Assembly (NCBI GenBank): GCA_024674815.1
Contig: GCA_024674815.1_4104.1
Length of the DNA: 64,000 nt
Source of the DNA: a phage
Strand: one strand, 5' to 3'
Positions 1 through 64,000 of this stretch are shown here, piece by piece. The notes beneath the pieces were generated by a model. The model was not told the origin of the DNA, did not search any database, and worked only from the letters and a program-made list of their open reading frames with translations. The position numbers and the translations under genes were made by a program. How positions within the stretch are numbered: the stretch's first letter is position 1; each line of letters begins with the position of its first letter.

Positions 1-9413: not shown

Positions 9414-9506
9414 TTTTTTTCTTTCAATCAAACATAGTCTACCAGAATGTACCATGCGATGGTGATTAGAACAAAGAATCATACACTTCTTCATTGTTTA
9501 ATCCAT

Positions 9507-9788
9507 TTATTCAACAATCCCCAACTTCACAATCTCATACCCGTCCAGATAGCCGTAGGAACACTCAGGTGTTTCATAAGATGAACCATCATAGATGCCC
9601 TGGCATTGGCTTTTGGAATTCTCAAGCAATCGTTGCAGTACTGATACGTCATCAAGAACGTAATACAAGTTAGCATATAGGTCCGTTACAATACAGTACT
9701 CCAACATGTCAAATGTATCAATCGAAATTTCAACCTTAGCAAATCGTTTCTTTTCTTTATTATACAGTGCGTACATATTAATCTCCAT
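9507..9788 (-). CDS. hypothetical protein
   Basis: ORF; start trimmed to internal Met to limit overlap. Confidence 0.45.
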   Translation of the reverse strand: MEINMYALYNKEKKRFAKVEISIDTFDMLEYCIVTDLYANLYYVLDDVSVLQRLLENSKSQCQGIYDGSSYETPECSYGYLDGYEIVKLGIVE

Positions 9789-10149
9789 AATCAAGTTTAA
9801 CCAACTTACCACACAGATACCCAAAGTTTTCTGGCTTCGCATCTGAATAGAAGAAGTCAGTACTTAACTCTGAATTCAATGCTAAAGCACACAACTCCAC
9901 CCAAAATAAACCCCTATGTTGTACTGGATTACAACGTTTCTGTACAGTTACTAGTCCAGTACATGATGACCACAAAGTAGGACAGATACCACTACCACTA
10001 CGCTTGGAGTACTGCATCCACGAACGTTCATTGAGGTTAGCTATCATTCCTGTCAAGAATAACTTCCAGCTTTTGAAGGTTGGAATCTTGATAGCATAAT
10101 CCCCAATAAGGATAACAGTTCGTGTTGCACCTTTCAAATCTATATTCAT
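9778..10149 (-). CDS. hypothetical protein
   Basis: ORF; start trimmed to internal Met. Confidence 0.45.
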   Translation of the reverse strand: MNIDLKGATRTVILIGDYAIKIPTFKSWKLFLTGMIANLNERSWMQYSKRSGSGICPTLWSSCTGLVTVQKRCNPVQHRGLFWVELCALALNSELSTDFFYSDAKPENFGYLCGKLVKLDYGD

Positions 10150-10157
10150 ATTTTTAA

Positions 10158-10409
10158 TTAGAAGAACACAAACCAAGTCCAGAATAAATTCCACACTACA
10201 AATAAAGACATAGTGGTTTTATGTACAATATCAGCAGTACTGGTCCATCCTCCACCGTGTCCTATTCCATTTATGAATAGAACTAAGAACAAGATACCAT
10301 TTACTACAATAGTACATAGTAAGTACACAAACACATTCCATGCAAGTTCAGGAGATACTAACGTAAATGGTAAAACAATTAGTAGTATTAGAACTAATAA
10401 AATTTTCAT
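10158..10409 (-). CDS. small membrane protein
   Basis: 83 aa, two hydrophobic segments. Confidence 0.5.
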   Translation of the reverse strand: MKILLVLILLIVLPFTLVSPELAWNVFVYLLCTIVVNGILFLVLFINGIGHGGGWTSTADIVHKTTMSLFVVWNLFWTWFVFF

Positions 10410-10625
10410 TTATCGCCTCACTTAATTAACGTGACAATTAGTACGAATCAGATTCCCAGTACTCGATTGCTTCTTTCAGCAATTCTTTAGCACGTTGTTT
10501 TGCAATGCGAGCGGGTAACAGATATGTGTACATTAACTGACGCTTCACTTCATTCAGTGAAAGCTGTTCATGGTACAGTGCATCCATCAGTCGATTACGA
10601 GTACGTAGTTTCATATAAGTTATCC

Positions 10626-11180
10626 TTATTTCAAAGAATCATAGTAAGCAGTGTCAAAGATTGGAGTCATAATAACATAGTCAATACGGTCAATGTAAGT
10701 TGAACTCCACATTTCTGGTTTGTCATAAAATTGACGCTCGCGTTCATTCATACGAGTCAGTACTTCTTCCAATTTACTACGTGAAGCCATCAATGTATTA
10801 CGCGATCCATAAGTGAAGTACTCAGTCCATTGATATTCATATTCAGTACTGATAGATTGAATAGTACCATCTTTGAAATGAGCTAATGCATAACCTTTCT
10901 CTACAAAGTTATCAGGTGGAAGAACACCATCTGGATTAGTTTTCAATGCTTTTTCTAACTTTTCTTTAATTTCAGTTAACGTGCATACTGAACGAATGTT
11001 CTTCAGGTTTGATACTTGAAAATCACTGTACTTTCCAAAGAAAAATACACGCCAATCTTTAGGTTCATTATCAGATACGGTAACATCAGGATGATGGGCG
11101 AGTAAACGAAGAAGGCCAGCTTTGTGACCGTTAATGTAGATTTCATGGATGTGGTTAGCAGTTTTCTTAAAAGTAATCAT
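10626..11180 (-). CDS. hypothetical protein
   Basis: 184-aa ORF directly downstream of consensus promoter. Confidence 0.65.
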   Translation of the reverse strand: MITFKKTANHIHEIYINGHKAGLLRLLAHHPDVTVSDNEPKDWRVFFFGKYSDFQVSNLKNIRSVCTLTEIKEKLEKALKTNPDGVLPPDNFVEKGYALAHFKDGTIQSISTEYEYQWTEYFTYGSRNTLMASRSKLEEVLTRMNERERQFYDKPEMWSSTYIDRIDYVIMTPIFDTAYYDSLK

Positions 11181-11227
11181 GGTAGTTCCTCGATTGTAGG
11201 GATGAGAAGTTCATCCCCTTGATAAGC

Positions 11228-11255
11228 ATTATACAGTACTGAATGTGTTTGTCAA
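11228..11255 (-). promoter_or_regulatory. near-consensus sigma70 promoter
   Basis: Minus strand TTGACA-16-TATAAT with CAGTACTG just upstream of -10. Confidence 0.6.
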
Positions 11256-11256
11256 C

Positions 11257-11652
11257 TCAAAATAAATTCATTTCATGTGCGTATTGTGGTTCAAGATAAG
11301 ATAAGTTTTTGAAACTGTCTTTCAATTCCGCATCATCTACGTACACAGTACCAGGTACATTCCCCATAGTGAAGCCAACCCAAACAGTCATGTTTCCAGT
11401 TCCTAAGCGGGGCATTGATAGCGTCCCGTCAGGTGAAACATCAAACGCTACACTAAAGTCATCCGTTACAACTTCCGACCCATTTTCCAGAATAATACAA
11501 CCACGTTCTTTAAGCTTCTGAATGTGGATAGCAGCCTCTACAGCACGTTTAAAGTTATAATAAGACTCTTTATCCTCGAACATTGATTGTTTAACCAGAC
11601 GCTTGTTTAGCTCGGTTACTTTGTGCATTTGACGCATTACTTCAACTCCCAC
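11257..11652 (-). CDS. hypothetical protein
   Basis: 131-aa ORF. Confidence 0.6.
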   Translation of the reverse strand: MGVEVMRQMHKVTELNKRLVKQSMFEDKESYYNFKRAVEAAIHIQKLKERGCIILENGSEVVTDDFSVAFDVSPDGTLSMPRLGTGNMTVWVGFTMGNVPGTVYVDDAELKDSFKNLSYLEPQYAHEMNLF

Positions 11653-11891
11653 AGTTGTAGAATTTCATAAGAGCCTGGTGGTGCTGGATTGATAATCTCA
11701 GGGTATTCAGTACTGTTAGGATTACCACCAGCATTGAACTCAGCAAGTAATAATTCGAGTTCATTCCTATCATGTACAACAAACACGCAATATCCAGTTC
11801 CTTCTTCAAGAACTGTAGTTGACCCCGCACAATCCCATACGGTATCAATACATAATAATTCTTTAGTGTTTTTATTACGCAACGCAAACAT
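11637..11891 (-). CDS. hypothetical protein
   Basis: 84-aa ORF abutting neighbours. Confidence 0.5.
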   Translation of the reverse strand: MFALRNKNTKELLCIDTVWDCAGSTTVLEEGTGYCVFVVHDRNELELLLAEFNAGGNPNSTEYPEIINPAPPGSYEILQLWELK

Positions 11892-11900
11892 ATATGTCTC

Positions 11901-12269
11901 CTATCGATTCGGCATATTCTTTCGTAGTCGCAAGAGAAATTCAACCACTGACCATGTTGTAATGAAGGCTATATAAGTTGCAAGGAATCCAGTAAGAATA
12001 AATGCAACCAGCGTACTACCATTTGGGGAATCAGTTTTAATGCCGATGACACCATCGGCTACAGTGAAACATGTAGCCATTAATGTGTAACCTACGTACA
12101 ACACAAAGAAAAACTCATTCTCCATTGAAGGATAGAAACGGTTAAACACTTTATAAAATTTAAAGTACAGTAGGATTATACCAACAAAGGCATAGAATGT
12201 AAACAGTGTTGTTATAATATATGAGATTAGGTTCAAATTATACATATCAACGCTCCGGTAGATTATCAC
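11901..12269 (-). CDS. small multi-TM membrane protein (family M)
   Basis: Hydrophobic; C-terminal LRLRKNMPNR. Confidence 0.6.
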   Translation of the reverse strand: MIIYRSVDMYNLNLISYIITTLFTFYAFVGIILLYFKFYKVFNRFYPSMENEFFFVLYVGYTLMATCFTVADGVIGIKTDSPNGSTLVAFILTGFLATYIAFITTWSVVEFLLRLRKNMPNR

Positions 12270-12594
12270 GTAATGTTTTAATTCGATGATACATTTTCAT
12301 ACCAATATTACCAAAGATACCATATCCAAGTACTAAAATGTATGCAATAAGCATAGTAATAATTACTATAGTGCCAAAACTATAATGTACACTACTGATA
12401 CCCATTGTAGTTTCAACGATTATTTGAGAAACTGAAAGAATCAAAAGTACAACTACAATTGGATGATTTGGGTACATTCGGTTGAACAACGTTTTGTACT
12501 TAAAGAAGCACAGTACTCCACCGAATAAGAAGTACACAATGTAAATGCAAGCAACAGCATAGGCAAACATGTTAGTGTAATAAATCATTACCAA
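12247..12594 (-). CDS. small multi-TM membrane protein (family M)
   Basis: Hydrophobic; C-terminal LRDNLPER. Confidence 0.6.
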   Translation of the reverse strand: MVMIYYTNMFAYAVACIYIVYFLFGGVLCFFKYKTLFNRMYPNHPIVVVLLILSVSQIIVETTMGISSVHYSFGTIVIITMLIAYILVLGYGIFGNIGMKMYHRIKTLRDNLPER

Positions 12595-12597
12595 TCC

Positions 12598-12936
12598 TTA
12601 CTTTTCAGGGATATTAGAACGCCATATATCAATGCGATGAACTAGTCCAAAGAACAACCATACTGGAACGGCAGCTATCATAACAACAAATGAAAACCCA
12701 GTCAACACCGATACCAGATTTAATTCATCAGTACTATACCCACATATCAGTACTTCTAATATTCCCCACGTACATGCACAAAACATCAAGAATGAAATTG
12801 GGGCATCATAGTAGATACGTTCATATAAAGTAGTATATCGGAAGAATGCAATAATATAGCAAAACATATAATACACCCAAACCAAAGATACTACATAAAA
12901 TGATACTTTGTTTATTAATTCAAAATATTGTTCCAT
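12598..12936 (-). CDS. small multi-TM membrane protein (family M)
   Basis: Hydrophobic; C-terminal WRSNIPEK. Confidence 0.6.
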   Translation of the reverse strand: MEQYFELINKVSFYVVSLVWVYYMFCYIIAFFRYTTLYERIYYDAPISFLMFCACTWGILEVLICGYSTDELNLVSVLTGFSFVVMIAAVPVWLFFGLVHRIDIWRSNIPEK

Positions 12937-12938
12937 TT

Positions 12939-13220
12939 TTACCCCAATATATATTCAGAGAGTAATGTATTAGCTTCATCTTTGTTCTTAAGGTAATACA
13001 TGTAATATAGATTCGGTTCACCATCTTTAGTACTCAAATCAAAGTACTTTAAACTATGTACTTTCATAGTAAAAACAAATAATGACTTAAAACCAATCTC
13101 ACCGTACTTAATAAACAGTTCATCCAAATGAATGTAACTTTTTGATTTGGATAATTCTTTAACGTCTGCATCAATTTCAGATAAAAGATGCTTACCTATT
13201 AAGTTTTCAAATGAACGCAT
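12939..13220 (-). CDS. hypothetical protein
   Basis: 93-aa ORF. Confidence 0.5.
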   Translation of the reverse strand: MRSFENLIGKHLLSEIDADVKELSKSKSYIHLDELFIKYGEIGFKSLFVFTMKVHSLKYFDLSTKDGEPNLYYMYYLKNKDEANTLLSEYILG

Positions 13221-13281
13221 GATTTTATCCTTTACCGCAATTTTTATGGTTTATTAAGAATACACCAGAACATCAGTTCTG

Positions 13282-13923
13282 TCAATAAAAAACTGGATCT
13301 TCTTCAGTAATTGGTATTTCTCTACGCACATCACACGAAAGAGGATCAGTAATGAATACATTCCCATCTTTATCCATCATTACATTACTTGAATGAATGT
13401 CTGGTACAAAACGCCCGTGAAACTCTTTCATGATGTTAGCAGCGACCGTCGCAATAGCAATCTCTTCAGAATTACCACGCATATCATTCACTGAAGTAGC
13501 GTACTGACCAGCATGTGCATAAGAATATAAATCTCCAATTTTAGTACTAACAAAGTCATCATAATTATTTTTTTGTTTAATTATAGGATAGTACTTGTCC
13601 ATCTCATACCATCCAAAGTTTCCTTGTTCGTTGGCACTGTAGATCACTGGAAGAAACTTGGTTCCTGCGTTTTCAATGCAGTACTTTGCATAAGCACGAA
13701 AACCATCCCAGCGTGAAGTGGTTACTTTAAATGCACGTCCAGGATAGTTTTTATGTTCAACTACTACAGAGTACATCCCCATTCCAAGAAAAGTAAGTCC
13801 AGCAGCTTTAACTTGTGGAAAGATTACGCGTTCAGCATAAGGAATATCAAACTCCATCGCACAACGAGTTTTTGATGGACGCAAAATGTCAATTAAAGTT
13901 TTGAATATGTCTTGCTTAGTCAT
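13282..13923 (-). CDS. protein-kinase-like fold protein
   Basis: LGMGMYSVV (Gly-loop-like), AFKV, DIHSSNVMMDKDGNVFITDP (catalytic-loop-like); start set at Met preceded by GAGGA. Confidence 0.5.
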   Translation of the reverse strand: MTKQDIFKTLIDILRPSKTRCAMEFDIPYAERVIFPQVKAAGLTFLGMGMYSVVVEHKNYPGRAFKVTTSRWDGFRAYAKYCIENAGTKFLPVIYSANEQGNFGWYEMDKYYPIIKQKNNYDDFVSTKIGDLYSYAHAGQYATSVNDMRGNSEEIAIATVAANIMKEFHGRFVPDIHSSNVMMDKDGNVFITDPLSCDVRREIPITEEDPVFY

Positions 13924-13951
13924 TACTTTATCCTCTGTAGTTAATACCAAC

Positions 13952-13984
13952 ATCATAACAAAAAAGGCTGACCGAAGTCAACCC
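13952..13984 (-). promoter_or_regulatory. PeSL-like cassette (hairpin + weaker -10 TATGAT)
   Basis: ggctgaccgaagtcaaccc hairpin; TTGACT-17-TATGAT. Confidence 0.5.
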
Positions 13985-13992
13985 TTTTATTA

Positions 13993-14412
13993 TCATTTAC
14001 AGTTTTCTATAACTATTGCACGTTTTAGTATTTTACTTTCATAAACATACTTAAGATGACCTTCTTCACGAATACGATTGAACACATATCCTAGTTTATC
14101 TTTTAGTACTGAAGCGGTATCAATGTCAAGATTAACTTCAACCCCTCCTGTTAATTTAACTTTATATGTAAATCTAAAAGCATCACCAGATTCAACCAAT
14201 GGGACTACTTGTTCATACGTATTCAACATAACTCGTTCATCATTAACTAAATTATATATTACTATATCACAAGTTTTTACCCCAATTTCCTCTAATGTAG
14301 GAGCATTATCTACTATAACATCTTTTACTGTATTTGCAACCTGTTTAGCATCTGCTGCATATACATTAAAACTAAAAAGTACTAAAATAATACTTAAAAA
14401 AATCTTTTTCAT
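13993..14412 (-). CDS. secreted protein (signal peptide)
   Basis: N-terminus MKKIFLSIILVLFSFNVYA. Confidence 0.65.
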   Translation of the reverse strand: MKKIFLSIILVLFSFNVYAADAKQVANTVKDVIVDNAPTLEEIGVKTCDIVIYNLVNDERVMLNTYEQVVPLVESGDAFRFTYKVKLTGGVEVNLDIDTASVLKDKLGYVFNRIREEGHLKYVYESKILKRAIVIENCK

Positions 14413-14421
14413 TATATATCC

Positions 14422-14745
14422 TTATTTTATTTTACACGTCATATCGGGTTGTGCTTGTTTATTATTTTTAAACGGATTAGGTTTTTTATCTTTCTTTTTA
14501 TCTTTTAAAGGTTTTTTGTCTTCTTTTTTATCTTTATCTTTGTCTTTTTTATTTTTATCAGGTTCAGAGGGAGTATTACATTGTGCTGGGGGTTGATTAG
14601 TTGGAGTACAGCTATTGTCTGATGGGAGTATTACTTCTTTACAATTGTAAAATAGTAAACTTTTATTTGTGGTTAAATTATGAAAACGATAGTTACGTTC
14701 ATTATTATAATAAATTGTTTTAGTACTTTCAATGCCATTGCACAT
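14422..14745 (-). CDS. Lys/Asp-rich low-complexity protein
   Basis: KDKDKDKKEDKK tract; Cys-containing N-terminal part. Confidence 0.45.
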   Translation of the reverse strand: MCNGIESTKTIYYNNERNYRFHNLTTNKSLLFYNCKEVILPSDNSCTPTNQPPAQCNTPSEPDKNKKDKDKDKKEDKKPLKDKKKDKKPNPFKNNKQAQPDMTCKIK

Positions 14746-14755
14746 TGCTACTGAA

Positions 14756-15007
14756 TCACCGGAACTCTTTTTCTATTCCCATTACATCAGTCTTACGCTC
14801 AGATAGTATACCTGAAGTATATGAATCTTTGTTGTCAAACGCATTAAATCCAATAGTTCTGTCGGTGTCGTGTATTATTCCTTTTGTGTATGAGGTAGTA
14901 TAGAACTCCCCATTTCTGAAATCCTGCCTTGCTACGGAGCAATGATAATCTGCACCATAAGCAGTACTGGAAAATAATACAATTCCAAATATAATATATT
15001 TTTTCAT
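14756..15007 (-). CDS. small secreted protein
   Basis: Start set at MKKYIIFGIVLFSSTAYG with AGAGGGA SD. Confidence 0.55.
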   Translation of the reverse strand: MKKYIIFGIVLFSSTAYGADYHCSVARQDFRNGEFYTTSYTKGIIHDTDRTIGFNAFDNKDSYTSGILSERKTDVMGIEKEFR

Positions 15008-15050
15008 TGTAATCCCTCTTCTTAATTCCTCTTTTGTATTTACAAAAAAA

Positions 15051-15068
15051 GGCTGACCGAAGTCAACC
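15051..15068 (-). terminator. PeSL-type terminator hairpin
   Basis: ggctgaccgaagtcaacc, A-run before and T-run after in plus orientation. Confidence 0.6.
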
Positions 15069-15078
15069 TTTTGTTTTA

Positions 15079-16332
15079 TCATTTACCGTATTTGCTCATG
15101 ATGTCCTTTTCCCAAGGAGTTACATTTCCATTTTCGTAATCACGGAAAGAGTCATCAAGTGTAGTCAATGCATAATCATATGCCTCACCGGATTCAACAT
15201 CAATATCAACAGCACCATTCACTACATCAGTCCACGCTTTTTGTAGTTTACGAGCGTTGTTACCAACTTTATCTTTAATCCAACTAAGATTTCGGTTTAT
15301 ACTCTTCTTATCAGCACCAGCTTTTTCACCAACATCTGCAACCCATTGCATTAATTTCTGTAGTTCGTTATGGGATTTTTCAGTCATTTGGCGGTCTTGT
15401 GACAGTTCAGCTTCCATGTCATCAATTTCTTCGTCTGAATGAACATCGTTCTGTTCTACTGCACCTTCTTCATCATCACGCATCAGATAACCATCTCGTG
15501 TAACCTTCTCACCATGATCAGCTTCATACTTTTTCATAGTATTGAATGCAGCATCCATTGCAGTTACAAAACGACTCTTTTCACCTTGTACATAAGATTT
15601 AAGTGCATCGTTAACTGCATCAGATACTAATTTAATCTTATCGTCTTTACCTTCCAGACGGTTTTCTAACTTAGCTAGTACATTCTTAACTTTTTGAGCA
15701 TTAGCACGGTCTTCTTTACCAATACTATCAAATGTTTTAAGTACGCTTTCAAGACTTACTTCCTCTTGTGCAGGCACATCACCTTGTTGCGTACCTTCAA
15801 GTGCACGCATTATAGTACTGAATACTTCAGTTGGTTCAGTACTGGTATTTCCACTCATTGCATCAAGCACAGCTTGTGCTTTGACTTTTAATTCTTCTTT
15901 AGGTACAGATTGCAATTCTTTCACAATACCTTGGATAAGTTGTGGTTTATTAGCAAAAATCTTACCTAACTTATCCGACAGTTCTTTGACAGGGTTAACC
16001 GCCTTTGGTGCTTCTTGTTTTGGTTCTTCTTTAGCAGGAGCAGATTTTTCTTTTTCTTCACGTTCCATATCAGCTAGGCGTTGTTTTTGTGTAGCATTAA
16101 GAAGTCCCAATGAATTAACATAACGTAGCTTTTCTAGCTCAGTCATGTTCTCAGTACTCTTAACTTCACCTGCTTCTGCGTTTGCTTTACCAGCTAGACC
16201 AGTTCCTTGGTTACGTGATCCACGTGAACCTTGACCTGCTTGATAACTATTTGGACGGCGGTTGCGTTCACTCCATTTATCAGAGTGACCAGCCATGTTA
16301 CCACCATTTTTATCAGTAAAATTACTTGGCAT
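15079..16332 (-). CDS. large charged hypothetical protein (paralog of 16602..16985)
   Basis: Shares LRYVNSLGLL and KEL-x-VPKEELKVKA segments with 16602..16985; start set at Met after GGAGAG. Confidence 0.6.
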   Translation of the reverse strand: MPSNFTDKNGGNMAGHSDKWSERNRRPNSYQAGQGSRGSRNQGTGLAGKANAEAGEVKSTENMTELEKLRYVNSLGLLNATQKQRLADMEREEKEKSAPAKEEPKQEAPKAVNPVKELSDKLGKIFANKPQLIQGIVKELQSVPKEELKVKAQAVLDAMSGNTSTEPTEVFSTIMRALEGTQQGDVPAQEEVSLESVLKTFDSIGKEDRANAQKVKNVLAKLENRLEGKDDKIKLVSDAVNDALKSYVQGEKSRFVTAMDAAFNTMKKYEADHGEKVTRDGYLMRDDEEGAVEQNDVHSDEEIDDMEAELSQDRQMTEKSHNELQKLMQWVADVGEKAGADKKSINRNLSWIKDKVGNNARKLQKAWTDVVNGAVDIDVESGEAYDYALTTLDDSFRDYENGNVTPWEKDIMSKYGK

Positions 16333-16392
16333 TTGATTTCTCTCCATAGATTTCATTTTTTCTCTATGTCTATATTTATAGTATAAAGAAAA

Positions 16393-16410
16393 GGCTGACC
16401 GAAGTCAACC
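16393..16410 (-). terminator. PeSL-type terminator hairpin
   Basis: ggctgaccgaagtcaacc plus flanking U-run on minus strand. Confidence 0.55.
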
Positions 16411-16418
16411 TTATTTTG

Positions 16419-16532
16419 TTACTTAGATTGTTCTTGTGCAGGTGGATTTACTTTTTGATCCACTACATAGAATACACCACCAACCAGTACTGCGGCGATG
16501 AGTGCAGCAACTACAAATTTCAAACCTTGCAT
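16419..16532 (-). CDS. 37-aa single-TM mini-protein (below ORF-track cutoff)
   Basis: MQGLKFVVAALIAAVLVGGVFYVVDQ...; GAGGT SD; flanked by two PeSL hairpins. Confidence 0.4.
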   Translation of the reverse strand: MQGLKFVVAALIAAVLVGGVFYVVDQKVNPPAQEQSK

Positions 16533-16561
16533 ATATGATACCTCAGTTATATTGAGAATTT

Positions 16562-16595
16562 ATGATACAACAAAGGGCTGACCTTAGTCAACCCC
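16562..16595 (-). promoter_or_regulatory. PeSL-like cassette, variant loop
   Basis: gggctgaccttagtcaacccc hairpin; TTGACT-18-TATCAT. Confidence 0.5.
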
Positions 16596-16601
16596 TTTTT
16601 A

Positions 16602-16985
16602 TTACTTCTTGAACTTATGTTTTTCACTTTCGATTGCATTCACGATTTCATCATGAATTTTACGAAGATTGTGAGTTTTCTTTAGAGATTCATGTAATGC
16701 ACGGAATGCAGAGTGTACAGTTGCTTTAAAGTGCTCTTTAGGAGTTACTTTAAGTTTCTCGATAATATCACGTACATAGATTGGGTGATCCTCAAACACA
16801 CGATTAAGCTCATGACCTAGTGATTCTAGGCTAAATGCTTTTTCACGGGATGGACGATCATGTGCAAGACTTTGGTCTGGTTTTAGAAGACCTAGTGAAT
16901 CTAGATACTTGTGCTTATGTGCATTGTCTAGACCAGAAATATCAACATCATGTGATGGATCTTTCTTATTCCATTTATCAACCAT
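16602..16985 (-). CDS. hypothetical protein (paralog of 15079..16332)
   Basis: HKYLDSLGLLKPDQ and KLKVTPKEHFKATV motifs shared. Confidence 0.6.
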   Translation of the reverse strand: MVDKWNKKDPSHDVDISGLDNAHKHKYLDSLGLLKPDQSLAHDRPSREKAFSLESLGHELNRVFEDHPIYVRDIIEKLKVTPKEHFKATVHSAFRALHESLKKTHNLRKIHDEIVNAIESEKHKFKK

Positions 16986-17100
16986 TTTTATAACTCCTAT
17001 AAGAGATAAATTTTACTATAATATTTATAGTTCCGTTGTCATTTATATCGAATGACATAAAACATTATATCATAATAAGAATGGTTGTCCCAAAGTTAAA

Positions 17101-17574
17101 TTAGTACTGATCAAGTTCAGATGTAAAAATGAATGCATCCATGTCTTCCAACGTAAGTTTTAAGTCTGGTACATACTTAAGAATAACGCACTCTGGCTTC
17201 TTAATAGCAGCTTGATAAGCAGCAATGGCAAGGGATTCCAACTGCTGTGCTGTATAATTTTTACGTTCTGCATTAAAAACTTTGTTTTTGATATCACCAC
17301 CTGGGAGTTTTTCAAACTCACGCATAACTGCGGTAAGAACATCGTCAGCAGTGTTACTATATACCCATTGGGGTAATTGCATTACATTATAAATCACACC
17401 ACTATCATCCATCAAAGAGATCCATTTGTACCCATCACTAGCACTGAACAAACGCCCTTTTAGTACTGTGTTATTAGTTAAATTTACAAATGCAAAAATA
17501 TCTTGTTCGTTAAGTTCAATACTATTAACATTTACCCAACTCATTACGATTCCCCATTCATAAATCACGAACAA
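17101..17574 (-). CDS. hypothetical protein
   Basis: 157-aa ORF. Confidence 0.6.
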   Translation of the reverse strand: MFVIYEWGIVMSWVNVNSIELNEQDIFAFVNLTNNTVLKGRLFSASDGYKWISLMDDSGVIYNVMQLPQWVYSNTADDVLTAVMREFEKLPGGDIKNKVFNAERKNYTAQQLESLAIAAYQAAIKKPECVILKYVPDLKLTLEDMDAFIFTSELDQY

Positions 17575-18154
17575 TATTCATTAAACACAATTTAGGTTTT
17601 ATAGCATTCAACACCCATATGCATTCTTTGTAAGTAGCTATTATATCATCTAAATGCTCAGTTACAATGCTTTCTTGAAAATATTCTTCATCATTGAGCT
17701 TTGCTAATTTAGTAACATCACACGTAGGCACTATAGGTCTGGATTTTACACCCATTCCATTATTGATATTAGTGAAATGTACAAAATGGTACTTCACAAC
17801 ACCTTTATCTAGATTTATTATACATGACAAATTTTCCAACTCAGTTAGTTTTTTATTACAAGTAACATTAATGAAACCAGCATTATAGGCTCTATAATCA
17901 TCTACTGATATCTCAAAATCATTACGTTCAAATATAAGTGAAATGAGTTGGTCCAGTGGTTTGACATTCATATATTTTAATGAATTTACGTATGATACTT
18001 CAATCTTAGATGAAATTATCTTTTTACTAAGTGCAGTTAATTCTTTGTTAGATTTAACTGTTAAAACAATAGGTTTAAACCTAGAACTTTTGTTCTTTTT
18101 TGATACTTTAAAACGACCTTTACGATTCATAATTTCCTCAATTAATAATTTCAC
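17558..18154 (-). CDS. hypothetical protein with EEYFQES motif (possible distant EE-FQ-S family member)
   Basis: C-terminal NDEEYFQESIVTEHLDD. Confidence 0.55.
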   Translation of the reverse strand: MKLLIEEIMNRKGRFKVSKKNKSSRFKPIVLTVKSNKELTALSKKIISSKIEVSYVNSLKYMNVKPLDQLISLIFERNDFEISVDDYRAYNAGFINVTCNKKLTELENLSCIINLDKGVVKYHFVHFTNINNGMGVKSRPIVPTCDVTKLAKLNDEEYFQESIVTEHLDDIIATYKECIWVLNAIKPKLCLMNIVRDL

Positions 18155-18359
18155 ATTTAACGTGTGGTTTATATAGCATAATTAACCCATTTTTAAGTAC
18201 AATGATTGTTGCTCTGTTAGTAATCGAAACGTTTTTAATTATACTTTTTTTATATGTTTCAACATATTTCTCTTCATAATTTATACATTTAACATATTCT
18301 TTTTGTTTAGCACTTACAACAGTACTGAATAATATCAGTACAAGTACTATATATTTCAT
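18138..18359 (-). CDS. small secreted protein
   Basis: MKYIVLVLILFSTVVSA signal peptide. Confidence 0.55.
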   Translation of the reverse strand: MKYIVLVLILFSTVVSAKQKEYVKCINYEEKYVETYKKSIIKNVSITNRATIIVLKNGLIMLYKPHVKCEIIN

Positions 18360-18381
18360 TACTATACCTTATAAACAAAAA

Positions 18382-18401
18382 GGAATTCATTTAAGAATTC
18401 C
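18382..18401 (-). terminator. terminator hairpin (bidirectional-looking)
   Basis: ggaattcatttaagaattcc flanked by A-run and T-run. Confidence 0.55.
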
Positions 18402-18411
18402 TTTTTTACAA

Positions 18412-18705
18412 TCATTTATCTAACATACCATTGTGCAAACGTTCATATACTTCAGTTCGACGCAAATTCACAATATCTTCTGCGTATTTTAATGTAAATG
18501 CCCATGCTTTTGGATGTACGTTAAGCTTCATACGAATTCGATTTTTCATCAACTCTCCACTTAAACGAATAAATTCGTGTACACCACGACTACCGTATTC
18601 AGTAATTAAATCATTAATGTACATATCACGAAGAGTTTCATCTGCACATTCTTTAACCATTTCTACGTCAGCGACGATGCTTTCATTAACTGAAGTACTG
18701 ATCAT
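18412..18705 (-). CDS. hypothetical protein
   Basis: 97-aa ORF. Confidence 0.55.
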   Translation of the reverse strand: MISTSVNESIVADVEMVKECADETLRDMYINDLITEYGSRGVHEFIRLSGELMKNRIRMKLNVHPKAWAFTLKYAEDIVNLRRTEVYERLHNGMLDK

Positions 18706-18717
18706 TTTTAATTTACC

Positions 18718-18984
18718 TTATTTAAATTCGACTGTAATTTTATCACCTTCAACTACGAACTTACAGTTGTAGCGACGTGCCATATCCATGTACATATGCT
18801 CAGAGTACCAAGGAACATCAATAATCGGATGCTCTGCATATTGTAGAACTTCACGGTCGCCCACTGTAGTAATGATGAAAGGAATGTTCATCTCTCGTAA
18901 AAACAGTTCAGCACCAGGAGAACGATTAATAAATTCAGTATCATTACGTAAAGTAAATCCATTATATTGTAATTTAAGCTTCAT
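18718..18984 (-). CDS. hypothetical protein
   Basis: 88-aa ORF. Confidence 0.55.
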   Translation of the reverse strand: MKLKLQYNGFTLRNDTEFINRSPGAELFLREMNIPFIITTVGDREVLQYAEHPIIDVPWYSEHMYMDMARRYNCKFVVEGDKITVEFK

Positions 18985-18998
18985 ATGTTATCCTCTAT

Positions 18999-19343
18999 TC
19001 AATACCATTCTTTAAAACCATTAAGTTCGGCTACGTGAGTGATTATAACACATATAACATTCAGGTCAAGTATAATTTGATCATAATTTAATTTTATACG
19101 ATCATCATTATATGCTCTAAAAACTACATCGTAATCAAAGAAATTTGCGTTTTCATCATTCATTGAAACGATTCGGTATCTACGTCTTCCATCTGTATTG
19201 AATATAGTTAAACACTGTTGAAACTTTCTCATTAACTGTTTAGATAGGATATTATAATATTCAATATCTTTTTGTGAATTACGTGGGTCATCAGGAAAAT
19301 AGAATGAAACAAATTTCTTTAATTCTATTTGAGTTTTATCCAT
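18999..19343 (-). CDS. hypothetical protein
   Basis: 114-aa ORF. Confidence 0.55.
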   Translation of the reverse strand: MDKTQIELKKFVSFYFPDDPRNSQKDIEYYNILSKQLMRKFQQCLTIFNTDGRRRYRIVSMNDENANFFDYDVVFRAYNDDRIKLNYDQIILDLNVICVIITHVAELNGFKEWY

Positions 19344-19776
19344 ATATTACCTCATGTGTTTCTCTTTTACTTTGTCGGAACTCATCCTTTGCTTCCTTAA
19401 CTGACATGATACGAACTAATTTAGCACTACCGCAATAGTACTGAACCTGATTACGACCAATGTCTACATGGTGGTCTGGAACTTCATATACAGATATAGC
19501 AAACCCAGCACGATGCAATTTACCCAAGTCCATAGTGAAGAATCTGAACAAATCTTTCAAACTTTGACAGCCAAATACCCATCCACTTTTGATTGAATAG
19601 ATCCCATCCTCAGTTGGTTCAGGTTGGAATTGAGAAGGTGTAGTCATAAGCAAACGGTCAAATCCATTTTTAGTACTGTATCTAGTTGAATACCGTGCAA
19701 ACGGACCTACAGTTCGTGCAGGATCTAAGTTAGGTTCAATGTAACTAAATTTAAGTTCAAAACGATATACATACAT
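19336..19776 (-). CDS. hypothetical protein
   Basis: 146-aa ORF directly downstream of PeSL promoter. Confidence 0.6.
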   Translation of the reverse strand: MYVYRFELKFSYIEPNLDPARTVGPFARYSTRYSTKNGFDRLLMTTPSQFQPEPTEDGIYSIKSGWVFGCQSLKDLFRFFTMDLGKLHRAGFAISVYEVPDHHVDIGRNQVQYYCGSAKLVRIMSVKEAKDEFRQSKRETHEVIYG

Positions 19777-19804
19777 AATTAAAATCCTCTAATTTATTAA
19801 GAGA

Positions 19805-19836
19805 ATTATAACAAAAAAGGCTGACCGAAGTCAACC
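19805..19836 (-). promoter_or_regulatory. PeSL-like cassette (terminator hairpin + promoter)
   Basis: ggctgaccgaagtcaacc hairpin; TTGACT-18-TATAAT. Confidence 0.6.
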
Positions 19837-20022
19837 TTTGTTTTGAAGTTCTTGAACTAATTGTCGTACTTCGTTAATATTTTTACACTGCTTTACAGTG
19901 AAGTAATCATACTTACGACCATAGGTTCTTGGGTCATCACCTTCCATATACTGCTGCACATCAAAGATTTGTAAGTAGGGATGCTGCATAACACGAATAT
20001 TATCACTTTGATAAATCAACAT
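19831..20022 (-). CDS. hypothetical small protein
   Basis: ORF with stop inside PeSL hairpin; start trimmed to internal Met. Confidence 0.4.
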   Translation of the reverse strand: MLIYQSDNIRVMQHPYLQIFDVQQYMEGDDPRTYGRKYDYFTVKQCKNINEVRQLVQELQNKG

Positions 20023-20026
20023 AATA

Positions 20027-20377
20027 TCAATCCTTATATTTACACAAGCCACCAAAACTAGTTTCTTTAGCACCACGACGCATCATAACTAATTTAGCAT
20101 ATTGTGTGCCATTACTATCTTCATATACATCTACTTCAATAAACGCTAAGAAGTTAGGGTCTGTGTCGTTAGAAAACTCAGTGAAGCTAATGTCGCCTAC
20201 TGTATGCTCTTTAACAAACGTATATGATTGTCCATCAATATATACAATATCTCGATCGTCACTATCACCTTGATAGATATGTTTAATATTACCATCTGTA
20301 CAAACTAAACCTTCCAATGGTTCAGCATATGACAATCCACACATTAACATACATACAAAAAATAAAATAATTTTCAT
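20027..20377 (-). CDS. secreted protein
   Basis: MKIILFFVCMLMCGLSYA signal peptide. Confidence 0.6.
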   Translation of the reverse strand: MKIILFFVCMLMCGLSYAEPLEGLVCTDGNIKHIYQGDSDDRDIVYIDGQSYTFVKEHTVGDISFTEFSNDTDPNFLAFIEVDVYEDSNGTQYAKLVMMRRGAKETSFGGLCKYKD

Positions 20378-20379
20378 GA

Positions 20380-20757
20380 TTATTTTCCTCCAACGTTAAG
20401 TGATTTCTTGTACTGATATTCTTTATAAGTACTATACCATATATCACCAACGTAAATCAAGTACCACGTAGCAGGATAAAGAGCCAATCCAGTACTGATG
20501 TATACGAACTTTTGGTCAAGGACATCAAATACATACAGAAGGAAAGTTACTCCCATAATGCAAGAACAAATTAACCACAAGTTATAAGCAATCGAATCGC
20601 AAGCAAAAATAGAATCAAGCTTAGAAATTAGGACATATTTGTTTGTTAAAATGAAATGAATTACTGCAACTAAACAATATCCTGCCATAAAAATAGAAAT
20701 TAAAAAAGACAGAATAATTGGAATATTCAACAACAAAAGTAAAATAGTGTTTACCAT
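20380..20757 (-). CDS. multi-TM membrane protein
   Basis: Hydrophobic throughout. Confidence 0.6.
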   Translation of the reverse strand: MVNTILLLLLNIPIILSFLISIFMAGYCLVAVIHFILTNKYVLISKLDSIFACDSIAYNLWLICSCIMGVTFLLYVFDVLDQKFVYISTGLALYPATWYLIYVGDIWYSTYKEYQYKKSLNVGGK

Positions 20758-20768
20758 TTTTTTAAGTC

Positions 20769-21128
20769 CTATATTTCACAGTGTAAGTTCAATTTATCTA
20801 TATCTAGGTCACGGCGTACCGATGAGTCCAAGTAAATTACTATATAGATATCACCATTACCAGTTCTTGGGTCTACAATTAATATTACGTTTGCTAATGT
20901 ACCAGAATCATCTCTATAAGTCGAGATTTTTTTATTACCGATAATACTTTCTACTTTAAAACGATAAATCACACCATCAACAACTATATTTTTACCATTT
21001 CTAGGGTCGTTAGTCAATACATGCCACGTTCCCTTAGTACTACGACAATATGTTTCTGCTGCTGCACCATAACTAAAACATGAAAATAATGCACACACAA
21101 GTGCTATTAATTTTATATAACTCTTCAT
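20769..21128 (-). CDS. secreted protein
   Basis: MKSYIKLIALVCALFSCFSYGAAA signal peptide. Confidence 0.6.
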   Translation of the reverse strand: MKSYIKLIALVCALFSCFSYGAAAETYCRSTKGTWHVLTNDPRNGKNIVVDGVIYRFKVESIIGNKKISTYRDDSGTLANVILIVDPRTGNGDIYIVIYLDSSVRRDLDIDKLNLHCEI

Positions 21129-21206
21129 AACAAACCTCTAACGAGAAATACTTCTGTACTATATATATGTACAGAAGTATTTAATACTATAGAGATATTT
21201 TCACTG

Positions 21207-21533
21207 TTACATCTTATTCGTGAACTTGAATTTGATAATATCAATCCAAATTTTAACATTTCCTGCAAATAGTGCTTTGATTAGCCACATAATTGCAACA
21301 AAGTTCTCAACTAAATCCAAAGTTTTAACTACTGCACCGAGTGGGAAGATAAAACTCAAAATCCATACAATTACTGAAACCACAACGACTGTATAGAAAA
21401 TACGCACAATCGGTGAATCAAGCATAAACAACTCAGAGAACTCTTTTTTATCATTATCATCAGTAATAAAGCATTCGTAAACCAGAAGCCAAATCAGAAT
21501 TAAAGACGGAATTGAAATTAGTACTGATAGCAT
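21207..21533 (-). CDS. membrane protein
   Basis: Two or three hydrophobic helices. Confidence 0.6.
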   Translation of the reverse strand: MLSVLISIPSLILIWLLVYECFITDDNDKKEFSELFMLDSPIVRIFYTVVVVSVIVWILSFIFPLGAVVKTLDLVENFVAIMWLIKALFAGNVKIWIDIIKFKFTNKM

Positions 21534-21580
21534 ATTTTTTTACCTCAAGTTTAAGTGTTAAGTTTCAGACTACAGGAACC

Positions 21581-21608
21581 ATTATACAGTACTACGAACG
21601 TTTGTCAA
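21581..21608 (-). promoter_or_regulatory. near-consensus sigma70 promoter
   Basis: TTGACA-16-TATAAT on minus strand, upstream of 21207..21533. Confidence 0.6.
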
Positions 21609-21834
21609 CATTTGTTTCTTCAATAAGCATAAGATAACTTAACACGAAGAGTAATACCGAAATAATATCAATAACTGTAAAGCTCACTGGAATGATAATA
21701 GACACCAGTACTAATGCCACGTTTAGCAAGAATACAGTAGTGAGATCTACCATCGTTCGCCTAGTGGCTAATGCCACTAGTGTAGGATAGAACATAAACA
21801 ATAGTGCAACAACAAAACTTAGTACTAGATACAT
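21592..21834 (-). CDS. small membrane protein
   Basis: 80 aa, hydrophobic. Confidence 0.5.
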   Translation of the reverse strand: MYLVLSFVVALLFMFYPTLVALATRRTMVDLTTVFLLNVALVLVSIIIPVSFTVIDIISVLLFVLSYLMLIEETNVDKRS

Positions 21835-22505
21835 TTCTTTTTCACCTTAATAAAATTATAACACAAAACCACATCAACATCTGGCTCATCATACAAGTAC
21901 TCAAAACGTTCTTTACTTCGTTTAGTACCGATATACTCACCATTCTTATGCCAACGCCATCCACCATCCTTTGGTTGTTCAGACTTCAGTACTGGGTGAT
22001 AGCACAGGACAATTTCTTCTGGACCTTCAATTAGGTTCTTGTACTTATTCATAATCTGTTCAAGCGTATCTGCTACACCATAAGATGGATGCATAAGATA
22101 AGACTCAGGACGTGGACGTCCACTTGGTAGAATATCATCAGTACTATTAAAGATAGCACGGAAGTCTTCAGATGTGTATAGACTTCCATCTTCATGGATC
22201 ATTGGGTATTCATCCACGACATCGTAATCAGTGAAGTGTTCAATTGCATGTGCAGGTCGATAACCTGCAAGGATACCTGCATGTTTAGTCTGGACAATAG
22301 TCATAACAGATGTATTGTTGTTTACATTTGGATCATGAATTTCAGCCCAAAACGGATGATTTGGATCAAAAGTTGCATTTACCAATGTACACTCACCAAT
22401 GTAGTCAAACATAGTTTCCTTGAAGTTTAAAGAAACTCCACGTAATGCCCAGTCAGGTGAAGTGATGAAATTAAGATTAACTAACATAAGTATCCTCAGA
22501 TGCAA
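21825..22505 (-). CDS. hypothetical protein
   Basis: 226-aa ORF. Confidence 0.65.
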   Translation of the reverse strand: MHLRILMLVNLNFITSPDWALRGVSLNFKETMFDYIGECTLVNATFDPNHPFWAEIHDPNVNNNTSVMTIVQTKHAGILAGYRPAHAIEHFTDYDVVDEYPMIHEDGSLYTSEDFRAIFNSTDDILPSGRPRPESYLMHPSYGVADTLEQIMNKYKNLIEGPEEIVLCYHPVLKSEQPKDGGWRWHKNGEYIGTKRSKERFEYLYDEPDVDVVLCYNFIKVKKKCI

Positions 22506-22519
22506 TTTTTTTGATGTGG

Positions 22520-22735
22520 TTATTGTATCAAAGATGTATCGATTTGTACAACATTTATTGTAACTATTTCGTACATATAGTCAGGTGCATTGAACTCAGC
22601 ATACCACTCAATGATCTCACAAGCAGCATCAACTTGGTTGTTCGCATTAACACGTCTTGCATAGGTACTAGACATTTTATATCTACCATTTACATACACG
22701 TTATATACACCATGACACCACCACATCTTAGTCAT
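22520..22735 (-). CDS. hypothetical protein
   Basis: 71-aa ORF, co-oriented with neighbours. Confidence 0.45.
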   Translation of the reverse strand: MTKMWWCHGVYNVYVNGRYKMSSTYARRVNANNQVDAACEIIEWYAEFNAPDYMYEIVTINVVQIDTSLIQ

Positions 22736-22946
22736 TTATACTAGGCCATACTTTATATTGTAAGTTCTGGTATTGAAATTTACCAATTTCATTTTTCTTA
22801 CGGAATGATTCATCTACTTGAATTTCCGCATCGTACTGACCATCAGCCTGTACAACGTACTTAAATTCTTCTACGTGTGAAAAACGTTGACCTTCACCTT
22901 CTGGTTTATAGACTTGTACTAAACCTTCAACTAGATATAAATTCAT
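22728..22946 (-). CDS. hypothetical protein
   Basis: 72-aa ORF. Confidence 0.5.
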   Translation of the reverse strand: MNLYLVEGLVQVYKPEGEGQRFSHVEEFKYVVQADGQYDAEIQVDESFRKKNEIGKFQYQNLQYKVWPSIND

Positions 22947-22949
22947 TTA

Positions 22950-23171
22950 TCATTCCTCATCACTTTCAGTTAGCATAATGCTATGTACAGTTTCCACATA
23001 GCGGTGTGTTTTAGGTGTGTTATACTTTGTAATTTCATCAAACAATTTAAACAGTGCATCTACTTCACTAAGAGCACGAATGAATACATCCATCTTGGTG
23101 ACTACTCTGGAAAACCCGCGTATGTTATTAAATTCAGAGACGTGTTCATACACAACATAGTATCTATTCAT
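22950..23171 (-). CDS. hypothetical protein
   Basis: 73-aa ORF. Confidence 0.5.
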   Translation of the reverse strand: MNRYYVVYEHVSEFNNIRGFSRVVTKMDVFIRALSEVDALFKLFDEITKYNTPKTHRYVETVHSIMLTESDEE

Positions 23172-23686
23172 ATATTAAAAAGTTCCATGAATTCATTGAA
23201 TAAAGAAGTTCTAATGCACATAACAAATTCAAAATCAACATCTATGGTGTCAAGTAGTTTGAACAACTTTGGTACTAATGGATCATTCACCTCAAAGTTA
23301 TGAATCAAACTTTGTTGAAACACATTTTCTTCAGTACTATAATCAATAACAAAATATTCAGCAATACCAGGTGGTGTATAAACATCATATAAAATATGGC
23401 GGTGATGATTTGTTTTAGAACTAGGGGAATATATAAGTTCTATTTCATAAGATTTATCAGCACTGCGTGCGTAACAAACAATATCAGTACTCGTTATTTC
23501 TGAACCATCACTTCTCTCTGAAAAACAAACATCAGCATAGCGTTTTCCAGAGAGATTCAAAAGGTCATGAGTTGTTTTACCATAACAGAAATCAGTTTCA
23601 ATGCGTATCACATCTTGATATTCAATTGGTCTTGTATCGCGGCGTTCACGATTAAACACTAATTTCAACAACTCATTAATATCCAT
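23168..23686 (-). CDS. hypothetical protein
   Basis: 172-aa ORF. Confidence 0.65.
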   Translation of the reverse strand: MDINELLKLVFNRERRDTRPIEYQDVIRIETDFCYGKTTHDLLNLSGKRYADVCFSERSDGSEITSTDIVCYARSADKSYEIELIYSPSSKTNHHRHILYDVYTPPGIAEYFVIDYSTEENVFQQSLIHNFEVNDPLVPKLFKLLDTIDVDFEFVMCIRTSLFNEFMELFNI

Positions 23687-23943
23687 TATTTCGCCTCGAT
23701 AACCTTAAGGTTAACAAAATCACCTTTTACTTTCATGCATTTGAATTCAGTGCGAGTTTCATCCCCACTATCGCGAGGCCAATGAGTGGCAGAGTAGCAC
23801 TGGTCTGGTGTTTTATATACACCTTCACCAATAGTACGAGTGATTTCACCATTGGTGAGAACTACTGCGAGATATAAAGTAAACATGATATTCGCCTTAG
23901 AATAATTTATTAATAATAATAGCACCCAACGCAAGAACTGCAA
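23686..23943 (-). CDS. small secreted/membrane-anchored protein
   Basis: N-terminal hydrophobic segment. Confidence 0.5.
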   Translation of the reverse strand: MQFLRWVLLLLINYSKANIMFTLYLAVVLTNGEITRTIGEGVYKTPDQCYSATHWPRDSGDETRTEFKCMKVKGDFVNLKVIEAK

Positions 23944-24039
23944 TAATTACAGATACCCACATTACTGCATTCACTGTACCAGTAAGTTCTTTATCAAACT
24001 CCCTGCACTTCTTGCGGTAATCTTCCCACTCTTTGTTAT

Positions 24040-24255
24040 TCACACTGCCACTCCTAATAGGTCGGTAGCTTTCTTGAGTACTACGTCAATGGTTTCCAGT
24101 ACTGCACCTTTGTGTTCAATTGATACAATATTATTATAAGTATCAAGGTCCAAGTACTCCATATATTCAGTTTTGAATACACGAACATCAGTACTAGTGA
24201 TTTTAATATCACAACCTTTATCCCAAATAACCTGCATCATTTCATTGGTAGTCAT
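24040..24255 (-). CDS. hypothetical protein
   Basis: 71-aa ORF. Confidence 0.5.
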   Translation of the reverse strand: MTTNEMMQVIWDKGCDIKITSTDVRVFKTEYMEYLDLDTYNNIVSIEHKGAVLETIDVVLKKATDLLGVAV

Positions 24256-24530
24256 TATTCAACCTTATCATAAACAAGTTTGTGTGTGCTTAGTACTTTG
24301 TTGTGATGTCCAGGGCATTCATATACATACAATCGCTCCTGTCGTTTTTCCCAACCACCACAGATACGACCTGATTGTGTACATACCTCATACTCGTTAA
24401 TAAAAGACTTACCTGTGAATGTACAATCCTGACGAACTAAGTCTTTTGCACTAAACCTGCCGTCATCATTACATGCTGTAAGAAACATTGTACAGAATAC
24501 AAAGACAACTGTCAATAGTTTTTTAATCAT
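24255..24530 (-). CDS. putative lipoprotein
   Basis: Signal peptide with lipobox LTAC. Confidence 0.6.
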   Translation of the reverse strand: MIKKLLTVVFVFCTMFLTACNDDGRFSAKDLVRQDCTFTGKSFINEYEVCTQSGRICGGWEKRQERLYVYECPGHHNKVLSTHKLVYDKVE

Positions 24531-24895
24531 TGAACATCACCCCAACGGAAGCCATTCATATAATTCAAATTCACCTCAACGAGTTCATGTGTTTTTGTAC
24601 ACCAAATTGATAGAGTTTTTGTAACATCACCAGGTGAACTTTCATACTTCACACAATACCCTTCAATGCGAAGAGTTTTGTTAGTCCAATGTTGCCACTC
24701 AATCCAAATTTCATTAGGATAATAAACCATATCTTCCTTGAACCTATGGTATTGATCCATCGGTAAGTGACCTTCAACTTCAATTACTTCAGCACTTCGA
24801 ACAAGTTTGTCAAGCTTGTACTTTATCTCAGCAAGATATTCTTCATCATTCAGACGAGTTAATAAATCTGCTGCACGTGTTGTATCAAGGCTCAT
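24527..24895 (-). CDS. hypothetical protein
   Basis: 122-aa ORF. Confidence 0.6.
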   Translation of the reverse strand: MSLDTTRAADLLTRLNDEEYLAEIKYKLDKLVRSAEVIEVEGHLPMDQYHRFKEDMVYYPNEIWIEWQHWTNKTLRIEGYCVKYESSPGDVTKTLSIWCTKTHELVEVNLNYMNGFRWGDVQ

Positions 24896-24897
24896 TG

Positions 24898-25143
24898 TTA
24901 TTCTCCATGAATTACGGAAGTGTTGATTCGTGTTTTACCGCTAGTGTATCCAGTACTTGTATTTGCATTAGGACAGTACACAGTGTATAAAGTCGCACCA
25001 GCACCATCTTGTTGCATACGATAAATCTTACACCCTGCTTCTTTTAATTCAGCAGGTAGAACAAAATCACTTGTACGTTCTTTGGTAGAAGCATCACATG
25101 CAGTGAGTAGAAATGCGACGAGTACTGCTACAATGTATTTCAT
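24898..25143 (-). CDS. putative lipoprotein
   Basis: MKYIVAVLVAFLLTAC lipobox. Confidence 0.6.
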   Translation of the reverse strand: MKYIVAVLVAFLLTACDASTKERTSDFVLPAELKEAGCKIYRMQQDGAGATLYTVYCPNANTSTGYTSGKTRINTSVIHGE

Positions 25144-25451
25144 TAACGAACCTCCACTTCTTGAGAAAGAGCATGAGTCAGTGCATTTGAATTCGAACCA
25201 TTCATTTCACGCTGACATACAAACATAATGGCATCTTGTACTGAACCTGCGATTTCATACTCACGACCTTCTGGATCAGTTACCAGATGTTCAACGATAC
25301 AACCACCTCTCAGTACAGAAGCACCAGTACTTACACTAATTTTGTAACCTAAGAAATCAAACTGCATACATGCGTCAGTAGGTTTCATCCAATGACCGCT
25401 GTTTTGATTCAAATCGATGATTACAAAACCTTGAGTGTTAGTTTGAAACAT
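25143..25451 (-). CDS. hypothetical protein
   Basis: 102-aa ORF. Confidence 0.55.
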   Translation of the reverse strand: MFQTNTQGFVIIDLNQNSGHWMKPTDACMQFDFLGYKISVSTGASVLRGGCIVEHLVTDPEGREYEIAGSVQDAIMFVCQREMNGSNSNALTHALSQEVEVR

Positions 25452-25570
25452 AGTTAATTCCTCATTTAATTTAAAAGGGCGGGAACGCAGTGACGAGTAC
25501 GATTATGCTGTCTTTCCTTTCACTGCATTCCCTTTTATATAAAACATAATACTGCTATTATTCAGTACTG

Positions 25571-25864
25571 TCAATCGATATAAGTACCTTTTTTAACATC
25601 ACAGACTTCTTCCATCCAATGTGGATTTTCGTTTTTATCAGTGAAGATTTGTTCTGCTTCTTCTTTTGTTTCAGCTAGGACAATACGATCCCCTTCATCC
25701 AAATCACGGATACGATACACTTTCAGTTCTTGTTTCTTCTCAAGAATATTACACAGTTCACGTGCTTTTTCTTCATCGCACTTCCCTTCATTAGCATAAA
25801 ACCAAATTGCTTTTTTAATAAGGTCACGTTCTTCTTTAGAAAAAGACATAATATTTCCTATCAT
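25571..25864 (-). CDS. hypothetical protein
   Basis: 97-aa ORF downstream of consensus promoter. Confidence 0.6.
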   Translation of the reverse strand: MIGNIMSFSKEERDLIKKAIWFYANEGKCDEEKARELCNILEKKQELKVYRIRDLDEGDRIVLAETKEEAEQIFTDKNENPHWMEEVCDVKKGTYID

Positions 25865-25894
25865 TTGTTAAAGTGGATTTCGTTTGATATAAAC

Positions 25895-25922
25895 ATTATA
25901 CAGTACTGATATCTTATGTCAA
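25895..25922 (-). promoter_or_regulatory. near-consensus sigma70 promoter
   Basis: TTGACA-16-TATAAT on minus strand. Confidence 0.6.
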
Positions 25923-26018
25923 GTATTAATCACCAAAAATCATCAGATACCCAAACCAACCCACACAGACGACTAAGCTAACAATACCAAAGACAATCTC
26001 TAAAGTCATGTTGTATCC

Positions 26019-26237
26019 TTAATCAACGATTTTATATTCACGATGACCATAGAATCCAGCCTCAAGGATGCGATTACCATCAGCATCTTCCAAATCCCAC
26101 CCACGGGATGTTTCGGCAATAATAGTCATGATGTGACCTCTTGGGAAAATTCCACTCATGGTGGATACATCTTCAAGTAATTGAACTTTCTTACCAACAT
26201 TGGAATTCGGTTTAAACATTTTATGGCCCTTATTCAT
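26019..26237 (-). CDS. hypothetical protein
   Basis: 72-aa ORF. Confidence 0.5.
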   Translation of the reverse strand: MNKGHKMFKPNSNVGKKVQLLEDVSTMSGIFPRGHIMTIIAETSRGWDLEDADGNRILEAGFYGHREYKIVD

Positions 26238-26412
26238 TGATCACATCAAGTACTTTATCCAGCTTTTTACCAATGCTTTCCTTTGGTTTCTCACCATTCT
26301 GGAATACATTAGTACTGCAATACTCAGGACGCGTATTAGGAAACTTCTCGTTCATCCAGGAGTGACCGTAAACACCCAGCATGATGCCAACGATAAGAAT
26401 GATAATTTGCAT
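26230..26412 (-). CDS. small membrane protein
   Basis: N-terminal TM helix. Confidence 0.45.
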   Translation of the reverse strand: MQIIILIVGIMLGVYGHSWMNEKFPNTRPEYCSTNVFQNGEKPKESIGKKLDKVLDVINE

Positions 26413-26427
26413 GATAATTTCCTCTGA

Positions 26428-27216
26428 TTAAATGTTAGTAGTATAGTACTTGATTTCGTTTTGAATTGCAAGTTCTATTTGTTTATTGAAAAGAATTCCA
26501 AACTCTTTGATTGATTCACAATCGAATTCAATAGAAAAAGTATACTCTGGTACACGTACATTGTCAATACCCAAATACTCTTTTATGTAAATTTTAATGA
26601 GTTCACATAGTGCAGTACTAAGACATTGAATTTCAAAATGTTTTGCACCTTTGTCAAAATACTTGAATGCATCAATATCACCCACAATAAAACTATTCTT
26701 TAATGTAGTGAATAGGTTCTCAGGAAACACGGTAATAGGTGACATTGATTTAAGAATGTATGTATCTTTGGCATTCTTAATGTACTCAATGAAGCAGTAG
26801 TTAACGTCAGGCTCGATTGAACGATCCGCGTTATGATACCAGTGTTTAAACTCACTGTATTCAGCAAACTTATGCTGGCGTAATGCGTTACAATCTTCAC
26901 ACAGTGCAGTCATGTTCTCTTTATCATTACCGCCCTGAAGACAGTCCAGTACATTATGGTCTAACGTCATGCGTACAAGGCGTTTCCCTTTAAGTACATA
27001 AGGTCTGAATTTATAACGATCTTTAGTACTGTGCTTGTGTAAAGTGAATACTACATTAGATTCACCGCAACAATCACATTTAAAGCCATCACGTGACATT
27101 ACATGAATGAGTTTTCGAGTATTTGGACCAAACTCTGATTTGGTAATGTTACCTACAATTTCTGATGGTTGGTAATATTTTGAATTCCGTCGAATCAGTT
27201 CATCTATAGTGCTCAT
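26428..27216 (-). CDS. HNH endonuclease (homing-endonuclease-like)
   Basis: DHNVLDCLQGGNDKENMTALCEDCN HNH motif; CDCCGE zinc-finger-like N-terminal part. Confidence 0.75.
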   Translation of the reverse strand: MSTIDELIRRNSKYYQPSEIVGNITKSEFGPNTRKLIHVMSRDGFKCDCCGESNVVFTLHKHSTKDRYKFRPYVLKGKRLVRMTLDHNVLDCLQGGNDKENMTALCEDCNALRQHKFAEYSEFKHWYHNADRSIEPDVNYCFIEYIKNAKDTYILKSMSPITVFPENLFTTLKNSFIVGDIDAFKYFDKGAKHFEIQCLSTALCELIKIYIKEYLGIDNVRVPEYTFSIEFDCESIKEFGILFNKQIELAIQNEIKYYTTNI

Positions 27217-27217
27217 T

Positions 27218-27448
27218 TTACATTAATCCTTCTATGCTACAACCAATAAGTACTTTTTTCACTTCAATAACTCGTACCAAATAGAATCCATTTGAAAAGT
27301 TAAAACTATACATTTGTACTAAGGCATCTGCTTCAGATTTCGCACGGATACATGATAGATAAATTTCACGTATATCACCATCCAACGATACTTGTTTCTC
27401 TGCATTGATGACAATAGAACGAATCTCAAAACGAACGCCATAACTCAT
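27218..27448 (-). CDS. hypothetical protein
   Basis: 76-aa ORF. Confidence 0.5.
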   Translation of the reverse strand: MSYGVRFEIRSIVINAEKQVSLDGDIREIYLSCIRAKSEADALVQMYSFNFSNGFYLVRVIEVKKVLIGCSIEGLM

Positions 27449-27654
27449 TGAGTTTGTCCTACAATAAGCTTTGTGTTAGTATTACTATTGTAACACCACA
27501 TTTGTTCTTTACTAACTGTAATCCAAATATCTTTGTTTACTTGTTCGTATGTACTATCACGTACTGCTATGCATTGATTCATGGAATTCATTGGGGTTAT
27601 TTGTACACCGGAATTAACAGAGAAAGCGACTACTAAAAAGATTACTGAATTCAT
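27445..27654 (-). CDS. small secreted protein
   Basis: N-terminal hydrophobic signal-like segment. Confidence 0.5.
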   Translation of the reverse strand: MNSVIFLVVAFSVNSGVQITPMNSMNQCIAVRDSTYEQVNKDIWITVSKEQMWCYNSNTNTKLIVGQTQ

Positions 27655-28270
27655 TTGATATTCCTTAATGGTTAATCATCCATCTCTTCGAGATGTCTGT
27701 TCGCTTCTAATACTACGTATTCTACGCGAATGATTAATAACTGTCAAGGACTTTTAATATTGACGGGATTTGAGGAAGGGATTTTTCTTCCCCCCACAAG
27801 GAGGGAAATTTGACGCTGATGGTATCAGAGCTATTGCATTGAAGATTACTCATAAAGAGTGCGAAAGCGGGTCATCCTGTTTCTCTCTACTTCAGTTTCA
27901 TATGACGGTCTACACTTTTAAACATAGTGTATCTTCATTAAGTATCTATGCAATCAAATACTTAATGTGAGTACTCAAATTTTGGACGCAACTTTCCTGT
28001 ACAAAATTCGATAACTCTCCCTTAGATAATTCGTAAGGTGTTATCCTTATATGTCTATCAAGGAACCACCAGCTATCCTAACGTGGTTCTTTATACAGCC
28101 GCATTGCCGTGAGGGGTTCAAACTATGCCCACATCTAACGGGTTTCTTTTGCTGTTCGCACTGTCGGACTGCTCAACTGCCCTCTACGTTTTCGAGTGGA
28201 TCAGGTACATGAATATCATGCCAACAGAATTGTACAAGATAATTATATCACAAACTTTTACTTCATCCCA
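27655..28270. other. ~600-bp ORF-free, relatively GC-rich region (candidate structured ncRNA or regulatory region)
   Basis: No ORF of 60 aa or more except a weak 66-aa plus ORF; composition differs from flanks. Confidence 0.4.
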
Positions 28271-28278
28271 TAAAAAAA

Positions 28279-28296
28279 GGTTGGCATAAGCCAACC
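28279..28296 (-). terminator. Rho-independent terminator after sigma-factor gene
   Basis: ggttggcataagccaacc hairpin followed by U-run on minus strand. Confidence 0.65.
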
Positions 28297-28304
28297 CTTG
28301 TTCT

Positions 28305-29270
28305 TTAGAAATCTTCGTATTCGTACCCTTTTGCAAGTACTAACTTCTTAAGCTTTTGCATAGCTTCACTGTACTTTCGATGTATTGATGAACGGGATTT
28401 AACATATTTTCCATTATCATCAACAAAACCATTATCAGCAATCTCACGAAGCGTTTCAGGTTCATATTCACCTAGACCATGAACACGCTGGATAATCTCA
28501 CGTTCTTTAGTACTCAATTCGTTGGTCAGTTCATTGATAGCATAACGCAAAGGTGCACGGATACTATCAACATTGAGGTTAAAATCAGAAGCAGGTGAAT
28601 GAATAATGTCACCTAATGTACCATCTGTAACACCGTCTAATGGTGCATCCAGCGAAGTGTATTCGCTTTGAAATAACAAACAATTATTAACATGCTGAAT
28701 CTCAATCCCAGTACCCTCTGAGATTATTTCAGGAGTTGGGCGAACACCATGTTTACGCATATATTCCTGACAGAATCTTTTTACTTTGATCTTATGAACA
28801 CTCATATAACGTGGGAAGTGTACCATATAGTTAGCGTCAGAACTTTCGTTATAGACTGTCATGTAAATACTAGAAGAAGCATAGGTAATGAACTTAACAT
28901 TCTTATTAAGATCAAAGGTTTTTAGTGCTCTCATGAACCCCTCAACACCATATGAAATCTTATCTTCAAATGGGATATAACAAGTACATTTACTTGCTAC
29001 ATCAATAATCAGTCCATAATTGTAACGAACTAACAGTTCAGTGTTTTTCTTTACATTGATACCAGCTTGAATATCACGAATTAGATCTTCATTGGAAACA
29101 TTTGGTGGTCGCTTAAGTGTAATATTATATTTGAAACTGCTTTGTACTTTACCTTCATTATCATCTTTATCTTCAACGAAATCTAAGGCTTCTAGTGTGT
29201 TGACTTCTTCATTAGCAAAACATTCATCCAGAACTTCTTCGGCAATTGTATTTAAATCAAGCTTTTTCAC
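28305..29270 (-). CDS. sigma-70-family RNA polymerase sigma factor
   Basis: Region-2-like YGVEGFMRALKTFD...KFITYA; region-4-like C-terminus; 321 aa. Confidence 0.6.
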   Translation of the reverse strand: MKKLDLNTIAEEVLDECFANEEVNTLEALDFVEDKDDNEGKVQSSFKYNITLKRPPNVSNEDLIRDIQAGINVKKNTELLVRYNYGLIIDVASKCTCYIPFEDKISYGVEGFMRALKTFDLNKNVKFITYASSSIYMTVYNESSDANYMVHFPRYMSVHKIKVKRFCQEYMRKHGVRPTPEIISEGTGIEIQHVNNCLLFQSEYTSLDAPLDGVTDGTLGDIIHSPASDFNLNVDSIRAPLRYAINELTNELSTKEREIIQRVHGLGEYEPETLREIADNGFVDDNGKYVKSRSSIHRKYSEAMQKLKKLVLAKGYEYEDF

Positions 29271-29291
29271 TTACATCTCCTAATGACGAAA

Positions 29292-29789
29292 TCAAAATCG
29301 ATATACATTAATATTATCATCTGTGAAGCAATCATGGTTGTGCACATCCATGAAAGTACTAAACACTTTATCATATAAAGTTGTATGTTCTTCATGAATA
29401 GCAGCATCTAGCATGTATTCTCCACCACTTCCCATAAAGAAAGTGTAGTCTTCATGTAGGTATTCAAGTTTTTTAATAAACTTTCCTTTAGTTAAAATCA
29501 TATGAATAACATAATCTTTAGAAAGAAGCACACAATGGCAACTTAACTTTCTGTCAGGTATAACTGGTACTTTATTAATTAACCAATCCAGTACTTTATC
29601 AATTTCACTTACTACCCCACTAGCACTGAATAAACGGTCATGTACATATAAAGTTTTTTGATTAACAACTCCATATTGATATTTTGGTCTTAGTGGGAAA
29701 AAACCAAATAAGTTTCGTGGTATAGTTGACGTAACTCTAGAATCGGTAATCAATAAATTTAATCGTTTATCAATATAAACAGTTGTCAT
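29292..29789 (-). CDS. hypothetical protein
   Basis: 165-aa ORF. Confidence 0.6.
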   Translation of the reverse strand: MTTVYIDKRLNLLITDSRVTSTIPRNLFGFFPLRPKYQYGVVNQKTLYVHDRLFSASGVVSEIDKVLDWLINKVPVIPDRKLSCHCVLLSKDYVIHMILTKGKFIKKLEYLHEDYTFFMGSGGEYMLDAAIHEEHTTLYDKVFSTFMDVHNHDCFTDDNINVYRF

Positions 29790-29790
29790 A

Positions 29791-30210
29791 TTAAACCTTA
29801 TCTAAGAATTTATCGTATATATAAAATTCTTTATCGGTGAATACATTAATTCTAGTATCGAATCTTTGCATCGTGTTCATATACAATGAACTTTTTAAAT
29901 AAAAATACAAAGCAACAAATTCTGATATATGCATATTCTTTTTATTGTTACATAAATTCTTTAGCATTTTGATGCTATCAAATTCTTCTTTATCAAATCT
30001 GTACTGGTAAAAATTATATCTATTGAACTGGCACTCATAGATACGAAGTGCCATTATATCAATACATGCTTGCGATTTACAGTACTTATTCAATACGTCA
30101 TAATCACCCGTACATAATGCTACAAAGATTTTATGTGCAAGTGTAGCTTTTCCTTCAATCGTATGATAACCAAAGAACTTAATGATTAAGTACTGAAGAA
30201 ATCTAAACAT
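29791..30210 (-). CDS. hypothetical protein
   Basis: 139-aa ORF. Confidence 0.6.
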   Translation of the reverse strand: MFRFLQYLIIKFFGYHTIEGKATLAHKIFVALCTGDYDVLNKYCKSQACIDIMALRIYECQFNRYNFYQYRFDKEEFDSIKMLKNLCNNKKNMHISEFVALYFYLKSSLYMNTMQRFDTRINVFTDKEFYIYDKFLDKV

Positions 30211-30215
30211 TTTAT

Positions 30216-30476
30216 TTAGAATTTCTCCGAAATTACAAGTGTATCATCATAATCATCAGCAATATCATGAAGAACTTTTAAGTTACTTTCACCAGAAACG
30301 CTTTTTACTTCGTTCAAAAGATAGTTTAGATCAACTTTAGTTACTTTTTCTGAATCAAACACACAGAAAGTTAATTCAGCGTTTGGACAGATCTTCTTCA
30401 GATTATCAGCAACCACTTGTTTGAAGTTGAAAGATGGGGAAGCAACTAGGTTAACTGCAACGAGAATAGATTTCAT
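30216..30476 (-). CDS. hypothetical protein
   Basis: 86-aa ORF. Confidence 0.5.
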   Translation of the reverse strand: MKSILVAVNLVASPSFNFKQVVADNLKKICPNAELTFCVFDSEKVTKVDLNYLLNEVKSVSGESNLKVLHDIADDYDDTLVISEKF

Positions 30477-30550
30477 AATGTTTTCCTTTCTAGCTGATAA
30501 TTAAATTAGGAGCACATTGTACTCCATATTATTTGTTATGTCAAATACTT

Positions 30551-30802
30551 TTAGATACCAAGTGCAGTAGATAACTCTTTACGTTTGTTATATGAATCAG
30601 ATTCAATCTTACTTTTCTTGTTGAAAAGGGATTCGATATCCTTATAGATTGCTTCGATAGATTTAGTTACTACCCATTCTGATTCTTGAAGCATACCTTG
30701 GAGTCGTGCGTACTCAACTTTGATAGTACTGCGAAGTTCTTCACAAACTTCTTCATTCTTAATTAGTGCAGCACTAAGTTCTTTGACCGTATCGATGTTC
30801 AT
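30551..30802 (-). CDS. hypothetical protein
   Basis: 83-aa ORF. Confidence 0.5.
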   Translation of the reverse strand: MNIDTVKELSAALIKNEEVCEELRSTIKVEYARLQGMLQESEWVVTKSIEAIYKDIESLFNKKSKIESDSYNKRKELSTALGI

Positions 30803-30861
30803 AAGTTCCTTACTCTAATTTGTTTTTAACAAAATAATTATATATAACATACTAAATTATG

Positions 30862-31287
30862 TCAAGTATTTTTAGTACCTTCTTCTGCCATTTTTGTGAT
30901 ATACCAATTAAGTACTGATTTGTGTACCATAAAAAATGTGAATGCAAATATAGCAATAGCTGCTGATGTAACACTATTAGATAATGACCCAAGTTGGATG
31001 TTAGTACCTAAAATAACAATAAATGGATACAACACAATCAATCTACTGTAAGGTTCGTCTCCAGTATCACGGAGAAATCCAAGCCTTTCATGATCCGTAT
31101 CCATAGTGACAATTGGACAGAACATAAGTGCAGACATAAGAGCAATACCAATTTGTGCTACATTGGAAATTGTAAACCACAAAGGATTTAAACCATATGA
31201 AATATTATTTTCTGTACAGTAGTAACCAAACGAATTGAATGCACAAACTAAAAATACAAAAATACAAATCTTATTATAGCCTCTCAT
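30862..31287 (-). CDS. multi-TM membrane protein
   Basis: Hydrophobic helices. Confidence 0.6.
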   Translation of the reverse strand: MRGYNKICIFVFLVCAFNSFGYYCTENNISYGLNPLWFTISNVAQIGIALMSALMFCPIVTMDTDHERLGFLRDTGDEPYSRLIVLYPFIVILGTNIQLGSLSNSVTSAAIAIFAFTFFMVHKSVLNWYITKMAEEGTKNT

Positions 31288-31706
31288 TTGTTTAGTTCCG
31301 TTAATTTTCGTTTAACTTCTAGATCATGAAACTCATCGGCATATGAGTTTTGAACAGTTCTGATGTATTCCAACATAACAAACATAGTTCCACATACCCA
31401 TAGATATGTATAGTAATCAAATACAAATGCATATAACATGCACGGTAATAAAATGAAAGTGTAAACAAAACTATATCGTGTAGTTCCAAATACTTTCAGA
31501 TATAACAAACGTCGATAATCACGGGCAAATGTATTGATGCACACTGAAAATGTAATTAATGTATACCATGAAATACCCTGAATTAAACCTGAAACATTTA
31601 CAAGTTTATGTTCATCGGAAAACCCCAGTGCATTTAGCACTGGAGCCATAACCCAACCAATAATACTAATAAGAAAAAGATATTTTGCATTACTTAGTGT
31701 GAACAT
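31284..31706 (-). CDS. multi-TM membrane protein
   Basis: Hydrophobic helices. Confidence 0.6.
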   Translation of the reverse strand: MFTLSNAKYLFLISIIGWVMAPVLNALGFSDEHKLVNVSGLIQGISWYTLITFSVCINTFARDYRRLLYLKVFGTTRYSFVYTFILLPCMLYAFVFDYYTYLWVCGTMFVMLEYIRTVQNSYADEFHDLEVKRKLTELNK

Positions 31707-31707
31707 A

Positions 31708-32166
31708 TTACTTTAGTCCCCATGCTTTTTTGATTGCATCAACAGAGTTTTGGTCCACTACTTCCTTTTTTTCTGATGTAGTTTGAAGTTTATTAATTAC
31801 ATATTCCTTTGCATCTTTTTCTATCATAAATTTACCATCAACCAACACACCAAAAACTTTAGAATTTCGGGCTGGATATGGATTAATTTCATCAAGAGTA
31901 CGGACTTTCTTATCAACTATAATGGCTTTGATGTAACCAGTTTCAAGTACTGTTGTAATCACAGTCATTTCAATTGCAACTGGTGAATCTTCCCAATACG
32001 CAATCCATTTAGTAAAGCTACGATCAGGTGAATCTTTTGTGCATTTTAATTTAATTGCACTATTAAAAATGTATTGTTTAAAATTGTCATCGACAACTTC
32101 ACTAATACTAAAATAACCTTCACGCTCTTCAACATTACGTTTGAAATTTGTAGCTAATACATCCAT
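31708..32166 (-). CDS. hypothetical protein
   Basis: 152-aa ORF. Confidence 0.6.
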   Translation of the reverse strand: MDVLATNFKRNVEEREGYFSISEVVDDNFKQYIFNSAIKLKCTKDSPDRSFTKWIAYWEDSPVAIEMTVITTVLETGYIKAIIVDKKVRTLDEINPYPARNSKVFGVLVDGKFMIEKDAKEYVINKLQTTSEKKEVVDQNSVDAIKKAWGLK

Positions 32167-32207
32167 TTTCCATCCCCCTTGGGTTACTTGGTGTGTTAAT
32201 TATAATA

Positions 32208-32684
32208 CTAAGAATCTTTGTTGTCAAACTTTTCCCTCAAATATTTTTCTATTAATTTAATTTGTGTTGGTGGTAAGATAAAGTAATCGTACATAGATTT
32301 ACTACCATGTATCGAACAACCTACACTAATACTATAATCATATGGATATAAGTATATTGGGTCTTGTATATCAGGTATGAAAACTATTCTTGATATATTA
32401 CCATTTCCTATTCTTACTTGGACGTTATCATTATTATTAAGATAATTTCTTATACAGTACTCAATTATACCATTTACTTTAGAATCATAACCATAATTTT
32501 TATATTCAGGAAAAATGAAATAGCGTTCATGGTATAGATATGAGCATAGTAACGCTGGGAAAAAATTCCAAAATCCTTCATGTTTTGCAATTGTTTGTGC
32601 ATATTTAAAATGATTAGCATTACTAAAAATATTATACAGCACAAAATACACAAATGGACTTACCAACAACACTATTGTTAACAT
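32208..32684 (-). CDS. hypothetical protein with N-terminal TM anchor
   Basis: 158-aa ORF. Confidence 0.6.
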   Translation of the reverse strand: MLTIVLLVSPFVYFVLYNIFSNANHFKYAQTIAKHEGFWNFFPALLCSYLYHERYFIFPEYKNYGYDSKVNGIIEYCIRNYLNNNDNVQVRIGNGNISRIVFIPDIQDPIYLYPYDYSISVGCSIHGSKSMYDYFILPPTQIKLIEKYLREKFDNKDS

Positions 32685-33145
32685 CAGAAGCCTCTGTATT
32701 TTTCATATACTTCAACGCATTCCATGATTTTGTCATCGTCCATCATATCATAGCCTTGTAGAAATTCTTCTTTATCAACCTTCCCTGCCATCATATCTGT
32801 GTCAGAAATTCTGGAGTCATAGAAGGAATACATATCTTTATAGTACTGGTTTTTGTGCTGCTCAATCTTTACTTTAGCATATCCAGCACAAAATGAAGGA
32901 GATTTAACAACTTCCCATTTATGCTTCTTGATGGGTTTATCATTAGCATGTTTTTCCCTGTATGTCTGACGATAACGTTCACGCATTTCAGGCATGTATT
33001 CGTCAGCAGTACGTTTAGGGGGAGTTTTACCAGTCCCAATAGTTTTAATAGTTTGACGTTGTTCTTCTGCGTGTACTGGGGAAATAAAACATGATGTGCC
33101 AAACAGTACTGCTACGATAACCATAAAATTCTTAAACATAATCAA
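32684..33145 (-). CDS. secreted protein
   Basis: Signal peptide ending SPVHA. Confidence 0.6.
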   Translation of the reverse strand: MIMFKNFMVIVAVLFGTSCFISPVHAEEQRQTIKTIGTGKTPPKRTADEYMPEMRERYRQTYREKHANDKPIKKHKWEVVKSPSFCAGYAKVKIEQHKNQYYKDMYSFYDSRISDTDMMAGKVDKEEFLQGYDMMDDDKIMECVEVYEKYRGF

Positions 33146-33369
33146 ACCTCTTTTACAATAATATCGATTGATACTGGAATTGCAATTTCACTATTACATG
33201 AATACACATCAGCACAGTACTCAATATCTAGAACTTTATAATATTTCTCAAACCCACAAATGGTAAGATTCAACGTTGACCCAACTACTGGGAGTACAGG
33301 AAATGATAAGAACGCAATTTTAGAATGAAATTCTTCATTGATATCTTGATATACAGTTGCAGTAATCAC
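33142..33369 (-). CDS. hypothetical protein
   Basis: 75-aa ORF. Confidence 0.5.
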   Translation of the reverse strand: MITATVYQDINEEFHSKIAFLSFPVLPVVGSTLNLTICGFEKYYKVLDIEYCADVYSCNSEIAIPVSIDIIVKEV

Positions 33370-33950
33370 AATGGTAACTCCTGTAGTGGTTTCATAATAC
33401 CGAGTACTGGGTGATTTTCAATCATTGGTCGCCCTGGTACACCAGTGAGGACAACTGGGATAGAACTAATATCTTTTACATAGTTGAATCCCTCAAACGT
33501 GAACTCTTGTTTTTTCTCATTATACAATACCCATAGTATTACGTCAGCTTTTTTCTGGATATTTTTTAACTGTCGAGTACTAACACATGGTCCAAAGTCA
33601 GTCCATGATTTATACTTGATACCTTTTACTTCAATACGAAGGTTGTTTACCTTAATATCACATTCACCGTCACGTGCTTCATTTTGGAATGCTGGATCGA
33701 TATTAAGTTTAATACCAGTATTGTTTTCAATTTCATTAAAAAGTACTAAAGATGCGTGCTCACACACCATACCAACAAAATGACTATGTGCATGATTAAA
33801 ACCATATGGCGATTTACTTGCTGGAGCCAAAAGTTTATATCTTTCTGATTTTTCAATCGCTTTTGCCATAAAGGAATCAGCTTCATCTTTATATAACTTA
33901 ACAGTCATTTTTCCATTTTTCAGTACTAATCTATTATCAATAACATTCAT
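33366..33950 (-). CDS. hypothetical protein, possible PD-(D/E)xK-like nuclease fold
   Basis: D...EVK spacing in ECDIKVNNLRIEVKG; weak. Confidence 0.55.
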   Translation of the reverse strand: MNVIDNRLVLKNGKMTVKLYKDEADSFMAKAIEKSERYKLLAPASKSPYGFNHAHSHFVGMVCEHASLVLFNEIENNTGIKLNIDPAFQNEARDGECDIKVNNLRIEVKGIKYKSWTDFGPCVSTRQLKNIQKKADVILWVLYNEKKQEFTFEGFNYVKDISSIPVVLTGVPGRPMIENHPVLGIMKPLQELPL

Positions 33951-34066
33951 AAAAACACCTCATTATTCATTCACTACATGATAACACCAAATCATACACC
34001 AGTCAAGCTCATTTTTTGGATATGCATAATAAATACGTTATAATAATTATACCAATGGAGGGATAA

Positions 34067-35221
34067 ATGTCAAGGTCAATTGCTGCGGCTGGACGCTATA
34101 AGTTTGGTGAATGTGGTTATGTTGTTGATGGTGCAATCCTCAACGATGGAACTAGACTAAAAAATATTAGAATCTATCGCCAAAGAAGCCATAGATTATA
34201 TGATTTAGTTGATCCAAGAACTAATATAATATATCGTAAAGTACAAATAACAACTAAAGATAATAAAGGTTATCTATTAAATTACAATAAAACTAATGAC
34301 CAACTATTAAGTGAAATTAATAAAAATTGTTTCTTTGTTCGTGGATATTCTGAAGAGCCACAAGAAACTGATACTGGATTTGTATATAAATTTATGCTAC
34401 ATAAAACAATTTTAGGTAGTTCACAAACCTTGTATCATATGTATACACCTGAATGTGGTATTATAGATCGTGATATAGATAATATTCTCATTTCACCAGT
34501 ATTTGTTGGTAATGACTCAATTAGTGGTAAATTATTCAACACTGGTTCAGAAATTGATACTAACGGTATGGTAATAACAATCGTATTACCAGACGGGACA
34601 GAATACTTTACTACCCAATTTGTTAATGATGCATTTACAATTCCAGTTGATGTTATCACACAATCAGGGAAAGGTACTGCTACGCTCACTTCTCCATATT
34701 ATAACACTAAAGTGGTGGAATTTGATGTTCTTGAAAGTGGTGAGGATATTGATTTTGTTACATCAGTTCTTCTATCCCAATTTGAACCTGTTTCGGAAGG
34801 TGTATTTTCTGCGGTTGTTCCATTTGATGTTCATGATCGTGGACAGTACTTAGCACTTCAAGCATACAGTGGTGACTTATATCAAGTTGGTGTAGATCTT
34901 TCTGTAGACGCAGAAGGTAATATTACTGTGTATCAAACTGATAATTTACCTGTTTCTTTGAGTATAATCGGAAAAACACTGCATACTACTCCTTTCCATA
35001 AAGAATATACTTTAAGTGAGTGGGTTCTCGGTGAAGACTCTATGTACTCTATCTCAGTTCCAGTAACTGAACATGGTAAAGCACTACCACAAGTTCAATT
35101 ATATTCTTCAGACAATCATGTAGTTCATAGTGAAATACAAGTGGATGAAGATGATAATGTAATTCTTAAAGTAGTAGAACCGCTTGACTGCTCAGTCGTA
35201 ATAGTTGGTTACAACGCATAA
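34067..35221 (+). CDS. hypothetical protein (lone plus-strand gene)
   Basis: 384-aa ORF with GGAGGG SD; followed by hairpin terminator. Confidence 0.7.
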   Translation: MSRSIAAAGRYKFGECGYVVDGAILNDGTRLKNIRIYRQRSHRLYDLVDPRTNIIYRKVQITTKDNKGYLLNYNKTNDQLLSEINKNCFFVRGYSEEPQETDTGFVYKFMLHKTILGSSQTLYHMYTPECGIIDRDIDNILISPVFVGNDSISGKLFNTGSEIDTNGMVITIVLPDGTEYFTTQFVNDAFTIPVDVITQSGKGTATLTSPYYNTKVVEFDVLESGEDIDFVTSVLLSQFEPVSEGVFSAVVPFDVHDRGQYLALQAYSGDLYQVGVDLSVDAEGNITVYQTDNLPVSLSIIGKTLHTTPFHKEYTLSEWVLGEDSMYSISVPVTEHGKALPQVQLYSSDNHVVHSEIQVDEDDNVILKVVEPLDCSVVIVGYNA

Positions 35222-35229
35222 TAAAAAAA

Positions 35230-35248
35230 GCCACTACATTGTAGTGGC
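35230..35248. terminator. bidirectional terminator hairpin between convergent genes
   Basis: gccactacattgtagtggc flanked by A-run and T-run. Confidence 0.65.
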
Positions 35249-35263
35249 TTTAATTTTATCTAA

Positions 35264-36076
35264 TTATTTGAAATTGTCACGTAGAACTTCTTCAAGTGTT
35301 TTATCTGGATTGCTAATGGCTACATTATAAATCAATTCTTTAAATGCAGTTAGTGCCTGCTCAGTTGCTTCTGGACCAAAGTTCTCACTAATGCTTTTAA
35401 ACATACTTTGTGCACGTTCTGATTTGATACAACTAGTTACAAACTTGTCAATTTCATTACGAAGCTGCTTAGTTGTCATGTCACCAATGAGCATCTCACT
35501 AATTTCTTTTGGTTCATCTGCACTTGTTCGGACATTCGTAAAACCAAACACATCATCACCTGAGCCAAAGCTACGTTTTTCTTTTTTAGTTTCTTTTACT
35601 GGTTCTTCTTCAACTTCTTGTTCGTATTCTTTAGTAAAGAGATGAGATAGTACATCATCAAGATTTTTAACCATACCGTCAATACGAGATTCAGCATTCT
35701 TGGATACATGTTTGAATGCTTGCTCTAGTGCTTTTTCTTGAATCTGGTCACGAACATTATTAACTACATTACGAAGTTTTTCATTACAGTTGTCTAAAAT
35801 TTCTAATACTTCACCAGTTTTGATTTTTTCCAAAAGTACATCTAAATCAGATTTTACATGTTGTTTTTGACTTACTTCACCATTAAGAATTGAATTCAAT
35901 TCTTTAGCACCTTCAACTGCTTCTTCATGTGTTTTAAATTCAACTGGTACGTCAACACCATCCAGTACAATATTAAGCACTTTACCATCAACGTAGGCGT
36001 AGGAGTAAGATGCTTTTTTGAAAGAAATAGTTTTGAAGAAAATGTTGCTCATATTGATATACTCCTTAATGCCCAC
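35264..36076 (-). CDS. acidic hypothetical protein
   Basis: 270-aa ORF. Confidence 0.65.
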   Translation of the reverse strand: MGIKEYINMSNIFFKTISFKKASYSYAYVDGKVLNIVLDGVDVPVEFKTHEEAVEGAKELNSILNGEVSQKQHVKSDLDVLLEKIKTGEVLEILDNCNEKLRNVVNNVRDQIQEKALEQAFKHVSKNAESRIDGMVKNLDDVLSHLFTKEYEQEVEEEPVKETKKEKRSFGSGDDVFGFTNVRTSADEPKEISEMLIGDMTTKQLRNEIDKFVTSCIKSERAQSMFKSISENFGPEATEQALTAFKELIYNVAISNPDKTLEEVLRDNFK

Positions 36077-36407
36077 TAGCTGGGAAGGTTTTAAACATAT
36101 AGTGACATTGTACTAAATCATCGAACTTCAAGCCGAAGTCTTTAGTACCCATCAGTGTGTGGTAAAAATAATGCGAAATTGTATTAGTTTCAGCGTCTTT
36201 AATATAGATACCAAATTCGGTACAGCAAAACTGAACAACTTCATTATAACTTTCTAACTTGGAAATTACAAGTACTTGATCATAAGAATTTTTATCAAAT
36301 CCAATGATGTACATTTCCTCTGTTTCTGGGTGTACAATCATCCCACCGCGAGAAATAATTTTCTCGAAGTTACTGCTCAAGTACTGAATTGTTGAACTTA
36401 AGTTCAT
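36066..36407 (-). CDS. hypothetical protein
   Basis: 113-aa ORF. Confidence 0.55.
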   Translation of the reverse strand: MNLSSTIQYLSSNFEKIISRGGMIVHPETEEMYIIGFDKNSYDQVLVISKLESYNEVVQFCCTEFGIYIKDAETNTISHYFYHTLMGTKDFGLKFDDLVQCHYMFKTFPASGH

Positions 36408-36620
36408 TTACAACTCCTTACGTATTACTCGTCCGGTAAGATGTTCATCTGTACAGAACTTCATTATAAATGCTTTTAGATGGAAGTCTTCTAAAATTCT
36501 ATATGCTTGCTTTTTCATAACGACTTCCTTCTTCTTCACATCAACAATTATATCATGTTTCTCGTGAAGTTCCTGGATCATTTGATATGAATTCAAACTT
36601 AGTACGCTCATAACCACCAA
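36408..36620 (-). CDS. hypothetical protein (start uncertain)
   Basis: ORF overlapping upstream gene. Confidence 0.4.
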   Translation of the reverse strand: MVVMSVLSLNSYQMIQELHEKHDIIVDVKKKEVVMKKQAYRILEDFHLKAFIMKFCTDEHLTGRVIRKEL

Positions 36621-36927
36621 TGTCCTCCATCTCCCACAAAATTTGAACTGCCACTTCTAATTCGTGGTGAATTTGAAAATAACCATTACTTGCAGTATAG
36701 ATGTAGCCATTTTTAGTAATTGCATAACCCCACTTTTTACTTTGAGAATGCATCTCACGTTTCAACCCATAAGGTGATGGTGGCTTCTTGACTGGTTCTG
36801 GTTCTCGGTTTTCGTTGTAAATCTCTTGTTCGATTCGCAACGCTTTATGATATGAGTATACATGAATCAGACGACAAAGTACAATAGTAATGCAACAAAT
36901 AATTGTAAATGTTATCAAGCTCATCAA
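36553..36927 (-). CDS. hypothetical protein with N-terminal TM
   Basis: 124-aa ORF. Confidence 0.5.
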   Translation of the reverse strand: MMSLITFTIICCITIVLCRLIHVYSYHKALRIEQEIYNENREPEPVKKPPSPYGLKREMHSQSKKWGYAITKNGYIYTASNGYFQIHHELEVAVQILWEMEDIGGYERTKFEFISNDPGTSRET

Positions 36928-37343
36928 TTTGCCCTCTGCCTAGATACATATTCATTAATTGCATCTTCCAAATCATACCCTGACATTTTTACATTATCAA
37001 TTGAAACATGATATTTTTTCAGCACTTTTTGTCCAGCAGTGTTCTCCCATATAGACCCATCAGGCTCAATATGAACTTTATGGTTCAGGATGAAATCGAA
37101 CATTTCTTCTTTTGATAAGTTTGCTTTACGGGTTTCAATGTGATTAGTATTAAGTAATTCACGAGTATGTTTAATGCCATATTCGGTGTGCACACCAACA
37201 CTACGATGCAAAACTTTTAACTGCTCGGTAGCAGTCTCTTCATCATAAACATGAATAGTTTCAGTACTATATAAAATATCCTGAATATTACCAGTACTTA
37301 CTTCTGTCCAAGTGTCTTTGAAATGAATTTTGATTGTTTTCAT
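36924..37343 (-). CDS. hypothetical protein
   Basis: 139-aa ORF. Confidence 0.6.
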   Translation of the reverse strand: MKTIKIHFKDTWTEVSTGNIQDILYSTETIHVYDEETATEQLKVLHRSVGVHTEYGIKHTRELLNTNHIETRKANLSKEEMFDFILNHKVHIEPDGSIWENTAGQKVLKKYHVSIDNVKMSGYDLEDAINEYVSRQRAN

Positions 37344-37354
37344 GGAAGCTCGTA

Positions 37355-37801
37355 TTAGTTATATGCTGTGAATAGGTCAATGTTTTTATCATCTACACTG
37401 ATTAATTTACCAGTTGAACTAACAAACACAATATTACCACCAGGGGTGATTTGAACACGCTGGTTTACTGAATATTGATCACTAAGGTTATAATTAGCCC
37501 ATTCAACTACATAACGCTGTTCAACACCGTTAGTATCATATAGATAAACGTGTGTAACGTCACGCATTTTTAAACGGTCTAACAGTGTAGAGTTGTCCAT
37601 GAAATCCGATGGTGTATTGCTGCGTAATGCAATACCGAACTCACCGATAACAGTACTAATTGTCAGACCGTTTGAAAAACGGCTACAAAGAGTCTTCTCA
37701 TCAGCAATATGCATCCATAAAACATTCTTTACATCAATATCAACAAATTCACAGTTTTCAAAAACCAAACCTACTTTGGAAACTTTACCATTAAATTGCA
37801 T
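37355..37801 (-). CDS. hypothetical protein
   Basis: 148-aa ORF. Confidence 0.6.
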   Translation of the reverse strand: MQFNGKVSKVGLVFENCEFVDIDVKNVLWMHIADEKTLCSRFSNGLTISTVIGEFGIALRSNTPSDFMDNSTLLDRLKMRDVTHVYLYDTNGVEQRYVVEWANYNLSDQYSVNQRVQITPGGNIVFVSSTGKLISVDDKNIDLFTAYN

Positions 37802-38246
37802 TAGTAACTCCTATTTTTTTATATTTTAAAATTAAATCACTCACTGCTTTCATTAGCTTATATGGAATAGCTAACTCTTGAACAGTACTTTCCATAAAAT
37901 GTTCTTCTTCTGTATCATAAAATGTTGAACTACAGTGTTCACAATCATCTATACTATCATAAAAAGAAGACGTAAGTTTATCAACAATGACAGTGATTTG
38001 TTTGTCAGTTTTGGTACATCCTACCTGAACGGTTAATCCAATATCATCAGCCTCTACACGAATTATAAACGAATTATTAGTATAGTTCAGCCAACAATCT
38101 TCACCAAAGTATACAACACTGTGTTTCTTCTGAAATGAAGTTGCGGTGTTAAGAACACCAATAACAACATCAACTGTTTTTTCATTTAAAATATTAGACA
38201 TTTTTATTCCTGCTTCGTATGTTTCGTGAAATCTCAAATATTCCAT
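37791..38246 (-). CDS. EE-FQ-S motif family paralog
   Basis: C-terminal TEEEHFMESTVQE. Confidence 0.6.
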   Translation of the reverse strand: MEYLRFHETYEAGIKMSNILNEKTVDVVIGVLNTATSFQKKHSVVYFGEDCWLNYTNNSFIIRVEADDIGLTVQVGCTKTDKQITVIVDKLTSSFYDSIDDCEHCSSTFYDTEEEHFMESTVQELAIPYKLMKAVSDLILKYKKIGVTNAI

Positions 38247-38622
38247 TCAACTGCTCAACAGTTAAACCCTGTAAATCGTAAACTGTTGATAGTTGAAAGA
38301 ACATCTCTGAATCTATAGTATCATGTTCAATTGGAAGACTCAAGAGGTCTTTATTAATAAAATAATCATATGTTCGAATTGTCAAAGAATCACCAAAGAT
38401 ATCAATGTAAAATTTCGGAACATTATGTAACGAAACATCTATTAATATGTTTTCAGCATATCTACAAGAAATTTTAGAATTATTTTTATAAGATTGGTAT
38501 GAAAAATTATAAGGTTCATCGACCAATGTGTATGATGAGGTATCACCTTCGGAAAATATTACACCACATTCAATAAGATGTGTTAACGACTTAGGTGGAA
38601 TTTTTAACATTTCACTTCCCAT
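38194..38622 (-). CDS. EE-FQ-S motif family paralog
   Basis: C-terminal SEMFFQLSTVYDLQGLT. Confidence 0.6.
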   Translation of the reverse strand: MGSEMLKIPPKSLTHLIECGVIFSEGDTSSYTLVDEPYNFSYQSYKNNSKISCRYAENILIDVSLHNVPKFYIDIFGDSLTIRTYDYFINKDLLSLPIEHDTIDSEMFFQLSTVYDLQGLTVEQLNGIFEISRNIRSRNKNV

Positions 38623-39040
38623 CCTTACTCATATTACTACGGATCACCCCACTAAGAAAACATATTTTCCTTAATGTATCATAACTGATATTTGTAAGAT
38701 CATGTACAAAATTCAACTGCAAGTACATTTCTTCAGTTAATTGATTAAATGTATCATCAACATGAATGTTAGTATGTTCCGTTATATCTATTTCTATATT
38801 ATTTTCCCAAATATCAATGCTAACAGCATAGTCTGATGTATGTCTGGATTGAACTGAAATAAAAATATTATTACTGTTGTATAATGTCTCGGTGTATCCA
38901 TTCAAAAATGATCCAACGACAACATCAAAAAAGCCATCTCTAATTGGGTTTTTTGTTTCAAACGTATCACTACAAACTTGACAGTATACAATGTCAACAT
39001 ACTTATCAATTAAAGTAAACAAATAACTCATTGCATTCAC
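38612..39040 (-). CDS. EE-FQ-S motif family paralog (divergent)
   Basis: C-terminal TEEMYLQLNFVHDL. Confidence 0.55.
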   Translation of the reverse strand: MNAMSYLFTLIDKYVDIVYCQVCSDTFETKNPIRDGFFDVVVGSFLNGYTETLYNSNNIFISVQSRHTSDYAVSIDIWENNIEIDITEHTNIHVDDTFNQLTEEMYLQLNFVHDLTNISYDTLRKICFLSGVIRSNMSKDGK

Positions 39041-39055
39041 CTATATAAGAAAAAA

Positions 39056-39076
39056 GGCCGATTCATCGAATCAGCC
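39056..39076 (-). terminator. Rho-independent terminator
   Basis: ggccgattcatcgaatcagcc hairpin with U-run on minus strand. Confidence 0.55.
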
Positions 39077-39265
39077 TTAAGTATAACACAGTAGAAGTTA
39101 AAAAGTCAACTTCTAAATTACAGCATCCAAGAGGAATAAAAAGATACTGTTAGAGGGTAACGAATATAATGAATTTGAGGGTAATATCATTATACGTAAA
39201 AAAGTGATAGCTTCTATACATAAGGAGGAATCAGTACTGACTAGAAGCTATCGGGTTAAACGATT

Positions 39266-39550
39266 TCAGTACTGAGTGTTTAGTTTAGGATGAGTATTTC
39301 CATCTTCGATTTGTTTTAGAATCGAGTCACGAATTTCTACTGCCCCTTGATAACTATATTTATCTTTTGGGATCACCCATGTATATTCACCATCAGTGGT
39401 TTTAAAATCAATACATGGATTATCCCTGTATTCAGATGCAATGATTGAAATAACATGTAATGAATTCAATGAATGATTTGTATAAGGATAATTGTTATTA
39501 TCTCTGAACGTGAATGTTTTAAGTTCATCAGGTGCAACAATGAATTCCAT
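39266..39550 (-). CDS. hypothetical protein
   Basis: 94-aa ORF. Confidence 0.5.
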   Translation of the reverse strand: MEFIVAPDELKTFTFRDNNNYPYTNHSLNSLHVISIIASEYRDNPCIDFKTTDGEYTWVIPKDKYSYQGAVEIRDSILKQIEDGNTHPKLNTQY

Positions 39551-39741
39551 TATTCATCCTCGTACTTCTTGAATGGTGGAACATCTACCTTGAAGTCTTT
39601 GCACATCTTAGTTGTACGAACTTCAGTATTGTTGTGATAATTTTTCTTAAATTCATAAGAAACATAATTACGAATACCAGGTGTATGAATAATAGCAAGA
39701 ACCAATGTACGACCAAACAAGCATAATAAATTCCAGAACAT
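39550..39741 (-). CDS. small membrane protein
   Basis: N-terminal TM. Confidence 0.45.
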   Translation of the reverse strand: MFWNLLCLFGRTLVLAIIHTPGIRNYVSYEFKKNYHNNTEVRTTKMCKDFKVDVPPFKKYEDE

Positions 39742-39750
39742 ATGAATCTC

Positions 39751-40116
39751 CTAATTGTGGGTTTTAACTAAACGTGAGACAGCTAGTATAGCATTAACCT
39801 CATCCAATGTCAACCCACCAATGTCATTAATCATTGAGTACTGAAATAGTGATTCTTCAGTGTAATGGTAATCATGAGAAGCAATAAAGATTGCTGGTTT
39901 AGAGGCATCCAAAATTATCTTTGTCATTGTACTATATATATCAAATTGATATAATAGATTTTCACCTGTATATGCTACGTAGATATTATTTGAATAGGAT
40001 GGATGTACCATTGTAAAACCATCATAACATAATATTTTTATGTTCGGATCGTCAAAATTGCCTGTATAAAGGTTATTACAAACATCTTGCATTATACGTA
40101 CTATTAGACTAGTCAT
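39751..40116 (-). CDS. EE-FQ-S motif family paralog
   Basis: C-terminal TEESLFQYSMINDIGGLTLDE. Confidence 0.65.
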   Translation of the reverse strand: MTSLIVRIMQDVCNNLYTGNFDDPNIKILCYDGFTMVHPSYSNNIYVAYTGENLLYQFDIYSTMTKIILDASKPAIFIASHDYHYTEESLFQYSMINDIGGLTLDEVNAILAVSRLVKTHN

Positions 40117-40534
40117 TTAATGGATTTAGAACCTCTTCTGGAATCAACTTTTGAACTTTAAGTATAGCTTTAATGTCCTCAAATGTTAATCCTAATATGT
40201 CGTTAAGGAGGCAGTACTGGAAGAATTTTTCTTCAGTATCAATATCGTTAACATTCAATTCAATTGATTCATCATCATAATCATAATCTTCATTATCACA
40301 TTCATAACTTCTGAATATAACTTTTTCAAAATACACATCAAATGAATAAAAATGATTATTGAATTCATAACCAAGAAAAATATTAAAACATTTACTCAAA
40401 TCTGTGGTTTGATTCAAATCTGGATCATAGCAAAATACTCTAACTTCACCAATATCTTCTAATTGTACATCATGCAGTGACCATGCGTTGTTTTTTAATA
40501 CATAGTTCACCATTTTAACAATGTTGTATGTCAT
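40109..40534 (-). CDS. EE-FQ-S motif family paralog
   Basis: C-terminal EEKFFQYCLLNDILGLTFED. Confidence 0.65.
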   Translation of the reverse strand: MTYNIVKMVNYVLKNNAWSLHDVQLEDIGEVRVFCYDPDLNQTTDLSKCFNIFLGYEFNNHFYSFDVYFEKVIFRSYECDNEDYDYDDESIELNVNDIDTEEKFFQYCLLNDILGLTFEDIKAILKVQKLIPEEVLNPLND

Positions 40535-40540
40535 AGTGTA

Positions 40541-40630
<90 letters not shown>

Positions 40631-40642
40631 AGAAGTAAGATA

Positions 40643-40743
<101 letters not shown>

Positions 40744-40795
40744 GCCAAGAGTCGGCATAGGTGCAGCACTACAAAGTTCTTCAAGCTGCTTGGTA

Positions 40796-40827
<32 letters not shown>

Positions 40828-40828
40828 T

Positions 40829-40885
<57 letters not shown>

Positions 40886-40887
40886 TA

Positions 40888-41014
<127 letters not shown>

Positions 41015-41033
41015 GCATACTCGAAGTACCTCT

Positions 41034-41071
<38 letters not shown>

Positions 41072-41096
41072 AACTGAATACTTACATCCTACGTCC

Positions 41097-41438
<342 letters not shown>

Positions 41439-41447
41439 TAATACCCG

Positions 41448-41849
41448 CTAGTAGTTTAAGTCTGCGGCGTTGAATACACCAAGTGAAGTCTTACCACGTA
41501 GTTTAGGTGAAAGGACATACTTTGTCAATTTCTTTTTACCGTACCAGTGATTGAATTCGTCTTCAGTAACATGTGGGTTCTGGAAATCGTATTCACGTTT
41601 CTTATGAAGTTTTTTAGCTTGTTCTGCAATCTTAGTTCGTTGATCTTCTGGAATGTCGAATGTATTGTTACGTTTGCACCATTCGTGCACTAATGCTTCC
41701 AGAAGGAACTGTTCAGTTTCTTTGACTAGAGTGATTTTAGTCAAGCCTTTTTCGATGTTCATATAATCATCGACATATCCATTCCAAATAACAATCTCTG
41801 GATTGCCGTCAATCTCTTGAAGCATTTTGATCAAGTCATTCTTTTTCAT
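41448..41849 (-). CDS. hypothetical protein
   Basis: 133-aa ORF. Confidence 0.6.
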   Translation of the reverse strand: MKKNDLIKMLQEIDGNPEIVIWNGYVDDYMNIEKGLTKITLVKETEQFLLEALVHEWCKRNNTFDIPEDQRTKIAEQAKKLHKKREYDFQNPHVTEDEFNHWYGKKKLTKYVLSPKLRGKTSLGVFNAADLNY

Positions 41850-41857
41850 TTAAATTC

Positions 41858-42115
<258 letters not shown>

Positions 42116-42124
42116 ATTTGTTTC

Positions 42125-42310
42125 CTATGAAATGAATGTAGCGTTAATTCCCATTATAAATGAAAATATACCAAACAATATCAACCCGATTGGTACAAAG
42201 ATCATAGATCTATTTCCATGTTTCGATAAAAATCGTTCAACTGTAATTAAACGTATTGATATCGGAACCATTATAATAATATACAATATTGAAAGAATTA
42301 AAAGTTGCAT
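42125..42310 (-). CDS. small membrane protein
   Basis: 61 aa, two hydrophobic segments. Confidence 0.45.
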   Translation of the reverse strand: MQLLILSILYIIIMVPISIRLITVERFLSKHGNRSMIFVPIGLILFGIFSFIMGINATFIS

Positions 42311-42323
42311 TTTAATTTCCTAT

Positions 42324-42749
<426 letters not shown>

Positions 42750-42765
42750 ATATCAATACTTAATA

Positions 42766-43143
<378 letters not shown>

Positions 43144-43149
43144 ATCACC

Positions 43150-43500
43150 AACTTTAATTAAAAAAATGGATGGTGACGCTTTTAAACGCCGCTGTTAATT
43201 CAGCTTTATAACCACCCGTTTTAACTTGCCTTTCGGCTACCTTGACGTGGGGCGTACAGGCTACTAAAAGCAACTACTGTAAACATATTTCCACGCCTTA
43301 CCCTTTTAAATAAAAGTCCATCCGGTTTTACAGTTTGGTGAAGGATAGTCACCTCTAGTTTAAACCTGCTAGTCAAGTAATAATTGCCTATCGTCCAATT
43401 ATCAAACCCGTCTAGGTTAACATTCACCACTTCCTAGAGTACCAGAGATCTTGTTCTGGATTGCATCGACGTAACTTACACCATATACGTCTGATTGTGG
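43150..43500 (-). ncRNA. candidate small stable RNA region in tRNA cluster
   Basis: ORF-poor; directly downstream of near-consensus promoter at 43506-43534; exact ends unknown. Confidence 0.25.
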
Positions 43501-43505
43501 AATTC

Positions 43506-43543
<38 letters not shown>

Positions 43544-43600
43544 ACAAATCTGGACGTTCATCTTTAAACATATTAATATCCTCAGTACTGAATTATTTAG

Positions 43601-44184
<584 letters not shown>

Positions 44185-44188
<4 letters not shown>

Positions 44189-44345
44189 ATTCGTACCAGT
44201 AGTTCAATTAAGTACATTTCATATGCTGGATCGTTGATAAGTTTATCATACATATGTGGCTCTGAAATGAATTCCCAATGATACTTTAGCCATTTACCGA
44301 TACCCGAATATCTAAAATTAATGTCATTCATCCATTCTTCATGTG

Positions 44346-44349
<4 letters not shown>
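44185..44349 (-). CDS. MTHEEW mini-protein paralog (~54 aa; approximate coordinates)
   Basis: Starts MTHEEWMNDINFRYSGIG; near-duplicate of next copy. Confidence 0.45.
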
Positions 44350-44510
<161 letters not shown>

Positions 44511-44515
44511 GGTTT

Positions 44516-44617
<102 letters not shown>

Positions 44618-44621
44618 ATTT

Positions 44622-44737
<116 letters not shown>

Positions 44738-44754
44738 ATGTGATGTCCCATTAT

Positions 44755-45027
44755 TTATGATTCAGTTTGAGGATTAAATTTGATAAATTCATCTTTATGT
44801 TCATCTTCAAACGCAATATCTTCTACGTATTCAGGCCAAATCGTAGTGTCTCCTTGATAAAAGCGATAATTATCAAATACTGCACTACGCGTTCTTCCCT
44901 GTTCCCAGCCAATCGTACAGTCATGATATACATCCCCACTACTTGTACGAATACTAATGGTGTCTTGAGTTTCATAAAGAACTTCAATGCGTGTGTTACG
45001 ATTTACGTTGAATTTTTCAAAATGCAT
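44755..45027 (-). CDS. hypothetical protein
   Basis: 90-aa ORF. Confidence 0.55.
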   Translation of the reverse strand: MHFEKFNVNRNTRIEVLYETQDTISIRTSSGDVYHDCTIGWEQGRTRSAVFDNYRFYQGDTTIWPEYVEDIAFEDEHKDEFIKFNPQTES

Positions 45028-45080
45028 AATATTATCCTCATCTAGAACCAGTGATAATCATTATATAATGAATTAATGAT

Positions 45081-45299
45081 TTATGCAAGTGTTTTAGATA
45101 CACCGACACCAATAATTCCAGTGATATCGATATGGATATTGGCAAGTTGATTACTATCATATGGGTTTGTTTCTGTAATAACCAATGTTGTATCATTGAC
45201 TAAAACCACAGTACCTTTTACACGATAACCATGTAGTAGTACTTGAACCTCATCTTCAGGTTTTAATGATTGAATAACTTCTAATAAAGTTGTTTCCAT
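45081..45299 (-). CDS. hypothetical protein (start trimmed)
   Basis: ORF; internal Met chosen to avoid overlap. Confidence 0.4.
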   Translation of the reverse strand: METTLLEVIQSLKPEDEVQVLLHGYRVKGTVVLVNDTTLVITETNPYDSNQLANIHIDITGIIGVGVSKTLA

Positions 45300-45315
45300 T
45301 TTTTGTATTCCTTGT

Positions 45316-45498
45316 TTAGTTTTGATTATTTGACTTTCTAAATGCCAGTTCGCATATAAACCAGGGTTTTCTGGTATCCAAAACATATGACCTGAAAAGA
45401 TTTTCATCTCTTAATATATCATAATGTACCTGACGAATGCCATTCCCAAAGCAGTCATGTTCTTTATGCTGTTTGGACATCCATTCTTCGTGTGTCAT
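45316..45498 (-). CDS. MTHEEW mini-protein paralog
   Basis: MTHEEWMSKQHKEHDCFGNGIRQVHYDIL. Confidence 0.55.
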   Translation of the reverse strand: MTHEEWMSKQHKEHDCFGNGIRQVHYDILRDENLFRSYVLDTRKPWFICELAFRKSNNQN

Positions 45499-45499
45499 T

Positions 45500-45835
<336 letters not shown>

Positions 45836-45840
45836 TCTTA

Positions 45841-46017
45841 CTATTTTTTATCTCTAATAGCAAGCTCGTAGATGAACCAGTGGTTGGAATCTTCGTTCAA
45901 AACCAATGATTCGAACGTTTTTTTATCGTTCAAAACATCATAATGGCCTTGGCGTATACCAAATCCAAAATGATCATGTTTATATTTTAGTGACTCTATC
46001 CATTCTTCATGTGTCAT
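45841..46017 (-). CDS. MTHEEW mini-protein paralog
   Basis: MTHEEWIESLKYKHDHFGFGIRQGHYDVL; ~90-bp DNA repeat with 45478-45565. Confidence 0.55.
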   Translation of the reverse strand: MTHEEWIESLKYKHDHFGFGIRQGHYDVLNDKKTFESLVLNEDSNHWFIYELAIRDKK

Positions 46018-46095
46018 TTTATGTATCCAGTTCAATTAAGTGTTTCATTTATTCTTCTGTAAAGAAAGCATTGCAATGGACAATGGAAAAGGTTA

Positions 46096-46275
46096 TTATA
46101 TTTTTTTGTCTCTAACCGCAAGCTCATAGATGAACCAACGATTTCCATTCTCATCTAGTACATATGATTCGAACTTATATTTGTCTCGTAAAATATCGAA
46201 ATGACCATCAATAAATCCATTTCCAAACTGGTCATAACGTTTTTTCATCATTGCCATCCATTCTTCATGTGTCAT
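46096..46275 (-). CDS. MTHEEW mini-protein paralog (59 aa; approximate coordinates)
   Basis: MTHEEWMAMMKKRYDQFGNGFIDGHFDIL; ATGA overlap with upstream gene. Confidence 0.45.
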   Translation of the reverse strand: MTHEEWMAMMKKRYDQFGNGFIDGHFDILRDKYKFESYVLDENGNRWFIYELAVRDKKI

Positions 46276-46457
46276 CTCTTAATATCCATAACGGCTATAC
46301 TAAAATATGTACCAAAATCATCACAATTGATAATGTTGTTATAGTACTCAATTGGATTACGCAATGATATATACAATTCAAGCTTAAAATAGTATATATC
46401 TGCTGCATTTATATTATAGTGTAGATTAAACCACTCATCAAATGTCTTAGGCTGCAT
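46272..46457 (-). CDS. hypothetical protein
   Basis: 61-aa ORF. Confidence 0.45.
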   Translation of the reverse strand: MQPKTFDEWFNLHYNINAADIYYFKLELYISLRNPIEYYNNIINCDDFGTYFSIAVMDIKR

Positions 46458-46851
46458 TATATTTATCTTTATAAAAATCCATGATTTTAGTCAACAGTAC
46501 TGCAATCGTATAATCTAAATCAGGATAAAGTAAATTGTACTGAAATTCTTCCTCAACACTATAGTTAGTGGTACAGTACTGGTAATCTTTATAACCAATG
46601 GAAAAATGGTTAGGATACAATGTACAACGAAAACGATATGCTTCATCTGTCATATAATCATTGTATTCAACACAGAAGTATAGTGATTTGGCATTTAATT
46701 CAATAAGCTCAACGAAACCATCAGGCAATGAATGGTTATAAATTACTGAATCTTCATTAAACCATTCATAGTATTTTTCCAAAAAATCACTAATGGATAC
46801 ATCCAGACTTTGTATAGGTGGAGTTATGATAATTTGAACTTCTTTATTCAT
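46447..46851 (-). CDS. EE-FQ-S motif family paralog (divergent)
   Basis: C-terminal VEEEFQYNLLYPDLD. Confidence 0.6.
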   Translation of the reverse strand: MNKEVQIIITPPIQSLDVSISDFLEKYYEWFNEDSVIYNHSLPDGFVELIELNAKSLYFCVEYNDYMTDEAYRFRCTLYPNHFSIGYKDYQYCTTNYSVEEEFQYNLLYPDLDYTIAVLLTKIMDFYKDKYNAA

Positions 46852-47396
46852 TTCGATCCCTTACTATATTTTACGTATGGGCTATCATACAGATCATAAC
46901 TTTTTTGTGCACGTTCTTTTCGGCGTTCATACATGATTCTATCATACTCTTTAGCTTTCTGATTTGCTTCATTATACAATTTTAAAATTAGCAAAAATGC
47001 ATCAAGATCGGGATAGTTTGCTGGATTGATAGTACTCAGCATAAATCGTTCTTCTTCAGTTCTAGCTAAGTCAAATTCATACTTAATAGTTTTATACCCA
47101 CTCCATTTATATATATGCGTTACTTTATTAGTAAGTACATTATATTCAACGAAGTCAGTACTACCATCAAGTACGCGAGTGATCTTAATAGATGTACCAA
47201 TGACAATCTGTACAGAACTCATTTCTGAAGTTTTAAAGTAATAAATGTTATTACGGCGAAGATTAACTTCTCGATCTCCAATGCGAACATGCTTAATAAC
47301 TTCCATTAATGGTTCTGGTACACCACGAATTGGCATGTTAATGCTCCTTTTTAATTCTATACATTTTAACAGCACTGGTTTCCCAAAAGTCACCAT
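46848..47396 (-). CDS. EE-FQ-S motif family paralog
   Basis: C-terminal TEEERFMLSTINP. Confidence 0.6.
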   Translation of the reverse strand: MVTFGKPVLLKCIELKRSINMPIRGVPEPLMEVIKHVRIGDREVNLRRNNIYYFKTSEMSSVQIVIGTSIKITRVLDGSTDFVEYNVLTNKVTHIYKWSGYKTIKYEFDLARTEEERFMLSTINPANYPDLDAFLLILKLYNEANQKAKEYDRIMYERRKERAQKSYDLYDSPYVKYSKGSK

Positions 47397-47556
47397 CTAA
47401 GTTGCTGAATTTATATATAGTTTCGAGATTTTCACCATCAAACGAAAACAACACAACATCTTCTTGTACAGTGCCGTTATGTAACATGATATCATAAACT
47501 TCATTTCTTACAAATAATTCTTTGGCCTTAGAAATATCAAAATCAATAAATTTCAT
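47338..47556 (-). CDS. hypothetical protein (start trimmed)
   Basis: ORF; internal Met MKFIDFD. Confidence 0.4.
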   Translation of the reverse strand: MKFIDFDISKAKELFVRNEVYDIMLHNGTVQEDVVLFSFDGENLETIYKFSNLDGDFWETSAVKMYRIKKEH

Positions 47557-47604
47557 ATATCCTCCTATTATCATTATTTGTATTATATCAGAGTTTCATT
47601 GCAT

Positions 47605-47997
47605 CTACCAGCATGTTTTCATAACTTCTGTGATGTGATTCATTTTATCTTTAAGTACGTAAGGGATGCAAATTTCACCTGGGCTTAACGTTGTGTTCTT
47701 TTGAAACTCATCTTCTTCGGAATCAGCCAGGTAAAATGGGTGTGTCACAAAGGTATCATCAACTGGACGATTATGTGGTTTCATTAATGCATCATGATTG
47801 ACAAAATAATAAGCATCAATATCAGGACGGAAATACAAACAATCAACCTTAATGCACGGGTGTAACCATAAGGACAAAGAATATGTTATTTGGTTACCAA
47901 TTTGTCTTGGGCCTGATGCAATTGTATTGATGTTATTTTTATCTTGTACCATTTCATAAATGAAATCTATCATTTCGTGTAGTTCTGATTCAGTCAT
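47605..47997 (-). CDS. EE-FQ-S motif family paralog (divergent)
   Basis: C-terminal SEEDEFQKNTTLSPGE. Confidence 0.6.
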   Translation of the reverse strand: MTESELHEMIDFIYEMVQDKNNINTIASGPRQIGNQITYSLSLWLHPCIKVDCLYFRPDIDAYYFVNHDALMKPHNRPVDDTFVTHPFYLADSEEDEFQKNTTLSPGEICIPYVLKDKMNHITEVMKTCW

Positions 47998-48223
47998 TTT
48001 ATTTCCTTAAAAAAATACCCAGTCAAGTACTGGGTATTTACAAAGTAACGTTTAATCAGATTTCTTTTCGTAATCTGTAAAAACAGTCAGGATTGTTGCA
48101 CATAGTGAATCAACTACTGATGCACGTGTGTTATCAAGGTCTTTAGCTAGTGCTTGAATCTCTTGAAGTTTTACTACTAAGTCGATTTTTTGATTACTCA
48201 TTACTTCTCCTATTGGATGTTTT

Positions 48224-48514
48224 TTAGATATTAATTTTTATACCACTAAGGTCTAGAACTTTTTTATTAGATACTGTTTCTGATTCTAATTTAGTTTCTT
48301 TTACCTCAGTGTTAATATTTACGTCATCTTTGAGAATATCAGGGATAATACCATGTTGAATATCATCGTACATAGAAACAACGGTTTCGGCACAAGATAA
48401 CATTTCACGAACTTTGTACTGATAACCCTGTGGTAACTCATTGATGATTTCCATAATATCTAGTAATTTAGTTTGGACATCAATAAGAATTTTTCTTGAT
48501 TTTTCTGGTTCCAT
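48224..48514 (-). CDS. hypothetical protein
   Basis: 96-aa ORF. Confidence 0.55.
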   Translation of the reverse strand: MEPEKSRKILIDVQTKLLDIMEIINELPQGYQYKVREMLSCAETVVSMYDDIQHGIIPDILKDDVNINTEVKETKLESETVSNKKVLDLSGIKINI

Positions 48515-49020
48515 TACTCCAACTCCACAACATTACTTTTTTTGGATTTAATCACTGATGGTGGCTCATTAACGCTTGTTTGACCACGAAGTGATTTTTC
48601 CAACGCAATGATGCGTTTTAAAGTTTTTATTGATGGTCGCTTCTTCGTCAACTCAGCTTTTGCTTCTGAATAATATTTTCTTACATATCCATATGCATAA
48701 TATTTTGAACCAATGAAAATTTCAGCAACTACTGGATTTGAGTATTGTGTATCAATTCCATCTAGATCCGTGTCTACCGAGTAGAATGAAATATTTGTAT
48801 CACATGCTGAAATTTTAGCCACCAAAAGATTTGCATCGAACTTATCTAAAATTAGAGAAATTGTTTTTTCGGCATCAGCACTATATGGCATAGCAGACAT
48901 TAAAAGTTGGAATGTCTTAAAGTACTTACTTCCACTAATCATGGTATTGAAAATCAATCCAATGGTGATTAATGCAAGTGTACCAATACACACAAACAAA
49001 AACCAATATTCAACACTCAT
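48514..49020 (-). CDS. membrane-anchored protein
   Basis: N-terminal TM WFLFVCIGTLALITIGLIF. Confidence 0.6.
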   Translation of the reverse strand: MSVEYWFLFVCIGTLALITIGLIFNTMISGSKYFKTFQLLMSAMPYSADAEKTISLILDKFDANLLVAKISACDTNISFYSVDTDLDGIDTQYSNPVVAEIFIGSKYYAYGYVRKYYSEAKAELTKKRPSIKTLKRIIALEKSLRGQTSVNEPPSVIKSKKSNVVELE

Positions 49021-49085
49021 TTATAAATCCTCTTACTTTATATGATTAAAATGCCCCATCAAAAATGATGAGGCGGTAAGATAAA

Positions 49086-49295
49086 TTACTTACGATTTGC
49101 TTTACGCAGTTCAGATAGTTCTTCTTGAAGACTTTTCTTCCATGCAATCAAGTGAGCAAAACGGATTGGCCTTGCACCAGTACCGTGGAATACTGCTAGA
49201 GCTTCTTCTGCTTGATGAATCTGGAATTGAATGTAGTTCACAGTGCGGTCGAAGTCGGTGATATCTAGTACTTGTGCGTTAGTTTCTTTAGCCAT
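49086..49295 (-). CDS. hypothetical protein
   Basis: 69-aa ORF. Confidence 0.5.
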   Translation of the reverse strand: MAKETNAQVLDITDFDRTVNYIQFQIHQAEEALAVFHGTGARPIRFAHLIAWKKSLQEELSELRKANRK

Positions 49296-49410
49296 TTTAA
49301 TACCCTTTTATTTCTTTTTTATGAAAAACCCTCATCATTGAGGAATGGTTTGCATTTTAATATCTGCCGATAACAAACATTATATCACAATATCTGTTCT
49401 TGTCCAATTT

Positions 49411-49707
49411 TTAATTATTAGAAAGAACAATTTTTGAAACTGGTAAATCTGTATCATTTACACGTTGTTCATTATATCCATTCTGTACAAGAATGTCAAT
49501 AACTTTAGACTTATCAATTGTAAATGATTCTAACATATCATATCGGTAATAACCAATAGTCTGACTGAACTCATATTTTCCTGGCTGTTGACGACAACAC
49601 GTATTTGTTTCAGCCATAATCTTATTGATTAGGTAATATGTTTCAGTACTATCAATATTTGGAATATAGATCTTATCATCAAAATGAATTACTTCATGTT
49701 TATTCAT
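49411..49707 (-). CDS. hypothetical protein (start trimmed)
   Basis: ORF; internal Met MNKHEV. Confidence 0.45.
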   Translation of the reverse strand: MNKHEVIHFDDKIYIPNIDSTETYYLINKIMAETNTCCRQQPGKYEFSQTIGYYRYDMLESFTIDKSKVIDILVQNGYNEQRVNDTDLPVSKIVLSNN

Positions 49708-49969
49708 AGAGTGATTCAATCTCCGCTTTAAGAATGGAAATGATCTCTTTCTGAAGGCCAGTAATTTCACTGTTCAAAGATGATAGTCGCTTCGATAATG
49801 CCATGAATTGCTTTGCATCTTCTTTAGAACGGTCATTTCGTACTTTATCAGAACTCCAGTTAGCATATGATTGCTCATCTTTCCTGTTAAGGATATCCCA
49901 GTCTAAACGTACTAGTTTACGTTCTTTCTTCAGTTCGCTTAAGCGAGATTTCATTTCGTCTTTAGTCAT
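49700..49969 (-). CDS. hypothetical coiled-coil protein
   Basis: 89-aa charged, helical-looking ORF. Confidence 0.5.
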   Translation of the reverse strand: MTKDEMKSRLSELKKERKLVRLDWDILNRKDEQSYANWSSDKVRNDRSKEDAKQFMALSKRLSSLNSEITGLQKEIISILKAEIESLYE

Positions 49970-50259
49970 TAGATTGTTCCTTTCATGAAGTCTGGAATAA
50001 CGATTACGATAGGAGGATTATACTCTACATAACCATTTTTTGTCAATAGACTTTTAATATCTGAAATCACATTATCATGCTGTTCAATATCTTTATCACA
50101 AAAGATTTCCAATTCTTTCTGAAACGGTTTTTTAACCGAGATGTTTTGAGTCAGTGTTTGGATTCTCTGTAACATATCAATTGGATCTGGACTGAACTCA
50201 TTACCAACATAAAGAGTACCAGATGCATCTTTTTCTAGCAAGACTTCTAAAATTTTCAT
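49969..50259 (-). CDS. hypothetical protein
   Basis: 96-aa ORF. Confidence 0.55.
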   Translation of the reverse strand: MKILEVLLEKDASGTLYVGNEFSPDPIDMLQRIQTLTQNISVKKPFQKELEIFCDKDIEQHDNVISDIKSLLTKNGYVEYNPPIVIVIPDFMKGTI

Positions 50260-51092
50260 TTCGTATCCTTCAATTTACTAAAGTTTTCTCGTGTAAATCC
50301 AGGAACTGGAAAATATACATCACAGTCAACATCAGGATTCATAATTACCATGTCATTACATATTATATCACGAATTTTACTGCCGTCCACGATTTTTTGC
50401 ATTAAATCATTCCATTTTTTACGAGAAATAACGAATGTACTAATTATACATAAATCATGTCCACGTTTTGAAATATATCCTAGTACTTCATTATCGTAAA
50501 CAACACGTATGGTAACTTTTCCAATTGTAACCCCTCTTACTGGATTAATACTAGTATCTTCAAAAATTAATTCTAATTTAAGTTTACCATTCGAAATAAG
50601 TGATGAAGTATATTTAGAAACCATTTTATCAATTTCTTGAGTCAAATCATCTCTACCTAGATATTCAAATACAGAATAAGTTAATTCGTCTGCACCTAAC
50701 TGTTGGATAGTTGGAAGCTGTGCAACCATATCTAAAGATACAGGTTCGATATATATTCTTTCAATATCAGAAGATTGTACAAATAGACAACCATCAGGTG
50801 TCGTATCTCTAACAATTTCGGCATAATATGTATAAAGATAAAAAACATTAGACTCGGATGAGTCAGTTTCTACCCAAATCTCAGATTGTTTCATTTCATC
50901 TTTATGAAGAATTCGTTGAGTAAATCCTATGTAAAAACCAAGATATAAATCATCATCAGTTTCAAACGGATTAAACATCAAATACGGATATTTGTCAAGG
51001 TACTCATTGAACTTACGCTGTACATCTCTATCACAATCCATGATATACTTTCGGAATTCAGAAATGATTATTTTTTCTAATGACATAATCAA
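50256..51092 (-). CDS. hypothetical protein
   Basis: 278-aa ORF. Confidence 0.7.
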   Translation of the reverse strand: MIMSLEKIIISEFRKYIMDCDRDVQRKFNEYLDKYPYLMFNPFETDDDLYLGFYIGFTQRILHKDEMKQSEIWVETDSSESNVFYLYTYYAEIVRDTTPDGCLFVQSSDIERIYIEPVSLDMVAQLPTIQQLGADELTYSVFEYLGRDDLTQEIDKMVSKYTSSLISNGKLKLELIFEDTSINPVRGVTIGKVTIRVVYDNEVLGYISKRGHDLCIISTFVISRKKWNDLMQKIVDGSKIRDIICNDMVIMNPDVDCDVYFPVPGFTRENFSKLKDTK

Positions 51093-51286
51093 TCCTCAAG
51101 ATGCATGTAGTACATAAACATCGCCAACCATATAAAAAACCCGAAACAACGAAGTAAAATATCAATTGTTGGATCTGTCCCACCATTAACTTGGTAAACG
51201 ATTACTGGGATTAAAGCAATAGTAATAGACACAGCACATAAGATGAATGCAACAAACACCTCAAACATAAACTTAATCGTTTCCAT
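51089..51286 (-). CDS. small membrane protein
   Basis: 65 aa, two TM segments. Confidence 0.5.
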   Translation of the reverse strand: METIKFMFEVFVAFILCAVSITIALIPVIVYQVNGGTDPTIDILLRCFGFFIWLAMFMYYMHLED

Positions 51287-51845
51287 TATTATCCTTCAAT
51301 GTGTAGTGTAGTACATCTAAAAAGTTATACATTGATTCATTACGCACAACCTTGATTGTTAAATTACGACAACCCAACATACGTTTGAGGCGACGCTTCA
51401 CCGCAGTTAAATCATGTGTACTATTCGTATACAGACCATTAACCTGACCTGGAACAGTTGGCACATGAAGAATGTAATCATAATTCATTAGTAAGCGTTG
51501 ATTATATTTCTTTAATGCTTGCTTGTATTCTGAAATATTTTCAAAGAATGTACAATAACGGTCGTAACGATTCATTTTATTCAAAATTGAAATACGAAAA
51601 GCGTTACCACTATTCCAATCATCTTCAGTTGGGTTTGGGTTGATATGTGCCATGTTAGCTGTACTGTACCCACCACTTGTGAAAACTTCAGAATATCCAT
51701 TCTCAAAAACATACAATGTTGCTTTGTGGCCTCTGAATTCTTTACGGTACTTTGACAGTACTTGGATGTGATTACGCTTGGACTTGTACATTTCGTAACC
51801 TTCATAATCTGAACTGAATTCACAAATTTTATCAACACCAGCCAT
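51273..51845 (-). CDS. hypothetical protein
   Basis: 190-aa ORF. Confidence 0.65.
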   Translation of the reverse strand: MAGVDKICEFSSDYEGYEMYKSKRNHIQVLSKYRKEFRGHKATLYVFENGYSEVFTSGGYSTANMAHINPNPTEDDWNSGNAFRISILNKMNRYDRYCTFFENISEYKQALKKYNQRLLMNYDYILHVPTVPGQVNGLYTNSTHDLTAVKRRLKRMLGCRNLTIKVVRNESMYNFLDVLHYTLKDNNGND

Positions 51846-52045
51846 TTCGTATATCCTCGTTTAATTAATATAGGAGTATTATACATACTCCATTTTCATG
51901 TGTCAAGCTTTATAATACGGAAGACTTTTTACTAAAGATTCAGACGTATTATTTTTTACCCATGTGCTACCGTTGTCATTAGATACGTATCCAGTACCAT
52001 TAATAAATTTACGCATAATACCAGTAAAAATATTAGTATACACCA

Positions 52046-52243
52046 TTACTCAGTATCCTTTGGTTTAGAATGTAAACCATACTTTTCATCATAACGATCA
52101 TAGGTAGTACCATTAGTACTAGCTTTGATGCTTTCAGTACGATTGATTGGTTCAATCTTAACACCACGATAACCAATCTCTTCTTTAAATTGTTCCCATG
52201 ATTCACGTAAACTCATTTTAGCCCCTTTTGTTATTTCATACAC
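52046..52243 (-). CDS. hypothetical protein
   Basis: 65-aa ORF. Confidence 0.45.
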   Translation of the reverse strand: MYEITKGAKMSLRESWEQFKEEIGYRGVKIEPINRTESIKASTNGTTYDRYDEKYGLHSKPKDTE

Positions 52244-52376
52244 TCACGTAGGTCAATCTTTTCTACTGACCCACCGAGCACTAGATAGTGAAAATTAGAA
52301 TCTTTGTTTGCCATATTCAAAAGATCTGCTTTCTGTTGAAGCGTAAAGCGTGAAGTACTGTTACGTACTGGCATAG

Positions 52377-52820
52377 TTACTCCTTAAAGTAGATATCACG
52401 AATTTGTTTAATCATCTCTAACTCTTGAAGTCCTATCATACCAAAGTTTTCTTGCACTGTCAACTGTTGGAAGTACATTTCCTCTAAATTATTATAAGGA
52501 ATATCCACTAATGATAAAGGAACACTTTCACCACGGTATAGCAGATCTTCAACGAAAAGTTTTAAAATCATGATAGAAAATGAATCTTTTTGGATATGAA
52601 ATTTGTAAAATGTTTGGTTAGTACTGAACATTGTATTTGATGGATTGAAACCCATTTCAACAAATACTGTATCTTTATCATTATGTTTGAAATATGTACA
52701 TCTTGAATTCGCAAGAACTTTAGATTTTGGGAAATAAAAATCACCCATCAACTTCTGTCGTTTCCAATCCTCGTATACAACTGGATGCTTAACCTTCTTC
52801 AATTGGTGCAGTACTGTCAT
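52377..52820 (-). CDS. EE-FQ-S motif family paralog
   Basis: C-terminal LEEMYFQQLTVQEN. Confidence 0.65.
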   Translation of the reverse strand: MTVLHQLKKVKHPVVYEDWKRQKLMGDFYFPKSKVLANSRCTYFKHNDKDTVFVEMGFNPSNTMFSTNQTFYKFHIQKDSFSIMILKLFVEDLLYRGESVPLSLVDIPYNNLEEMYFQQLTVQENFGMIGLQELEMIKQIRDIYFKE

Positions 52821-53200
52821 AGTTTTTTCCAGTCCAATGAATCGAAATCGATTTGCTCAGGATTATCAACAGCGACAACTCGTGCATTATGAAGAGTTTC
52901 AAAGTAGCCGTTCCACGGTGTTCGTACTGGAATTTTTTTATCTCCAATTTTTACAAAGAAAGAGAATTCACATGACATTGGATCAAACCATTCTTTATGT
53001 TTGGCTTCATCGATTATTGTCGCACGTTCGTTACTATATGCATCATCGAGTTTCTTAAAGAATACCCAATGCTCTTTCAAAGACTGTAATGCTACAACTG
53101 CCTCATCCTTTGATTCCCATTGAACATCCAATGTATTGGTAACTGAATCTTCAGTTTCAGTGTCCCCTGTAGTGTAATGTACTTCAATGCTGTATTTCAT
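52817..53200 (-). CDS. hypothetical protein
   Basis: 127-aa ORF. Confidence 0.6.
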   Translation of the reverse strand: MKYSIEVHYTTGDTETEDSVTNTLDVQWESKDEAVVALQSLKEHWVFFKKLDDAYSNERATIIDEAKHKEWFDPMSCEFSFFVKIGDKKIPVRTPWNGYFETLHNARVVAVDNPEQIDFDSLDWKKL

Positions 53201-53655
53201 TAATCATCACCTTTTAGTAATTTACAAATTTCAATCATATGATAATAACATGTATTCCAAAATTGTCCATTAGTACTTCCAACATCATGCACTGTACTTT
53301 GCTGGAACACATATTCATCGTTGAACATCATTTTAATATCATCAATGTAAAATTCTGGTTTTGAATCATTATTGTATTCAATACTCGTTTCACCATCTGG
53401 ATCAAGTGAAATTGATGATATGTCGTGAATTCCTCTCGGATTTGTTGGATAAATTCTCAACGTAAGAGGATAGAAGTCTGGATCGGTTTCATAAGTATAT
53501 TCGATTATGTAATAACCATCACCAGTAATTGATTGATATTTAAATGTAGTTTCAATTGAATTTGAGATGTTAAATCCCAGTTTCTTTATCTCATGTAGAT
53601 GTGATAATATTTTATGTAAAGATCCTAAAACATGAATCAAATTATCAATTTTCAT
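53200..53655 (-). CDS. EE-FQ-S motif family paralog
   Basis: C-terminal NDEYVFQQSTVHDVG. Confidence 0.65.
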   Translation of the reverse strand: MKIDNLIHVLGSLHKILSHLHEIKKLGFNISNSIETTFKYQSITGDGYYIIEYTYETDPDFYPLTLRIYPTNPRGIHDISSISLDPDGETSIEYNNDSKPEFYIDDIKMMFNDEYVFQQSTVHDVGSTNGQFWNTCYYHMIEICKLLKGDD

Positions 53656-54194
53656 TTACGATCCTTTGAAAAGTTCAGTTTAAAAGTTTTACCAAATTCC
53701 ATTGTAGCTTTACCCAGATTGTTAATATTTTCTTTCAACATTTCTTGCATCTTCCTAATACTTTCAATCCAGGCTTCTTCTTCGATACGAAGAATTGGTC
53801 GCAATCGTTCCTGAATATCGTTAAAACGTGTATTGAGTTCAACCAATGATTCATATGTGAAATCTTTCATATCGATAATAGTACTTCTTTGAAAGAATTC
53901 TTCTTCAGACAAATTACTTAAAATGATTTTATCACGACCAATAGATAATGTCAATTCATCATCTTTATTTTTTTTAATTACAATACTAATAGGTGTTTTT
54001 AATGTAATGCAAATATCATGATTATTAAATGTTTCAGTTTGGTTTGACATTCTGAATTGAAGTTTCCCAGATAAAGCATGTACTGGTGATGGTTGCTTTT
54101 TACCCGTAATAACATCTTCCCATGAATCGAGAATATTATTAATAATTTTAACATAAGGAATTGGCATATATGCACCTGTGAAAAATCCACGCAA
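53652..54194 (-). CDS. EE-FQ-S motif family paralog with C-terminal extension
   Basis: SEEEFFQRSTIIDMKD followed by ~60 extra residues. Confidence 0.65.
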   Translation of the reverse strand: MRGFFTGAYMPIPYVKIINNILDSWEDVITGKKQPSPVHALSGKLQFRMSNQTETFNNHDICITLKTPISIVIKKNKDDELTLSIGRDKIILSNLSEEEFFQRSTIIDMKDFTYESLVELNTRFNDIQERLRPILRIEEEAWIESIRKMQEMLKENINNLGKATMEFGKTFKLNFSKDRK

Positions 54195-54209
54195 TGCGTG
54201 GATTTGTAA

Positions 54210-54740
54210 TTATTCAAGTATAGTAATTTCAATTAAACGAATTTCGATAAACTCGTTTTCAGTTTCCCATGACGTGCCAAATTTCTTTTCAAGTTCAGAT
54301 TTCACATCACTTTTAAATTTTCCCATAGTATTAGGAATAATTTGTTTGGTTAATTTGTCGTAACCACAATAAAACATAGGTTTCTCCCTTCGAGATATTA
54401 GCTGAACAAAATCTTTTGGATATGCAGGTATGTTATGCATCACTTCATGAATACACTCAGTACTTGAATCTTGTACTTTGTACATTACATTAAGTTTACC
54501 TCTGAAATTTGCGGTCATATCAACAATAGTTCCTTTACCCGATTTAAGTAAAGTTCCATTCTTTGAATGAGAGCAATAAAATACCTCATCACCAATATTA
54601 GGATAATACAAATTAAATTCTAATTCAGATTTTACAGCCAGCCGTTTGAAACTTTCTGTACGTTTTATATAAGTTTGGTATTTGTTTATGTTCAAAAGAA
54701 TATCTCTCTTAGTAAATGTGATATAACTGGCATAGTCCAT
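54210..54740 (-). CDS. hypothetical protein (start overlaps methyltransferase 3' end)
   Basis: 176-aa ORF, 49-bp overlap with 54692..55552. Confidence 0.55.
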   Translation of the reverse strand: MDYASYITFTKRDILLNINKYQTYIKRTESFKRLAVKSELEFNLYYPNIGDEVFYCSHSKNGTLLKSGKGTIVDMTANFRGKLNVMYKVQDSSTECIHEVMHNIPAYPKDFVQLISRREKPMFYCGYDKLTKQIIPNTMGKFKSDVKSELEKKFGTSWETENEFIEIRLIEITILE

Positions 54741-55552
54741 CCATTCCCAAGCATTTTGTATGCTTGTGTCTTACTAGACACTTTAAAGAAATCTTCAGGA
54801 ACACCCTGTAATTTACAACATTCTACTACACTTAAGTGTCTATAGTCAATATTTCTTTTGCCATTCTCTAATAGATATTGACGACTGATCACTGGGTCAC
54901 GAAACACCAATTGTCGTCTGGATTTATTAAAGTACTGGTTACAATCACCACCTTTAAAATAGTTAGCATCTATACAGTACGAAGCGGTTCTGTCAGTGTA
55001 CCAACCATCTTCAATAATATCTTGAAGTTTAGGTGCATTGGATAATGCAGGTGGTATAAAAAGCTTATCAGTACTGTACCAGTAATATCTCTGCCTGAAG
55101 TGAGGCGTATAATGCTGGGAGTTTATCAGTACTGGCGTGATTCCTAAAATACTATTAATGTATTCTTTGAAATCTTCCTTCATTTTAACATTTTCAAACA
55201 GAAATTTCAAGTTAGGATTGAGACTTTTGATATGATCAAAAATTTCAACCATTACTAAAAATAACTGCCCACGTATATCATTTAAACCACCCTGTTTACC
55301 TGCAACTGACCAGGCTTGACATGGGAAACCACCCATTAATAAATCTATTTTATCCCACTCAATATCCCATTCTCTCCACTTAGTTACATCACCCAATTGG
55401 ATAATATCAGGAAAGTTAGCTTGAGATTCAGCTATTGCGTACTTGTCAATTTCGGATGAATAATATTTTTCAACTGGGATACCAGCATCTTGCAATGCCA
55501 TATATCCCACACTCATTCCATTAAAAAGAGAAAGTACTCGGATAGGTTTCAT
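54692..55552 (-). CDS. DNA (cytosine-5)-methyltransferase
   Basis: Motif I LFNGMSVG; catalytic GFPCQAWS; ENV; C-terminal GNGWT. Confidence 0.9.
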   Translation of the reverse strand: MKPIRVLSLFNGMSVGYMALQDAGIPVEKYYSSEIDKYAIAESQANFPDIIQLGDVTKWREWDIEWDKIDLLMGGFPCQAWSVAGKQGGLNDIRGQLFLVMVEIFDHIKSLNPNLKFLFENVKMKEDFKEYINSILGITPVLINSQHYTPHFRQRYYWYSTDKLFIPPALSNAPKLQDIIEDGWYTDRTASYCIDANYFKGGDCNQYFNKSRRQLVFRDPVISRQYLLENGKRNIDYRHLSVVECCKLQGVPEDFFKVSSKTQAYKMLGNGWTMPVISHLLREIFF

Positions 55553-55604
55553 ATAAAATCCTTTTTATATTGTTAAGGTACTATAATATATTATAGCATC
55601 TTAT

Positions 55605-55895
55605 TTAGAAATCTTCCAAACTTTTTTCATCACACCATCGTGATGTACAGATGATTGCAGATGCCAGAATTGAAGCACTTGCACGTCCTCCACCGAGTAA
55701 GTACTGGCTAATTACGCCAATCATATTGAACACTTTATCATACTCGGTTAGTTGTTCAAAACCTTTCTTCCAATGCTCATATTCTTCTTCTGTGACATTA
55801 AACTCACCATCAAGTTCCTTTAAAATCTTTTTAAGCACATCACTATGTTCACTCATCATCATCTCCATATCGTTCGTCATAAAAATCATCATCAC
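55605..55895 (-). CDS. hypothetical protein
   Basis: 96-aa ORF. Confidence 0.55.
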   Translation of the reverse strand: MMMIFMTNDMEMMMSEHSDVLKKILKELDGEFNVTEEEYEHWKKGFEQLTEYDKVFNMIGVISQYLLGGGRASASILASAIICTSRWCDEKSLEDF

Positions 55896-55934
55896 GATCT
55901 AATGGTTCTTTTGGCTTTTCAGACATATATTTCC

Positions 55935-56195
55935 TCACATGGTAAAGGTATTATCACCATCCATATCTTCATCAGTTGCTTCAGCTAATGTCTTGATTGT
56001 AAGTAATCCACGCTTCACGTACAACATGAAGACCTTTTCATAATTACCAAACATAATCTCAGGTGACATGTAATTCTCTGTTACAATGACGATTGGACGG
56101 CCCTGTGAAAGCATACGAAACATAGTACGATATTTGTCAAATGTGCGAAATTCATCCATGTTCATCATGTGGCGTTTACGAACTACTTTAGTCAT
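55935..56195 (-). CDS. hypothetical protein
   Basis: 86-aa ORF. Confidence 0.55.
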   Translation of the reverse strand: MTKVVRKRHMMNMDEFRTFDKYRTMFRMLSQGRPIVIVTENYMSPEIMFGNYEKVFMLYVKRGLLTIKTLAEATDEDMDGDNTFTM

Positions 56196-56209
56196 CTTAT
56201 TACCTTTAG

Positions 56210-56650
56210 TTAATTGAACTCTACTTCTGGATAATGATTATAGAACATCTCACGAACTGCGTCAAGATGTTCTTGAAATTGTTTTATATCTTCTAATGAT
56301 GGTGCATCAATAACAGTACTAAGTTGAAACAACGATTCTTCTGTGTTATATAGTGACATATCAAATGAATTATTGTTGTCATCAGTTATGATATTATCAC
56401 AAATTTCGTAAGTGTCAATACAAACATCATCAAGTGTTGTATTATCATATACAGTGTATACGAATACAAAAATAAAAGAAGAATGTTCTTTACCATAACG
56501 CGGTGGGTCATATGTCACATAGCATTTGTGGTCAAATGTATCGAGTTCCATAGACACCACCCCAGCTTCACGATATTCATTAGTTTCACTGGTAAGATCC
56601 GGTATTGATGTTATCGAAAGTAAGTGGAGAAATTTACTTGGATTTAGCAT
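56210..56650 (-). CDS. EE-FQ-S motif family paralog
   Basis: C-terminal TEESLFQLSTVIDAPSLEDI. Confidence 0.65.
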   Translation of the reverse strand: MLNPSKFLHLLSITSIPDLTSETNEYREAGVVSMELDTFDHKCYVTYDPPRYGKEHSSFIFVFVYTVYDNTTLDDVCIDTYEICDNIITDDNNNSFDMSLYNTEESLFQLSTVIDAPSLEDIKQFQEHLDAVREMFYNHYPEVEFN

Positions 56651-57105
56651 TTCACCACCATTGGATTTTGCGACTGTATATTAAAAAGGGATAATACAAA
56701 AGTACTCAATTTTTCGAAACAATCTACTAATACATTTAACTCATCATAACTAACACCAATTTCACGAATAAGCGATTGTTGAAAGAATCCTTCTTCGGTT
56801 AACGTTAAACTACTAACCTCAGTTATGTTATAATAACTTTGGGATGTTGTGGTTGATATTAGTTGTATTGCAATCGTATCTGATGTTGTGTTGTACAGAT
56901 ATAAATATTTTGTTTTTCTTTCCAATGGATCTATACATGAAAGATCGATCATGTCATAGGTTTTTCCAATAAAAATATTACAATCATCTGACAATTCACA
57001 ACAAATGCGTATATGTTCTTTCGGGTCATGAACACGTTGTGTGTCAAATTCACATGACATTGCAATTTCAAAATGATTTTTTATTTCGTCAACATTCATC
57101 CGCAC
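56644..57105 (-). CDS. EE-FQ-S motif family paralog
   Basis: C-terminal TEEGFFQQSLIREIGVSYDE. Confidence 0.65.
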   Translation of the reverse strand: MRMNVDEIKNHFEIAMSCEFDTQRVHDPKEHIRICCELSDDCNIFIGKTYDMIDLSCIDPLERKTKYLYLYNTTSDTIAIQLISTTTSQSYYNITEVSSLTLTEEGFFQQSLIREIGVSYDELNVLVDCFEKLSTFVLSLFNIQSQNPMVVKC

Positions 57106-57473
57106 CCACCATTAATTCTTATATTTGTATAGTTTAATGCTTTTTTAATAATACCAATTTCTGTAATTCCTATTACATTTTTCTCAATCAATGACAATTG
57201 GAATAGTTCCTCTTCGGAAATATCAATACTGTGGATTCTTGTACAATAATCGTTGAAGTCATATACATATCGTATTGTATAGTCGTTTATAGAAACTGAT
57301 ACAATTGCAATCCCATCATGGATGTAAGTTAGTTCATTTGAGTATCTATTAAAAATTAACCTATCTGGTGAACCTATTGGTAGTTGAAATGTATTTCTAG
57401 TATCTTGAACAATAACAAAATCATCATCTATATTTCTACTCAGAACACCCAAAATATCATATATAGTAGACAT
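57096..57473 (-). CDS. EE-FQ-S motif family paralog
   Basis: C-terminal SEEELFQLSLIEKNVIGIT. Confidence 0.65.
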   Translation of the reverse strand: MSTIYDILGVLSRNIDDDFVIVQDTRNTFQLPIGSPDRLIFNRYSNELTYIHDGIAIVSVSINDYTIRYVYDFNDYCTRIHSIDISEEELFQLSLIEKNVIGITEIGIIKKALNYTNIRINGGCG

Positions 57474-57474
57474 G

Positions 57475-57879
57475 TTATTCTTTACCTTCAGCAGTTCTGA
57501 TAATTTTCATAACTTCTCTGGATAGTGCGTATATTTTTTTATAGTACTCAAATGTAACTGAACCAAAATCATTAATAGTACTAGCCATGAAGAACGATTC
57601 TTCTGTATATAGTTCATTTGACAAAGCAACCAGTTCTTGGTGAAATTTTGCGTCCTTCCAATAACGAAATTCAAAAACAAATTGTCCGTCATGACCGACT
57701 CTACAACATTCAGAACGATCACTGTCTACACAGCTAAACACAATATCCCTTTCAGAGTCGTACCAGATATTTCCAATATTTGTTTCAATAACAGCATAAT
57801 CAATTTTTTTAGAATTTGGAATTAAACCTTTTTTCACCAGCACTAAACTGGTATTATCAATATCTAGTAAACTTACCAT
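57475..57879 (-). CDS. EE-FQ-S motif family paralog
   Basis: C-terminal TEESFFMASTINDFGSVT. Confidence 0.65.
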   Translation of the reverse strand: MVSLLDIDNTSLVLVKKGLIPNSKKIDYAVIETNIGNIWYDSERDIVFSCVDSDRSECCRVGHDGQFVFEFRYWKDAKFHQELVALSNELYTEESFFMASTINDFGSVTFEYYKKIYALSREVMKIIRTAEGKE

Positions 57880-57880
57880 A

Positions 57881-58291
57881 TCAATTCCCCATTACTAAAG
57901 TGTTTTTAATCTCCAACAATTCACTATACATATTCTTCAATTGTAATATATCTTCAAAAGTAATACCACCAAGATCATCAACTAATGAACGTTGGAATAA
58001 AGATTCACTTGTTTGTAATGTATCTAAATCGGTGATTTTTAATAAAGAACTTGGATTAAGTGTTTCGACTAGTAGTATGTTTTTGTATGGTACATATGTG
58101 ATCTTGATGTTCTTTTTATAATTAATCTTATAAAATCGCATAATTGACGATTCATCACTTAGTTGGATAATTGGGTCGTCTTGTTCATTAGACCACCATA
58201 CAGTACTAGTCATATGATTGACGTGGTGGTTCAATTCTGATATGTCCAAATCTAAAAAATATTTTAGTTCATTGTGTAAATCTAAACTCAT
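57881..58291 (-). CDS. EE-FQ-S motif family paralog
   Basis: C-terminal TSESLFQRSLVDDLGGITFED. Confidence 0.65.
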   Translation of the reverse strand: MSLDLHNELKYFLDLDISELNHHVNHMTSTVWWSNEQDDPIIQLSDESSIMRFYKINYKKNIKITYVPYKNILLVETLNPSSLLKITDLDTLQTSESLFQRSLVDDLGGITFEDILQLKNMYSELLEIKNTLVMGN

Positions 58292-58346
58292 AAATTTATC
58301 CTCAATGCAGCATCATCATGTATTGTAGGATAAACCCACAATAATG

Positions 58347-58742
58347 TCAAGATGTGAAATAATTATACCAGTAATATAGTTCTTTTAATTCTTCAGTACT
58401 GAACAATACTTCTTCTATTGTAGATTGTTGAAAGTGATATTCATCATTTAGATACATAGAAATATTACTATATACTTTCCTATTGTATTGACATAAAAAA
58501 GAAGTTTTTTGATTAATGTATTCAGTAAATGTTAATTTATCTAACTCAATATCGAATGATAATTTAATAATATGACTATTATCATTTACATACATTAGTT
58601 TCTTTGAAAAATGATCAATTGTAATATATTCTTTATGAGAGAACTGAAATATATTATTAAATTTATTACCATTTGTGCTTCTAAATTTTTCAAGGTAATA
58701 AGAAAGTGGTTTAATTATTGAAGTTCCAATATTGTTCTTCAT
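58347..58742 (-). CDS. EE-FQ-S motif family paralog
   Basis: C-terminal NDEYHFQQSTIEEV. Confidence 0.65.
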   Translation of the reverse strand: MKNNIGTSIIKPLSYYLEKFRSTNGNKFNNIFQFSHKEYITIDHFSKKLMYVNDNSHIIKLSFDIELDKLTFTEYINQKTSFLCQYNRKVYSNISMYLNDEYHFQQSTIEEVLFSTEELKELYYWYNYFTS

Positions 58743-58769
58743 ATATCCTCAATTTTAGATAAGAAAAAT

Positions 58770-58786
58770 GCCCCGAAGATCGGGGC
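58770..58786 (-). terminator. Rho-independent terminator
   Basis: gccccgaagatcggggc hairpin with U-run on minus strand. Confidence 0.6.
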
Positions 58787-58902
58787 AGTACTAAAATGAT
58801 TTTGTACCAAAAGGGGAATAAGAACAAAATGAAAATATAATAACGCATCATTATTATGTAAGGGAGGAAAGTAACATGATATGTTAACCATTTCTGGTAT
58901 AT

Positions 58903-59454
58903 TTATTTATCATTTAATTCTTTAAGTTGGGTTTGTATATCTTTAGTTATATTTCGAATTTTCTTAAAGCAATAAACACTATCGTCCAATTCGATTTTAA
59001 GTTCATGTGTAAATGCATACAGAAGTTCAGCAAATACTAAATCTTGACGCATCCAGTTTCCATCTTTATATAAAGTCATTACACAATATGGGCATTCACT
59101 ATTAGAAGTTTGCTTTCCAATAAAAACACTTTGAATTGATTCATGCTTAAAGCCAATAAAACTTTCATTTATTTTTTTAATTTCAGTACTGATATCGAAT
59201 TTAGCACTGGTGTTGATTGCAAAAATTTTATTCCCACTTTCATCAGTATTGATATTGAGTTCAATATCACTACCTAGTTTACGTACTGCTAGAGTATAAA
59301 GAAGTAATTCATACATGTCGTAACTTGTTACATTACCATTTGGTGCAATTACATCAACACTAACACCGTGCATTTTTACTTCTGTATTAAATCCATCTTT
59401 ATCAGAAAGAAAATCAGTGATTTGCTTTGTAAGGATTTTAATTTGGTCTATCAT
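58903..59454 (-). CDS. hypothetical protein
   Basis: 183-aa ORF. Confidence 0.65.
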   Translation of the reverse strand: MIDQIKILTKQITDFLSDKDGFNTEVKMHGVSVDVIAPNGNVTSYDMYELLLYTLAVRKLGSDIELNINTDESGNKIFAINTSAKFDISTEIKKINESFIGFKHESIQSVFIGKQTSNSECPYCVMTLYKDGNWMRQDLVFAELLYAFTHELKIELDDSVYCFKKIRNITKDIQTQLKELNDK

Positions 59455-59478
59455 ATTTCATTTCCTTATGTGATAAAA

Positions 59479-59495
59479 GCCTCCATAATGGAGGC
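59479..59495 (-). terminator. Rho-independent terminator
   Basis: gcctccataatggaggc hairpin with U-run on minus strand. Confidence 0.6.
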
Positions 59496-59507
59496 TTTTG
59501 TATTTAC

Positions 59508-59936
59508 TTAGAGAGATTCTTCGTATTCAGCAACAATCTCAACCATTTCATTAATGAACTTGATGTGAGAATGTGTCACTGTACGGAAGTCGTAAACAAG
59601 TGACTGTTGGAAAAATACATCTTCATCAAGAGAACCATCAAAGTTCAAATCAATGTTTTCATCGTCATTGCTTGGTGCAACTTTAATATTCAGAAGATTT
59701 TCATCAACTGCAAGTTTTACAACACAACCCAGTGCAATGGCAAGAACATATGCTGGTTTCTTAGCTTTTTCATTACGGAATGGTGCACGTAGAGCACAAA
59801 AAGTACTGCTAATCTCATCATTTGGTTCTTTGTATTTAACATTGACCATTAGTTCTTCGATTTTGACGCTCTCAATAACACGACCAGTTTCTGGAGCGAA
59901 GAAAGAATGTTCACGGATAGTTTGTTCGATATTCAT
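59508..59936 (-). CDS. EE-FQ-S motif family paralog
   Basis: C-terminal DEDVFFQQSLVYDFRTVT. Confidence 0.65.
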   Translation of the reverse strand: MNIEQTIREHSFFAPETGRVIESVKIEELMVNVKYKEPNDEISSTFCALRAPFRNEKAKKPAYVLAIALGCVVKLAVDENLLNIKVAPSNDDENIDLNFDGSLDEDVFFQQSLVYDFRTVTHSHIKFINEMVEIVAEYEESL

Positions 59937-59939
59937 ATA

Positions 59940-60134
59940 TTATTCCTTATTTAGATTGCTAAAAATACGAAGATTGCGGTTTGCTTTAAACTGTTTCAAA
60001 TCACCAAATCTATCATCAACGATGAAAGTTGCTGATTTCTTTGACTGACATATTGTACAAATCAACATACCTTGTATTGTATACTCAGTTGAGCAATTTG
60101 TACAGTACTTTTTTTCATAAAGTTCAGTACTCAT
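59940..60134 (-). CDS. small zinc-ribbon protein
   Basis: CTNCS...CTIC four-Cys arrangement. Confidence 0.5.
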   Translation of the reverse strand: MSTELYEKKYCTNCSTEYTIQGMLICTICQSKKSATFIVDDRFGDLKQFKANRNLRIFSNLNKE

Positions 60135-60466
60135 AAAACCTTCACATCAGTACGTTTTTCTCTTTGTTCTTTTTTAACCTCATCAGTTCTAGTATCTTCT
60201 AATTGTAACACAACTTCTTTTAGAATGTCAACATCAATTGTTGCTTCTACATATTGATAGTCGTTTACACCAAAAACATACTTTACTGCAACCCATACAC
60301 GGTTATACCATTTTAAAAAAGGATTTAAACGCATACTTATCAGACATTGACCAAGTTTATCATCTCCATATTCCTCTGTCAAGTCAAATTGTGCAATGTG
60401 AACGCAATGCTCCATTTTATCGCCACAAGAACAACGTAAAATATACTCTTTACTATCTTCACTCAT
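60131..60466 (-). CDS. hypothetical protein
   Basis: 111-aa ORF. Confidence 0.55.
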   Translation of the reverse strand: MSEDSKEYILRCSCGDKMEHCVHIAQFDLTEEYGDDKLGQCLISMRLNPFLKWYNRVWVAVKYVFGVNDYQYVEATIDVDILKEVVLQLEDTRTDEVKKEQREKRTDVKVL

Positions 60467-60885
60467 ACTGGATAAGCCTTTAAAAATTGTTTAAGAACTC
60501 CAAACTTAGATGAATCGTAATCGTATTGATAGTTAAGCTCTCGCTTATCATTCATACGATACACCATATGAAAATTTGGATAACCAATTCTAACAGGTTT
60601 TTTAGGATTAGCAAGTAAAATCGCCCATTCTTTTACTGGAAATACGTTTTCAGTCAGCATTTTGATATTTGTTTCAAAATACTTCATGGCTTGCTTTCCG
60701 TGTTTGTAATCTTCTTCACTAATCTCTTGACAATCAATTCTATGTGTTTCGGTATCTAACACCCATTGTTGATCTTCGGTATATAAATCAATTACATCAT
60801 CAATAGTATAACTATCAGGTAAATCATAAAATACCCAATGAGATAAACCAGAACTTACACCAATTCGAATTTTAAAGAACTTCAT
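60463..60885 (-). CDS. hypothetical protein
   Basis: 140-aa ORF. Confidence 0.6.
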   Translation of the reverse strand: MKFFKIRIGVSSGLSHWVFYDLPDSYTIDDVIDLYTEDQQWVLDTETHRIDCQEISEEDYKHGKQAMKYFETNIKMLTENVFPVKEWAILLANPKKPVRIGYPNFHMVYRMNDKRELNYQYDYDSSKFGVLKQFLKAYPV

Positions 60886-61043
60886 TCTTTATCACCTTTT
60901 ACATAATTATAACACACGACACAGTGAATTACAAGAAGAATTATTTCCACAATGTTAAGAGACAATACATGACTCTGCGGTGTGAAAAGTGCCAATAACA
61001 ACATTATAGCAGGTATTGTGAATATTTTCCAAGTTTTTTTCAT
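60882..61043 (-). CDS. small membrane protein (start moved to MKKTWKIF)
   Basis: AAAGGA SD before internal Met; hydrophobic; resolves overlap with 61045..61275. Confidence 0.45.
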   Translation of the reverse strand: MKKTWKIFTIPAIMLLLALFTPQSHVLSLNIVEIILLVIHCVVCYNYVKGDKE

Positions 61044-61044
61044 T

Positions 61045-61275
61045 TTATTCCTTTGTATATGCATATGGTAAAAATAAAACCTCTGCATTAGGAATGCATT
61101 GTGCCAATCCTTCAACAATAGATTTGTTTTTATTACATTGCCAAACTTTAGTAATTTTATGTCTAAATACTTTTTTATCAACGACAATCCAGTACATGTC
61201 CATTTTAACAGTACTGTTATCAGATGGTGTTAGTAAAGTATCGATGTCATATGTATCAAAGATTTTGTCGTTCAT
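61045..61275 (-). CDS. hypothetical protein
   Basis: 76-aa ORF. Confidence 0.45.
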   Translation of the reverse strand: MNDKIFDTYDIDTLLTPSDNSTVKMDMYWIVVDKKVFRHKITKVWQCNKNKSIVEGLAQCIPNAEVLFLPYAYTKE

Positions 61276-61534
61276 ATAATCTCCTAATAAAATATTCTCG
61301 ATTCTCTCTTATATACCCAGATACACAGTTAGTTGTGGCTTGGTTAGTGAATGAAATCTCACTATTGGACACGCCATTTGCATCACACAAAGGACATATT
61401 CCCATGTACTTGGGGGTCGGGTAGGTGTCCAATTTGTATTTTTCATTACACACCATGTACTGCTGTGGCAATACATCTAATATTATTTCATATTCTTCAT
61501 CAAACACCTTGAAGCATACCCAACATTTACCCAT
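61256..61534 (-). CDS. Cys-rich zinc-finger-like protein
   Basis: CWVC...C...CPLC. Confidence 0.5.
   Translation of the reverse strand: MGKCWVCFKVFDEEYEIILDVLPQQYMVCNEKYKLDTYPTPKYMGICPLCDANGVSNSEISFTNQATTNCVSGYIRENREYFIRRLYERQNL

Positions 61535-64000: not shown

What the first reader, a model, noticed from the sequence alone, without database searches (positions are those of the whole stretch)
34067..35221. Lone plus-strand gene inserted in a minus-strand gene block, with its own SD and a bidirectional terminator
This is the only plus-strand gene between ~2.7 kb and the window end. It is flanked upstream by a divergent intergenic region (33951-34066) and downstream by a symmetric hairpin (35230-35248) shared with the convergent gene. 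The 384-aa product has no motif I recognise. The moron-like arrangement suggests independent acquisition and regulation.
Basis: seen in the sequence. Interest (0 to 1): 0.4.

Follow-up and report, generated by a model that had tools for sequence, protein, structure and literature searches.

The report
Late virion decoration gene, reversed
The lone plus-strand gene is a known, conserved virion protein of 121Q/PBECO4-type jumbo coliphages (an anchor domain followed by three Ig-like domains); it faces backwards because it is most likely a late gene with its own T4-style late promoter inside an early-gene block, not a recently acquired "moron".

Summary
ORF 34067-35221 (+), with a GGAGG Shine-Dalgarno and an A-run/hairpin/T-run bidirectional terminator, is the only credible plus-strand gene from 2.7 kb to the window end. 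The window is an Asteriusvirus (121Q/PBECO4-like jumbo coliphage).

The gene is 121Q gp155, annotated "virion structural protein, Ig-domain". Mass spectrometry detected its orthologs in purified phAPEC6 (gp077) and CBB (CBB_496) virions.

It is not a moron. The gene, its reversed orientation, the divergent neighbour gp156 and the terminator are kept in all 61 phage records that carry it (down to 31% identity, including a Xanthomonas phage). Its composition equals the genome's. Only RaK2-type Klebsiella phages lack it, and a neighbour-gene tree indicates secondary loss.

It is autonomously regulated. A T4-late-like (A)TAAATA lies 24-35 nt upstream of the ATG in 11/11 loci. The motif is four-fold avoided in the window and otherwise precedes virion genes. 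A gp55-like late sigma exists in the genus. Consensus sigma70 promoters face the opposite way.

The protein has a ~125-aa N-terminal module without a Pfam family, shared by about 90 proteins that carry Ig-like arrays, then three beta-sandwich domains that diverge faster towards the C-terminus. The likely role is a Hoc-like accessory surface adhesin or short fibre. This is ordinary, with modest added value.

The parts
34067..35221 (+). CDS, 384 aa = 121Q gp155 / phAPEC6 gp077 / CBB_496: virion-associated protein (PHROG 10468)
   Evidence: MS detection of orthologs in virions: phAPEC6 gp077, 10 peptides, 37.8% coverage (PMC7247149); CBB_496, 4 peptides, 17.5% (PMC5259590).
34067..34441 (+). N-terminal module (aa 1-125), proposed virion-attachment domain; small beta-barrel with one helix; no Pfam family
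34478..35218 (+). Three tandem Ig-like beta-sandwich domains (aa 138-225, 226-303, 304-384), proposed exposed distal part
   Evidence: AF2 pLDDT >90. Foldseek matches tandem Ig arrays of adhesins, filamin and NCAM, probability up to 1.0. Identity falls 45.8 > 40.8 > 38.8% towards the C-terminus. Domains 2 and 3 are weakly similar to each other (E 1.3e-5).
34027..34035 (+). T4-late-type promoter core TAATAAATA (ATAAATA 34029-34035), 31 nt before the ATG
   Evidence: TAAATA lies 24-35 nt upstream of the ATG in 11/11 loci, against at most 4/9 in 20,000 shuffles. ATAAATA occurs 12 times against 45.4 +/- 6.3 expected in the window. The other well-placed intergenic copies precede virion genes. ATAAATA is reported as the putative late promoter of CBB/GAP32 (PMC5259590).
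34057..34061 (+). Shine-Dalgarno GGAGG, 5-nt spacer to the ATG
   Evidence: an equivalent purine-rich SD is present in all relatives.
35227..35251 (.). Bidirectional intrinsic terminator: A-run, 8-bp GC-rich stem (35230-35237 / 35241-35248), T-run
   Evidence: annotated in G17. A hairpin with flanking A and T runs follows the stop codon in 11/11 loci with six different stem sequences.
33978..34006 (-). Sigma70-type promoter TTGACT-17-TATCAT (TG-extended) driving gp156 and the leftward early block
   Evidence: promoters scoring 10 or more of 12 face the gp156 homolog in 10/11 intergenic regions and in RaK2.
34046..34073 (-). Second, perfect sigma70 consensus TTGACA-16-(TG)TATAAT; its -35 overlaps the gp155 start codon, back-to-back with the late promoter
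   Evidence: 12/12 match; identical in WPEC3. The 34 nt from ATAAATA to GGAGG are 100% identical between the window and WPEC3 while the rest of the spacer has diverged.
33366..33950 (-). Divergent neighbour gp156 (194 aa), first gene of an early unit; conserved anchor of the locus
   Evidence: 63-93% identity across genera, 72% in RaK2, 33% in a Vibrio phage; PHROG 16175.
35264..36052 (-). Convergent neighbour gp154, also a virion-associated protein, last gene of the upstream minus-strand unit; shares the terminator
   Evidence: PHROG 14991. MS: phAPEC6 gp078c, 4 peptides; CBB_494, 1 peptide.

Best explanation
**What it is.** The gene encodes an accessory virion-surface protein of Rak2-like jumbo myophages.

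**How the protein probably works.**
- A conserved ~125-residue N-terminal module fastens it to the particle (capsid or tail; the site is unknown).
- A short conserved linker follows (aa 126-137).
- Three Ig-like beta-sandwich domains then project outward as a short fibre. They probably make weak, Hoc-like contacts with carbohydrates or cell surfaces.

**How it is probably expressed.**
- It is a late gene placed in the gap between two early transcription units.
- Host sigma70 RNA polymerase transcribes the surrounding minus-strand genes early, from consensus promoters in the same spacer.
- Late in infection, polymerase carrying the phage gp55-like sigma starts at the (A)TAAATA element about 31 nt upstream of the ATG and reads the plus strand.
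- The hairpin stops both this transcript and the convergent early unit.
- The reversed orientation keeps early read-through from producing sense mRNA. This is the T4 rule that strand reflects timing class.

**Shown:** the gene, signals and synteny; their conservation; virion presence of the orthologs; the domain architecture.

**Inferred:** late timing, the attachment role of the N-module, surface exposure and the adhesin function.
For: - **Identity and virion presence.**. MS tables: PMC7247149 and PMC5259590.
- **Conserved reversed arrangement.** Seen across genera.
- **Late promoter motif.** Conserved in 11/11 loci and beyond chance. Avoided genome-wide. In the window it is tied to virion genes.
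- **Late sigma.** The literature links the motif to a gp55-like sigma. That sigma has a 74% identical homolog in an Asteriusvirus and matches PHROG 234 'late sigma transcription factor'.
- **Opposing early promoters.** Sigma70 promoters face the other way in 10/11 spacers.
- **Terminator.** Conserved in structure but not in sequence.
- **RaK2 junction.** It shows terminator then promoter with nothing between them.
- **Fold.** N-module plus three Ig-like domains.
- **N-module family.** It precedes Big_2, Invasin or HYDIN-like Ig arrays in many relatives.
- **Conservation gradient.** Identity falls from N-terminus to C-terminus.
- **Recurring cassette design.** Paralogous N-module genes CBB_112 and three genes in metagenomic contig L021 are built the same way: reversed, with TAAATA upstream; three of the four are followed by their own hairpin (the 344-aa L021 gene is not).
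Against: - No transcription time course or 5' end mapping exists for any Asteriusvirus in the papers searched.
- The motif here is AATAAATA, 7 of 8 against T4's TATAAATA. Four lineages have GGTAAATA instead.
- The neighbour gp154 is also found in virions yet lies in the 'early' strand without such a motif, so strand is not a perfect proxy for timing.
- The attachment site and any binding activity are untested.
Confidence: 0.75

Rival explanations
1. Moron: a recently and independently acquired cassette with its own promoter and terminator, giving a host-range or host-fitness trait and varying in presence among close relatives.
For: - It has autonomous signals.
- It is absent at the syntenic site in RaK2-type phages.
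- The wider N-module family varies in copy number and C-terminal content between phages.
- One record (SD-6_S16) carries a split copy.
Against: - It is present in the same place and orientation in all 61 records that carry it, down to 31% identity.
- Its divergence tracks the flanking genes.
- GC is 33.6% against 33.4% for the window.
- RaK2 nests inside gene-bearing taxa, which indicates loss rather than gain.
- The product is a structural virion protein of a strictly lytic phage.
Confidence: 0.05
2. It is the gene for a specific, so far unassigned cryo-EM density of 121Q/phAPEC6. The main candidate is the flexible fibre anchored at the centre of every capsid hexamer, a true Hoc analogue; the alternative is the collar or distal-tail decoration. 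This refines the best explanation rather than contradicting it.
For: - phAPEC6 cryo-EM shows unassigned fibres at hexamer centres and decoration at the collar and distal tail, and states that no known decoration homolog was found (PMC7247149).
- gp077 is among the better-covered unassigned virion proteins (10 peptides, 37.8%).
- An anchor plus a chain of three Ig-like domains would be short and flexible, as Hoc is.
Against: - There are no stoichiometry data.
- The density looks dimeric or trimeric, and nothing here predicts oligomerisation.
- RaK2 lacks the gene, while its paralog with the same N-module remains.
- Several other unassigned virion proteins compete for the same densities.
Confidence: 0.25
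3. It is an essential receptor-binding tail fibre or spike component rather than an accessory decoration.
For: - RefSeq labels paralogs 'major tail protein' and fHe-Yen9 annotators wrote 'possible surface protein, responsible for cell interaction'.
- The distal domains evolve fastest.
Against: - The 'major tail protein' label comes only from the Big_2 domain.
- The protein has no fibre, spike, beta-helix or trimerisation features.
- It is 100% identical in phages isolated on E. coli O157, K-12, APEC and Salmonella, so it does not track host range.
- An entire genus does without it.
Confidence: 0.07

Closest known systems
[quoted passage not shown] 2006, cited in PMC5259590)
   Same: It is a similar size (384 aa against 376 aa for Hoc, from my own knowledge). 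It combines one attachment domain with three tandem Ig-like domains. It appears non-essential, since one genus lacks it. It is virion-associated, late-type regulated, and encoded away from the main structural cluster.
   Different: There is no detectable sequence or profile homology. The domain order is reversed: the anchor is N-terminal here and C-terminal in Hoc (own knowledge). The anchor fold has no known relative. The attachment site is unknown.
T4-type late genes embedded among early genes on the opposite strand (late promoter TATAAATA read by gp55)
   Same: The core motif sits at the right distance from the start codon. A gp55-like sigma is encoded by the genus. Orientation opposes the early genes. 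The motif is avoided elsewhere in the window.
   Different: The motif is AATAAATA or GGTAAATA rather than TATAAATA. The CBB authors found no gp33 or gp45 homologs. Timing is not measured.
CBB_112 / GAP32 Ig-domain protein / RaK2 'putative structural protein' (paralogs annotated 'major tail protein')
   Same: They share the N-terminal module. They are MS-verified virion proteins. CBB_112 has the same lone reversed-cassette design with TAAATA upstream and a hairpin downstream.
   Different: The C-terminal part is one canonical Big_2 domain (218 aa in total), not three divergent beta-sandwiches. The genomic site differs (NAD-salvage/dCMP deaminase block). This paralog is retained in RaK2.
Lambdoid-phage morons
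   Same: It is a single gene flanked by its own promoter and terminator, lying between two transcription units.
   Different: It is not variably present among close relatives and not compositionally foreign. It is not expressed from a prophage, and its product is a virion part.

Membership tests
PHROG 10468 (virion structural protein of Rak2-like jumbo phages; 121Q gp155 orthologs) | Full-length profile match | tested here: met
   E 7.6e-184 over residues 1-383 of 384; 100% identical to 121Q gp155.
PHROG 10468 (virion structural protein of Rak2-like jumbo phages; 121Q gp155 orthologs) | Physical presence in purified virions | not testable with these tools
   Taken from the literature for orthologs: phAPEC6 gp077 (99.5% identical), 10 peptides; CBB_496 (38% identical), 4 peptides.
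Moron | Own promoter and terminator between two transcription units | tested here: met
   empty terminator-promoter junction in RaK2.
Moron | Presence/absence polymorphism among otherwise syntenic close relatives, indicating recent gain | tested here: not met
   Present in all 61 records of five or more lineages. Absent only in Alcyoneusvirus, which nests among carriers in 200/200 bootstraps.
Moron | Atypical base composition relative to the genome | tested here: not met
   GC 33.6% against 33.4% for the window; GC3 17%, which is within or below the neighbours' range.
T4-type late gene | TATAAATA-like element shortly upstream of the transcription start, no -35 element | tested here: met
   AATAAATA at 34028-34035. 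The TAAATA core is conserved in 11/11 loci 24-35 nt from the ATG.
T4-type late gene | gp55-family late sigma encoded by the phage | tested here: met
   CBB_244 matches PHROG 234 at E 5e-19. A 74% identical homolog is present in Asteriusvirus ECO103 4-12-1. It lies outside this window.
T4-type late gene | Expression restricted to late infection | not testable with these tools
   No transcriptome found in the papers searched.
T4 Hoc family | Sequence homology to Hoc, with N-terminal Ig domains and a C-terminal capsid-binding domain | tested here: not met
   No Hoc family among the Pfam, PHROG or PDB hits. Domain order is reversed.
Ig-like domain phage surface proteins (structural class) | Ig-like beta-sandwich fold in tandem | tested here: met
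   AF2 pLDDT >90 for three domains. Foldseek probability 0.9-1.0 to filamin, NCAM, Bap and Sap Ig arrays.
Pfam Big_2 (PF02368) | Profile match above the gathering score | tested here: not met
   No Big_2 hit for gp155, although the paralogs P0033, P0047, P0059 and CBB_112 have it.
Bidirectional intrinsic terminator | GC-rich stem-loop flanked by an A-tract 5' and a T-tract 3' | tested here: met
   termination itself was not measured.

The most novel reading that the evidence does not exclude
The ~125-aa N-terminal module, which has no Pfam family and no structural relative, may be the common socket adaptor for the unexplained 'hairy' fibres of Rak2-like jumbo phages. On this reading each phage carries a variable set of late, reverse-oriented cassettes encoding this adaptor fused to Ig-like arrays of 1 to more than 15 domains. 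gp155 would be the ancient short member that fills one of the unassigned cryo-EM densities, such as the hexamer-centre fibre of 121Q/phAPEC6.
Probability: 0.3. Interest if true: 0.45.

Novelty: new member of a known kind. Interest (0 to 1): 0.2.

Why it matters
The gene itself is already annotated and proteomically verified, so the finding mainly removes a false lead: it is not a moron. Three things have modest value.

- **Locus anatomy.** It gives a clean, conserved example of how these poorly studied 350-kb phages insulate a late gene inside an early block. A T4-type late promoter and consensus sigma70 promoters lie back to back, and a shared terminator closes both units.
- **Testable late-promoter definition.** (A/G)TAAATA lies 24-41 nt upstream of the start codon, and the motif is avoided elsewhere in the window.
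- **Candidate attachment module.** The shared N-terminal module is a concrete candidate for attaching Ig-array fibres. It could help assign genes to the unassigned capsid and tail decorations seen by cryo-EM in phAPEC6, 121Q and CBB.

Tried and rejected
- **Sequence family searches.** Pfam and NCBIfam scans of gp155 gave nothing above cut-off; the best was a weak Ig_NUP210 hit.
- **PDB by sequence.** No relative found; best E 0.72.
- **Paralogs in the window.** tblastn of the whole protein and of each half found none.
- **Other plus-strand gene.** The 14078-14596 ORF was rejected as an antisense shadow.
- **Literature.** The Sharanji, JP4 and fEgEco12 papers hold no promoter or time-course data. 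The PMBT63 'Hoc-like' paper concerns a T4-like phage, not this family.
- **Late motif for gp154.** None was found upstream of gp154.
- **Horizontal acquisition.** Considered and rejected on synteny, composition and the gp156 tree.

Full report
**1. What is there**

The window has 33.4% GC and is 99-99.9% identical over 33000-37000 to Asteriusvirus jumbo coliphages (SHEFM2K, JP4, PBECO4, 121Q, G17, phAPEC6).

- The ORF 34067-35221 (+) is real: 384 aa, ATG start, GGAGG at 34057-34061, tandem TAATAA stops.
- Its upstream neighbour 33366-33950 is divergent and its downstream neighbour 35264-36052 is convergent.
- The hairpin 35227-35251 has an A7 run, an 8-bp GC-rich stem and a T run. It scores as a terminator on both strands (-16.7 and -18.3 kcal/mol) and is annotated as one in G17.
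- The 'only plus-strand gene' statement holds. The 172-aa plus ORF at 14078-14596 lies antisense to two annotated minus-strand genes. The few other plus-strand calls in SHEFM2K are 36-69-aa gap-fillers without any family.

**2. Identity of the product**

- The protein is 100% identical to 121Q gp155, annotated 'virion structural protein; structural protein, Ig-domain'. It matches PHROG 10468 end to end at E 7.6e-184.
- The 99.5% identical phAPEC6 gp077 was detected in purified virions by ESI-MS/MS: 42.88 kDa, 10 peptides, 37.8% coverage (PMC7247149; locus tag confirmed).
- The 38% identical CBB_496 was detected in CBB virions: 4 unique peptides, 17.5% (PMC5259590 Table 4; locus tag confirmed).
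- The neighbour gp154 (phAPEC6 gp078c, CBB_494) was also detected.

**3. The acquisition hypothesis**

- *Distribution.* tblastn finds full-length homologs in 61 phage records. Identity is 66-100% in the core Asteriusvirus species, 53% in A4 and 42% in EJP2. It is 36-40% in Munch-like Salmonella/Klebsiella phages, Erwinia phages, GAP32, CBB, BF and fHe-Yen9-04, and 31% in Xanthomonas phage XaC1.
- *Synteny.* In every annotated locus examined the gene is a lone opposite-strand gene, divergent from the gp156 homolog and convergent with the next minus-strand gene. The loci were 121Q, G17, WPEC3, A4, EJP2, Hallingskeid, Munch, GAP32, CBB, fHe-Yen9-04, XbC2 and XaC1.
- *Divergence.* Its divergence lies between that of gp156 (53-93%) and gp154 (23-68%) in each lineage, as expected for vertical descent with the locus.
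- *Composition.* GC is 33.6% against 33.4% for the window.
- *The exception.* Alcyoneusvirus (RaK2, K64-1 and relatives) keeps gp156 (72% identical) and gp154/gp153 homologs but has nothing between them. The 141-nt junction reads stop, hairpin AGCCTCCC/GGAGGCT plus T-run, TTGACA-17-TGTATAAT, ORF234.
- *Direction of change.* A neighbour-joining tree of gp156 rooted on a Vibrio jumbo phage places RaK2 as sister to Asteriusvirus, nested among gene-bearing taxa in 200/200 bootstraps. The absence is therefore most parsimoniously a loss.

**4. Regulation**

- *Late promoter.* The spacers upstream of the orthologs have diverged almost completely. All 11 nevertheless keep TAAATA ending 24-35 nt before the ATG, as ATAAATA in seven and GGTAAATA in four. 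Composition-preserving shuffles of nine independent spacers never gave more than 4 of 9 in 20,000 trials.
- *Motif distribution in the window.* ATAAATA occurs 12 times against 45.4 +/- 6.3 expected. Its well-placed intergenic copies lie upstream of gp155 and of the two other genes annotated as virion structural proteins, 15079-16356 and 16602-16985, both with full TATAAATA. Only 7 of 153 ORFs have TAAATA 22-38 nt before a start, and these include two RCC1-like genes at 298-1764, a class found in virions.
- *Literature and late sigma.* The CBB authors derived ATAAATA as a putative late promoter before structural genes of CBB and GAP32. They noted a T4 gp55-like sigma (CBB_244) and assigned CBB_390-546, which contains CBB_496, to the early region with RpoD-like promoters. 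CBB_244 matches PHROG 234 'late sigma transcription factor' and has a 74% identical homolog in an Asteriusvirus.
- *Early promoters.* Facing the other way, the window's spacer holds TTGACT-17-TATCAT (34006 to 33978) and a perfect TTGACA-16-TGTATAAT (34073 to 34046). The -35 of the perfect one overlaps the gp155 start codon. Promoters scoring 10 or more of 12 face the gp156 homolog in 10 of 11 spacers.
- *Selection on the leader.* The 34 nt from ATAAATA to GGAGG are identical between the window and WPEC3, although these genomes are only about 78% identical and the rest of the spacer differs.
- *Terminator.* A hairpin flanked by A and T runs follows the stop codon in 11/11 loci with six unrelated stem sequences.
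- *Reading.* The gene occupies the gap between an early-unit terminator and the next early promoter and carries its own late promoter.

**5. The protein**

- *Full-length model.* AlphaFold2 on 14 orthologs gives mean pLDDT 80. It shows an N-terminal domain and three beta-sandwich domains, aa 138-222, 230-301 and 310-383, each with pLDDT >90.
- *Fold matches.* Foldseek against the PDB returns tandem Ig arrays such as Bap, filamin 3-5, NCAM Ig1-3, antigen I/II and Sap. Against BFVD it returns orthologs and paralogous 'surface/cell adhesion' proteins of fHe-Yen9 and CBB.
- *N-module family.* A profile search of 1.8 billion representatives shows that aa 1-122 form a module at the extreme N-terminus of about 90 proteins of 124-1859 aa. 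Their remainders are 5-7 Big_2 repeats, Invasin_D3/Big_1 or long HYDIN-like Ig arrays.
- *Conservation gradient.* Among orthologs mean identity falls from the N-module (57.6%) through Ig1 (45.8%) and Ig2 (40.8%) to Ig3 (38.8%). This fits a conserved anchor with an exposed, faster-evolving tip.

**6. A recurring design**

- The paralog CBB_112 has the N-module plus one Big_2 domain and was MS-detected with 4 peptides. It is itself a lone reversed gene inside the NAD-salvage/dCMP-deaminase block, with GGATAAATA about 38 nt upstream, a bidirectional hairpin downstream and a divergent TTGACA promoter.
- A 117-kb metagenomic contig of a related phage carries three reversed N-module genes (653, 344 and 221 aa) in the same block, each with TAAATA upstream.
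- RaK2 retains this paralog although it lacks gp155.

**7. Interpretation**

The best-supported reading is a late-expressed accessory surface protein: an N-terminal virion anchor and three Ig-like domains acting as a short Hoc-like adhesin or fibre.

- phAPEC6/121Q cryo-EM shows unassigned fibres at hexamer centres and decoration at the collar and distal tail. gp155 is a reasonable but unproven candidate for one of these.
- It is not a Hoc homolog, and its domain order is reversed relative to Hoc.
- It does not track host range, being 100% identical in phages isolated on diverse E. coli and on Salmonella. One genus lacks it. Both points argue against an essential receptor-binding role.

**8. 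Verdict**

'Independent regulation' is supported by sequence evidence. 'Independent acquisition / moron' is not supported. The gene is already annotated and proteomically verified, so novelty is low. The shared N-terminal module and the cassette design are modest new leads.

Noticed in passing
window 34046-34073 (-): A perfect 12/12 sigma70 consensus (TTGACA-16-TGTATAAT) overlaps the gp155 start codon and 5' leader. It lies back to back with the late promoter core at 34029-34035, so the two predicted start sites are only a few nt apart on opposite strands. It is identical in WPEC3. Other genera place their second early promoter upstream of the late motif instead. This could make early and late initiation mutually exclusive.
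   Followed up: partly
window, whole (12 sites listed): ATAAATA is about four-fold under-represented (12 observed against 45.4 +/- 6.3 in dinucleotide shuffles). This is consistent with selection against spurious late promoters. Full TATAAATA occurs in intergenic DNA only at 16373-16380 and 17022-17029 (-), upstream of the two other annotated virion structural genes.
   Followed up: partly
window 33366-33950 (-): gp156 is unusually conserved for this block: 63-72% across genera, 53% in Xanthomonas phage XaC1 and 33% in Vibrio phage 2.275.O. It is the first gene behind one or two consensus early promoters. It has only a weak NOV_C hit and is called 'putative endonuclease' in fEgEco12. Its function is unknown.
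   Followed up: partly
window 35264-36052 (-): gp154 is MS-detected in phAPEC6 and CBB virions. Yet it is the last gene of a minus-strand (presumed early) unit and has no TAAATA motif upstream. It evolves fast (23-34% between genera). It may be an early-made packaged protein, or transcribed by read-through.
   Followed up: partly
L004 5149-5691, L007 5150-5689, L005 5146-5685, L014 2650-3189, L006 5656-6174: In Mimasvirus, Eneladusvirus and the Xanthomonas phages a SAM-dependent ('tRNA') methyltransferase gene lies in the stretch between the gp155 ortholog's stop and the next conserved minus-strand gene (in XaC1 a further ORF, XaC1_539, lies between them). In the four loci other than XaC1 the shared terminator hairpin then overlaps its 3' end. 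Asteriusvirus lacks this gene here.
   Followed up: no
L015 3841-3983 (RaK2): At the site where gp155 is missing, the RaK2 junction holds a terminator directly followed by a perfect TTGACA-17-TGTATAAT promoter. No remnant of the gene was detected by tblastn.
   Followed up: yes
L017 7001-7657 (CBB_112); L021 6001-7962, 9332-10366, 10409-11074: Paralogous genes with the same N-terminal module are also reversed late-type cassettes inside metabolic gene blocks. Their number and length vary between phages.
   Followed up: partly
L020 6001-11580: A metagenomic relative encodes an 1859-aa protein with the N-module followed by about 15-20 Ig-like repeats. It has no TAAATA in the 70 nt upstream. It is long enough to be a candidate for the roughly 100-nm 'hairs' described on CBB and phAPEC6.
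   Followed up: no
window 28305-29270 (-): A phage-encoded sigma70-family RNA polymerase sigma factor (PHROG 351) lies 5 kb away in the same minus-strand block. It is distinct from the gp55-like late sigma, which is outside the window.
   Followed up: no
window 14078-14596 (+): A 172-aa TTG-start ORF lies antisense to two annotated minus-strand genes (13993-14412 and 14422-14745). It is a shadow ORF, not a gene.
   Followed up: yes
Salmonella phage SD-6_S16 (OR699182.1) 176021-177114: The gp155 ortholog is split into two ORFs in this record (96% coverage in two pieces; P0009 is a 242-aa fragment). This is either a sequencing error or a disrupted, dispensable copy.
   Followed up: no
window 298-1764 (+): The RCC1-like ('regulator of chromosome condensation') genes at the left end also have TAAATA 28-36 nt before candidate starts. 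This agrees with their detection in phAPEC6 virions.
   Followed up: no

Follow-up and report, generated by a model that had tools for sequence, protein, structure and literature searches.

A large, previously unannotated family of small proteins encoded in tandem arrays by an Asteriusvirus jumbo coliphage

Introduction

Arrays of small, highly divergent proteins are represented by the SUKH/polymorphic-toxin immunity ('polyimmunity') systems, in which tandem alpha+beta proteins have only short motifs in common, and by ASFV MGF110/360/505 and the poxvirus and mimivirus repeat-protein families, which are known or suspected immune antagonists. T4-type small phage proteins combining a conserved targeting peptide with a variable body counter host defences; the T4 internal proteins are packaged and have their targeting sequence in an unstructured N-terminal peptide that is cleaved off. 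The p32/Mam33 proteins, in turn, are obligate trimers. In Bacillus phage G, a lineage-specific zinc ribbon expansion reaches about 35 copies (Iyer et al., 2021; PMC7824862). This is the only comparable phage expansion that we found described; in the available portions of that article, 121Q and RaK2 appear only in an unrelated morphology remark and in the reference list, and the passages on paralogues and expansions do not concern the family reported here.

In this work, we analysed a 64,000-nt stretch of phage DNA (hereafter, the window) in which a first-pass annotation had pointed out an expanded small-protein family between positions 37791 and 59936. The window belongs to an Asteriusvirus jumbo coliphage of the 121Q/RaK2 type, 98-99.7% identical to 121Q, G17 and ELP-22. 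Our results reveal that the genes in question are part of a very large, previously unannotated multigene family of small (~115-180 aa), mostly acidic, single-domain proteins, found so far only in RaK2/121Q-type jumbo phages and related metagenomic contigs.

Results

Gene content and distribution of the family

Profile searches identified 23 minus-strand genes in the window carrying the motif [TS]EE-x-[FY]FQ-x-S-[TL]-[VI]-x-D (Table 1). Within 37791-59936, where 21 or more had been announced, 20 were found, namely 19 matched by a regular expression and one detected by profile only (42766-43143); the other three lie elsewhere in the window. A permissive regular expression matched 21 ORFs across the whole window, every one on the minus strand, with the conserved F-Q located 28-50 residues from the C-terminus in 19 of them, in agreement with the motif, strand and positional conservation first described. 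The four arrays (37791-40534, 43601-47997, 52377-54194 and 56210-59936) had been placed correctly, and the 20 genes add up to 8,550 bp (8.55 kb; 39% of 37791-59936), bearing out an earlier figure of over 8 kb. As was also noted then, the genes are tightly packed, with start/stop overlaps of 4-8 nt both in the window ORFs and in the G17 annotation, and the arrays are interleaved with tRNAs (six genes at 40.5-45.8 kb). The surroundings include these tRNAs, a Dcm methylase and replication genes, structural genes being far off.

The scale of the family had been underestimated. The near-identical complete genome OR844650.1 (352 kb) contains 64 member ORFs at E<0.01, against 0 among shuffled decoys; these ~64 copies occupy 8.6% of its DNA and form two main arrays, the second and larger of which falls outside the window. 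The RaK2-like Klebsiella phage OU509535.1 carries 45 members (decoys, 0), and metagenomes yielded at least 170 clusters (50% identity, E<=1e-3), nearly all of 110-170 aa, the members checked being in tandem arrays. At least one member was found in Xanthomonas phage XbC2 (Mimasvirus; E=2e-16), and weaker structural relatives in CBB, GAP32, fHe-Yen9-04 and an Erwinia jumbo phage.

Searches of Pfam, NCBIfam, PADLOC and PDB sequences with family members gave zero matches, and the PHROGs that members matched are without exception of unknown function, which agrees with the earlier remark that the motif is not a named domain. No description of the family was found in the Asteriusvirus, RaK2, CBB and jumbo-phage comparative literature searched.

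Table 1. Family members, promoter-like sites and a terminator-like hairpin in the window. E-values are from the A4 profile search; LOO, leave-one-out.
Feature	Coordinates	Strand	Length (aa)	Sequence	Evidence and remarks
Member, outside span	2673..3335	-	220	SSDLMFQYSLIHKD	Regex; E=8.9e-8; LOO weak
Probable divergent member	17558..18154	-	198	NDEEYFQESIVTE	E=5.7e-5; in no seed alignment; orthologue e9033_9629 (near-identical genome) also matched by profile
Member, outside span	23168..23686	-	172	TEENVFQQSLIHN	Regex; E=1.3e-9; own PHROG 28118, unknown function
Member	37791..38246	-		TEEEHFMESTVQE	Regex; E=9.8e-13; true start likely at 38201, giving 136 aa; PHROG match spans residues 16-151; G17 annotates a 411-nt gene
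Member	38194..38622	-		DSEMFFQLSTVYD	Regex; LOO 34.9 bits; E=1.3e-16
Member	38612..39040	-		TEEMYLQLNFVHD	F -> L; regex; E=1e-16; LOO weak
Member, modelled first	39751..40116	-	121	TEESLFQYSMIND	LOO 39.8 bits; closest paralogue 40109-40534 (32% identity over 104-107 aa)
Member	40109..40534	-		TEEKFFQYCLLND	Regex; profile
Sigma-70 consensus, perfect	40917..40944	-		TTGACA-16-TATAAT	Upstream of tRNA-Thr and the 37.8-40.5 kb array; consensus match only
Divergent member, missed in first pass	42766..43143	-		AEDEFQKRTVYEN	E=2.2e-7 (profile self-inclusive); top non-seed match in most LOO runs, up to 18 bits
Member	43601..43954	-	117	TEEEYFQMSTVQE	Regex; LOO 27.4 bits; profile
Sigma-70-like promoter	44013-43986				11/12; just upstream of 43601-43954
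Weak member	46447..46851	-		VEEEFQYNLLYPD	Regex; E=1.6e-8; LOO not significant
Member with C-terminal extension	46848..47396	-		TEEERFMLSTINP	Regex; PHROG, G17; E=3.6e-13; start likely at 47336
Weakest span member	47605..47997	-		SEEDEFQKNTTLS	Regex; E=2.1e-5; LOO not significant
Member	52377..52820	-		LEEMYFQQLTVQE	Regex; E=1.6e-12
Member	53200..53655	-		NDEYVFQQSTVHD	Regex; LOO; E=7.5e-16
Member with ~50-aa C-terminal helical tail	53652..54194	-		SEEEFFQRSTIID	Regex; PHROG, G17; E=1e-16; start likely at 54167
Member	56210..56650	-		TEESLFQLSTVID	Regex; E=8.1e-18
Member	56644..57105	-		TEEGFFQQSLIRE	Regex; LOO 33.8 bits; profile
Member	57096..57473	-		SEEELFQLSLIEK	Regex; LOO; profile
Member	57475..57879	-		TEESFFMASTIND	Regex; LOO 41.2 bits; profile
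Member, modelled second	57881..58291	-	136	TSESLFQRSLVDD	AlphaFold
Sigma-70-like promoter	58350-58322				11/12; by member 57881-58291
Member	58347..58742	-		NDEYHFQQSTIEE	Regex; LOO; profile
Terminator-like hairpin	58787-58769				Upstream of member 58347-58742
Member	59508..59936	-		DEDVFFQQSLVYD	Regex; E=3.9e-16

Statistical support and divergence

The best shuffled-ORF decoy reached 12.6 bits, against 50-79 bits for members. In leave-one-out runs with the 50-residue module, ~14 of 21 members outscored every sequence in a set of ~5,300 decoys and non-members. The weak members, six or seven in number (2673, 38612, 46447, 46848, 47605 and 52377, by left-hand coordinate), were not individually significant, and were regained by a broader 147-sequence profile which itself contains them. 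The motif is present in 143 of the 147 aligned members. Its invariant serine is encoded by AGT in 8 genes and by TCN in 8 genes, and the F, Q and T codons are synonymously mixed, so that conservation acts at the protein level.

The window paralogues are saturated in divergence: pairwise identity in the N-terminal region is 19.7% against a shuffled baseline of 18.1%, and BLASTP gave E<1e-3 in only 11 of 210 member pairs, some of which align over 100 or more residues. The N-terminal two-thirds are thus pairwise as divergent as first described, but they represent the same homologous fold rather than assorted unrelated domains, profile matches to the metagenomic clusters covering most or the whole of the protein length.

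Predicted fold and conserved surface

AlphaFold models were confident for two members, 39751-40116 (pLDDT 88.3, pTM 0.81; helix, 5 strands, 2 helices) and 57881-58291 (pLDDT 93.9, pTM 0.85; helix, 7 strands, 2 helices). In both, confidence is highest over the motif, and the motif helix is packed between the sheet and helix 3. A member is accordingly predicted to be a single compact domain with an N-terminal amphipathic helix, an antiparallel meander of 5-7 strands and two C-terminal helices, in which the motif would provide the N-cap (T/S), two glutamates and the inward two-thirds of helix 2, and then a G-rich turn and the beginning of helix 3.

In the alignment, hydrophobic and variable residues alternate along the strands, and helices 1 and 3 bear hydrophobic stripes. 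Since helix 2 varies only at x97, x101 and x105, all on one face, the conserved motif residues probably face inward, a burial suggested by helical periodicity. The variable residues thus comprise the outward side of helix 2 and every second strand residue, with conservation spanning ~240 degrees of helix 2. Near-invariant among the 147 sequences are the polar residues E (138), E (140), Q (131), S (133) and D/N/E (139), Q being replaced by M in 16. Such residues are seen more typically at sites that bind a ligand, a metal or a partner than where only packing is at stake, so a reading of the motif as a structural keystone may be incomplete. The median pI is 4.8, with 80% of members below 5.5; among the 22 checked in the window, four are predicted to be basic or close to neutral (pI 9.4, 9.1, 7.8 and 6.9).

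Evolution, promoters and virion content

Family orthologues are 1:1 syntenic between two Asteriusvirus clades (comparison with TH47), with a median identity of 86.6% against 85.4% for neighbouring non-family genes (p=0.94). Pooled dN/dS was 0.31 and 0.18 for the N- and C-terminal parts, respectively, and 0.20 for neighbours, and omega was below 1 everywhere except in the N-terminal part of one low-divergence gene. Each paralogue is therefore old, positionally conserved and under purifying selection, and the label 'diversifying' given in the first-pass annotation is not supported.

Overall, the promoter scan showed no enrichment over shuffles, and was informative only in the strand bias of its top-scoring sites: the 14 sigma-70-like sites with >=11/12 matches in 37-61 kb are all on the minus (coding) strand. 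Several sigma-70-like sites precede the start codons of members by 25-40 nt. Depletion was seen for the T4-type late motif TATAAATA, which does not occur upstream of members in 37791-59936. Among the 62 proteins detected in the phAPEC6 virion proteome (PMC7247149, Table 1), none is an orthologue of the members (gp083c-gp134c). Absence from the virion says nothing either way on intracellular assemblies.

Discussion

A role in host takeover or counter-defence, already suggested in the first pass, is still the most plausible reading. From the anatomy and context of the genes, we tentatively infer that the family is an ancient set of binding proteins that act early and inside the cell. Host sigma-70 RNA polymerase would transcribe the members from same-strand operons before late gene expression, and the products would stay intracellular instead of entering the virion. 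Helices 2 and 3, packed on one side of the sheet, may form an invariant 'back' that stabilises the fold and possibly also provides an oligomer interface or a small pocket of conserved polar residues (E, E, Q, S, D), while the opposite, solvent-exposed sheet face would be free to vary and act as a flat recognition surface. Since the paralogues are old, positionally conserved and under purifying selection, they would constitute a fixed set of binding proteins that have sub-functionalised, each probably sequestering or redirecting a different host macromolecule, a phage target being less likely. Because members are acidic, basic nucleic-acid-binding or defence proteins would be the favoured targets.

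If the E-E-Q-S-D cluster were instead a small-molecule or metal pocket, the family could consist of sponges (for signalling nucleotides, polyamines or cations, for example) or weak enzymes, with sheet variation as neutral drift. We regard this as unlikely, as no enzyme or sponge family was matched in Pfam, PADLOC, NCBIfam or PDB sequences, the Q-to-M change is tolerated, and ~64 syntenic copies under purifying selection would be hard to explain if all were equivalent.

The model put forward in the first pass, in which an exposed TEE-FFQ-S docking module delivers hypervariable N-terminal effectors to one common partner (RNA polymerase, a protease, or a secretion or packaging machine) under arms-race diversification, appears rather improbable. 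It draws on the motif being far more conserved than the remainder of the protein, on the higher omega of the N-terminal part, and on the metagenomic member P0073, in which the module is preceded by an unrelated N-terminal stretch that matches part of Pfam RecQ-1-like_HTH, showing that another N-terminus can precede the module. However, in both models the protein is one compact domain whose motif helix lies between sheet and helix 3, helix 2 is variable on one face and conserved on the rest, profile matches, like some BLAST pairs, run for 100 residues or more, omega is below 1 with a single exception, and orthologues are not more diverged than their neighbours.

We also give little credence to the conserved helices being a homo- or hetero-oligomerisation interface like that of the p32 trimer, with paralogues co-assembling into rings of mixed composition, or into some larger scaffold or compartment inside the cell, that would serve while the 350-kb genome replicates. 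Element order and acidity match p32/Mam33, the conserved arc of helix 2 exceeds what simple sheet packing needs, and a structural role would be in keeping with so many copies; against this, no sequence or profile similarity to MAM33 was detected, and the monomer models are already confident.

Assembly chaperones for tail fibres, hairs and depolymerases, one per structural protein, are very improbable: small size, acidity, a C-terminal amphipathic helix and absence from the virion would fit, as would the unusually complex appendages of 121Q/RaK2-type phages (PMC7247149, PMC5259590), but the arrays lie beside tRNAs, the Dcm methylase and replication genes, far from structural genes, the promoters are sigma-70-like and not late-type, and 64 copies would face 62 virion proteins in total. 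Compositional or chance similarity in an AT-rich genome, to which the shuffled-baseline identity outside the motif could point and which had been named as grounds for rejecting the family, is refuted by the decoys (0 at E<0.01 against 64 and 45 real matches), the fixed motif position and strand, the use of both AGT and TCN for the conserved serine, and the two confident, concordant models.

Regarding described systems, the proposed repertoire of binding proteins resembles in topology and order of elements the MAM33/p32/gC1qBP proteins (PF02330; SCOP 'mitochondrial glycoprotein MAM33-like' fold), with sequence or profile-profile similarity undetected. The phage proteins are ~60-80 residues shorter, without the long acidic loops, and the TEE-FFQ-S motif belongs to them and is absent from MAM33 features; MAM33 is eukaryotic and usually single-copy, whereas the present family is phage-borne in tens of copies. 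With SUKH/polyimmunity arrays it shares the tandem arrangement of small, divergent alpha+beta proteins having only short motifs in common. As in T4-type internal proteins and hyperplastic early regions, a short conserved segment occurs on otherwise unrelated-looking small proteins; unlike the T4 targeting peptide, the motif forms a helix inside a folded domain, and the virion lacks the products. The zinc ribbon of phage G, as far as the portions of its description cited above go, likewise represents one small domain amplified to dozens in a jumbo phage, and differs in fold, phage group and a proposed DNA-binding role. ASFV-type multigene families have no homology to the phage family, and their copy number varies between isolates, whereas the phage arrays are 1:1 syntenic between clades; by analogy, however, both may be viewed as tens of divergent, non-structural paralogues in tandem same-strand arrays that take up a noticeable share of the genome and combine a conserved scaffold with variable surfaces.

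Census of the family in the window

An 8-kb piece of the region under study (37791-59936) displayed 98-99.7% identity to BAU.Micro_ELP-22, G17, phAPEC6, 121Q and PBECO4, which are Escherichia jumbo phages of the genus Asteriusvirus, versus 80-90% to Klebsiella relatives; in all annotated records of these relatives, the genes of the region are labelled "hypothetical protein". The shared motif, [TS]EE-x-[FY]FQ-x-S-[TL]-[VI]-x-D, was visible by eye in the ORF list of the window, and a permissive regular expression matched 21 ORFs in the 64 kb, every one on the minus strand. The conserved Phe-Gln lies at residues 88-123 in all of these except one longer ORF (see table), and in 19 of the 21 it is separated from the C-terminus by 28-50 residues.

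A profile HMM built from these ORFs scored the members at 50-79 bits, versus 12.6 bits for the top shuffled ORF (n = 1,330). In leave-one-out runs with the 50-residue module bearing the motif, about 14 of the 21 members outscored all of the ~5,300 decoys and non-members, 6-7 were too weak individually, and the top outsider in most runs was ORF 42766-43143, which had been absent from the seed. The broader A4 profile, based on a 147-sequence alignment of the family, recovered 23 window ORFs at E<1e-4, the next ORF scoring E=0.14. Twenty of these lie within 37791-59936 and occupy 8,550 bp (39%) of it. The first-pass annotation had correctly located four arrays (37.8-40.5, 43.6-48.0, 52.4-54.2 and 56.2-59.9 kb), with their strand, their overlaps and their interleaving with tRNA genes, which are six; the large family it proposed is real, its count of 21 or more paralogues in the span exceeds the actual number by one, and three further members lie outside the span (see table).

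For the invariant Ser of the motif, 8 genes use AGT and 8 use TCN, and F, Q, T and E likewise show a mixture of synonymous codons. It is thus the protein that is under selection, rather than a DNA element, and a recombination or regulatory element beneath the motif was ruled out.

Other small tandem sets were observed near the arrays (see table). Three 54-aa ORFs, which are separate annotated genes in G17 and phAPEC6, look like a further small tandem set amid the tRNA genes. Three ORFs of ~60 aa all match one ORF of TH47, an Asteriusvirus of the second clade, with 53-86% identity, and thus represent a local triplication of a gene that is single in TH47. Two adjacent ORFs with a common N-terminus may be a paralogue pair. 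Finally, a tRNA-like sequence adjoining tRNA-Ser(tga) may represent a tRNA gene that has degenerated or been replaced, the matching position in G17 being occupied by a normal tRNA-Arg(tct).

Coordinates of family members beyond 37791-59936 and of neighbouring features in the window
Feature	Position	Strand	Remarks
Family member beyond 37791-59936	2673-3335	-	Profile and regular expression; 220 aa, conserved Phe-Gln at residue 174
Family member beyond 37791-59936	17558-18154	-	Profile
Family member beyond 37791-59936	23168-23686	-	Profile and regular expression
Hairpin/promoter overlap	39054-39109	-	Strong terminator-like hairpin 39078-39054 (11 bp stem) overlapping sigma-70-like promoter 39109-39080
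Adjacent ORFs	41220-41435, 41448-41849	-	Common N-terminal MK(A/K)(K/N)DLIK(I/M)LQ...PE
Tandem ORFs	44024-44188, 44185-44349, 44346-44510	-	54 aa/165 bp each
tRNA-like sequence	44536-44617	-	ARAGORN at relaxed threshold only; odd 82-nt tRNA-Asp(atc)
ORFs of ~60 aa	45316-45516, 45841-46035, 46096-46275	-	Two begin M(Y/N)WIHKMTHEEW...
C-5 cytosine methylase	54692-55552	-	PF00145, E=4e-38; 286 aa

The motif is part of a single-domain fold

AlphaFold modelled a 121-aa member with five strands between one N-terminal and two C-terminal helices (pLDDT 88.3, pTM 0.81), and a 136-aa member with seven strands in the same arrangement (pLDDT 93.9, pTM 0.85); both models consist of one confident domain, with confidence peaking over the motif. 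The alignment displays a hydrophobic stripe in helix 1 and helix 3, and a strict hydrophobic/variable alternation in every strand, a pattern that supports a fold shared over the full protein length, so that the N-terminal two-thirds are not independent hypervariable domains. The high divergence previously noticed in this part of the proteins was confirmed, with a pairwise identity of 19.7% versus a baseline of 18.1% and 11 of 210 pairs detectable by BLAST, these aligning over at least 100 residues; nevertheless, it is the sheet of the motif's own domain, diverged to saturation, and not a set of separate domains mounted on a conserved C-terminal module.

The T/S of the motif is a helix N-cap. 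On the helical wheel of helix 2, the only variable positions are 97, 101 and 105, clustered on one face, while F99 and T/L103 are central on the opposite face, flanked by E95/S102/D106 on one side and by E96/Q100/F107 on the other. Variability restricted to a single face suggests that the motif points into the protein or an interface, rather than being an exposed docking peptide, and together with the single-domain models argues against the docking module proposed in the first-pass annotation. From the alignment and the secondary structure of the 136-aa model, the motif appears to face inwards, and the sheet would present a variable, exposed face.

Database recognition

Searches of Pfam-A, NCBIfam, PADLOC and PDB sequences gave no significant match covering the motif, whether individual members, the set of 147 or the 50-residue module profile served as query, and PDB sequences were also negative with the full-length profile; this agrees with the earlier impression that the motif is not a named domain. 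When ten window members were scanned against PHROGs, nine matched one PHROG each (E 3e-56 to 2e-122), spread over eight PHROGs, with 39751-40116 and 40109-40534 both in 17453; the tenth, 38194-38622, matched 17453 at 1.5e-11 only. The PHROGs matched (e.g., 17453, 24941, 23322, 24027, 22160, 38573, 30841 and 28118) are all labelled "unknown function", and several are connected by weaker cross-matches; the family is therefore split over many PHROGs.

The sole strong Pfam match was PF21220 (RecQ-1-like_HTH; E=3.7e-12, 41 bits), found in one of the 147 members and traced through concatenated pseudo-proteins to the metagenomic sequence P0073. Residues 9-33 of this 115-aa protein correspond to the C-terminal half of PF21220 and are followed by the TEEEFFQQS module, with the beta-sheet part missing; PF21220 was thus rejected as the identity of the motif, since the match lies at the N-terminus of a chimera and is unrelated to the motif. 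The chimera reflects either a swap of modules in nature or an error of assembly or gene calling.

A sigma-70 region 4 or LuxR-type HTH, suggested by the "GLTxEE" look of the turn, was dropped because it found no Pfam or PDB support, the protein ends before a recognition helix could form, and two helices packed together are seen in the models. The motif core, E-x-x-[YF]-F-Q (e.g., EEEYFQM in 43601-43954 and DEYHFQQ in 58347-58742), recalls the site of the TEV/potyviral NIa protease, E-x-x-Y-x-Q|(S/G); we judged this likeness coincidental because the segment is helical and inward-facing, and the residue following Q is variable.

Size and range beyond the window

An exhaustive profile search of 1.84 billion representative proteins yielded 170 clusters at E<=1e-3, nearly all of 110-170 aa and with matches covering most of the profile, and the motif was present in 143 of 147 new representative sequences. 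Conservation across the 147 sequences of the A4 alignment was high at every motif position: T/S 128, E 138, E 140, F 145, Q 131 (M 16), S 133 and D/N/E 139. Two further searches gave less, namely tblastn with a 40-aa consensus, of low power, which yielded the RaK2 group and Xanthomonas phage XbC2 only, and a word-indexed homologue search with the module alone, which returned 7 fragments only.

In OR844650.1, a complete unannotated genome 97.6% identical to the window over an 8-kb test piece, we identified 64 family ORFs at E<0.01 and no shuffled decoys, which amount to 30.3 kb or 8.6% of the genome. Among these, 22 match the window region and a few lie at 198-213 kb (198,800-213,100), whilst a second, larger tandem array at ~265,600-294,900 holds ~35-40 genes with EE-x-[FY]FQ-x-S-[TL]-[VI]. 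In this second array the motif is mid-protein with longer tails after it, and tight subfamilies occur, e.g., five adjacent W[DG][ST]EEYYFQQ(S/N)T genes at 281.5-283.9 kb. The fEgEco12 paper describes a 21-kb terminal repeat; by coordinate arithmetic from the fEgEco12 match and this repeat, the second array would be situated just past the left one of the terminal repeats.

The RaK2-like Klebsiella phage OU509535.1 carries 45 members in two arrays, and XbC2 has one clear member or more; Foldseek detected weaker structural relatives (E ~6e-3 to 9e-2) in CBB, GAP32, Yersinia fHe-Yen9-04, RaK2 and an Erwinia jumbo phage. All placeable metagenomic members lie in tandem arrays with further members on AT-rich contigs. 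One such contig of jumbo-phage size, AGFT01054919.1 (GCA_000227035.1; 362 kb), bears 11 members in 20 kb, near which an ADP-ribosylglycohydrolase, a Band_7 protein, a PTH2 peptidyl-tRNA hydrolase and an HNH endonuclease are encoded. Thus far, the family has been detected in this jumbo-phage lineage only.

Evolution and expression of the arrays

The arrays are syntenic 1:1 with those of TH47, with a median orthologue identity of 86.6% for the family versus 85.4% for 42 neighbouring non-family ORFs (p=0.94). Pooled Nei-Gojobori omega, estimated gene-wide and pairwise, was 0.31 before the motif, 0.18 in the C-terminal part, 0.17 in the 30-residue module and 0.20 in the neighbours. Corresponding arrays are present in the RaK2 group at ~27% identity. 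The expansion is therefore ancient, and every copy has been maintained under purifying selection. At the gene level, neither the pairwise omega nor the neighbour comparison revealed any sign of ongoing diversifying selection: both parts of the proteins are well below 1 and the members diverge no faster than their neighbours, which argues against the diversifying effectors of the first-pass annotation and renders its docking-module model as a whole less likely.

The member genes form tightly packed same-strand operons with hairpin terminators between them. Between 37 and 61 kb, 14 sigma-70-like sites match at least 11/12 of the consensus. All of them are on the coding strand, and several are 25-40 nt upstream of member starts (e.g., 44013-43986 and 58350-58322); the total of promoter-like sites is not above shuffled expectation. 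The gap directly upstream of member 38612-39040 is occupied by a hairpin/promoter overlap (see table), possibly a compact junction at which one operon terminates and the next begins. In relatives, the T4-type octamer TATAAATA has been reported as the likely late promoter (PMC5259590). None was found upstream of members in the 37791-59936 span, and the octamer is strongly depleted in the whole window (3 versus 12.6 +/- 3.3 expected; at least 3 in 100 of 100 shuffles).

Products of the family are absent from the phAPEC6 virion proteome: none of the orthologues gp083c-gp134c was among the 62 virion proteins detected by mass spectrometry, and the flanking gp078c and gp149c were. The sole annotated neighbour within the arrays, between two of them, is a C-5 cytosine methylase; its matching TH47 ORF has 629 aa, more than twice the window protein (see table), and thus carries an insertion or fusion. 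Taken together, operon layout, promoters, absence of the late motif, absence from the virion and this neighbour suggest that the products are early or middle, non-structural, intracellular proteins, and we infer early expression of the genes.

Discussion

These results establish a real, very large and unannotated family of single-domain proteins. In the RaK2 paper, nearly 10% of the products are reported as paralogues and not described further (PMC3622015), and 22 paralogous ORFs are mentioned for CBB (PMC5259590). Iyer et al., in their comparative study of jumbo phages, highlight a ~35-copy zinc-ribbon expansion in phage G, and none of the passages on paralogues or expansions retrieved from it concerns this family (PMC7824862). 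We likewise found no description in the RaK2, CBB, phAPEC6, Sharanji and fEgEco12 papers, and recent papers on Asteriusvirus genomes make no mention of it; within the searchable literature, the family appears to be undescribed.

In predicted architecture, the family resembles MAM33/p32 proteins. p32 is a very acidic protein that assembles into doughnut-shaped trimers; its single N-terminal helix is followed by seven antiparallel strands, arranged sequentially, and by a C-terminal pair of helices. The order of elements in our five-strand and seven-strand models resembles that of p32, and acidity is common to both, with a median pI of 4.8 and 80% of family members below 5.5. PF02330 (MAM33) matched none of the 147 members at E<=0.01 nor any of ten window members at E<=1, and hhalign of A4 against a p32 profile, a narrow one of 16 vertebrate sequences, gave a probability of 0.6%; even within the MAM33 family, human p32 barely detects yeast Mam33 (E=0.42). 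MAM33 therefore represents an apparent fold resemblance and not a family membership, and we rejected homology and retained the fold analogy. The family does not match type III secretion class I chaperones, small acidic proteins of alpha-beta3-alpha-beta2-alpha fold with a C-terminal amphipathic helix.

Regarding function, we tentatively favour, at somewhat less than even confidence, a fixed repertoire of binders, in which a conserved helical back would carry a variable sheet front and each paralogue would bind a different target in the infected cell. The most plausible overall role would be host takeover or counter-defence, and the acidity of the proteins hints at basic or nucleic-acid-binding targets. 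Packing alone does not fully account for the near-invariant E-E-Q-S-D of helix 2, which keeps two rivals alive: a ligand or metal pocket shared by all members, or a shared oligomer interface as in p32.

In these 350-kb phages, approximately one tenth of the genes and 6-9% of the DNA belong to one family without a database name. Should the members be target-specific binders, they would constitute a ready catalogue of inhibitors of bacterial proteins, and would offer a clue to how jumbo phages that lack a nucleus-like shell deal with host defences. Even with a mundane function, dozens of "hypothetical proteins" and many PHROGs collapse into a single fold, whose recognition would improve the annotation of Asteriusvirus and RaK2-type genomes being proposed for phage therapy.

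A bolder version of the fixed binder repertoire, which we regard as rather unlikely, is that RaK2/121Q-type phages encode a hard-wired library of ~45-64 paralogues on one MAM33-like scaffold, the variable sheet faces each neutralising a different host protein, whether of the nucleoid, of RNA handling or of immunity; in addition, the invariant E-E-Q-S-D helix may link every member to a common hub. If true, such a library could help to explain the large genomes of these phages and their resistance to many defence systems, and would give phages an equivalent of the multigene families that giant viruses of eukaryotes possess.

Follow-up and report, generated by a model that had tools for sequence, protein, structure and literature searches.

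The window analysed here, by which we mean the whole stretch of 64,000 nucleotides, belongs to an Asteriusvirus-type jumbo coliphage (121Q/PBECO4 group) and contains six tRNAs detectable with ARAGORN, none of them within 43144-43510. The interval between 43150 and 43534 has a GC content of 39-45%, compared with 26-33% in its flanks, and in this respect resembles the neighbouring tRNAs. We propose that it constitutes a non-coding transcription unit of the minus strand, in which a promoter is followed by a first RNA (RNA-1) and a second module (RNA-2; Table 1), and we assign one probability of roughly 0.8 to this reading together with the rest of the explanation developed below. The start codon of the next protein gene (42766-43143) lies at 43143, just past RNA-2, and the tRNA nearest to RNA-1 is a tRNA-Ser (42651-42740), 575 nt downstream.

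Table 1. Predicted features of the promoter, RNA-1 and RNA-2 region (window coordinates; "RNA" denotes RNA-1 numbering)
Feature	Position	Strand	Description
Second, weaker promoter-like site	43575..43604	-	TTGACT-18-GATATT; 9/12; candidate only
Sigma-70-type promoter	43505..43534	-	11/12 consensus, extended -10
Promoter -35	43534-43529	-	TTGACT
Promoter spacer		-	17 nt; contains palindrome TCAGTACTGA
Promoter extended -10	43513-43512	-	TG
Promoter -10	43510-43505	-	TATAAT
RNA-1	43315..43504	-	190 nt; RNA position n = 43505 - n in window coordinates
PK-A	43422..43503	-	RNA-1 5' end pairs with H3 loop
PK-A core	43500-43497 with 43430-43427	-	CCAC with GUGG
PK-A A/U part	43503-43501 with 43424-43422	-	3' strand AAU
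H1	43465..43495	-	RNA 10-19 with 32-40, A13 bulged; conserved loop motif GGYGUA
H2	43442..43459	-	RNA 46-50 with 59-63; loop variable in length and sequence
H3	43411..43438	-	RNA 67-72 with 89-94; loop is 3' strand of PK-A
H4	43380..43402	-	RNA 103-109 with 119-125; near-invariant loop GACGAUA
H5 + PK-B (H-type pseudoknot)	43355..43378	-	H5 is RNA 127-131 with 137-141
PK-B		-	H5 loop CUAG (133-136) with CUAG (147-150); connecting loop A-rich
H6	43337..43353	-	RNA 152-156 with 164-168; 7-nt loop CNNYCCU
PK-C	43316..43346	-	H6 loop (RNA 159-162) with 3' tail (186-189)
H7	43322..43333	-	RNA 172-175 with 180-183; weakest helix
RNA-2	43160..43302	-	~140 nt; downstream module after RNA-1
RNA-2 long 5' hairpin	43297-43244	-	
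RNA-2 GAAA-tetraloop hairpin	43237-43228	-	
RNA-2 Y-shaped three-way element	43217-43168	-	Outer stem GGGUGGU/ACCAUCC
RNA-2 U7 tract	43166-43160	-	

The first-pass annotation had described 43150-43500 as lacking a convincing ORF, and the homologues bear this out, since most of them carry stops in every frame of both strands. The 69-aa (43221-43430, minus strand) and 62-aa (43461-43649, plus strand) ORFs, dismissed there as spurious, indeed match no Pfam or PHROG family, and neither do the 39-aa and 27-aa ORFs of the interval. Conservation driven by one or more small proteins, for example the product of the 69-aa ORF, would agree with the open state of this frame in the window and with the 'hypothetical protein' that several GenBank records place over RNA-1. 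However, the frame starts with GTG, crosses the RNA-1/RNA-2 junction, which in RaK2 holds a 40-nt insert, and is disrupted by indels and stops in K64-1, PM2, SdyM006, Proteus phage 1, the Aeromonas phages and others; moreover, the substitutions preserve pairing in the helices instead of being synonymous. No conserved small protein, which the first pass had named as the observation that would speak against an RNA, was found in the homologues, where no frame is conserved, and the interval as a whole shows neither a conserved frame nor a family match. We therefore consider the chance that it encodes a protein next to negligible and the 'hypothetical protein' entries spurious. A second stretch (40630-41215), which had been called similar, proved to be different: it is conserved within Asteriusvirus only and is without homology to RNA-1 or RNA-2.

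Promoters and the RNA-2 module

The consensus promoter reported earlier upstream of the interval was recovered, with 11 of 12 hexamer positions matched and a TG extended -10, and its near-consensus hexamers at a spacing of 16-18 nt assign 43505-43534 to the sigma-70 type. A promoter scan over 1.3 kb returned one further site likewise at 11/12; at a threshold of 9/12, seven promoter-like sites were found where shuffles predict 6.6, i.e., no excess. The RNA-1 promoter is kept in 121Q, in phAPEC6 and also in mgL022, where the -10 reads TAAAAT; the metagenome contig L024 has a different TTGACT-17-TATAAT whose +1 falls on the first conserved RNA-1 base. The candidate site at 43575-43604, 70 nt upstream of the main promoter, carries the same TTGACTAAATA-TTCAGTACTGA module. 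In the window, the position of the -10 puts the usual start near C5-A7 of RNA-1, and hence the A/U part of PK-A would be lost in this phage.

RNA-2 is 85% conserved in RaK2/K64-1, in which a 40-nt insert with a TTGAAC-17-TATAAT promoter separates it from RNA-1, and its 5' hairpin was also found in Kuravirus coliphages. RNAalifold on six RNA-2 sequences gave 39 pairs, five of them compensatory, and the MFE z-score was -2.6. At the 3' end, the outer stem of the Y-shaped element is followed by a single A and then U7; a simple terminator scan did not call this branched hairpin because its stem encloses two hairpins. The Y-shaped element recurs in RaK2-type phages, after a tRNA-Ser and, in one copy, directly upstream of RNA-1, with a U-tract of just 4 nt in these copies. 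An IMG/VR scan with an A/T-rich pattern of the element yielded 64 matches, nearly all due to chance. A decayed tRNA, suggested by the 7-bp acceptor-like stem and by an nhmmer alignment that extended into the PM2 tRNA-Asp, was ruled out as the origin of RNA-2 by the low alignment posterior, the lack of a D or T arm and an interior consisting of one long hairpin. We infer that RNA-2 is either a second small RNA of narrower range or a structured module at the 3' end of the transcript that also holds RNA-1. The earlier proposal of a small RNA expressed from the consensus promoter is supported with regard to the RNA itself, given the covariation, the absence of a conserved frame and the tRNA-strand context, but not with regard to a single RNA, since there are two modules.

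The predicted RNA-1 fold and its covariation

The predicted fold of RNA-1 is compact and comprises seven hairpins and three pseudoknots in the order PK-A 5' strand, H1, H2, H3 5' strand, PK-A 3' strand, H3 3' strand, H4, H5/PK-B, H6/PK-C and H7. In this model the first and last nucleotides are tied down by two of the three pseudoknots, around which there are many invariant unpaired nucleotides, and the 3' boundary is fixed because PK-C pairs the 3' tail with the H6 loop. Conservation of a predicted structure in related phages, which the first pass had suggested looking for, is evident: helices including the three pseudoknots are kept by compensatory changes down to approximately 70% identity.

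In a structure-guided alignment, hand-curated and with the 5' half placed by hand using the structure, which favours the structure, 98.5% of 1061 cells were paired and 35 of 53 pairs had changed on both sides; none of 500 shuffles scored as high, and slid controls were 27-40% paired. A sequence-only MAFFT alignment still gave 85% pairing, with changes on both sides in 30 of 56 pairs, and H5, PK-B, H6 and PK-C were 97-100% paired in it. Furthermore, RNAalifold independently found H5, H6 and most of H4. The independent RNA-1 lineages number only about 6-8, phylogeny inflates single-column covariation, and column statistics for extra tertiary pairs were swamped by the phylogenetic signal. Conserved G-U pairs (e.g., U129-G139 in 20 of 21 sequences) fit the minus strand only. 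The nested-only MFE of RNA-1 was no better than that of shuffles (z = -0.04), the pseudoknots being outside that model. A covariance model of the family (R1) scored 206.4 bits on the window (E 5e-51, single copy) and produced 23 matches overall, at 120-211 bits. Applied to 625 kb of other phage DNA, with the IMG/VR matches of the Y-element pattern serving as negative controls, it recognised just RaK2 and a truncated phAPEC6 remnant.

The support extends to the individual elements. All cells of the PK-A core are paired, with both-side changes in three of its four pairs (CCAC/GUGG in enteric phages, GCAC/GUGC in Aeromonas phages, CCUC/GAGG in KP13-16 and L030, CUAC/GUAG in L007). Changes on both sides affect seven of the nine pairs of H1 (98.9% paired), four of five in H2 (95%), all six in H3 (99.2%) and six of seven in H4 (100%). 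G102-U126 may be an eighth H4 pair: RNAalifold recovered it from the sequence-only alignment along with five of the seven H4 pairs. The pairing of H5 (99%) and PK-B (100%) holds even in the MAFFT alignment, PK-B occurring as CUAG/CUAG, CUGG/CCAG, CAAG/CUUG and CAGG/CUUG, and H6 is 100% paired through the variants GGUGA/UCACC, GGUUA/UAACC, GGUAA/UUACC and GGUCU/AGACC. PK-C is approximately 97% paired, with UCC/GGA replaced by CCC/GGG and a fourth pair that is G-C, A-U or U-A; in the window copy, pair 159-189 of PK-C is replaced by an A-C mismatch. H7 is 92.9% paired, with one compensatory change (L007), just 2 bp in Aeromonas phages and a competing pairing (148-150/172-174) in the RNAalifold analysis; the window copy carries U175, a G in relatives, which breaks the pair. 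Two further helices, a long-range one between GUUUG (98-102) and CAAAC (168-172) and a terminal one joining the 5' and 3' ends, were rejected because one-side changes were uncompensated, as judged by eye on the alignments.

Distribution and genomic setting of RNA-1

RNA-1 belongs to a family common to at least six otherwise unrelated virulent phage groups of Enterobacterales and Aeromonas. Besides the phage studied here, it is present in Alcyoneusvirus, T4-like Bragavirus, T5-like Novosibvirus, a Stephanstirmvirinae phage, Aeromonas phage-65-like phages and metagenomic contigs. Identity to RNA-1 is 84-93% for the Bragavirus and Novosibvirus copies, approximately 72% over about 115 nt for KP13-16 and 77-83% over a 64-nt core for the phage-65-like phages. 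A pattern scan of metagenomes gave ten matches, with true RNA-1 homologues on six contigs; the scan of genome contigs gave two chance matches and no homologue, and further IMG/VR pattern scans revealed no additional lineages. By blastn, no copy was detected in 5,426 E. coli genomes, and plasmids returned just one chance match of 32 nt; host mimicry was rejected on these results. An all-against-all blastp of the flanking ORFs identified no family common across the lineages that might provide a partner protein.

The block conserved in other phages is just the 190 nt, with tRNA genes on its borders; it lies inside the tRNA gene cluster and always in the orientation of the tRNAs, for example between tRNA-Gly and tRNA-Asp in PM2 and between tRNA-Leu and tRNA-Ser in Proteus phage 1. 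Identity of about 92% between unrelated phages indicates recent horizontal transfer, and such near-identical copies in unrelated families suggest that an RNA gene can spread along with tRNA cassettes. This identity, together with homing or HNH endonuclease genes near RNA-1 in SdyM006, P19 and ZPAH1, might also be expected if the block acted as DNA, for instance as the target of a homing endonuclease, as a recombination hotspot or as a site for protein binding that spreads with tRNA cassettes. We find this highly improbable, since the pairing maintained by compensatory changes, the conserved G-U pairs, which are A-C mismatches on the opposite strand, and the invariable orientation all argue for an RNA; spread driven by endonucleases may account for the mobility of the block but leaves its pattern of conservation unexplained.

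What lies upstream of RNA-1 varies: a promoter in Asteriusvirus and L024, a hairpin with a U-tract in RaK2/K64-1 and a CDS stop codon in Mm5. Downstream, there is a tRNA, a spacer or RNA-2, never a conserved ORF, and hence no steady placement upstream of a gene or gene class of the kind that defines riboswitches and leaders. In phAPEC6 and G17 the promoter is kept and RNA-1 is gone beyond nt 36; phAPEC6, the one of the two checked in this respect, is also without RNA-2. Natural variants thus exist in one genus, with RNA-1 present in 121Q and PBECO4 and missing in phAPEC6 and G17, and because the latter two are without most of RNA-1, the RNA locus is dispensable. The same promoter directly drives the homologous gene in phAPEC6, and in the window the terminator-like element stops 17 nt short of the start codon of gene 42766-43143, so that RNA-1 and RNA-2 could be regarded as a structured 5' leader (a riboswitch or attenuator) controlling this gene via the hairpin and U7. 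Such a leader is very unlikely to account for the locus: RNA-1 is conserved where it is bounded by tRNA genes with no ORF downstream, the RaK2 promoter splits it from RNA-2, and in RaK2-type phages the Y-shaped element is found again behind a tRNA-Ser and ahead of RNA-1. Given these observations, a leader role would be at most local and secondary.

In five lineages RNA-1 begins 0-2 nt past the encoded CCA of a tRNA, and one metagenomic phage has two diverged copies, one on either side of a tRNA-Arg. HDV-like theta ribozymes of gut phages are described as freeing the 3'-CCA ends of the preceding tRNAs. Accordingly, the main rival to the trans-acting role proposed below is a self-cleaving or tRNA-processing one, in which RNA-1 would be a cis-acting element, possibly a ribozyme, cutting at its own 5' edge. 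The position directly 3' of a tRNA is shared with theta ribozymes; the very first nucleotides are engaged in PK-A, as in RNAs that cleave at their 5' end, and the invariant unpaired nucleotides around the pseudoknots and the paired copies around tRNA-Arg also point in this direction. Nevertheless, we judge this role quite unlikely. The fold is fully kept where there is no tRNA to release (Asteriusvirus, L024, RaK2/K64-1, Mm5), and its strand order differs from the nested double pseudoknot of HDV-like ribozymes (P1-P2-P3-P3'-P1'-P4-P4'-P2'). Moreover, 190 nt is large for a self-cleaver, about three times the size of theta ribozymes, the ribozyme models of Rfam give no match at E up to 10, and tRNA 3' maturation is already explained by host RNase E and exonucleases.

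Proposed function and comparison with known RNA classes

In our favoured explanation, a near-consensus host-type promoter would drive RNA-1 and then RNA-2 in the window phage, and RNA-2 would end at the branched hairpin and U7 just ahead of the next protein gene. Jumbo phages would make RNA-1 from its own early promoter, while tRNA-flanked copies would be released by the host tRNA-maturation enzymes, RNase P cutting at the downstream tRNA and RNase E with exonucleases at the upstream one. Since both of its ends are predicted to be buried, RNA-1 would accumulate as a stable RNA, and since it moves between phages sharing no proteins, it would act in trans on something common to their hosts. Hence, we infer from sequence comparison that RNA-1 is a stable trans-acting RNA directed at a conserved host factor, most likely part of the translation machinery, of tRNA or RNA metabolism or of a tRNA-directed defence, for which it might serve as a decoy or scaffold. 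Two specific modes of action were considered and rejected: a CsrA-type sponge via GGA loops, as the GGA motifs are not conserved in Aeromonas copies, and a T-box or RNase P-like interaction in which UGG of the H1 loop would pair with the tRNA CCA, as the loop reads CGG in one Aeromonas group and UGA in the other. An unlikely alternative of a different kind is that RNA-1 represents a new class of catalytic RNA, cutting the tRNA-CCA/RNA-1 junction or acting on tRNAs, or a small ROOL/GOLLD-like RNA-only assembly; if so, T4-like, T5-like and jumbo phages of enteric bacteria would carry it in their tRNA islands as a portable module.

The RNA-1 family is absent from Rfam 15, whose 4227 models include GOLLD, ROOL, HDV-like, hatchet, pistol, twister, glmS, riboswitches, 6S, Y RNA/YrlA and the phage pRNA. 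The Rfam scan proposed in the first pass found no family that fits 43140-43515, either at gathering score or at E up to 10, and the best matches, at 14.1 and 12.5 bits (E 4-6), fell short of their gathering scores (40 and 33). At the same E limit, the Aeromonas homologue of RNA-1 returned nothing, and tRNA/tmRNA models (ARAGORN, Rfam RF00005 and tmRNA) had no match in the RNA-1/RNA-2 interval. We found no description of RNA-1 in the literature, although one of the 10,006 unnamed candidates in PMC10690425 may correspond to it. In the jumbo phage PA5oct, which is related to 121Q and RaK2, RNA-seq revealed abundant ncRNAs that account for 2-5% of phage reads and come from ORF-free regions (PMC7318152). 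These RNAs lie in the terminal repeat and were reported to be without similarity to other sequences (PMC7318152).

The first-pass annotation was also right that T4-type tRNA regions encode additional stable RNAs; the T4 tRNA cluster has rnaC (species 1, 139 nt) and rnaD (species 2, 119 nt) annotated as such. Both are made by processing of a tRNA precursor transcript. Like them, RNA-1 lies in a phage tRNA cluster, on the tRNA strand and abutting tRNAs, the latter in other phages, as the window copy is 575 nt away. However, local alignments of RNA-1 and RNA-2 with rnaC and rnaD yielded just chance matches of 11-21 nt and hence no sign of homology, and model R1 had no match in the T4 tRNA region. 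Moreover, rnaC terminates in a T-arm and acceptor resembling those of tRNAs, whereas RNA-1 is without a tRNA-like arm and has three pseudoknots at its core, and, unlike rnaC and rnaD, it is common to several phage families.

ROOL and GOLLD, both Rfam families that have been studied by cryo-EM, are multi-pseudoknotted RNAs of phages or prophages, 'often near tRNA islands', and no protein partner has been identified for ROOL (PMC12286853). RNA-1 is likewise phage-borne, near tRNA islands and multi-pseudoknotted. In contrast to these RNAs, which are approximately 500-800 nt or more and form 8- or 14-mer cages, it has 190 nt, matches neither the ROOL nor the GOLLD covariance model and resides in virulent phages of Enterobacterales and Aeromonas. 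Its size suits routine structure probing, crystallography or cryo-EM, and it is found in virulent phages that infect E. coli, Klebsiella, Proteus and Aeromonas and can be cultivated; together with the natural deletion variants, this makes the role of tRNA-island RNAs for the phage directly testable. RNA-1 would represent a third, unrelated type of tRNA-island RNA beside T4 RNA C/D and ROOL/GOLLD.

Non-coding content of the interval behind the promoter

Window positions 43100-43560 are 97-99.8% identical to jumbo coliphages of the 121Q/PBECO4 type (Asteriusvirus), and the window carries six minus-strand tRNA genes spanning 40551-45813. A seventh, borderline candidate (44539-44617, minus) adjoins tRNA-Ser(tga) and scores just at the gathering threshold of the Rfam tRNA model (29.3 bits) with no ARAGORN call; this could be a decayed or atypical tRNA. 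The promoter that the first-pass annotation placed at 43506-43534 is real as a sequence feature, with 11/12 consensus matches and a TG extended -10. We also noted a palindromic box, T(T)CAGTACTGA, repeated at window positions 10842, 39265, 41188/41199, 43522, 43592, 58392/58403 and 59182, which at 43522 and 43592 lies within TTGACT promoter spacers as TTGACTAAATA[G/A]TTCAGTACTGA and may be a shared early-promoter or operator module.

Between the promoter and the ATG at 43143, GC content is 39-45%, as in the neighboring tRNAs, vs. 26-33% in both flanks. None of the four ORFs in this interval matched a Pfam or PHROG family, and 14 homologs of the conserved block contain stops in almost all frames on both strands. 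The frame of the 69-aa ORF, which spans the site of a 40-nt insertion in RaK2-type phages, is closed in all homologs examined, being open in Mm5 and KP13-16 only over part of its 3' half. These results bear out the earlier view that the interval holds no convincing ORF and that the 69-aa and 62-aa frames look spurious, and we consider it very probable (roughly 0.95) that the interval consists of structured non-coding RNA genes and encodes no protein.

Across its whole 350 nt, the interval is approximately 81% identical in RaK2 and K64-1, where a 40-nt insert carrying TTGAAC-17-TATAAT separates the first 190 nt from the remainder. Hence, the interval comprises two genes, RNA-1 and RNA-2, whose junction is the site spanned by the 69-aa ORF. 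RNA-2 (MFE z = -2.6), for which RNAalifold predicted 39 pairs from 6 sequences, 5 of them compensatory, is confined to Asteriusvirus and Alcyoneusvirus, and Kuravirus coliphages have a counterpart of its 5' hairpin, with stem changes that compensate each other, in a region devoid of CDSs. In Escherichia phage XT18 (Kuravirus; sequence L033, 1497-1574), the counterpart is 81% identical with a compensating basal stem, and the surrounding CDS-free region of approximately 800 nt is GC-rich with many hairpins. The Y-shaped element of RNA-2 has an outer stem, GGGUGGU/ACCAUCC, that precedes A and U7. RaK2-type phages carry the element as a repeated module, with copies ahead of RNA-1, behind RNA-2 and behind a tRNA-Ser; compensation is seen both in the outer stems (GGGUGGU/ACCAUCC, GGAUAGU/ACUAUCC, GGAUGAU/AUUAUCC) and in the inner hairpins. 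The element may be a branched terminator or serve as a processing signal.

The stretch at 40625-41225 (minus), called similar in the first-pass annotation (as 40630-41215), did not live up to that description: it has no homology to RNA-1 or RNA-2, and its conservation, at 79-100% identity with indels, is limited to Asteriusvirus. Its two overlapping ORFs, of 38 and 37 aa, may encode real small proteins.

Features of the two RNA genes and of the second ORF-poor stretch (window coordinates unless another sequence is named)
Feature	Position	Strand	Description
Promoter TTGACT-17-TATAAT	43534-43505	minus	
RNA-1	43504-43315	minus	first 190 nt
PK-A			5' end of RNA-1 with H3 loop
PK-B			H5 loop with segment six nucleotides downstream; compact H-type knot, A-rich connecting loop
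PK-C			H6 loop with 3' tail
RNA-2	about 43302-43160	minus	long irregular hairpin, GAAA-tetraloop hairpin, Y-shaped three-way element
Y-shaped element	43168-43217		
Y-shaped element, K64-1 (L017)	about 1440-1495, 1823-1888, 3092-3156		
Y-shaped element, compared sequence L025	three sites		
69-aa ORF	43221-43430	minus	
39-aa ORF			
27-aa ORF			
62-aa ORF		plus	
Promoter TTGACA-17-TATAAT	about 40950-40920	minus	overlaps ATG of 38-aa ORF
38-aa ORF	40802-40918		Lys-rich
37-aa ORF	40702-40815	minus	overlaps 38-aa ORF, next in order

A conserved pseudoknotted fold in RNA-1

Comparison of homologs gave a fold for RNA-1 that comprises seven hairpins (H1-H7) together with three pseudoknots (PK-A to PK-C). 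Since MAFFT and Infernal misaligned the 5' half between subfamilies, we built a segment-wise alignment, fitted by hand, of 21 distinct sequences, each confirmed as a genomic substring, with N padding for pair counting; independent lineages number only about 6-8. Standard pairs occupy 98.5% of 1061 cells and both-sided changes occur in 35/53 pairs; 0/500 shuffles scored as high on any of five measures, and sliding the partners by 1-3 columns reduced pairing to 27-40%. Because of the hand fitting, the count was repeated on a purely sequence-based MAFFT alignment, in which 85% of cells are paired and 30/56 pairs are compensatory. In the unambiguously aligned 3' half (H5, PK-B, H6, PK-C), pairing on this alignment reaches 97-100%, and RNAalifold independently recovered H5, H6 and most of H4. 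When every column was scanned against every other, many single-column "covariations" merely tracked the enteric/Aeromonas split; weight rests solely with contiguous helices and the slid controls. The conserved G-U pairs are compatible with the minus strand only. The analysis shows RNA-1 to be a pseudoknotted RNA fold that is conserved and specific to one strand, with covarying helices kept across phage lineages; the first-pass annotation had suggested looking for conserved structure in related phages. Its nested MFE is unremarkable (z = -0.04) under a model blind to pseudoknots, and H7 is a weak helix.

Relative to 121Q and a metagenomic Asteriusvirus copy, the window copy has two substitutions, 43346 (RNA position 159) and 43330 (175), each pair-breaking (159-189 of PK-C is A-C, H7 175-180 is U-C). 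An alternative 3-bp pairing, 148-150/172-174 (window 43357-43355/43333-43331), would extend H6 and competes with PK-B and H7; it shows compensation once (CC2/AP1/P19) and is violated twice (L028a/b), and may reflect a conformational switch, a base triple or chance.

Distribution, genomic setting and possible action of RNA-1

Copies of the 190-nt block occur in T4-like Bragavirus, at 91-93% identity in PM2, Pm5461 and Mm5 and at 85% in Shigella phage SdyM_006, and in T5-like Novosibvirus, at 84% in Proteus phages 1, 2 and M4H10_20. They also occur in Klebsiella phage KP13-16 (Stephanstirmvirinae), in approximately 20 Aeromonas phage-65-like genomes (Ishigurovirus, Ceceduovirus), and in one 120-kb IMG/VR contig as well as several metagenome contigs. 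A covariance model trained on 20 sequences recovered 23 copies at 120-211 bits, exactly one of them in the window; among 625 kb of unrelated phage contigs, it matched only RaK2 and a truncated phAPEC6 remnant. A blastn search of E. coli chromosomes and plasmids gave no homolog. Natural deletions occur: phAPEC6 (L034, 1470-1560) retains the promoter and 36 nt at the start of RNA-1 and lacks RNA-2 and the remainder of RNA-1, and the promoter now directly drives the homolog of gene 42766-43143; G17 (H99) likewise keeps the promoter and first 36 nt, with only the same first 42 nt matched in blastn. Hence, the locus is accessory. According to blast match lists, several other Asteriusvirus genomes, including Sharanji, CRJP21 and SHEFM2K, seemingly lack the RNAs.

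All copies lie on the tRNA strand. RNA-1 starts 0-2 nt past a tRNA CCA in PM2, Pm5461, SdyM_006, Proteus phage 1, KP13-16, L030, L028 and the Aeromonas phages, and in Bragavirus and Novosibvirus the next tRNA follows 5-13 nt beyond its end. This abutment favors the main rival explanation, in which RNA-1 acts in cis or cleaves itself and so frees tRNA 3' ends; the explanation is weakened by the complete fold being kept where no tRNA precedes RNA-1. What lies upstream there is a promoter in Asteriusvirus and compared sequence L024, while RaK2-type phages have a Y-shaped hairpin with a U-tract and Mm5 has a CDS stop codon. A role as leader or attenuator for the downstream gene can be local only. 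In L028, an uncultivated phage (metagenome contig ERZ808232 NODE-1756), a single tRNA-Arg lies between two diverged copies (178 and 190 bits) at 2104-2609. In Aeromonas phage-65-like genomes (L005 2581-2667 and equivalents in L009 and L012-L016), the 87-nt spacer from RNA-1 to tRNA-Thr is kept together with RNA-1 and has hairpin potential; it may be a further small RNA.

No protein family is common to RNA-1 neighborhoods across lineages. Given that RNA-1 moves between phages sharing no proteins, and no partner gene accompanies it, we infer an RNA that would act in trans on a conserved host component, as decoy or scaffold, possibly in translation, in tRNA or RNA metabolism, or against tRNA-directed defense; we hold this mechanism tentatively, at somewhat below even odds. 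The 5' boundary coincides with a tRNA 3' end or lies at most about six nucleotides from the predicted transcription start, and the 3' boundary is the last pair of PK-C. During E. coli tRNA maturation, RNase P acts at tRNA 5' ends, and RNase E and 3' exonucleases act after CCA. By analogy, host processing enzymes would free RNA-1 in tRNA arrays; in the jumbo phages, it would be made from a strong early promoter. Since both termini are paired, RNA-1 should resist end-dependent decay and accumulate.

RNA-1 among tRNA-island-associated phage RNAs

RNA-1 is neither a tRNA nor a tmRNA (ARAGORN makes no call there), and the Rfam scan proposed earlier returned no Rfam 15 family for its interval. Comparison ruled out T4 rnaC/rnaD, and an HDV-type ribozyme was rejected because the strand order differs. 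In the searchable literature we came across no account of RNA-1, which may be one of the unnamed candidates in PMC10690425. PA5oct, a relative of the window's phage group, expresses abundant ncRNAs according to RNA-seq (PMC7318152), and ROOL and GOLLD are multi-pseudoknotted phage RNAs of unknown function, "often near tRNA islands" (PMC12286853). RNA-1 resembles T4 RNA C/D, ROOL and GOLLD in genomic context but by sequence and fold belongs to none of them; we regard it as a new family among the phage RNAs associated with tRNA islands.

Follow-up and report, generated by a model that had tools for sequence, protein, structure and literature searches.

An orphan DNMT3-like C5-cytosine DNA methyltransferase and an overlapping small ORFan gene in a Rak2-like jumbo coliphage

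In a 64,000-nucleotide stretch of phage DNA (the whole stretch that was analyzed; here, the window), a methyltransferase gene and the small gene behind it probably form a single transcription unit on the minus strand, composed of a promoter-like site, the gene of a C5-cytosine DNA methyltransferase, a small ORFan gene, and a terminator. In the reading that we prefer, the methyltransferase is an orphan enzyme that protects the phage DNA; we assign this explanation as a whole a probability of about 0.6. Neither the gene nor its orphan status nor its presumed protective role is new, because GenBank annotation and several papers cover all three. What our analysis adds is (i) a correction of the start site of the downstream gene, (ii) the description of the enzyme as DNMT3-like, (iii) the ORFan family of the downstream protein and its predicted fold, and (iv) the rejection of a link between the enzyme and a GTAC-containing palindrome.

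The locus has the following features.

55590 to 55619, minus strand: sigma-70-like promoter, TTGGAA-18 nt-TATAAT with an extended -10 element (TGcTATAAT), from a consensus scan and the sequence
55559 to 55563, minus strand: Shine-Dalgarno-like AAGGA, 6 nt upstream of the methyltransferase ATG, read from the sequence
54692 to 55552, minus strand: C5-cytosine DNA methyltransferase, 286 aa, intein-free, from PF00145, TIGR00675, motifs, and orthologs
54696 to 54740, minus strand: 15-codon upstream extension of the downstream ORF (ATG at 54740), inside methyltransferase motif X
54210 to 54695, minus strand: downstream gene, conserved core of 161 aa, with a likely TTG start that overlaps the methyltransferase TGA (TTGA)
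54183 to 54205, minus strand: intrinsic terminator hairpin, AAAUCCACGC-AUU-GCGUGGAUUU followed by UUCAC, directly 3' of the downstream gene

The promoter-like site lies within the 52-nt gap upstream of the methyltransferase gene and has a perfect extended -10 element; the call is a consensus match only, in a region that is overall no richer in such matches than shuffled sequence. At the other end, the hairpin at 54205 to 54183 is strong (-14.9 kcal/mol and z = -3.1 by RNA folding) and closes the two-gene unit; it carries a terminator annotation in G17 and UE-S1 and is conserved in Turkey5. Both genes would be transcribed as a unit, possibly early, from the host-type promoter, and the methyltransferase would be translated from its good Shine-Dalgarno sequence.

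Source phage and orthologs

The window derives from a “Rak2-like” Asteriusvirus jumbo coliphage (121Q/PBECO4/G17 group), whose relatives are virulent myoviruses with jumbo genomes (about 350 kb). A 2.6-kb segment around the locus matches 46 phage records in all, with 100% identity to Escherichia phage vB_EcoM_E9.1 and 98.8 to 99.7% identity to G17, Sharanji, 121Q, PBECO4, phAPEC6, and slurp01. The surroundings of the locus are an array of fast-evolving small ORFs, and its neighbors are small ORFan paralogs.

The methyltransferase is the ortholog of 121Q gp91, G17_00216, and RaK2 gp194 and is 100% identical to the proteins of G17, E9.1, and Sharanji; it is the sole C5-cytosine DNA methyltransferase of the clade. 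Orthologs were found in every Rak2-like lineage checked, with identities of 64 to 100%: 76 to 100% in other Asteriusvirus phages, 78% and 76.5% in the Erwinia phages Hallingskeid and Kaldavass, 77.5% in Xanthomonas XbC2, 76% in Pectobacterium CBB, 75% in Cronobacter GAP32, and 64% in Klebsiella RaK2, K64-1, and Muenster. The next relatives belong to phi92-like phages (51 to 60% identity), followed by a wider family of short phage and metagenomic C5-methylases with more than 8000 matches at E ≤ 1e-10. More than 40 GenBank records, including those of 121Q gp91 and G17_00216, already annotate the gene as a DNA (cytosine) methyltransferase, and in some records the labels “HaeIII,” “HpaII,” and “DNMT2” have been transferred onto it.

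In several of these phages the gene is interrupted. An intein sits at the catalytic Cys78 in UE-S1, ph0011, A4, TH47, JNE01, and L012, and such an insertion at the catalytic cysteine in sister phages is more unusual than the methyltransferase finding itself. The window gene is not this allele (Hint and LAGLIDADG at Cys78), as its 286 codons are uninterrupted.

Identity of the methyltransferase

The ORF at 54692 to 55552 encodes a complete C5-cytosine DNA methyltransferase, which lies above the cutoffs of both PF00145 (E = 4.1e-38; 132 bits against 22) and TIGR00675 (120 bits against 100.65). A first-pass annotation of this DNA had credited the enzyme with all hallmark motifs, and this is borne out. 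In canonical order, they are the AdoMet-binding motif I (FNGMSVG, aa 10 to 16), motif IV with the catalytic Pro-Cys (PCQ, aa 77 to 79; nucleophile Cys78), motif VI (ENV, aa 120 to 122), motif VIII (RQR, aa 153 to 155), motif IX (RHLSVVE, aa 238 to 244), and motif X (GNGW, aa 269 to 272). The target-recognition domain (TRD) between motifs VIII and IX is short, at about 80 aa (aa 157 to 237), and is conserved in the orthologs. With this set of motifs, the window enzyme is predicted to transfer a methyl group onto C5 of DNA cytosine. The same annotation had called the enzyme Dcm-like, a label that is valid at the superfamily level but not for the E. coli Dcm subfamily, against whose model (CCWGG; NF007772) the methyltransferase scores 21.4 bits at a cutoff of 710.

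Among solved structures, the best relatives are the catalytic domains of DNMT3A/B/C (E of about 2e-23), which are colinear with the window enzyme over residues 2 to 282 of 286. In the same PDB comparison, M.HhaI and M.HaeIII score behind them (about 1e-17); M.HhaI aligns over the N-terminal half only and M.HaeIII in two stretches, the best of which covers aa 6 to 204. PADLOC orphan-methylase models of 883 and 912 aa give a full-length match to the methyltransferase. Thus, the catalytic domain is nearest to DNMT3 among characterized enzymes, and the TRD is short, as in DNMT3. We use “DNMT3-like” for a resemblance in size, short TRD, and motifs I, VIII, and X as read from the sequence, and not for assignment to a clade. 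Not all parts of the protein share this resemblance: motif IV and the catalytic loop (GFPCQAWSVAGKQGG) look like those of typical bacterial enzymes such as M.HhaI. The enzyme would be better described as a minimal DNMT3-like methylase than as the Dcm- or HaeIII-like protein that several records make of it.

Orphan status and protective role

That no endonuclease candidate adjoins the gene, as the first-pass annotation had stated, agrees with our searches. The 10 flanking ORFs gave no restriction endonuclease or defense match in PADLOC and Pfam, with the reservation that divergent nucleases could escape sequence methods. The adjoining cognate endonuclease of a type II restriction-modification system is therefore missing among these matches, and the orphan label holds as far as sequence methods can tell. 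The further proposal of an orphan, self-protective methylase is supported by this lack of a nearby nuclease, by the virulent jumbo phage background, and by published statements on orthologs. The phAPEC6 paper lists two methylases, one for N6-adenine and the other for C5, and suggests a protective role for methylation, and the Sharanji and UE-S1 publications likewise contain protective-methylation statements for the orthologs.

Protection of the phage DNA by methylation is the most likely role of the methyltransferase. Using AdoMet and Cys78, the enzyme would place 5-methylcytosine on phage DNA after replication, and this methylation would blunt host restriction enzymes whose sites contain the target of the enzyme (most likely CG-site enzymes).

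DNA target of the methyltransferase

The RaK2 paper (PMC3622015) reports two methyltransferases, gp194 and gp447, the first of which is the ortholog of the window enzyme. According to this paper, the only enzymes that cut RaK2 DNA were those that Dam, Dcm, CpG, and EcoKI methylation does not affect, and bisulfite treatment of RaK2 DNA indicated m5CpG; both statements are given as data not shown, and the sentence on bisulfite is truncated in the paper. Because the RaK2 ortholog is connected with m5CpG and the architecture of the window enzyme is DNMT3-like, the target of the latter is by analogy most likely CpG or a short CG-containing motif. The two enzymes have the TRD core YCIDANYxKGGxxxQYxxKSRRQxV in common, so that the CpG target may reasonably be carried across. 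Against this stands the distance between them, as the RaK2 ortholog is 64% identical to the window enzyme and has 8 residues inserted into its catalytic loop. For Asteriusvirus and other Rak2-like phages, searches of the literature turned up no methylome data beyond the RaK2 “data not shown” sentence.

The composition of the window (CpG rho of 0.78; TpG/CpA of 1.23) gives weak support for CpG. To assess deamination, the window was aligned with PBECO4, JP4, UE-S1, and a third lineage; unpolarized C/T differences in these alignments showed an excess at CpG (OR of 1.5 to 1.9). This excess is an artifact of composition, because TpG far outnumbers CpG, and it vanishes on polarization: across five lineages, C>T changes affected 44 of 404 CpG sites and 297 of 3199 CpH sites (OR = 1.19; P = 0.32); this test gave no significant sign of CpG hypermutability.

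GCGC is absent from the window (0 against 23 to 49 expected) and from all of the roughly 250 kb of Rak2-like sequence examined. The window also lacks nearly every GC-rich palindrome of 6 bp, CG-containing ones such as CTCGAG and TCCGGA included. Evidently, methylation is not the only anti-restriction strategy of the phage. If CpG methylation were complete, part of so heavy a site avoidance would be superfluous, which argues somewhat against the CpG target.

It is conceivable that host DNA is instead the main substrate of the enzyme or that its role is regulatory (epigenetic or in timing), a variant being that the enzyme's target, e.g., GCGC, is a site that the phage lacks. The absence of GCGC from window and relatives would suit this explanation, as would the possible host-type early promoter upstream of the gene. 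We nevertheless consider it quite unlikely, for three reasons: RaK2 virion DNA is itself reported to be CpG methylated and resistant to methylation-sensitive enzymes, the window offers 1386 CpG sites usable as substrate, and no methyl-dependent nuclease was detected in the flanking ORFs.

The GTAC-containing palindrome

The first-pass annotation had further suggested that the methyltransferase target might relate to an enriched palindrome containing GTAC. The enrichment is real. GTAC occurs 475 times in the window (195 expected), AGTACT 176 times (21.7 expected), and the full palindrome CAGTACTG 40 times (0.6 expected), a 67-fold excess that is clade-wide. The palindrome is evenly distributed along the window, and each of the three codon frames has an excess of it (z = +18.8 relative to shuffles of synonymous codons). 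RaK2, Turkey5, GAP32, and all metagenomic relatives have it as well. In a comparison of the window with UE-S1, 75 to 85% of the AGTACT sites are conserved, as opposed to 58% for any hexamer. A literature search for CAGTACTG as a named motif returned primer-type occurrences only.

These observations would fit the idea that the methyltransferase marks the C of (C)AGTACT(G) and that the abundance of the palindrome is tied to the mark, either as a sign of self-identity or as a HIP1-like, methyltransferase-driven motif. The palindrome is strongly selected, its AGTACT core is conserved beyond the level of other hexamers, and both the palindrome and an ortholog of the enzyme occur in every Rak2-like genome piece examined. 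This co-occurrence is, however, confounded by phylogeny, because a single clade, and thus one clade-level event, is involved. Moreover, CpG, the context of the methylation reported for RaK2 (m5CpG; PMC3622015), does not occur in the palindrome, and AGTACT is missing altogether (16.8 expected) from the phi92-like phage Paula, whose methylase is the closest outgroup enzyme and shares the TRD core. C>T changes at GTAC (10 of 140) are not above those at other C positions. The downstream protein is not Vsr-like (see below), so that no driver of very-short-patch repair lies adjacent to the enzyme. We therefore regard the palindrome as an unlikely target of the methyltransferase. Once this link fails, the clade-wide enrichment of CAGTACTG and the total avoidance of GCGC are left as separate and more interesting features.

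Start codon of the downstream gene

In most GenBank records, as in the first-pass annotation, the downstream gene is placed at 54210 to 54740 (minus strand; 176 aa), starting 49 nt inside the methyltransferase gene. An ORF with this overlap does exist, but as biology it is doubtful, since the homologs start at residue 16. Distant homologs (tblastn; about 45% identity) align only from that residue, and a metagenomic homolog of 71% identity (P0124) is 161 aa long and starts exactly at the codon-16 position, 1 nt after the methylase stop. In Turkey5, an ATG stands 1 nt after the methyltransferase TAA (TAA-t-ATG-AAC) where the window reads TTGAAC. Turkey5 and the window differ here by an indel of 5 nt, which changes TTTTAATATGAAC to TTTTGAAC; comparison of the two junctions thus indicates that the indel swapped TAA..ATG for an overlapping TGA/TTG. 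The junctions in A4, L007, GAP32, and RaK2 range from a 14-nt overlap to a 29-nt gap, and the 15-codon extension is absent or out of frame in Turkey5, A4, P0124, and L007. The extension also evolves differently from the rest of the protein: compared with UE-S1, 3 of its 15 residues differ (20%) versus 4 of the 161 core residues (2.5%), i.e., it changes about 8 times faster, while the same nucleotides read in the methyltransferase frame contain one conservative change only.

Given the homolog starts, the Turkey5 junction, and the divergence from UE-S1, the real start of the downstream protein is likely the TTG at 54695, in a 4-nt NTGA overlap with the methyltransferase stop. The extension at 54696 to 54740 is probably not part of the real protein, and the 49-nt overlap is probably a start-codon miscall that arose from calling the longest ORF. 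As this overlap has been copied through dozens of GenBank records, the correction to the TTGA junction is of value in itself.

An NTGA stop/start overlap is a classic arrangement favoring translational coupling. The coupled expression of the two genes that had been suggested on the basis of the 49-nt overlap is thus plausible, but it would act through the TTGA start/stop overlap, and the adjacency of the two genes is only loosely conserved, at the domain level. The small downstream protein would probably be made by ribosomes that end at the TGA and start anew at the TTG overlapping it.

The downstream protein

An exhaustive profile search against 1.84 billion representatives retrieved only 13 relatives of the downstream protein. 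As judged from these sequences, it is a member of a tiny ORFan family restricted to the Rak2-like clade. AF2 modeling from 3 sequences gave a pLDDT of 48, and modeling from a 12-sequence alignment derived from the exhaustive profile search gave a pLDDT of 87.9. The latter model predicts an N-terminal helix, a five-stranded barrel at about residues 35 to 100, and a C-terminal alpha/beta module at residues 103 to 160. The modeled barrel is Tudor/SH3-like, and a BFVD fold search with the protein returned uncharacterized proteins of the same clade only.

Three features, an overlap as in dcm-vsr, a length near 160 aa, and the enrichment of the palindrome, led us to consider Vsr as an identity for the downstream gene. 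It was rejected: the protein has no PF03852 or PD-(D/E)xK match, and its predicted fold, being Tudor/SH3-like, is of another type. An explanation by a multicopy gene family was likewise rejected, as the gene is single-copy in the window.

Homologs of the downstream gene directly follow a C5-methylase gene in L007, L008, L009, and L010 and lie 2 to 4 genes downstream of it in L012 and L013. In RaK2, gp195 (70 aa) corresponds to the C-terminal module alone and directly follows gp194; in GAP32, the barrel alone is represented, by gp391 (with a 14-nt overlap with the methylase) and by gp393. From the placement of the homologs and the splitting of the modules, the association with the methylase persists, though in modular form, and could be a matter of shared synteny.

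We see about an even chance that the downstream ORF is simply an unrelated small early gene, joined to the methylase by an operon and ancestral synteny and not coupled to it beyond cotranscription. Consistent with this are the shuffled modules in RaK2 and GAP32, the displaced homologs in L012 and L013, the position of the locus in an array of fast-evolving small ORFs, and the phi92-like phages, which carry the methylase without the downstream protein. On the other hand, every informative locus has a homolog or one of its modules 0 to 4 genes downstream of a C5-methylase, most loci have start and stop close together (an overlap of at most 14 nt or a gap of 1 to 29 nt), and the gene is single-copy in the window.

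A closer partnership can be imagined in two forms. (i) The methyltransferase and the Tudor/SH3-like protein may be a dedicated Rak2-like module in which the barrel recruits or regulates a minimal DNMT3-like CpG methylase. We think this improbable; if true, the module, with its “Royal-family-like” barrel, would parallel, in a virus, the PWWP/DNMT3L accessory logic known from DNMT3 in eukaryotes and might bear on the origin of DNMT3. (ii) The two genes may form a hypermodification pathway, in which the downstream protein would further process the 5mC that the methylase produces, in the manner of methyltransferase/TET(5mYOX)/glycosyltransferase systems. Phage C5-methylases are indeed known beside 5mC-processing enzymes (Burke et al. 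2021; bioRxiv 2023.12.21.572611), and the two window genes are tightly coupled. The downstream protein has, however, no dioxygenase or transferase fold or motif, and Iyer et al. 2021 found no TET/JBP enzymes in jumbo phages. On these two grounds a TET-like pathway was rejected, and we consider hypermodification of this kind very improbable. The reading that we retain is that of a two-gene unit around an orphan protective methylase.

Comparison with known systems

The pair recalls E. coli dcm-vsr, in which a C5-methylase gene runs at its 3' end into the start of a second gene, about 160 codons long, that is transcribed with it. The window contains a similar overlapping pair, but its downstream protein is not Vsr and its enzyme is not an ortholog of Dcm. 

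The TET/5mYOX-coupled phage C5-methylases are, like the window enzyme, short, phage encoded, and orphan; they show preference at the dinucleotide level and act postreplicatively (Burke et al. 2021; bioRxiv 2023.12.21.572611). They differ from it in that GpC is preferred and that dioxygenases and glycosyltransferases adjoin them, none of which occurs at the window locus.

Within the Rak2-like clade, the orthologs (121Q gp91, PBECO4, G17_00216, phAPEC6, CBB, GAP32 gp390, and RaK2 gp194) represent the same gene in the same length class, with the TRD core and the genomic neighborhood in common and with no substantive difference. At the level of residues, RaK2 gp194 is set apart from the window enzyme by the 8-residue insertion in its catalytic loop and by SPC in place of FPC in motif IV.

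The bacterial CpG methyltransferases M.SssI and M.MpeI are similar to the window enzyme in their orphan-like use and in the presumed dinucleotide target. Neither is close to it in sequence, M.MpeI (PDB 4dkj) being absent among the 50 PDB matches at E ≤ 1e-3, and both are larger enzymes. If the window enzyme is CpG specific, it would rank among the smallest CpG methylases and would be a possible tool enzyme.

The comparison with DNMT3A, DNMT3B, and DNMT3C (PDB 8tci, 6kda, and 5yx2) shows differences as well as likenesses. The window enzyme has no PWWP or ADD regulatory domain, as the protein begins 3 residues before motif I and PF00145 is its sole Pfam match; it has no DNMT3L-type partner, and its TRD aligns unconvincingly with those of DNMT3. 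What the enzymes share is their size (about 285 aa) and a short TRD, motif I (KPIRVLSLF[ND]G), motif VIII (HxRxRY[FY]W), and a similar C-terminal motif X, together with a CpG target on the side of DNMT3 that is the same mark as that reported for the RaK2 ortholog (m5CpG).

Word usage in the window and its relatives

The 8-bp palindrome CAGTACTG occurs 40 times in the whole window, with 0.6 occurrences expected (about 67-fold excess), and AGTACT was counted 176 times versus an expectation of 21.7. Occurrences of CAGTACTG are evenly spaced along the window and fall in every codon frame, and the palindrome is more conserved than other hexamers. Within the methyltransferase locus, examples of the palindrome lie at the following positions.

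54459, 54931, 55070, 55128, 55533: palindrome occurrences

The same signature is present in the Rak2-like jumbo phages RaK2, Turkey5, and GAP32 and in metagenomic relatives (loci L015, L016, L007, L012, L018, and L019). A literature search for CAGTACTG as a named motif returned no match.

The tetranucleotide GCGC is wholly absent from the window (0 versus 23-49 expected) and from every Rak2-like locus analyzed (about 250 kb altogether; RaK2, 0/38; Turkey5, 0/54). Other CG tetramers show just mild depletion. Because this avoidance covers phages of Escherichia, Klebsiella, and Cronobacter, it points to a phage-intrinsic cause rather than to one host restriction system.

In addition to methylases, the window shows extensive restriction-site avoidance. 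Nearly all 6-bp palindromes with G/C flanks have a count of zero in the whole window (for example, CTGCAG, CCATGG, CAGCTG, GGATCC, GGTACC, TCCGGA, CTCGAG, and GCATGC), and GATC reaches about half of its expected count; no avoidance of CACGTG or GTGCAC was seen in the window.

An intein in the methyltransferase gene of sister phages

Several sister phages have an intein, absent from the window, in this methyltransferase gene. It is in frame, about 340 aa long, and contains a LAGLIDADG homing endonuclease. The intein-bearing genes are as follows.

L002, 2587-4467: phage UE-S1
L005: phage ph0011
L006, 1075-2973: phage A4
L012, 51-1946: related locus

Within the PCQ motif, the insertion falls precisely at the junction of Pro77 and the catalytic Cys78 (GGFP|C...VVHN|CQAWS), so that the catalytic cysteine also acts as the +1 splicing nucleophile. 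The same interruption, at residue 78, is seen in the TH47 and JNE01 methyltransferases. No intein in the methyltransferase is mentioned in the UE-S1 paper.

Genes surrounding the methylase operon

The methylase operon sits within an array of paralogs, small ORFs of 125-185 aa that share the motif EE.(F/L)FQ.S(T/L)(I/V) around residue 100. At least eight copies exist in the window, none of which has a Pfam or PADLOC match.

53203-54209, 56213-57891, 59511-59939, 23171-23704 (-): paralogous small ORFs

In the part of related genomes that corresponds by homology to about 40000-47000 of the window, a tRNA cluster (two Ser, Met, Asn, Thr, Arg, and Gly) is annotated; small ORFs lie in between, with an HNH endonuclease in some relatives. 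In this region the window is mosaic with respect to Escherichia phage E9.1, which in one place matches only query positions 11880-25000 of window segment 30001-55000.

On the short metagenomic contig L011, a 349-aa ORF (3-1049, -) adjoins P0129, a homolog of the small downstream partner gene, in divergent orientation. Its score against DUF559, a member of the Vsr-like endonuclease superfamily, is barely subthreshold (20.2 bits; cutoff, 20.6).

Comparison with the closest outgroup methylase

The closest outgroup methylase is carried by the phi92-like Escherichia phage Paula (L017, 1-50000), whose word usage is opposite to that of the window: AGTACT is absent (0 observed versus 16.8 expected), GCGC is frequent (87 observed versus 61), and CCWGG is enriched 2.6-fold.
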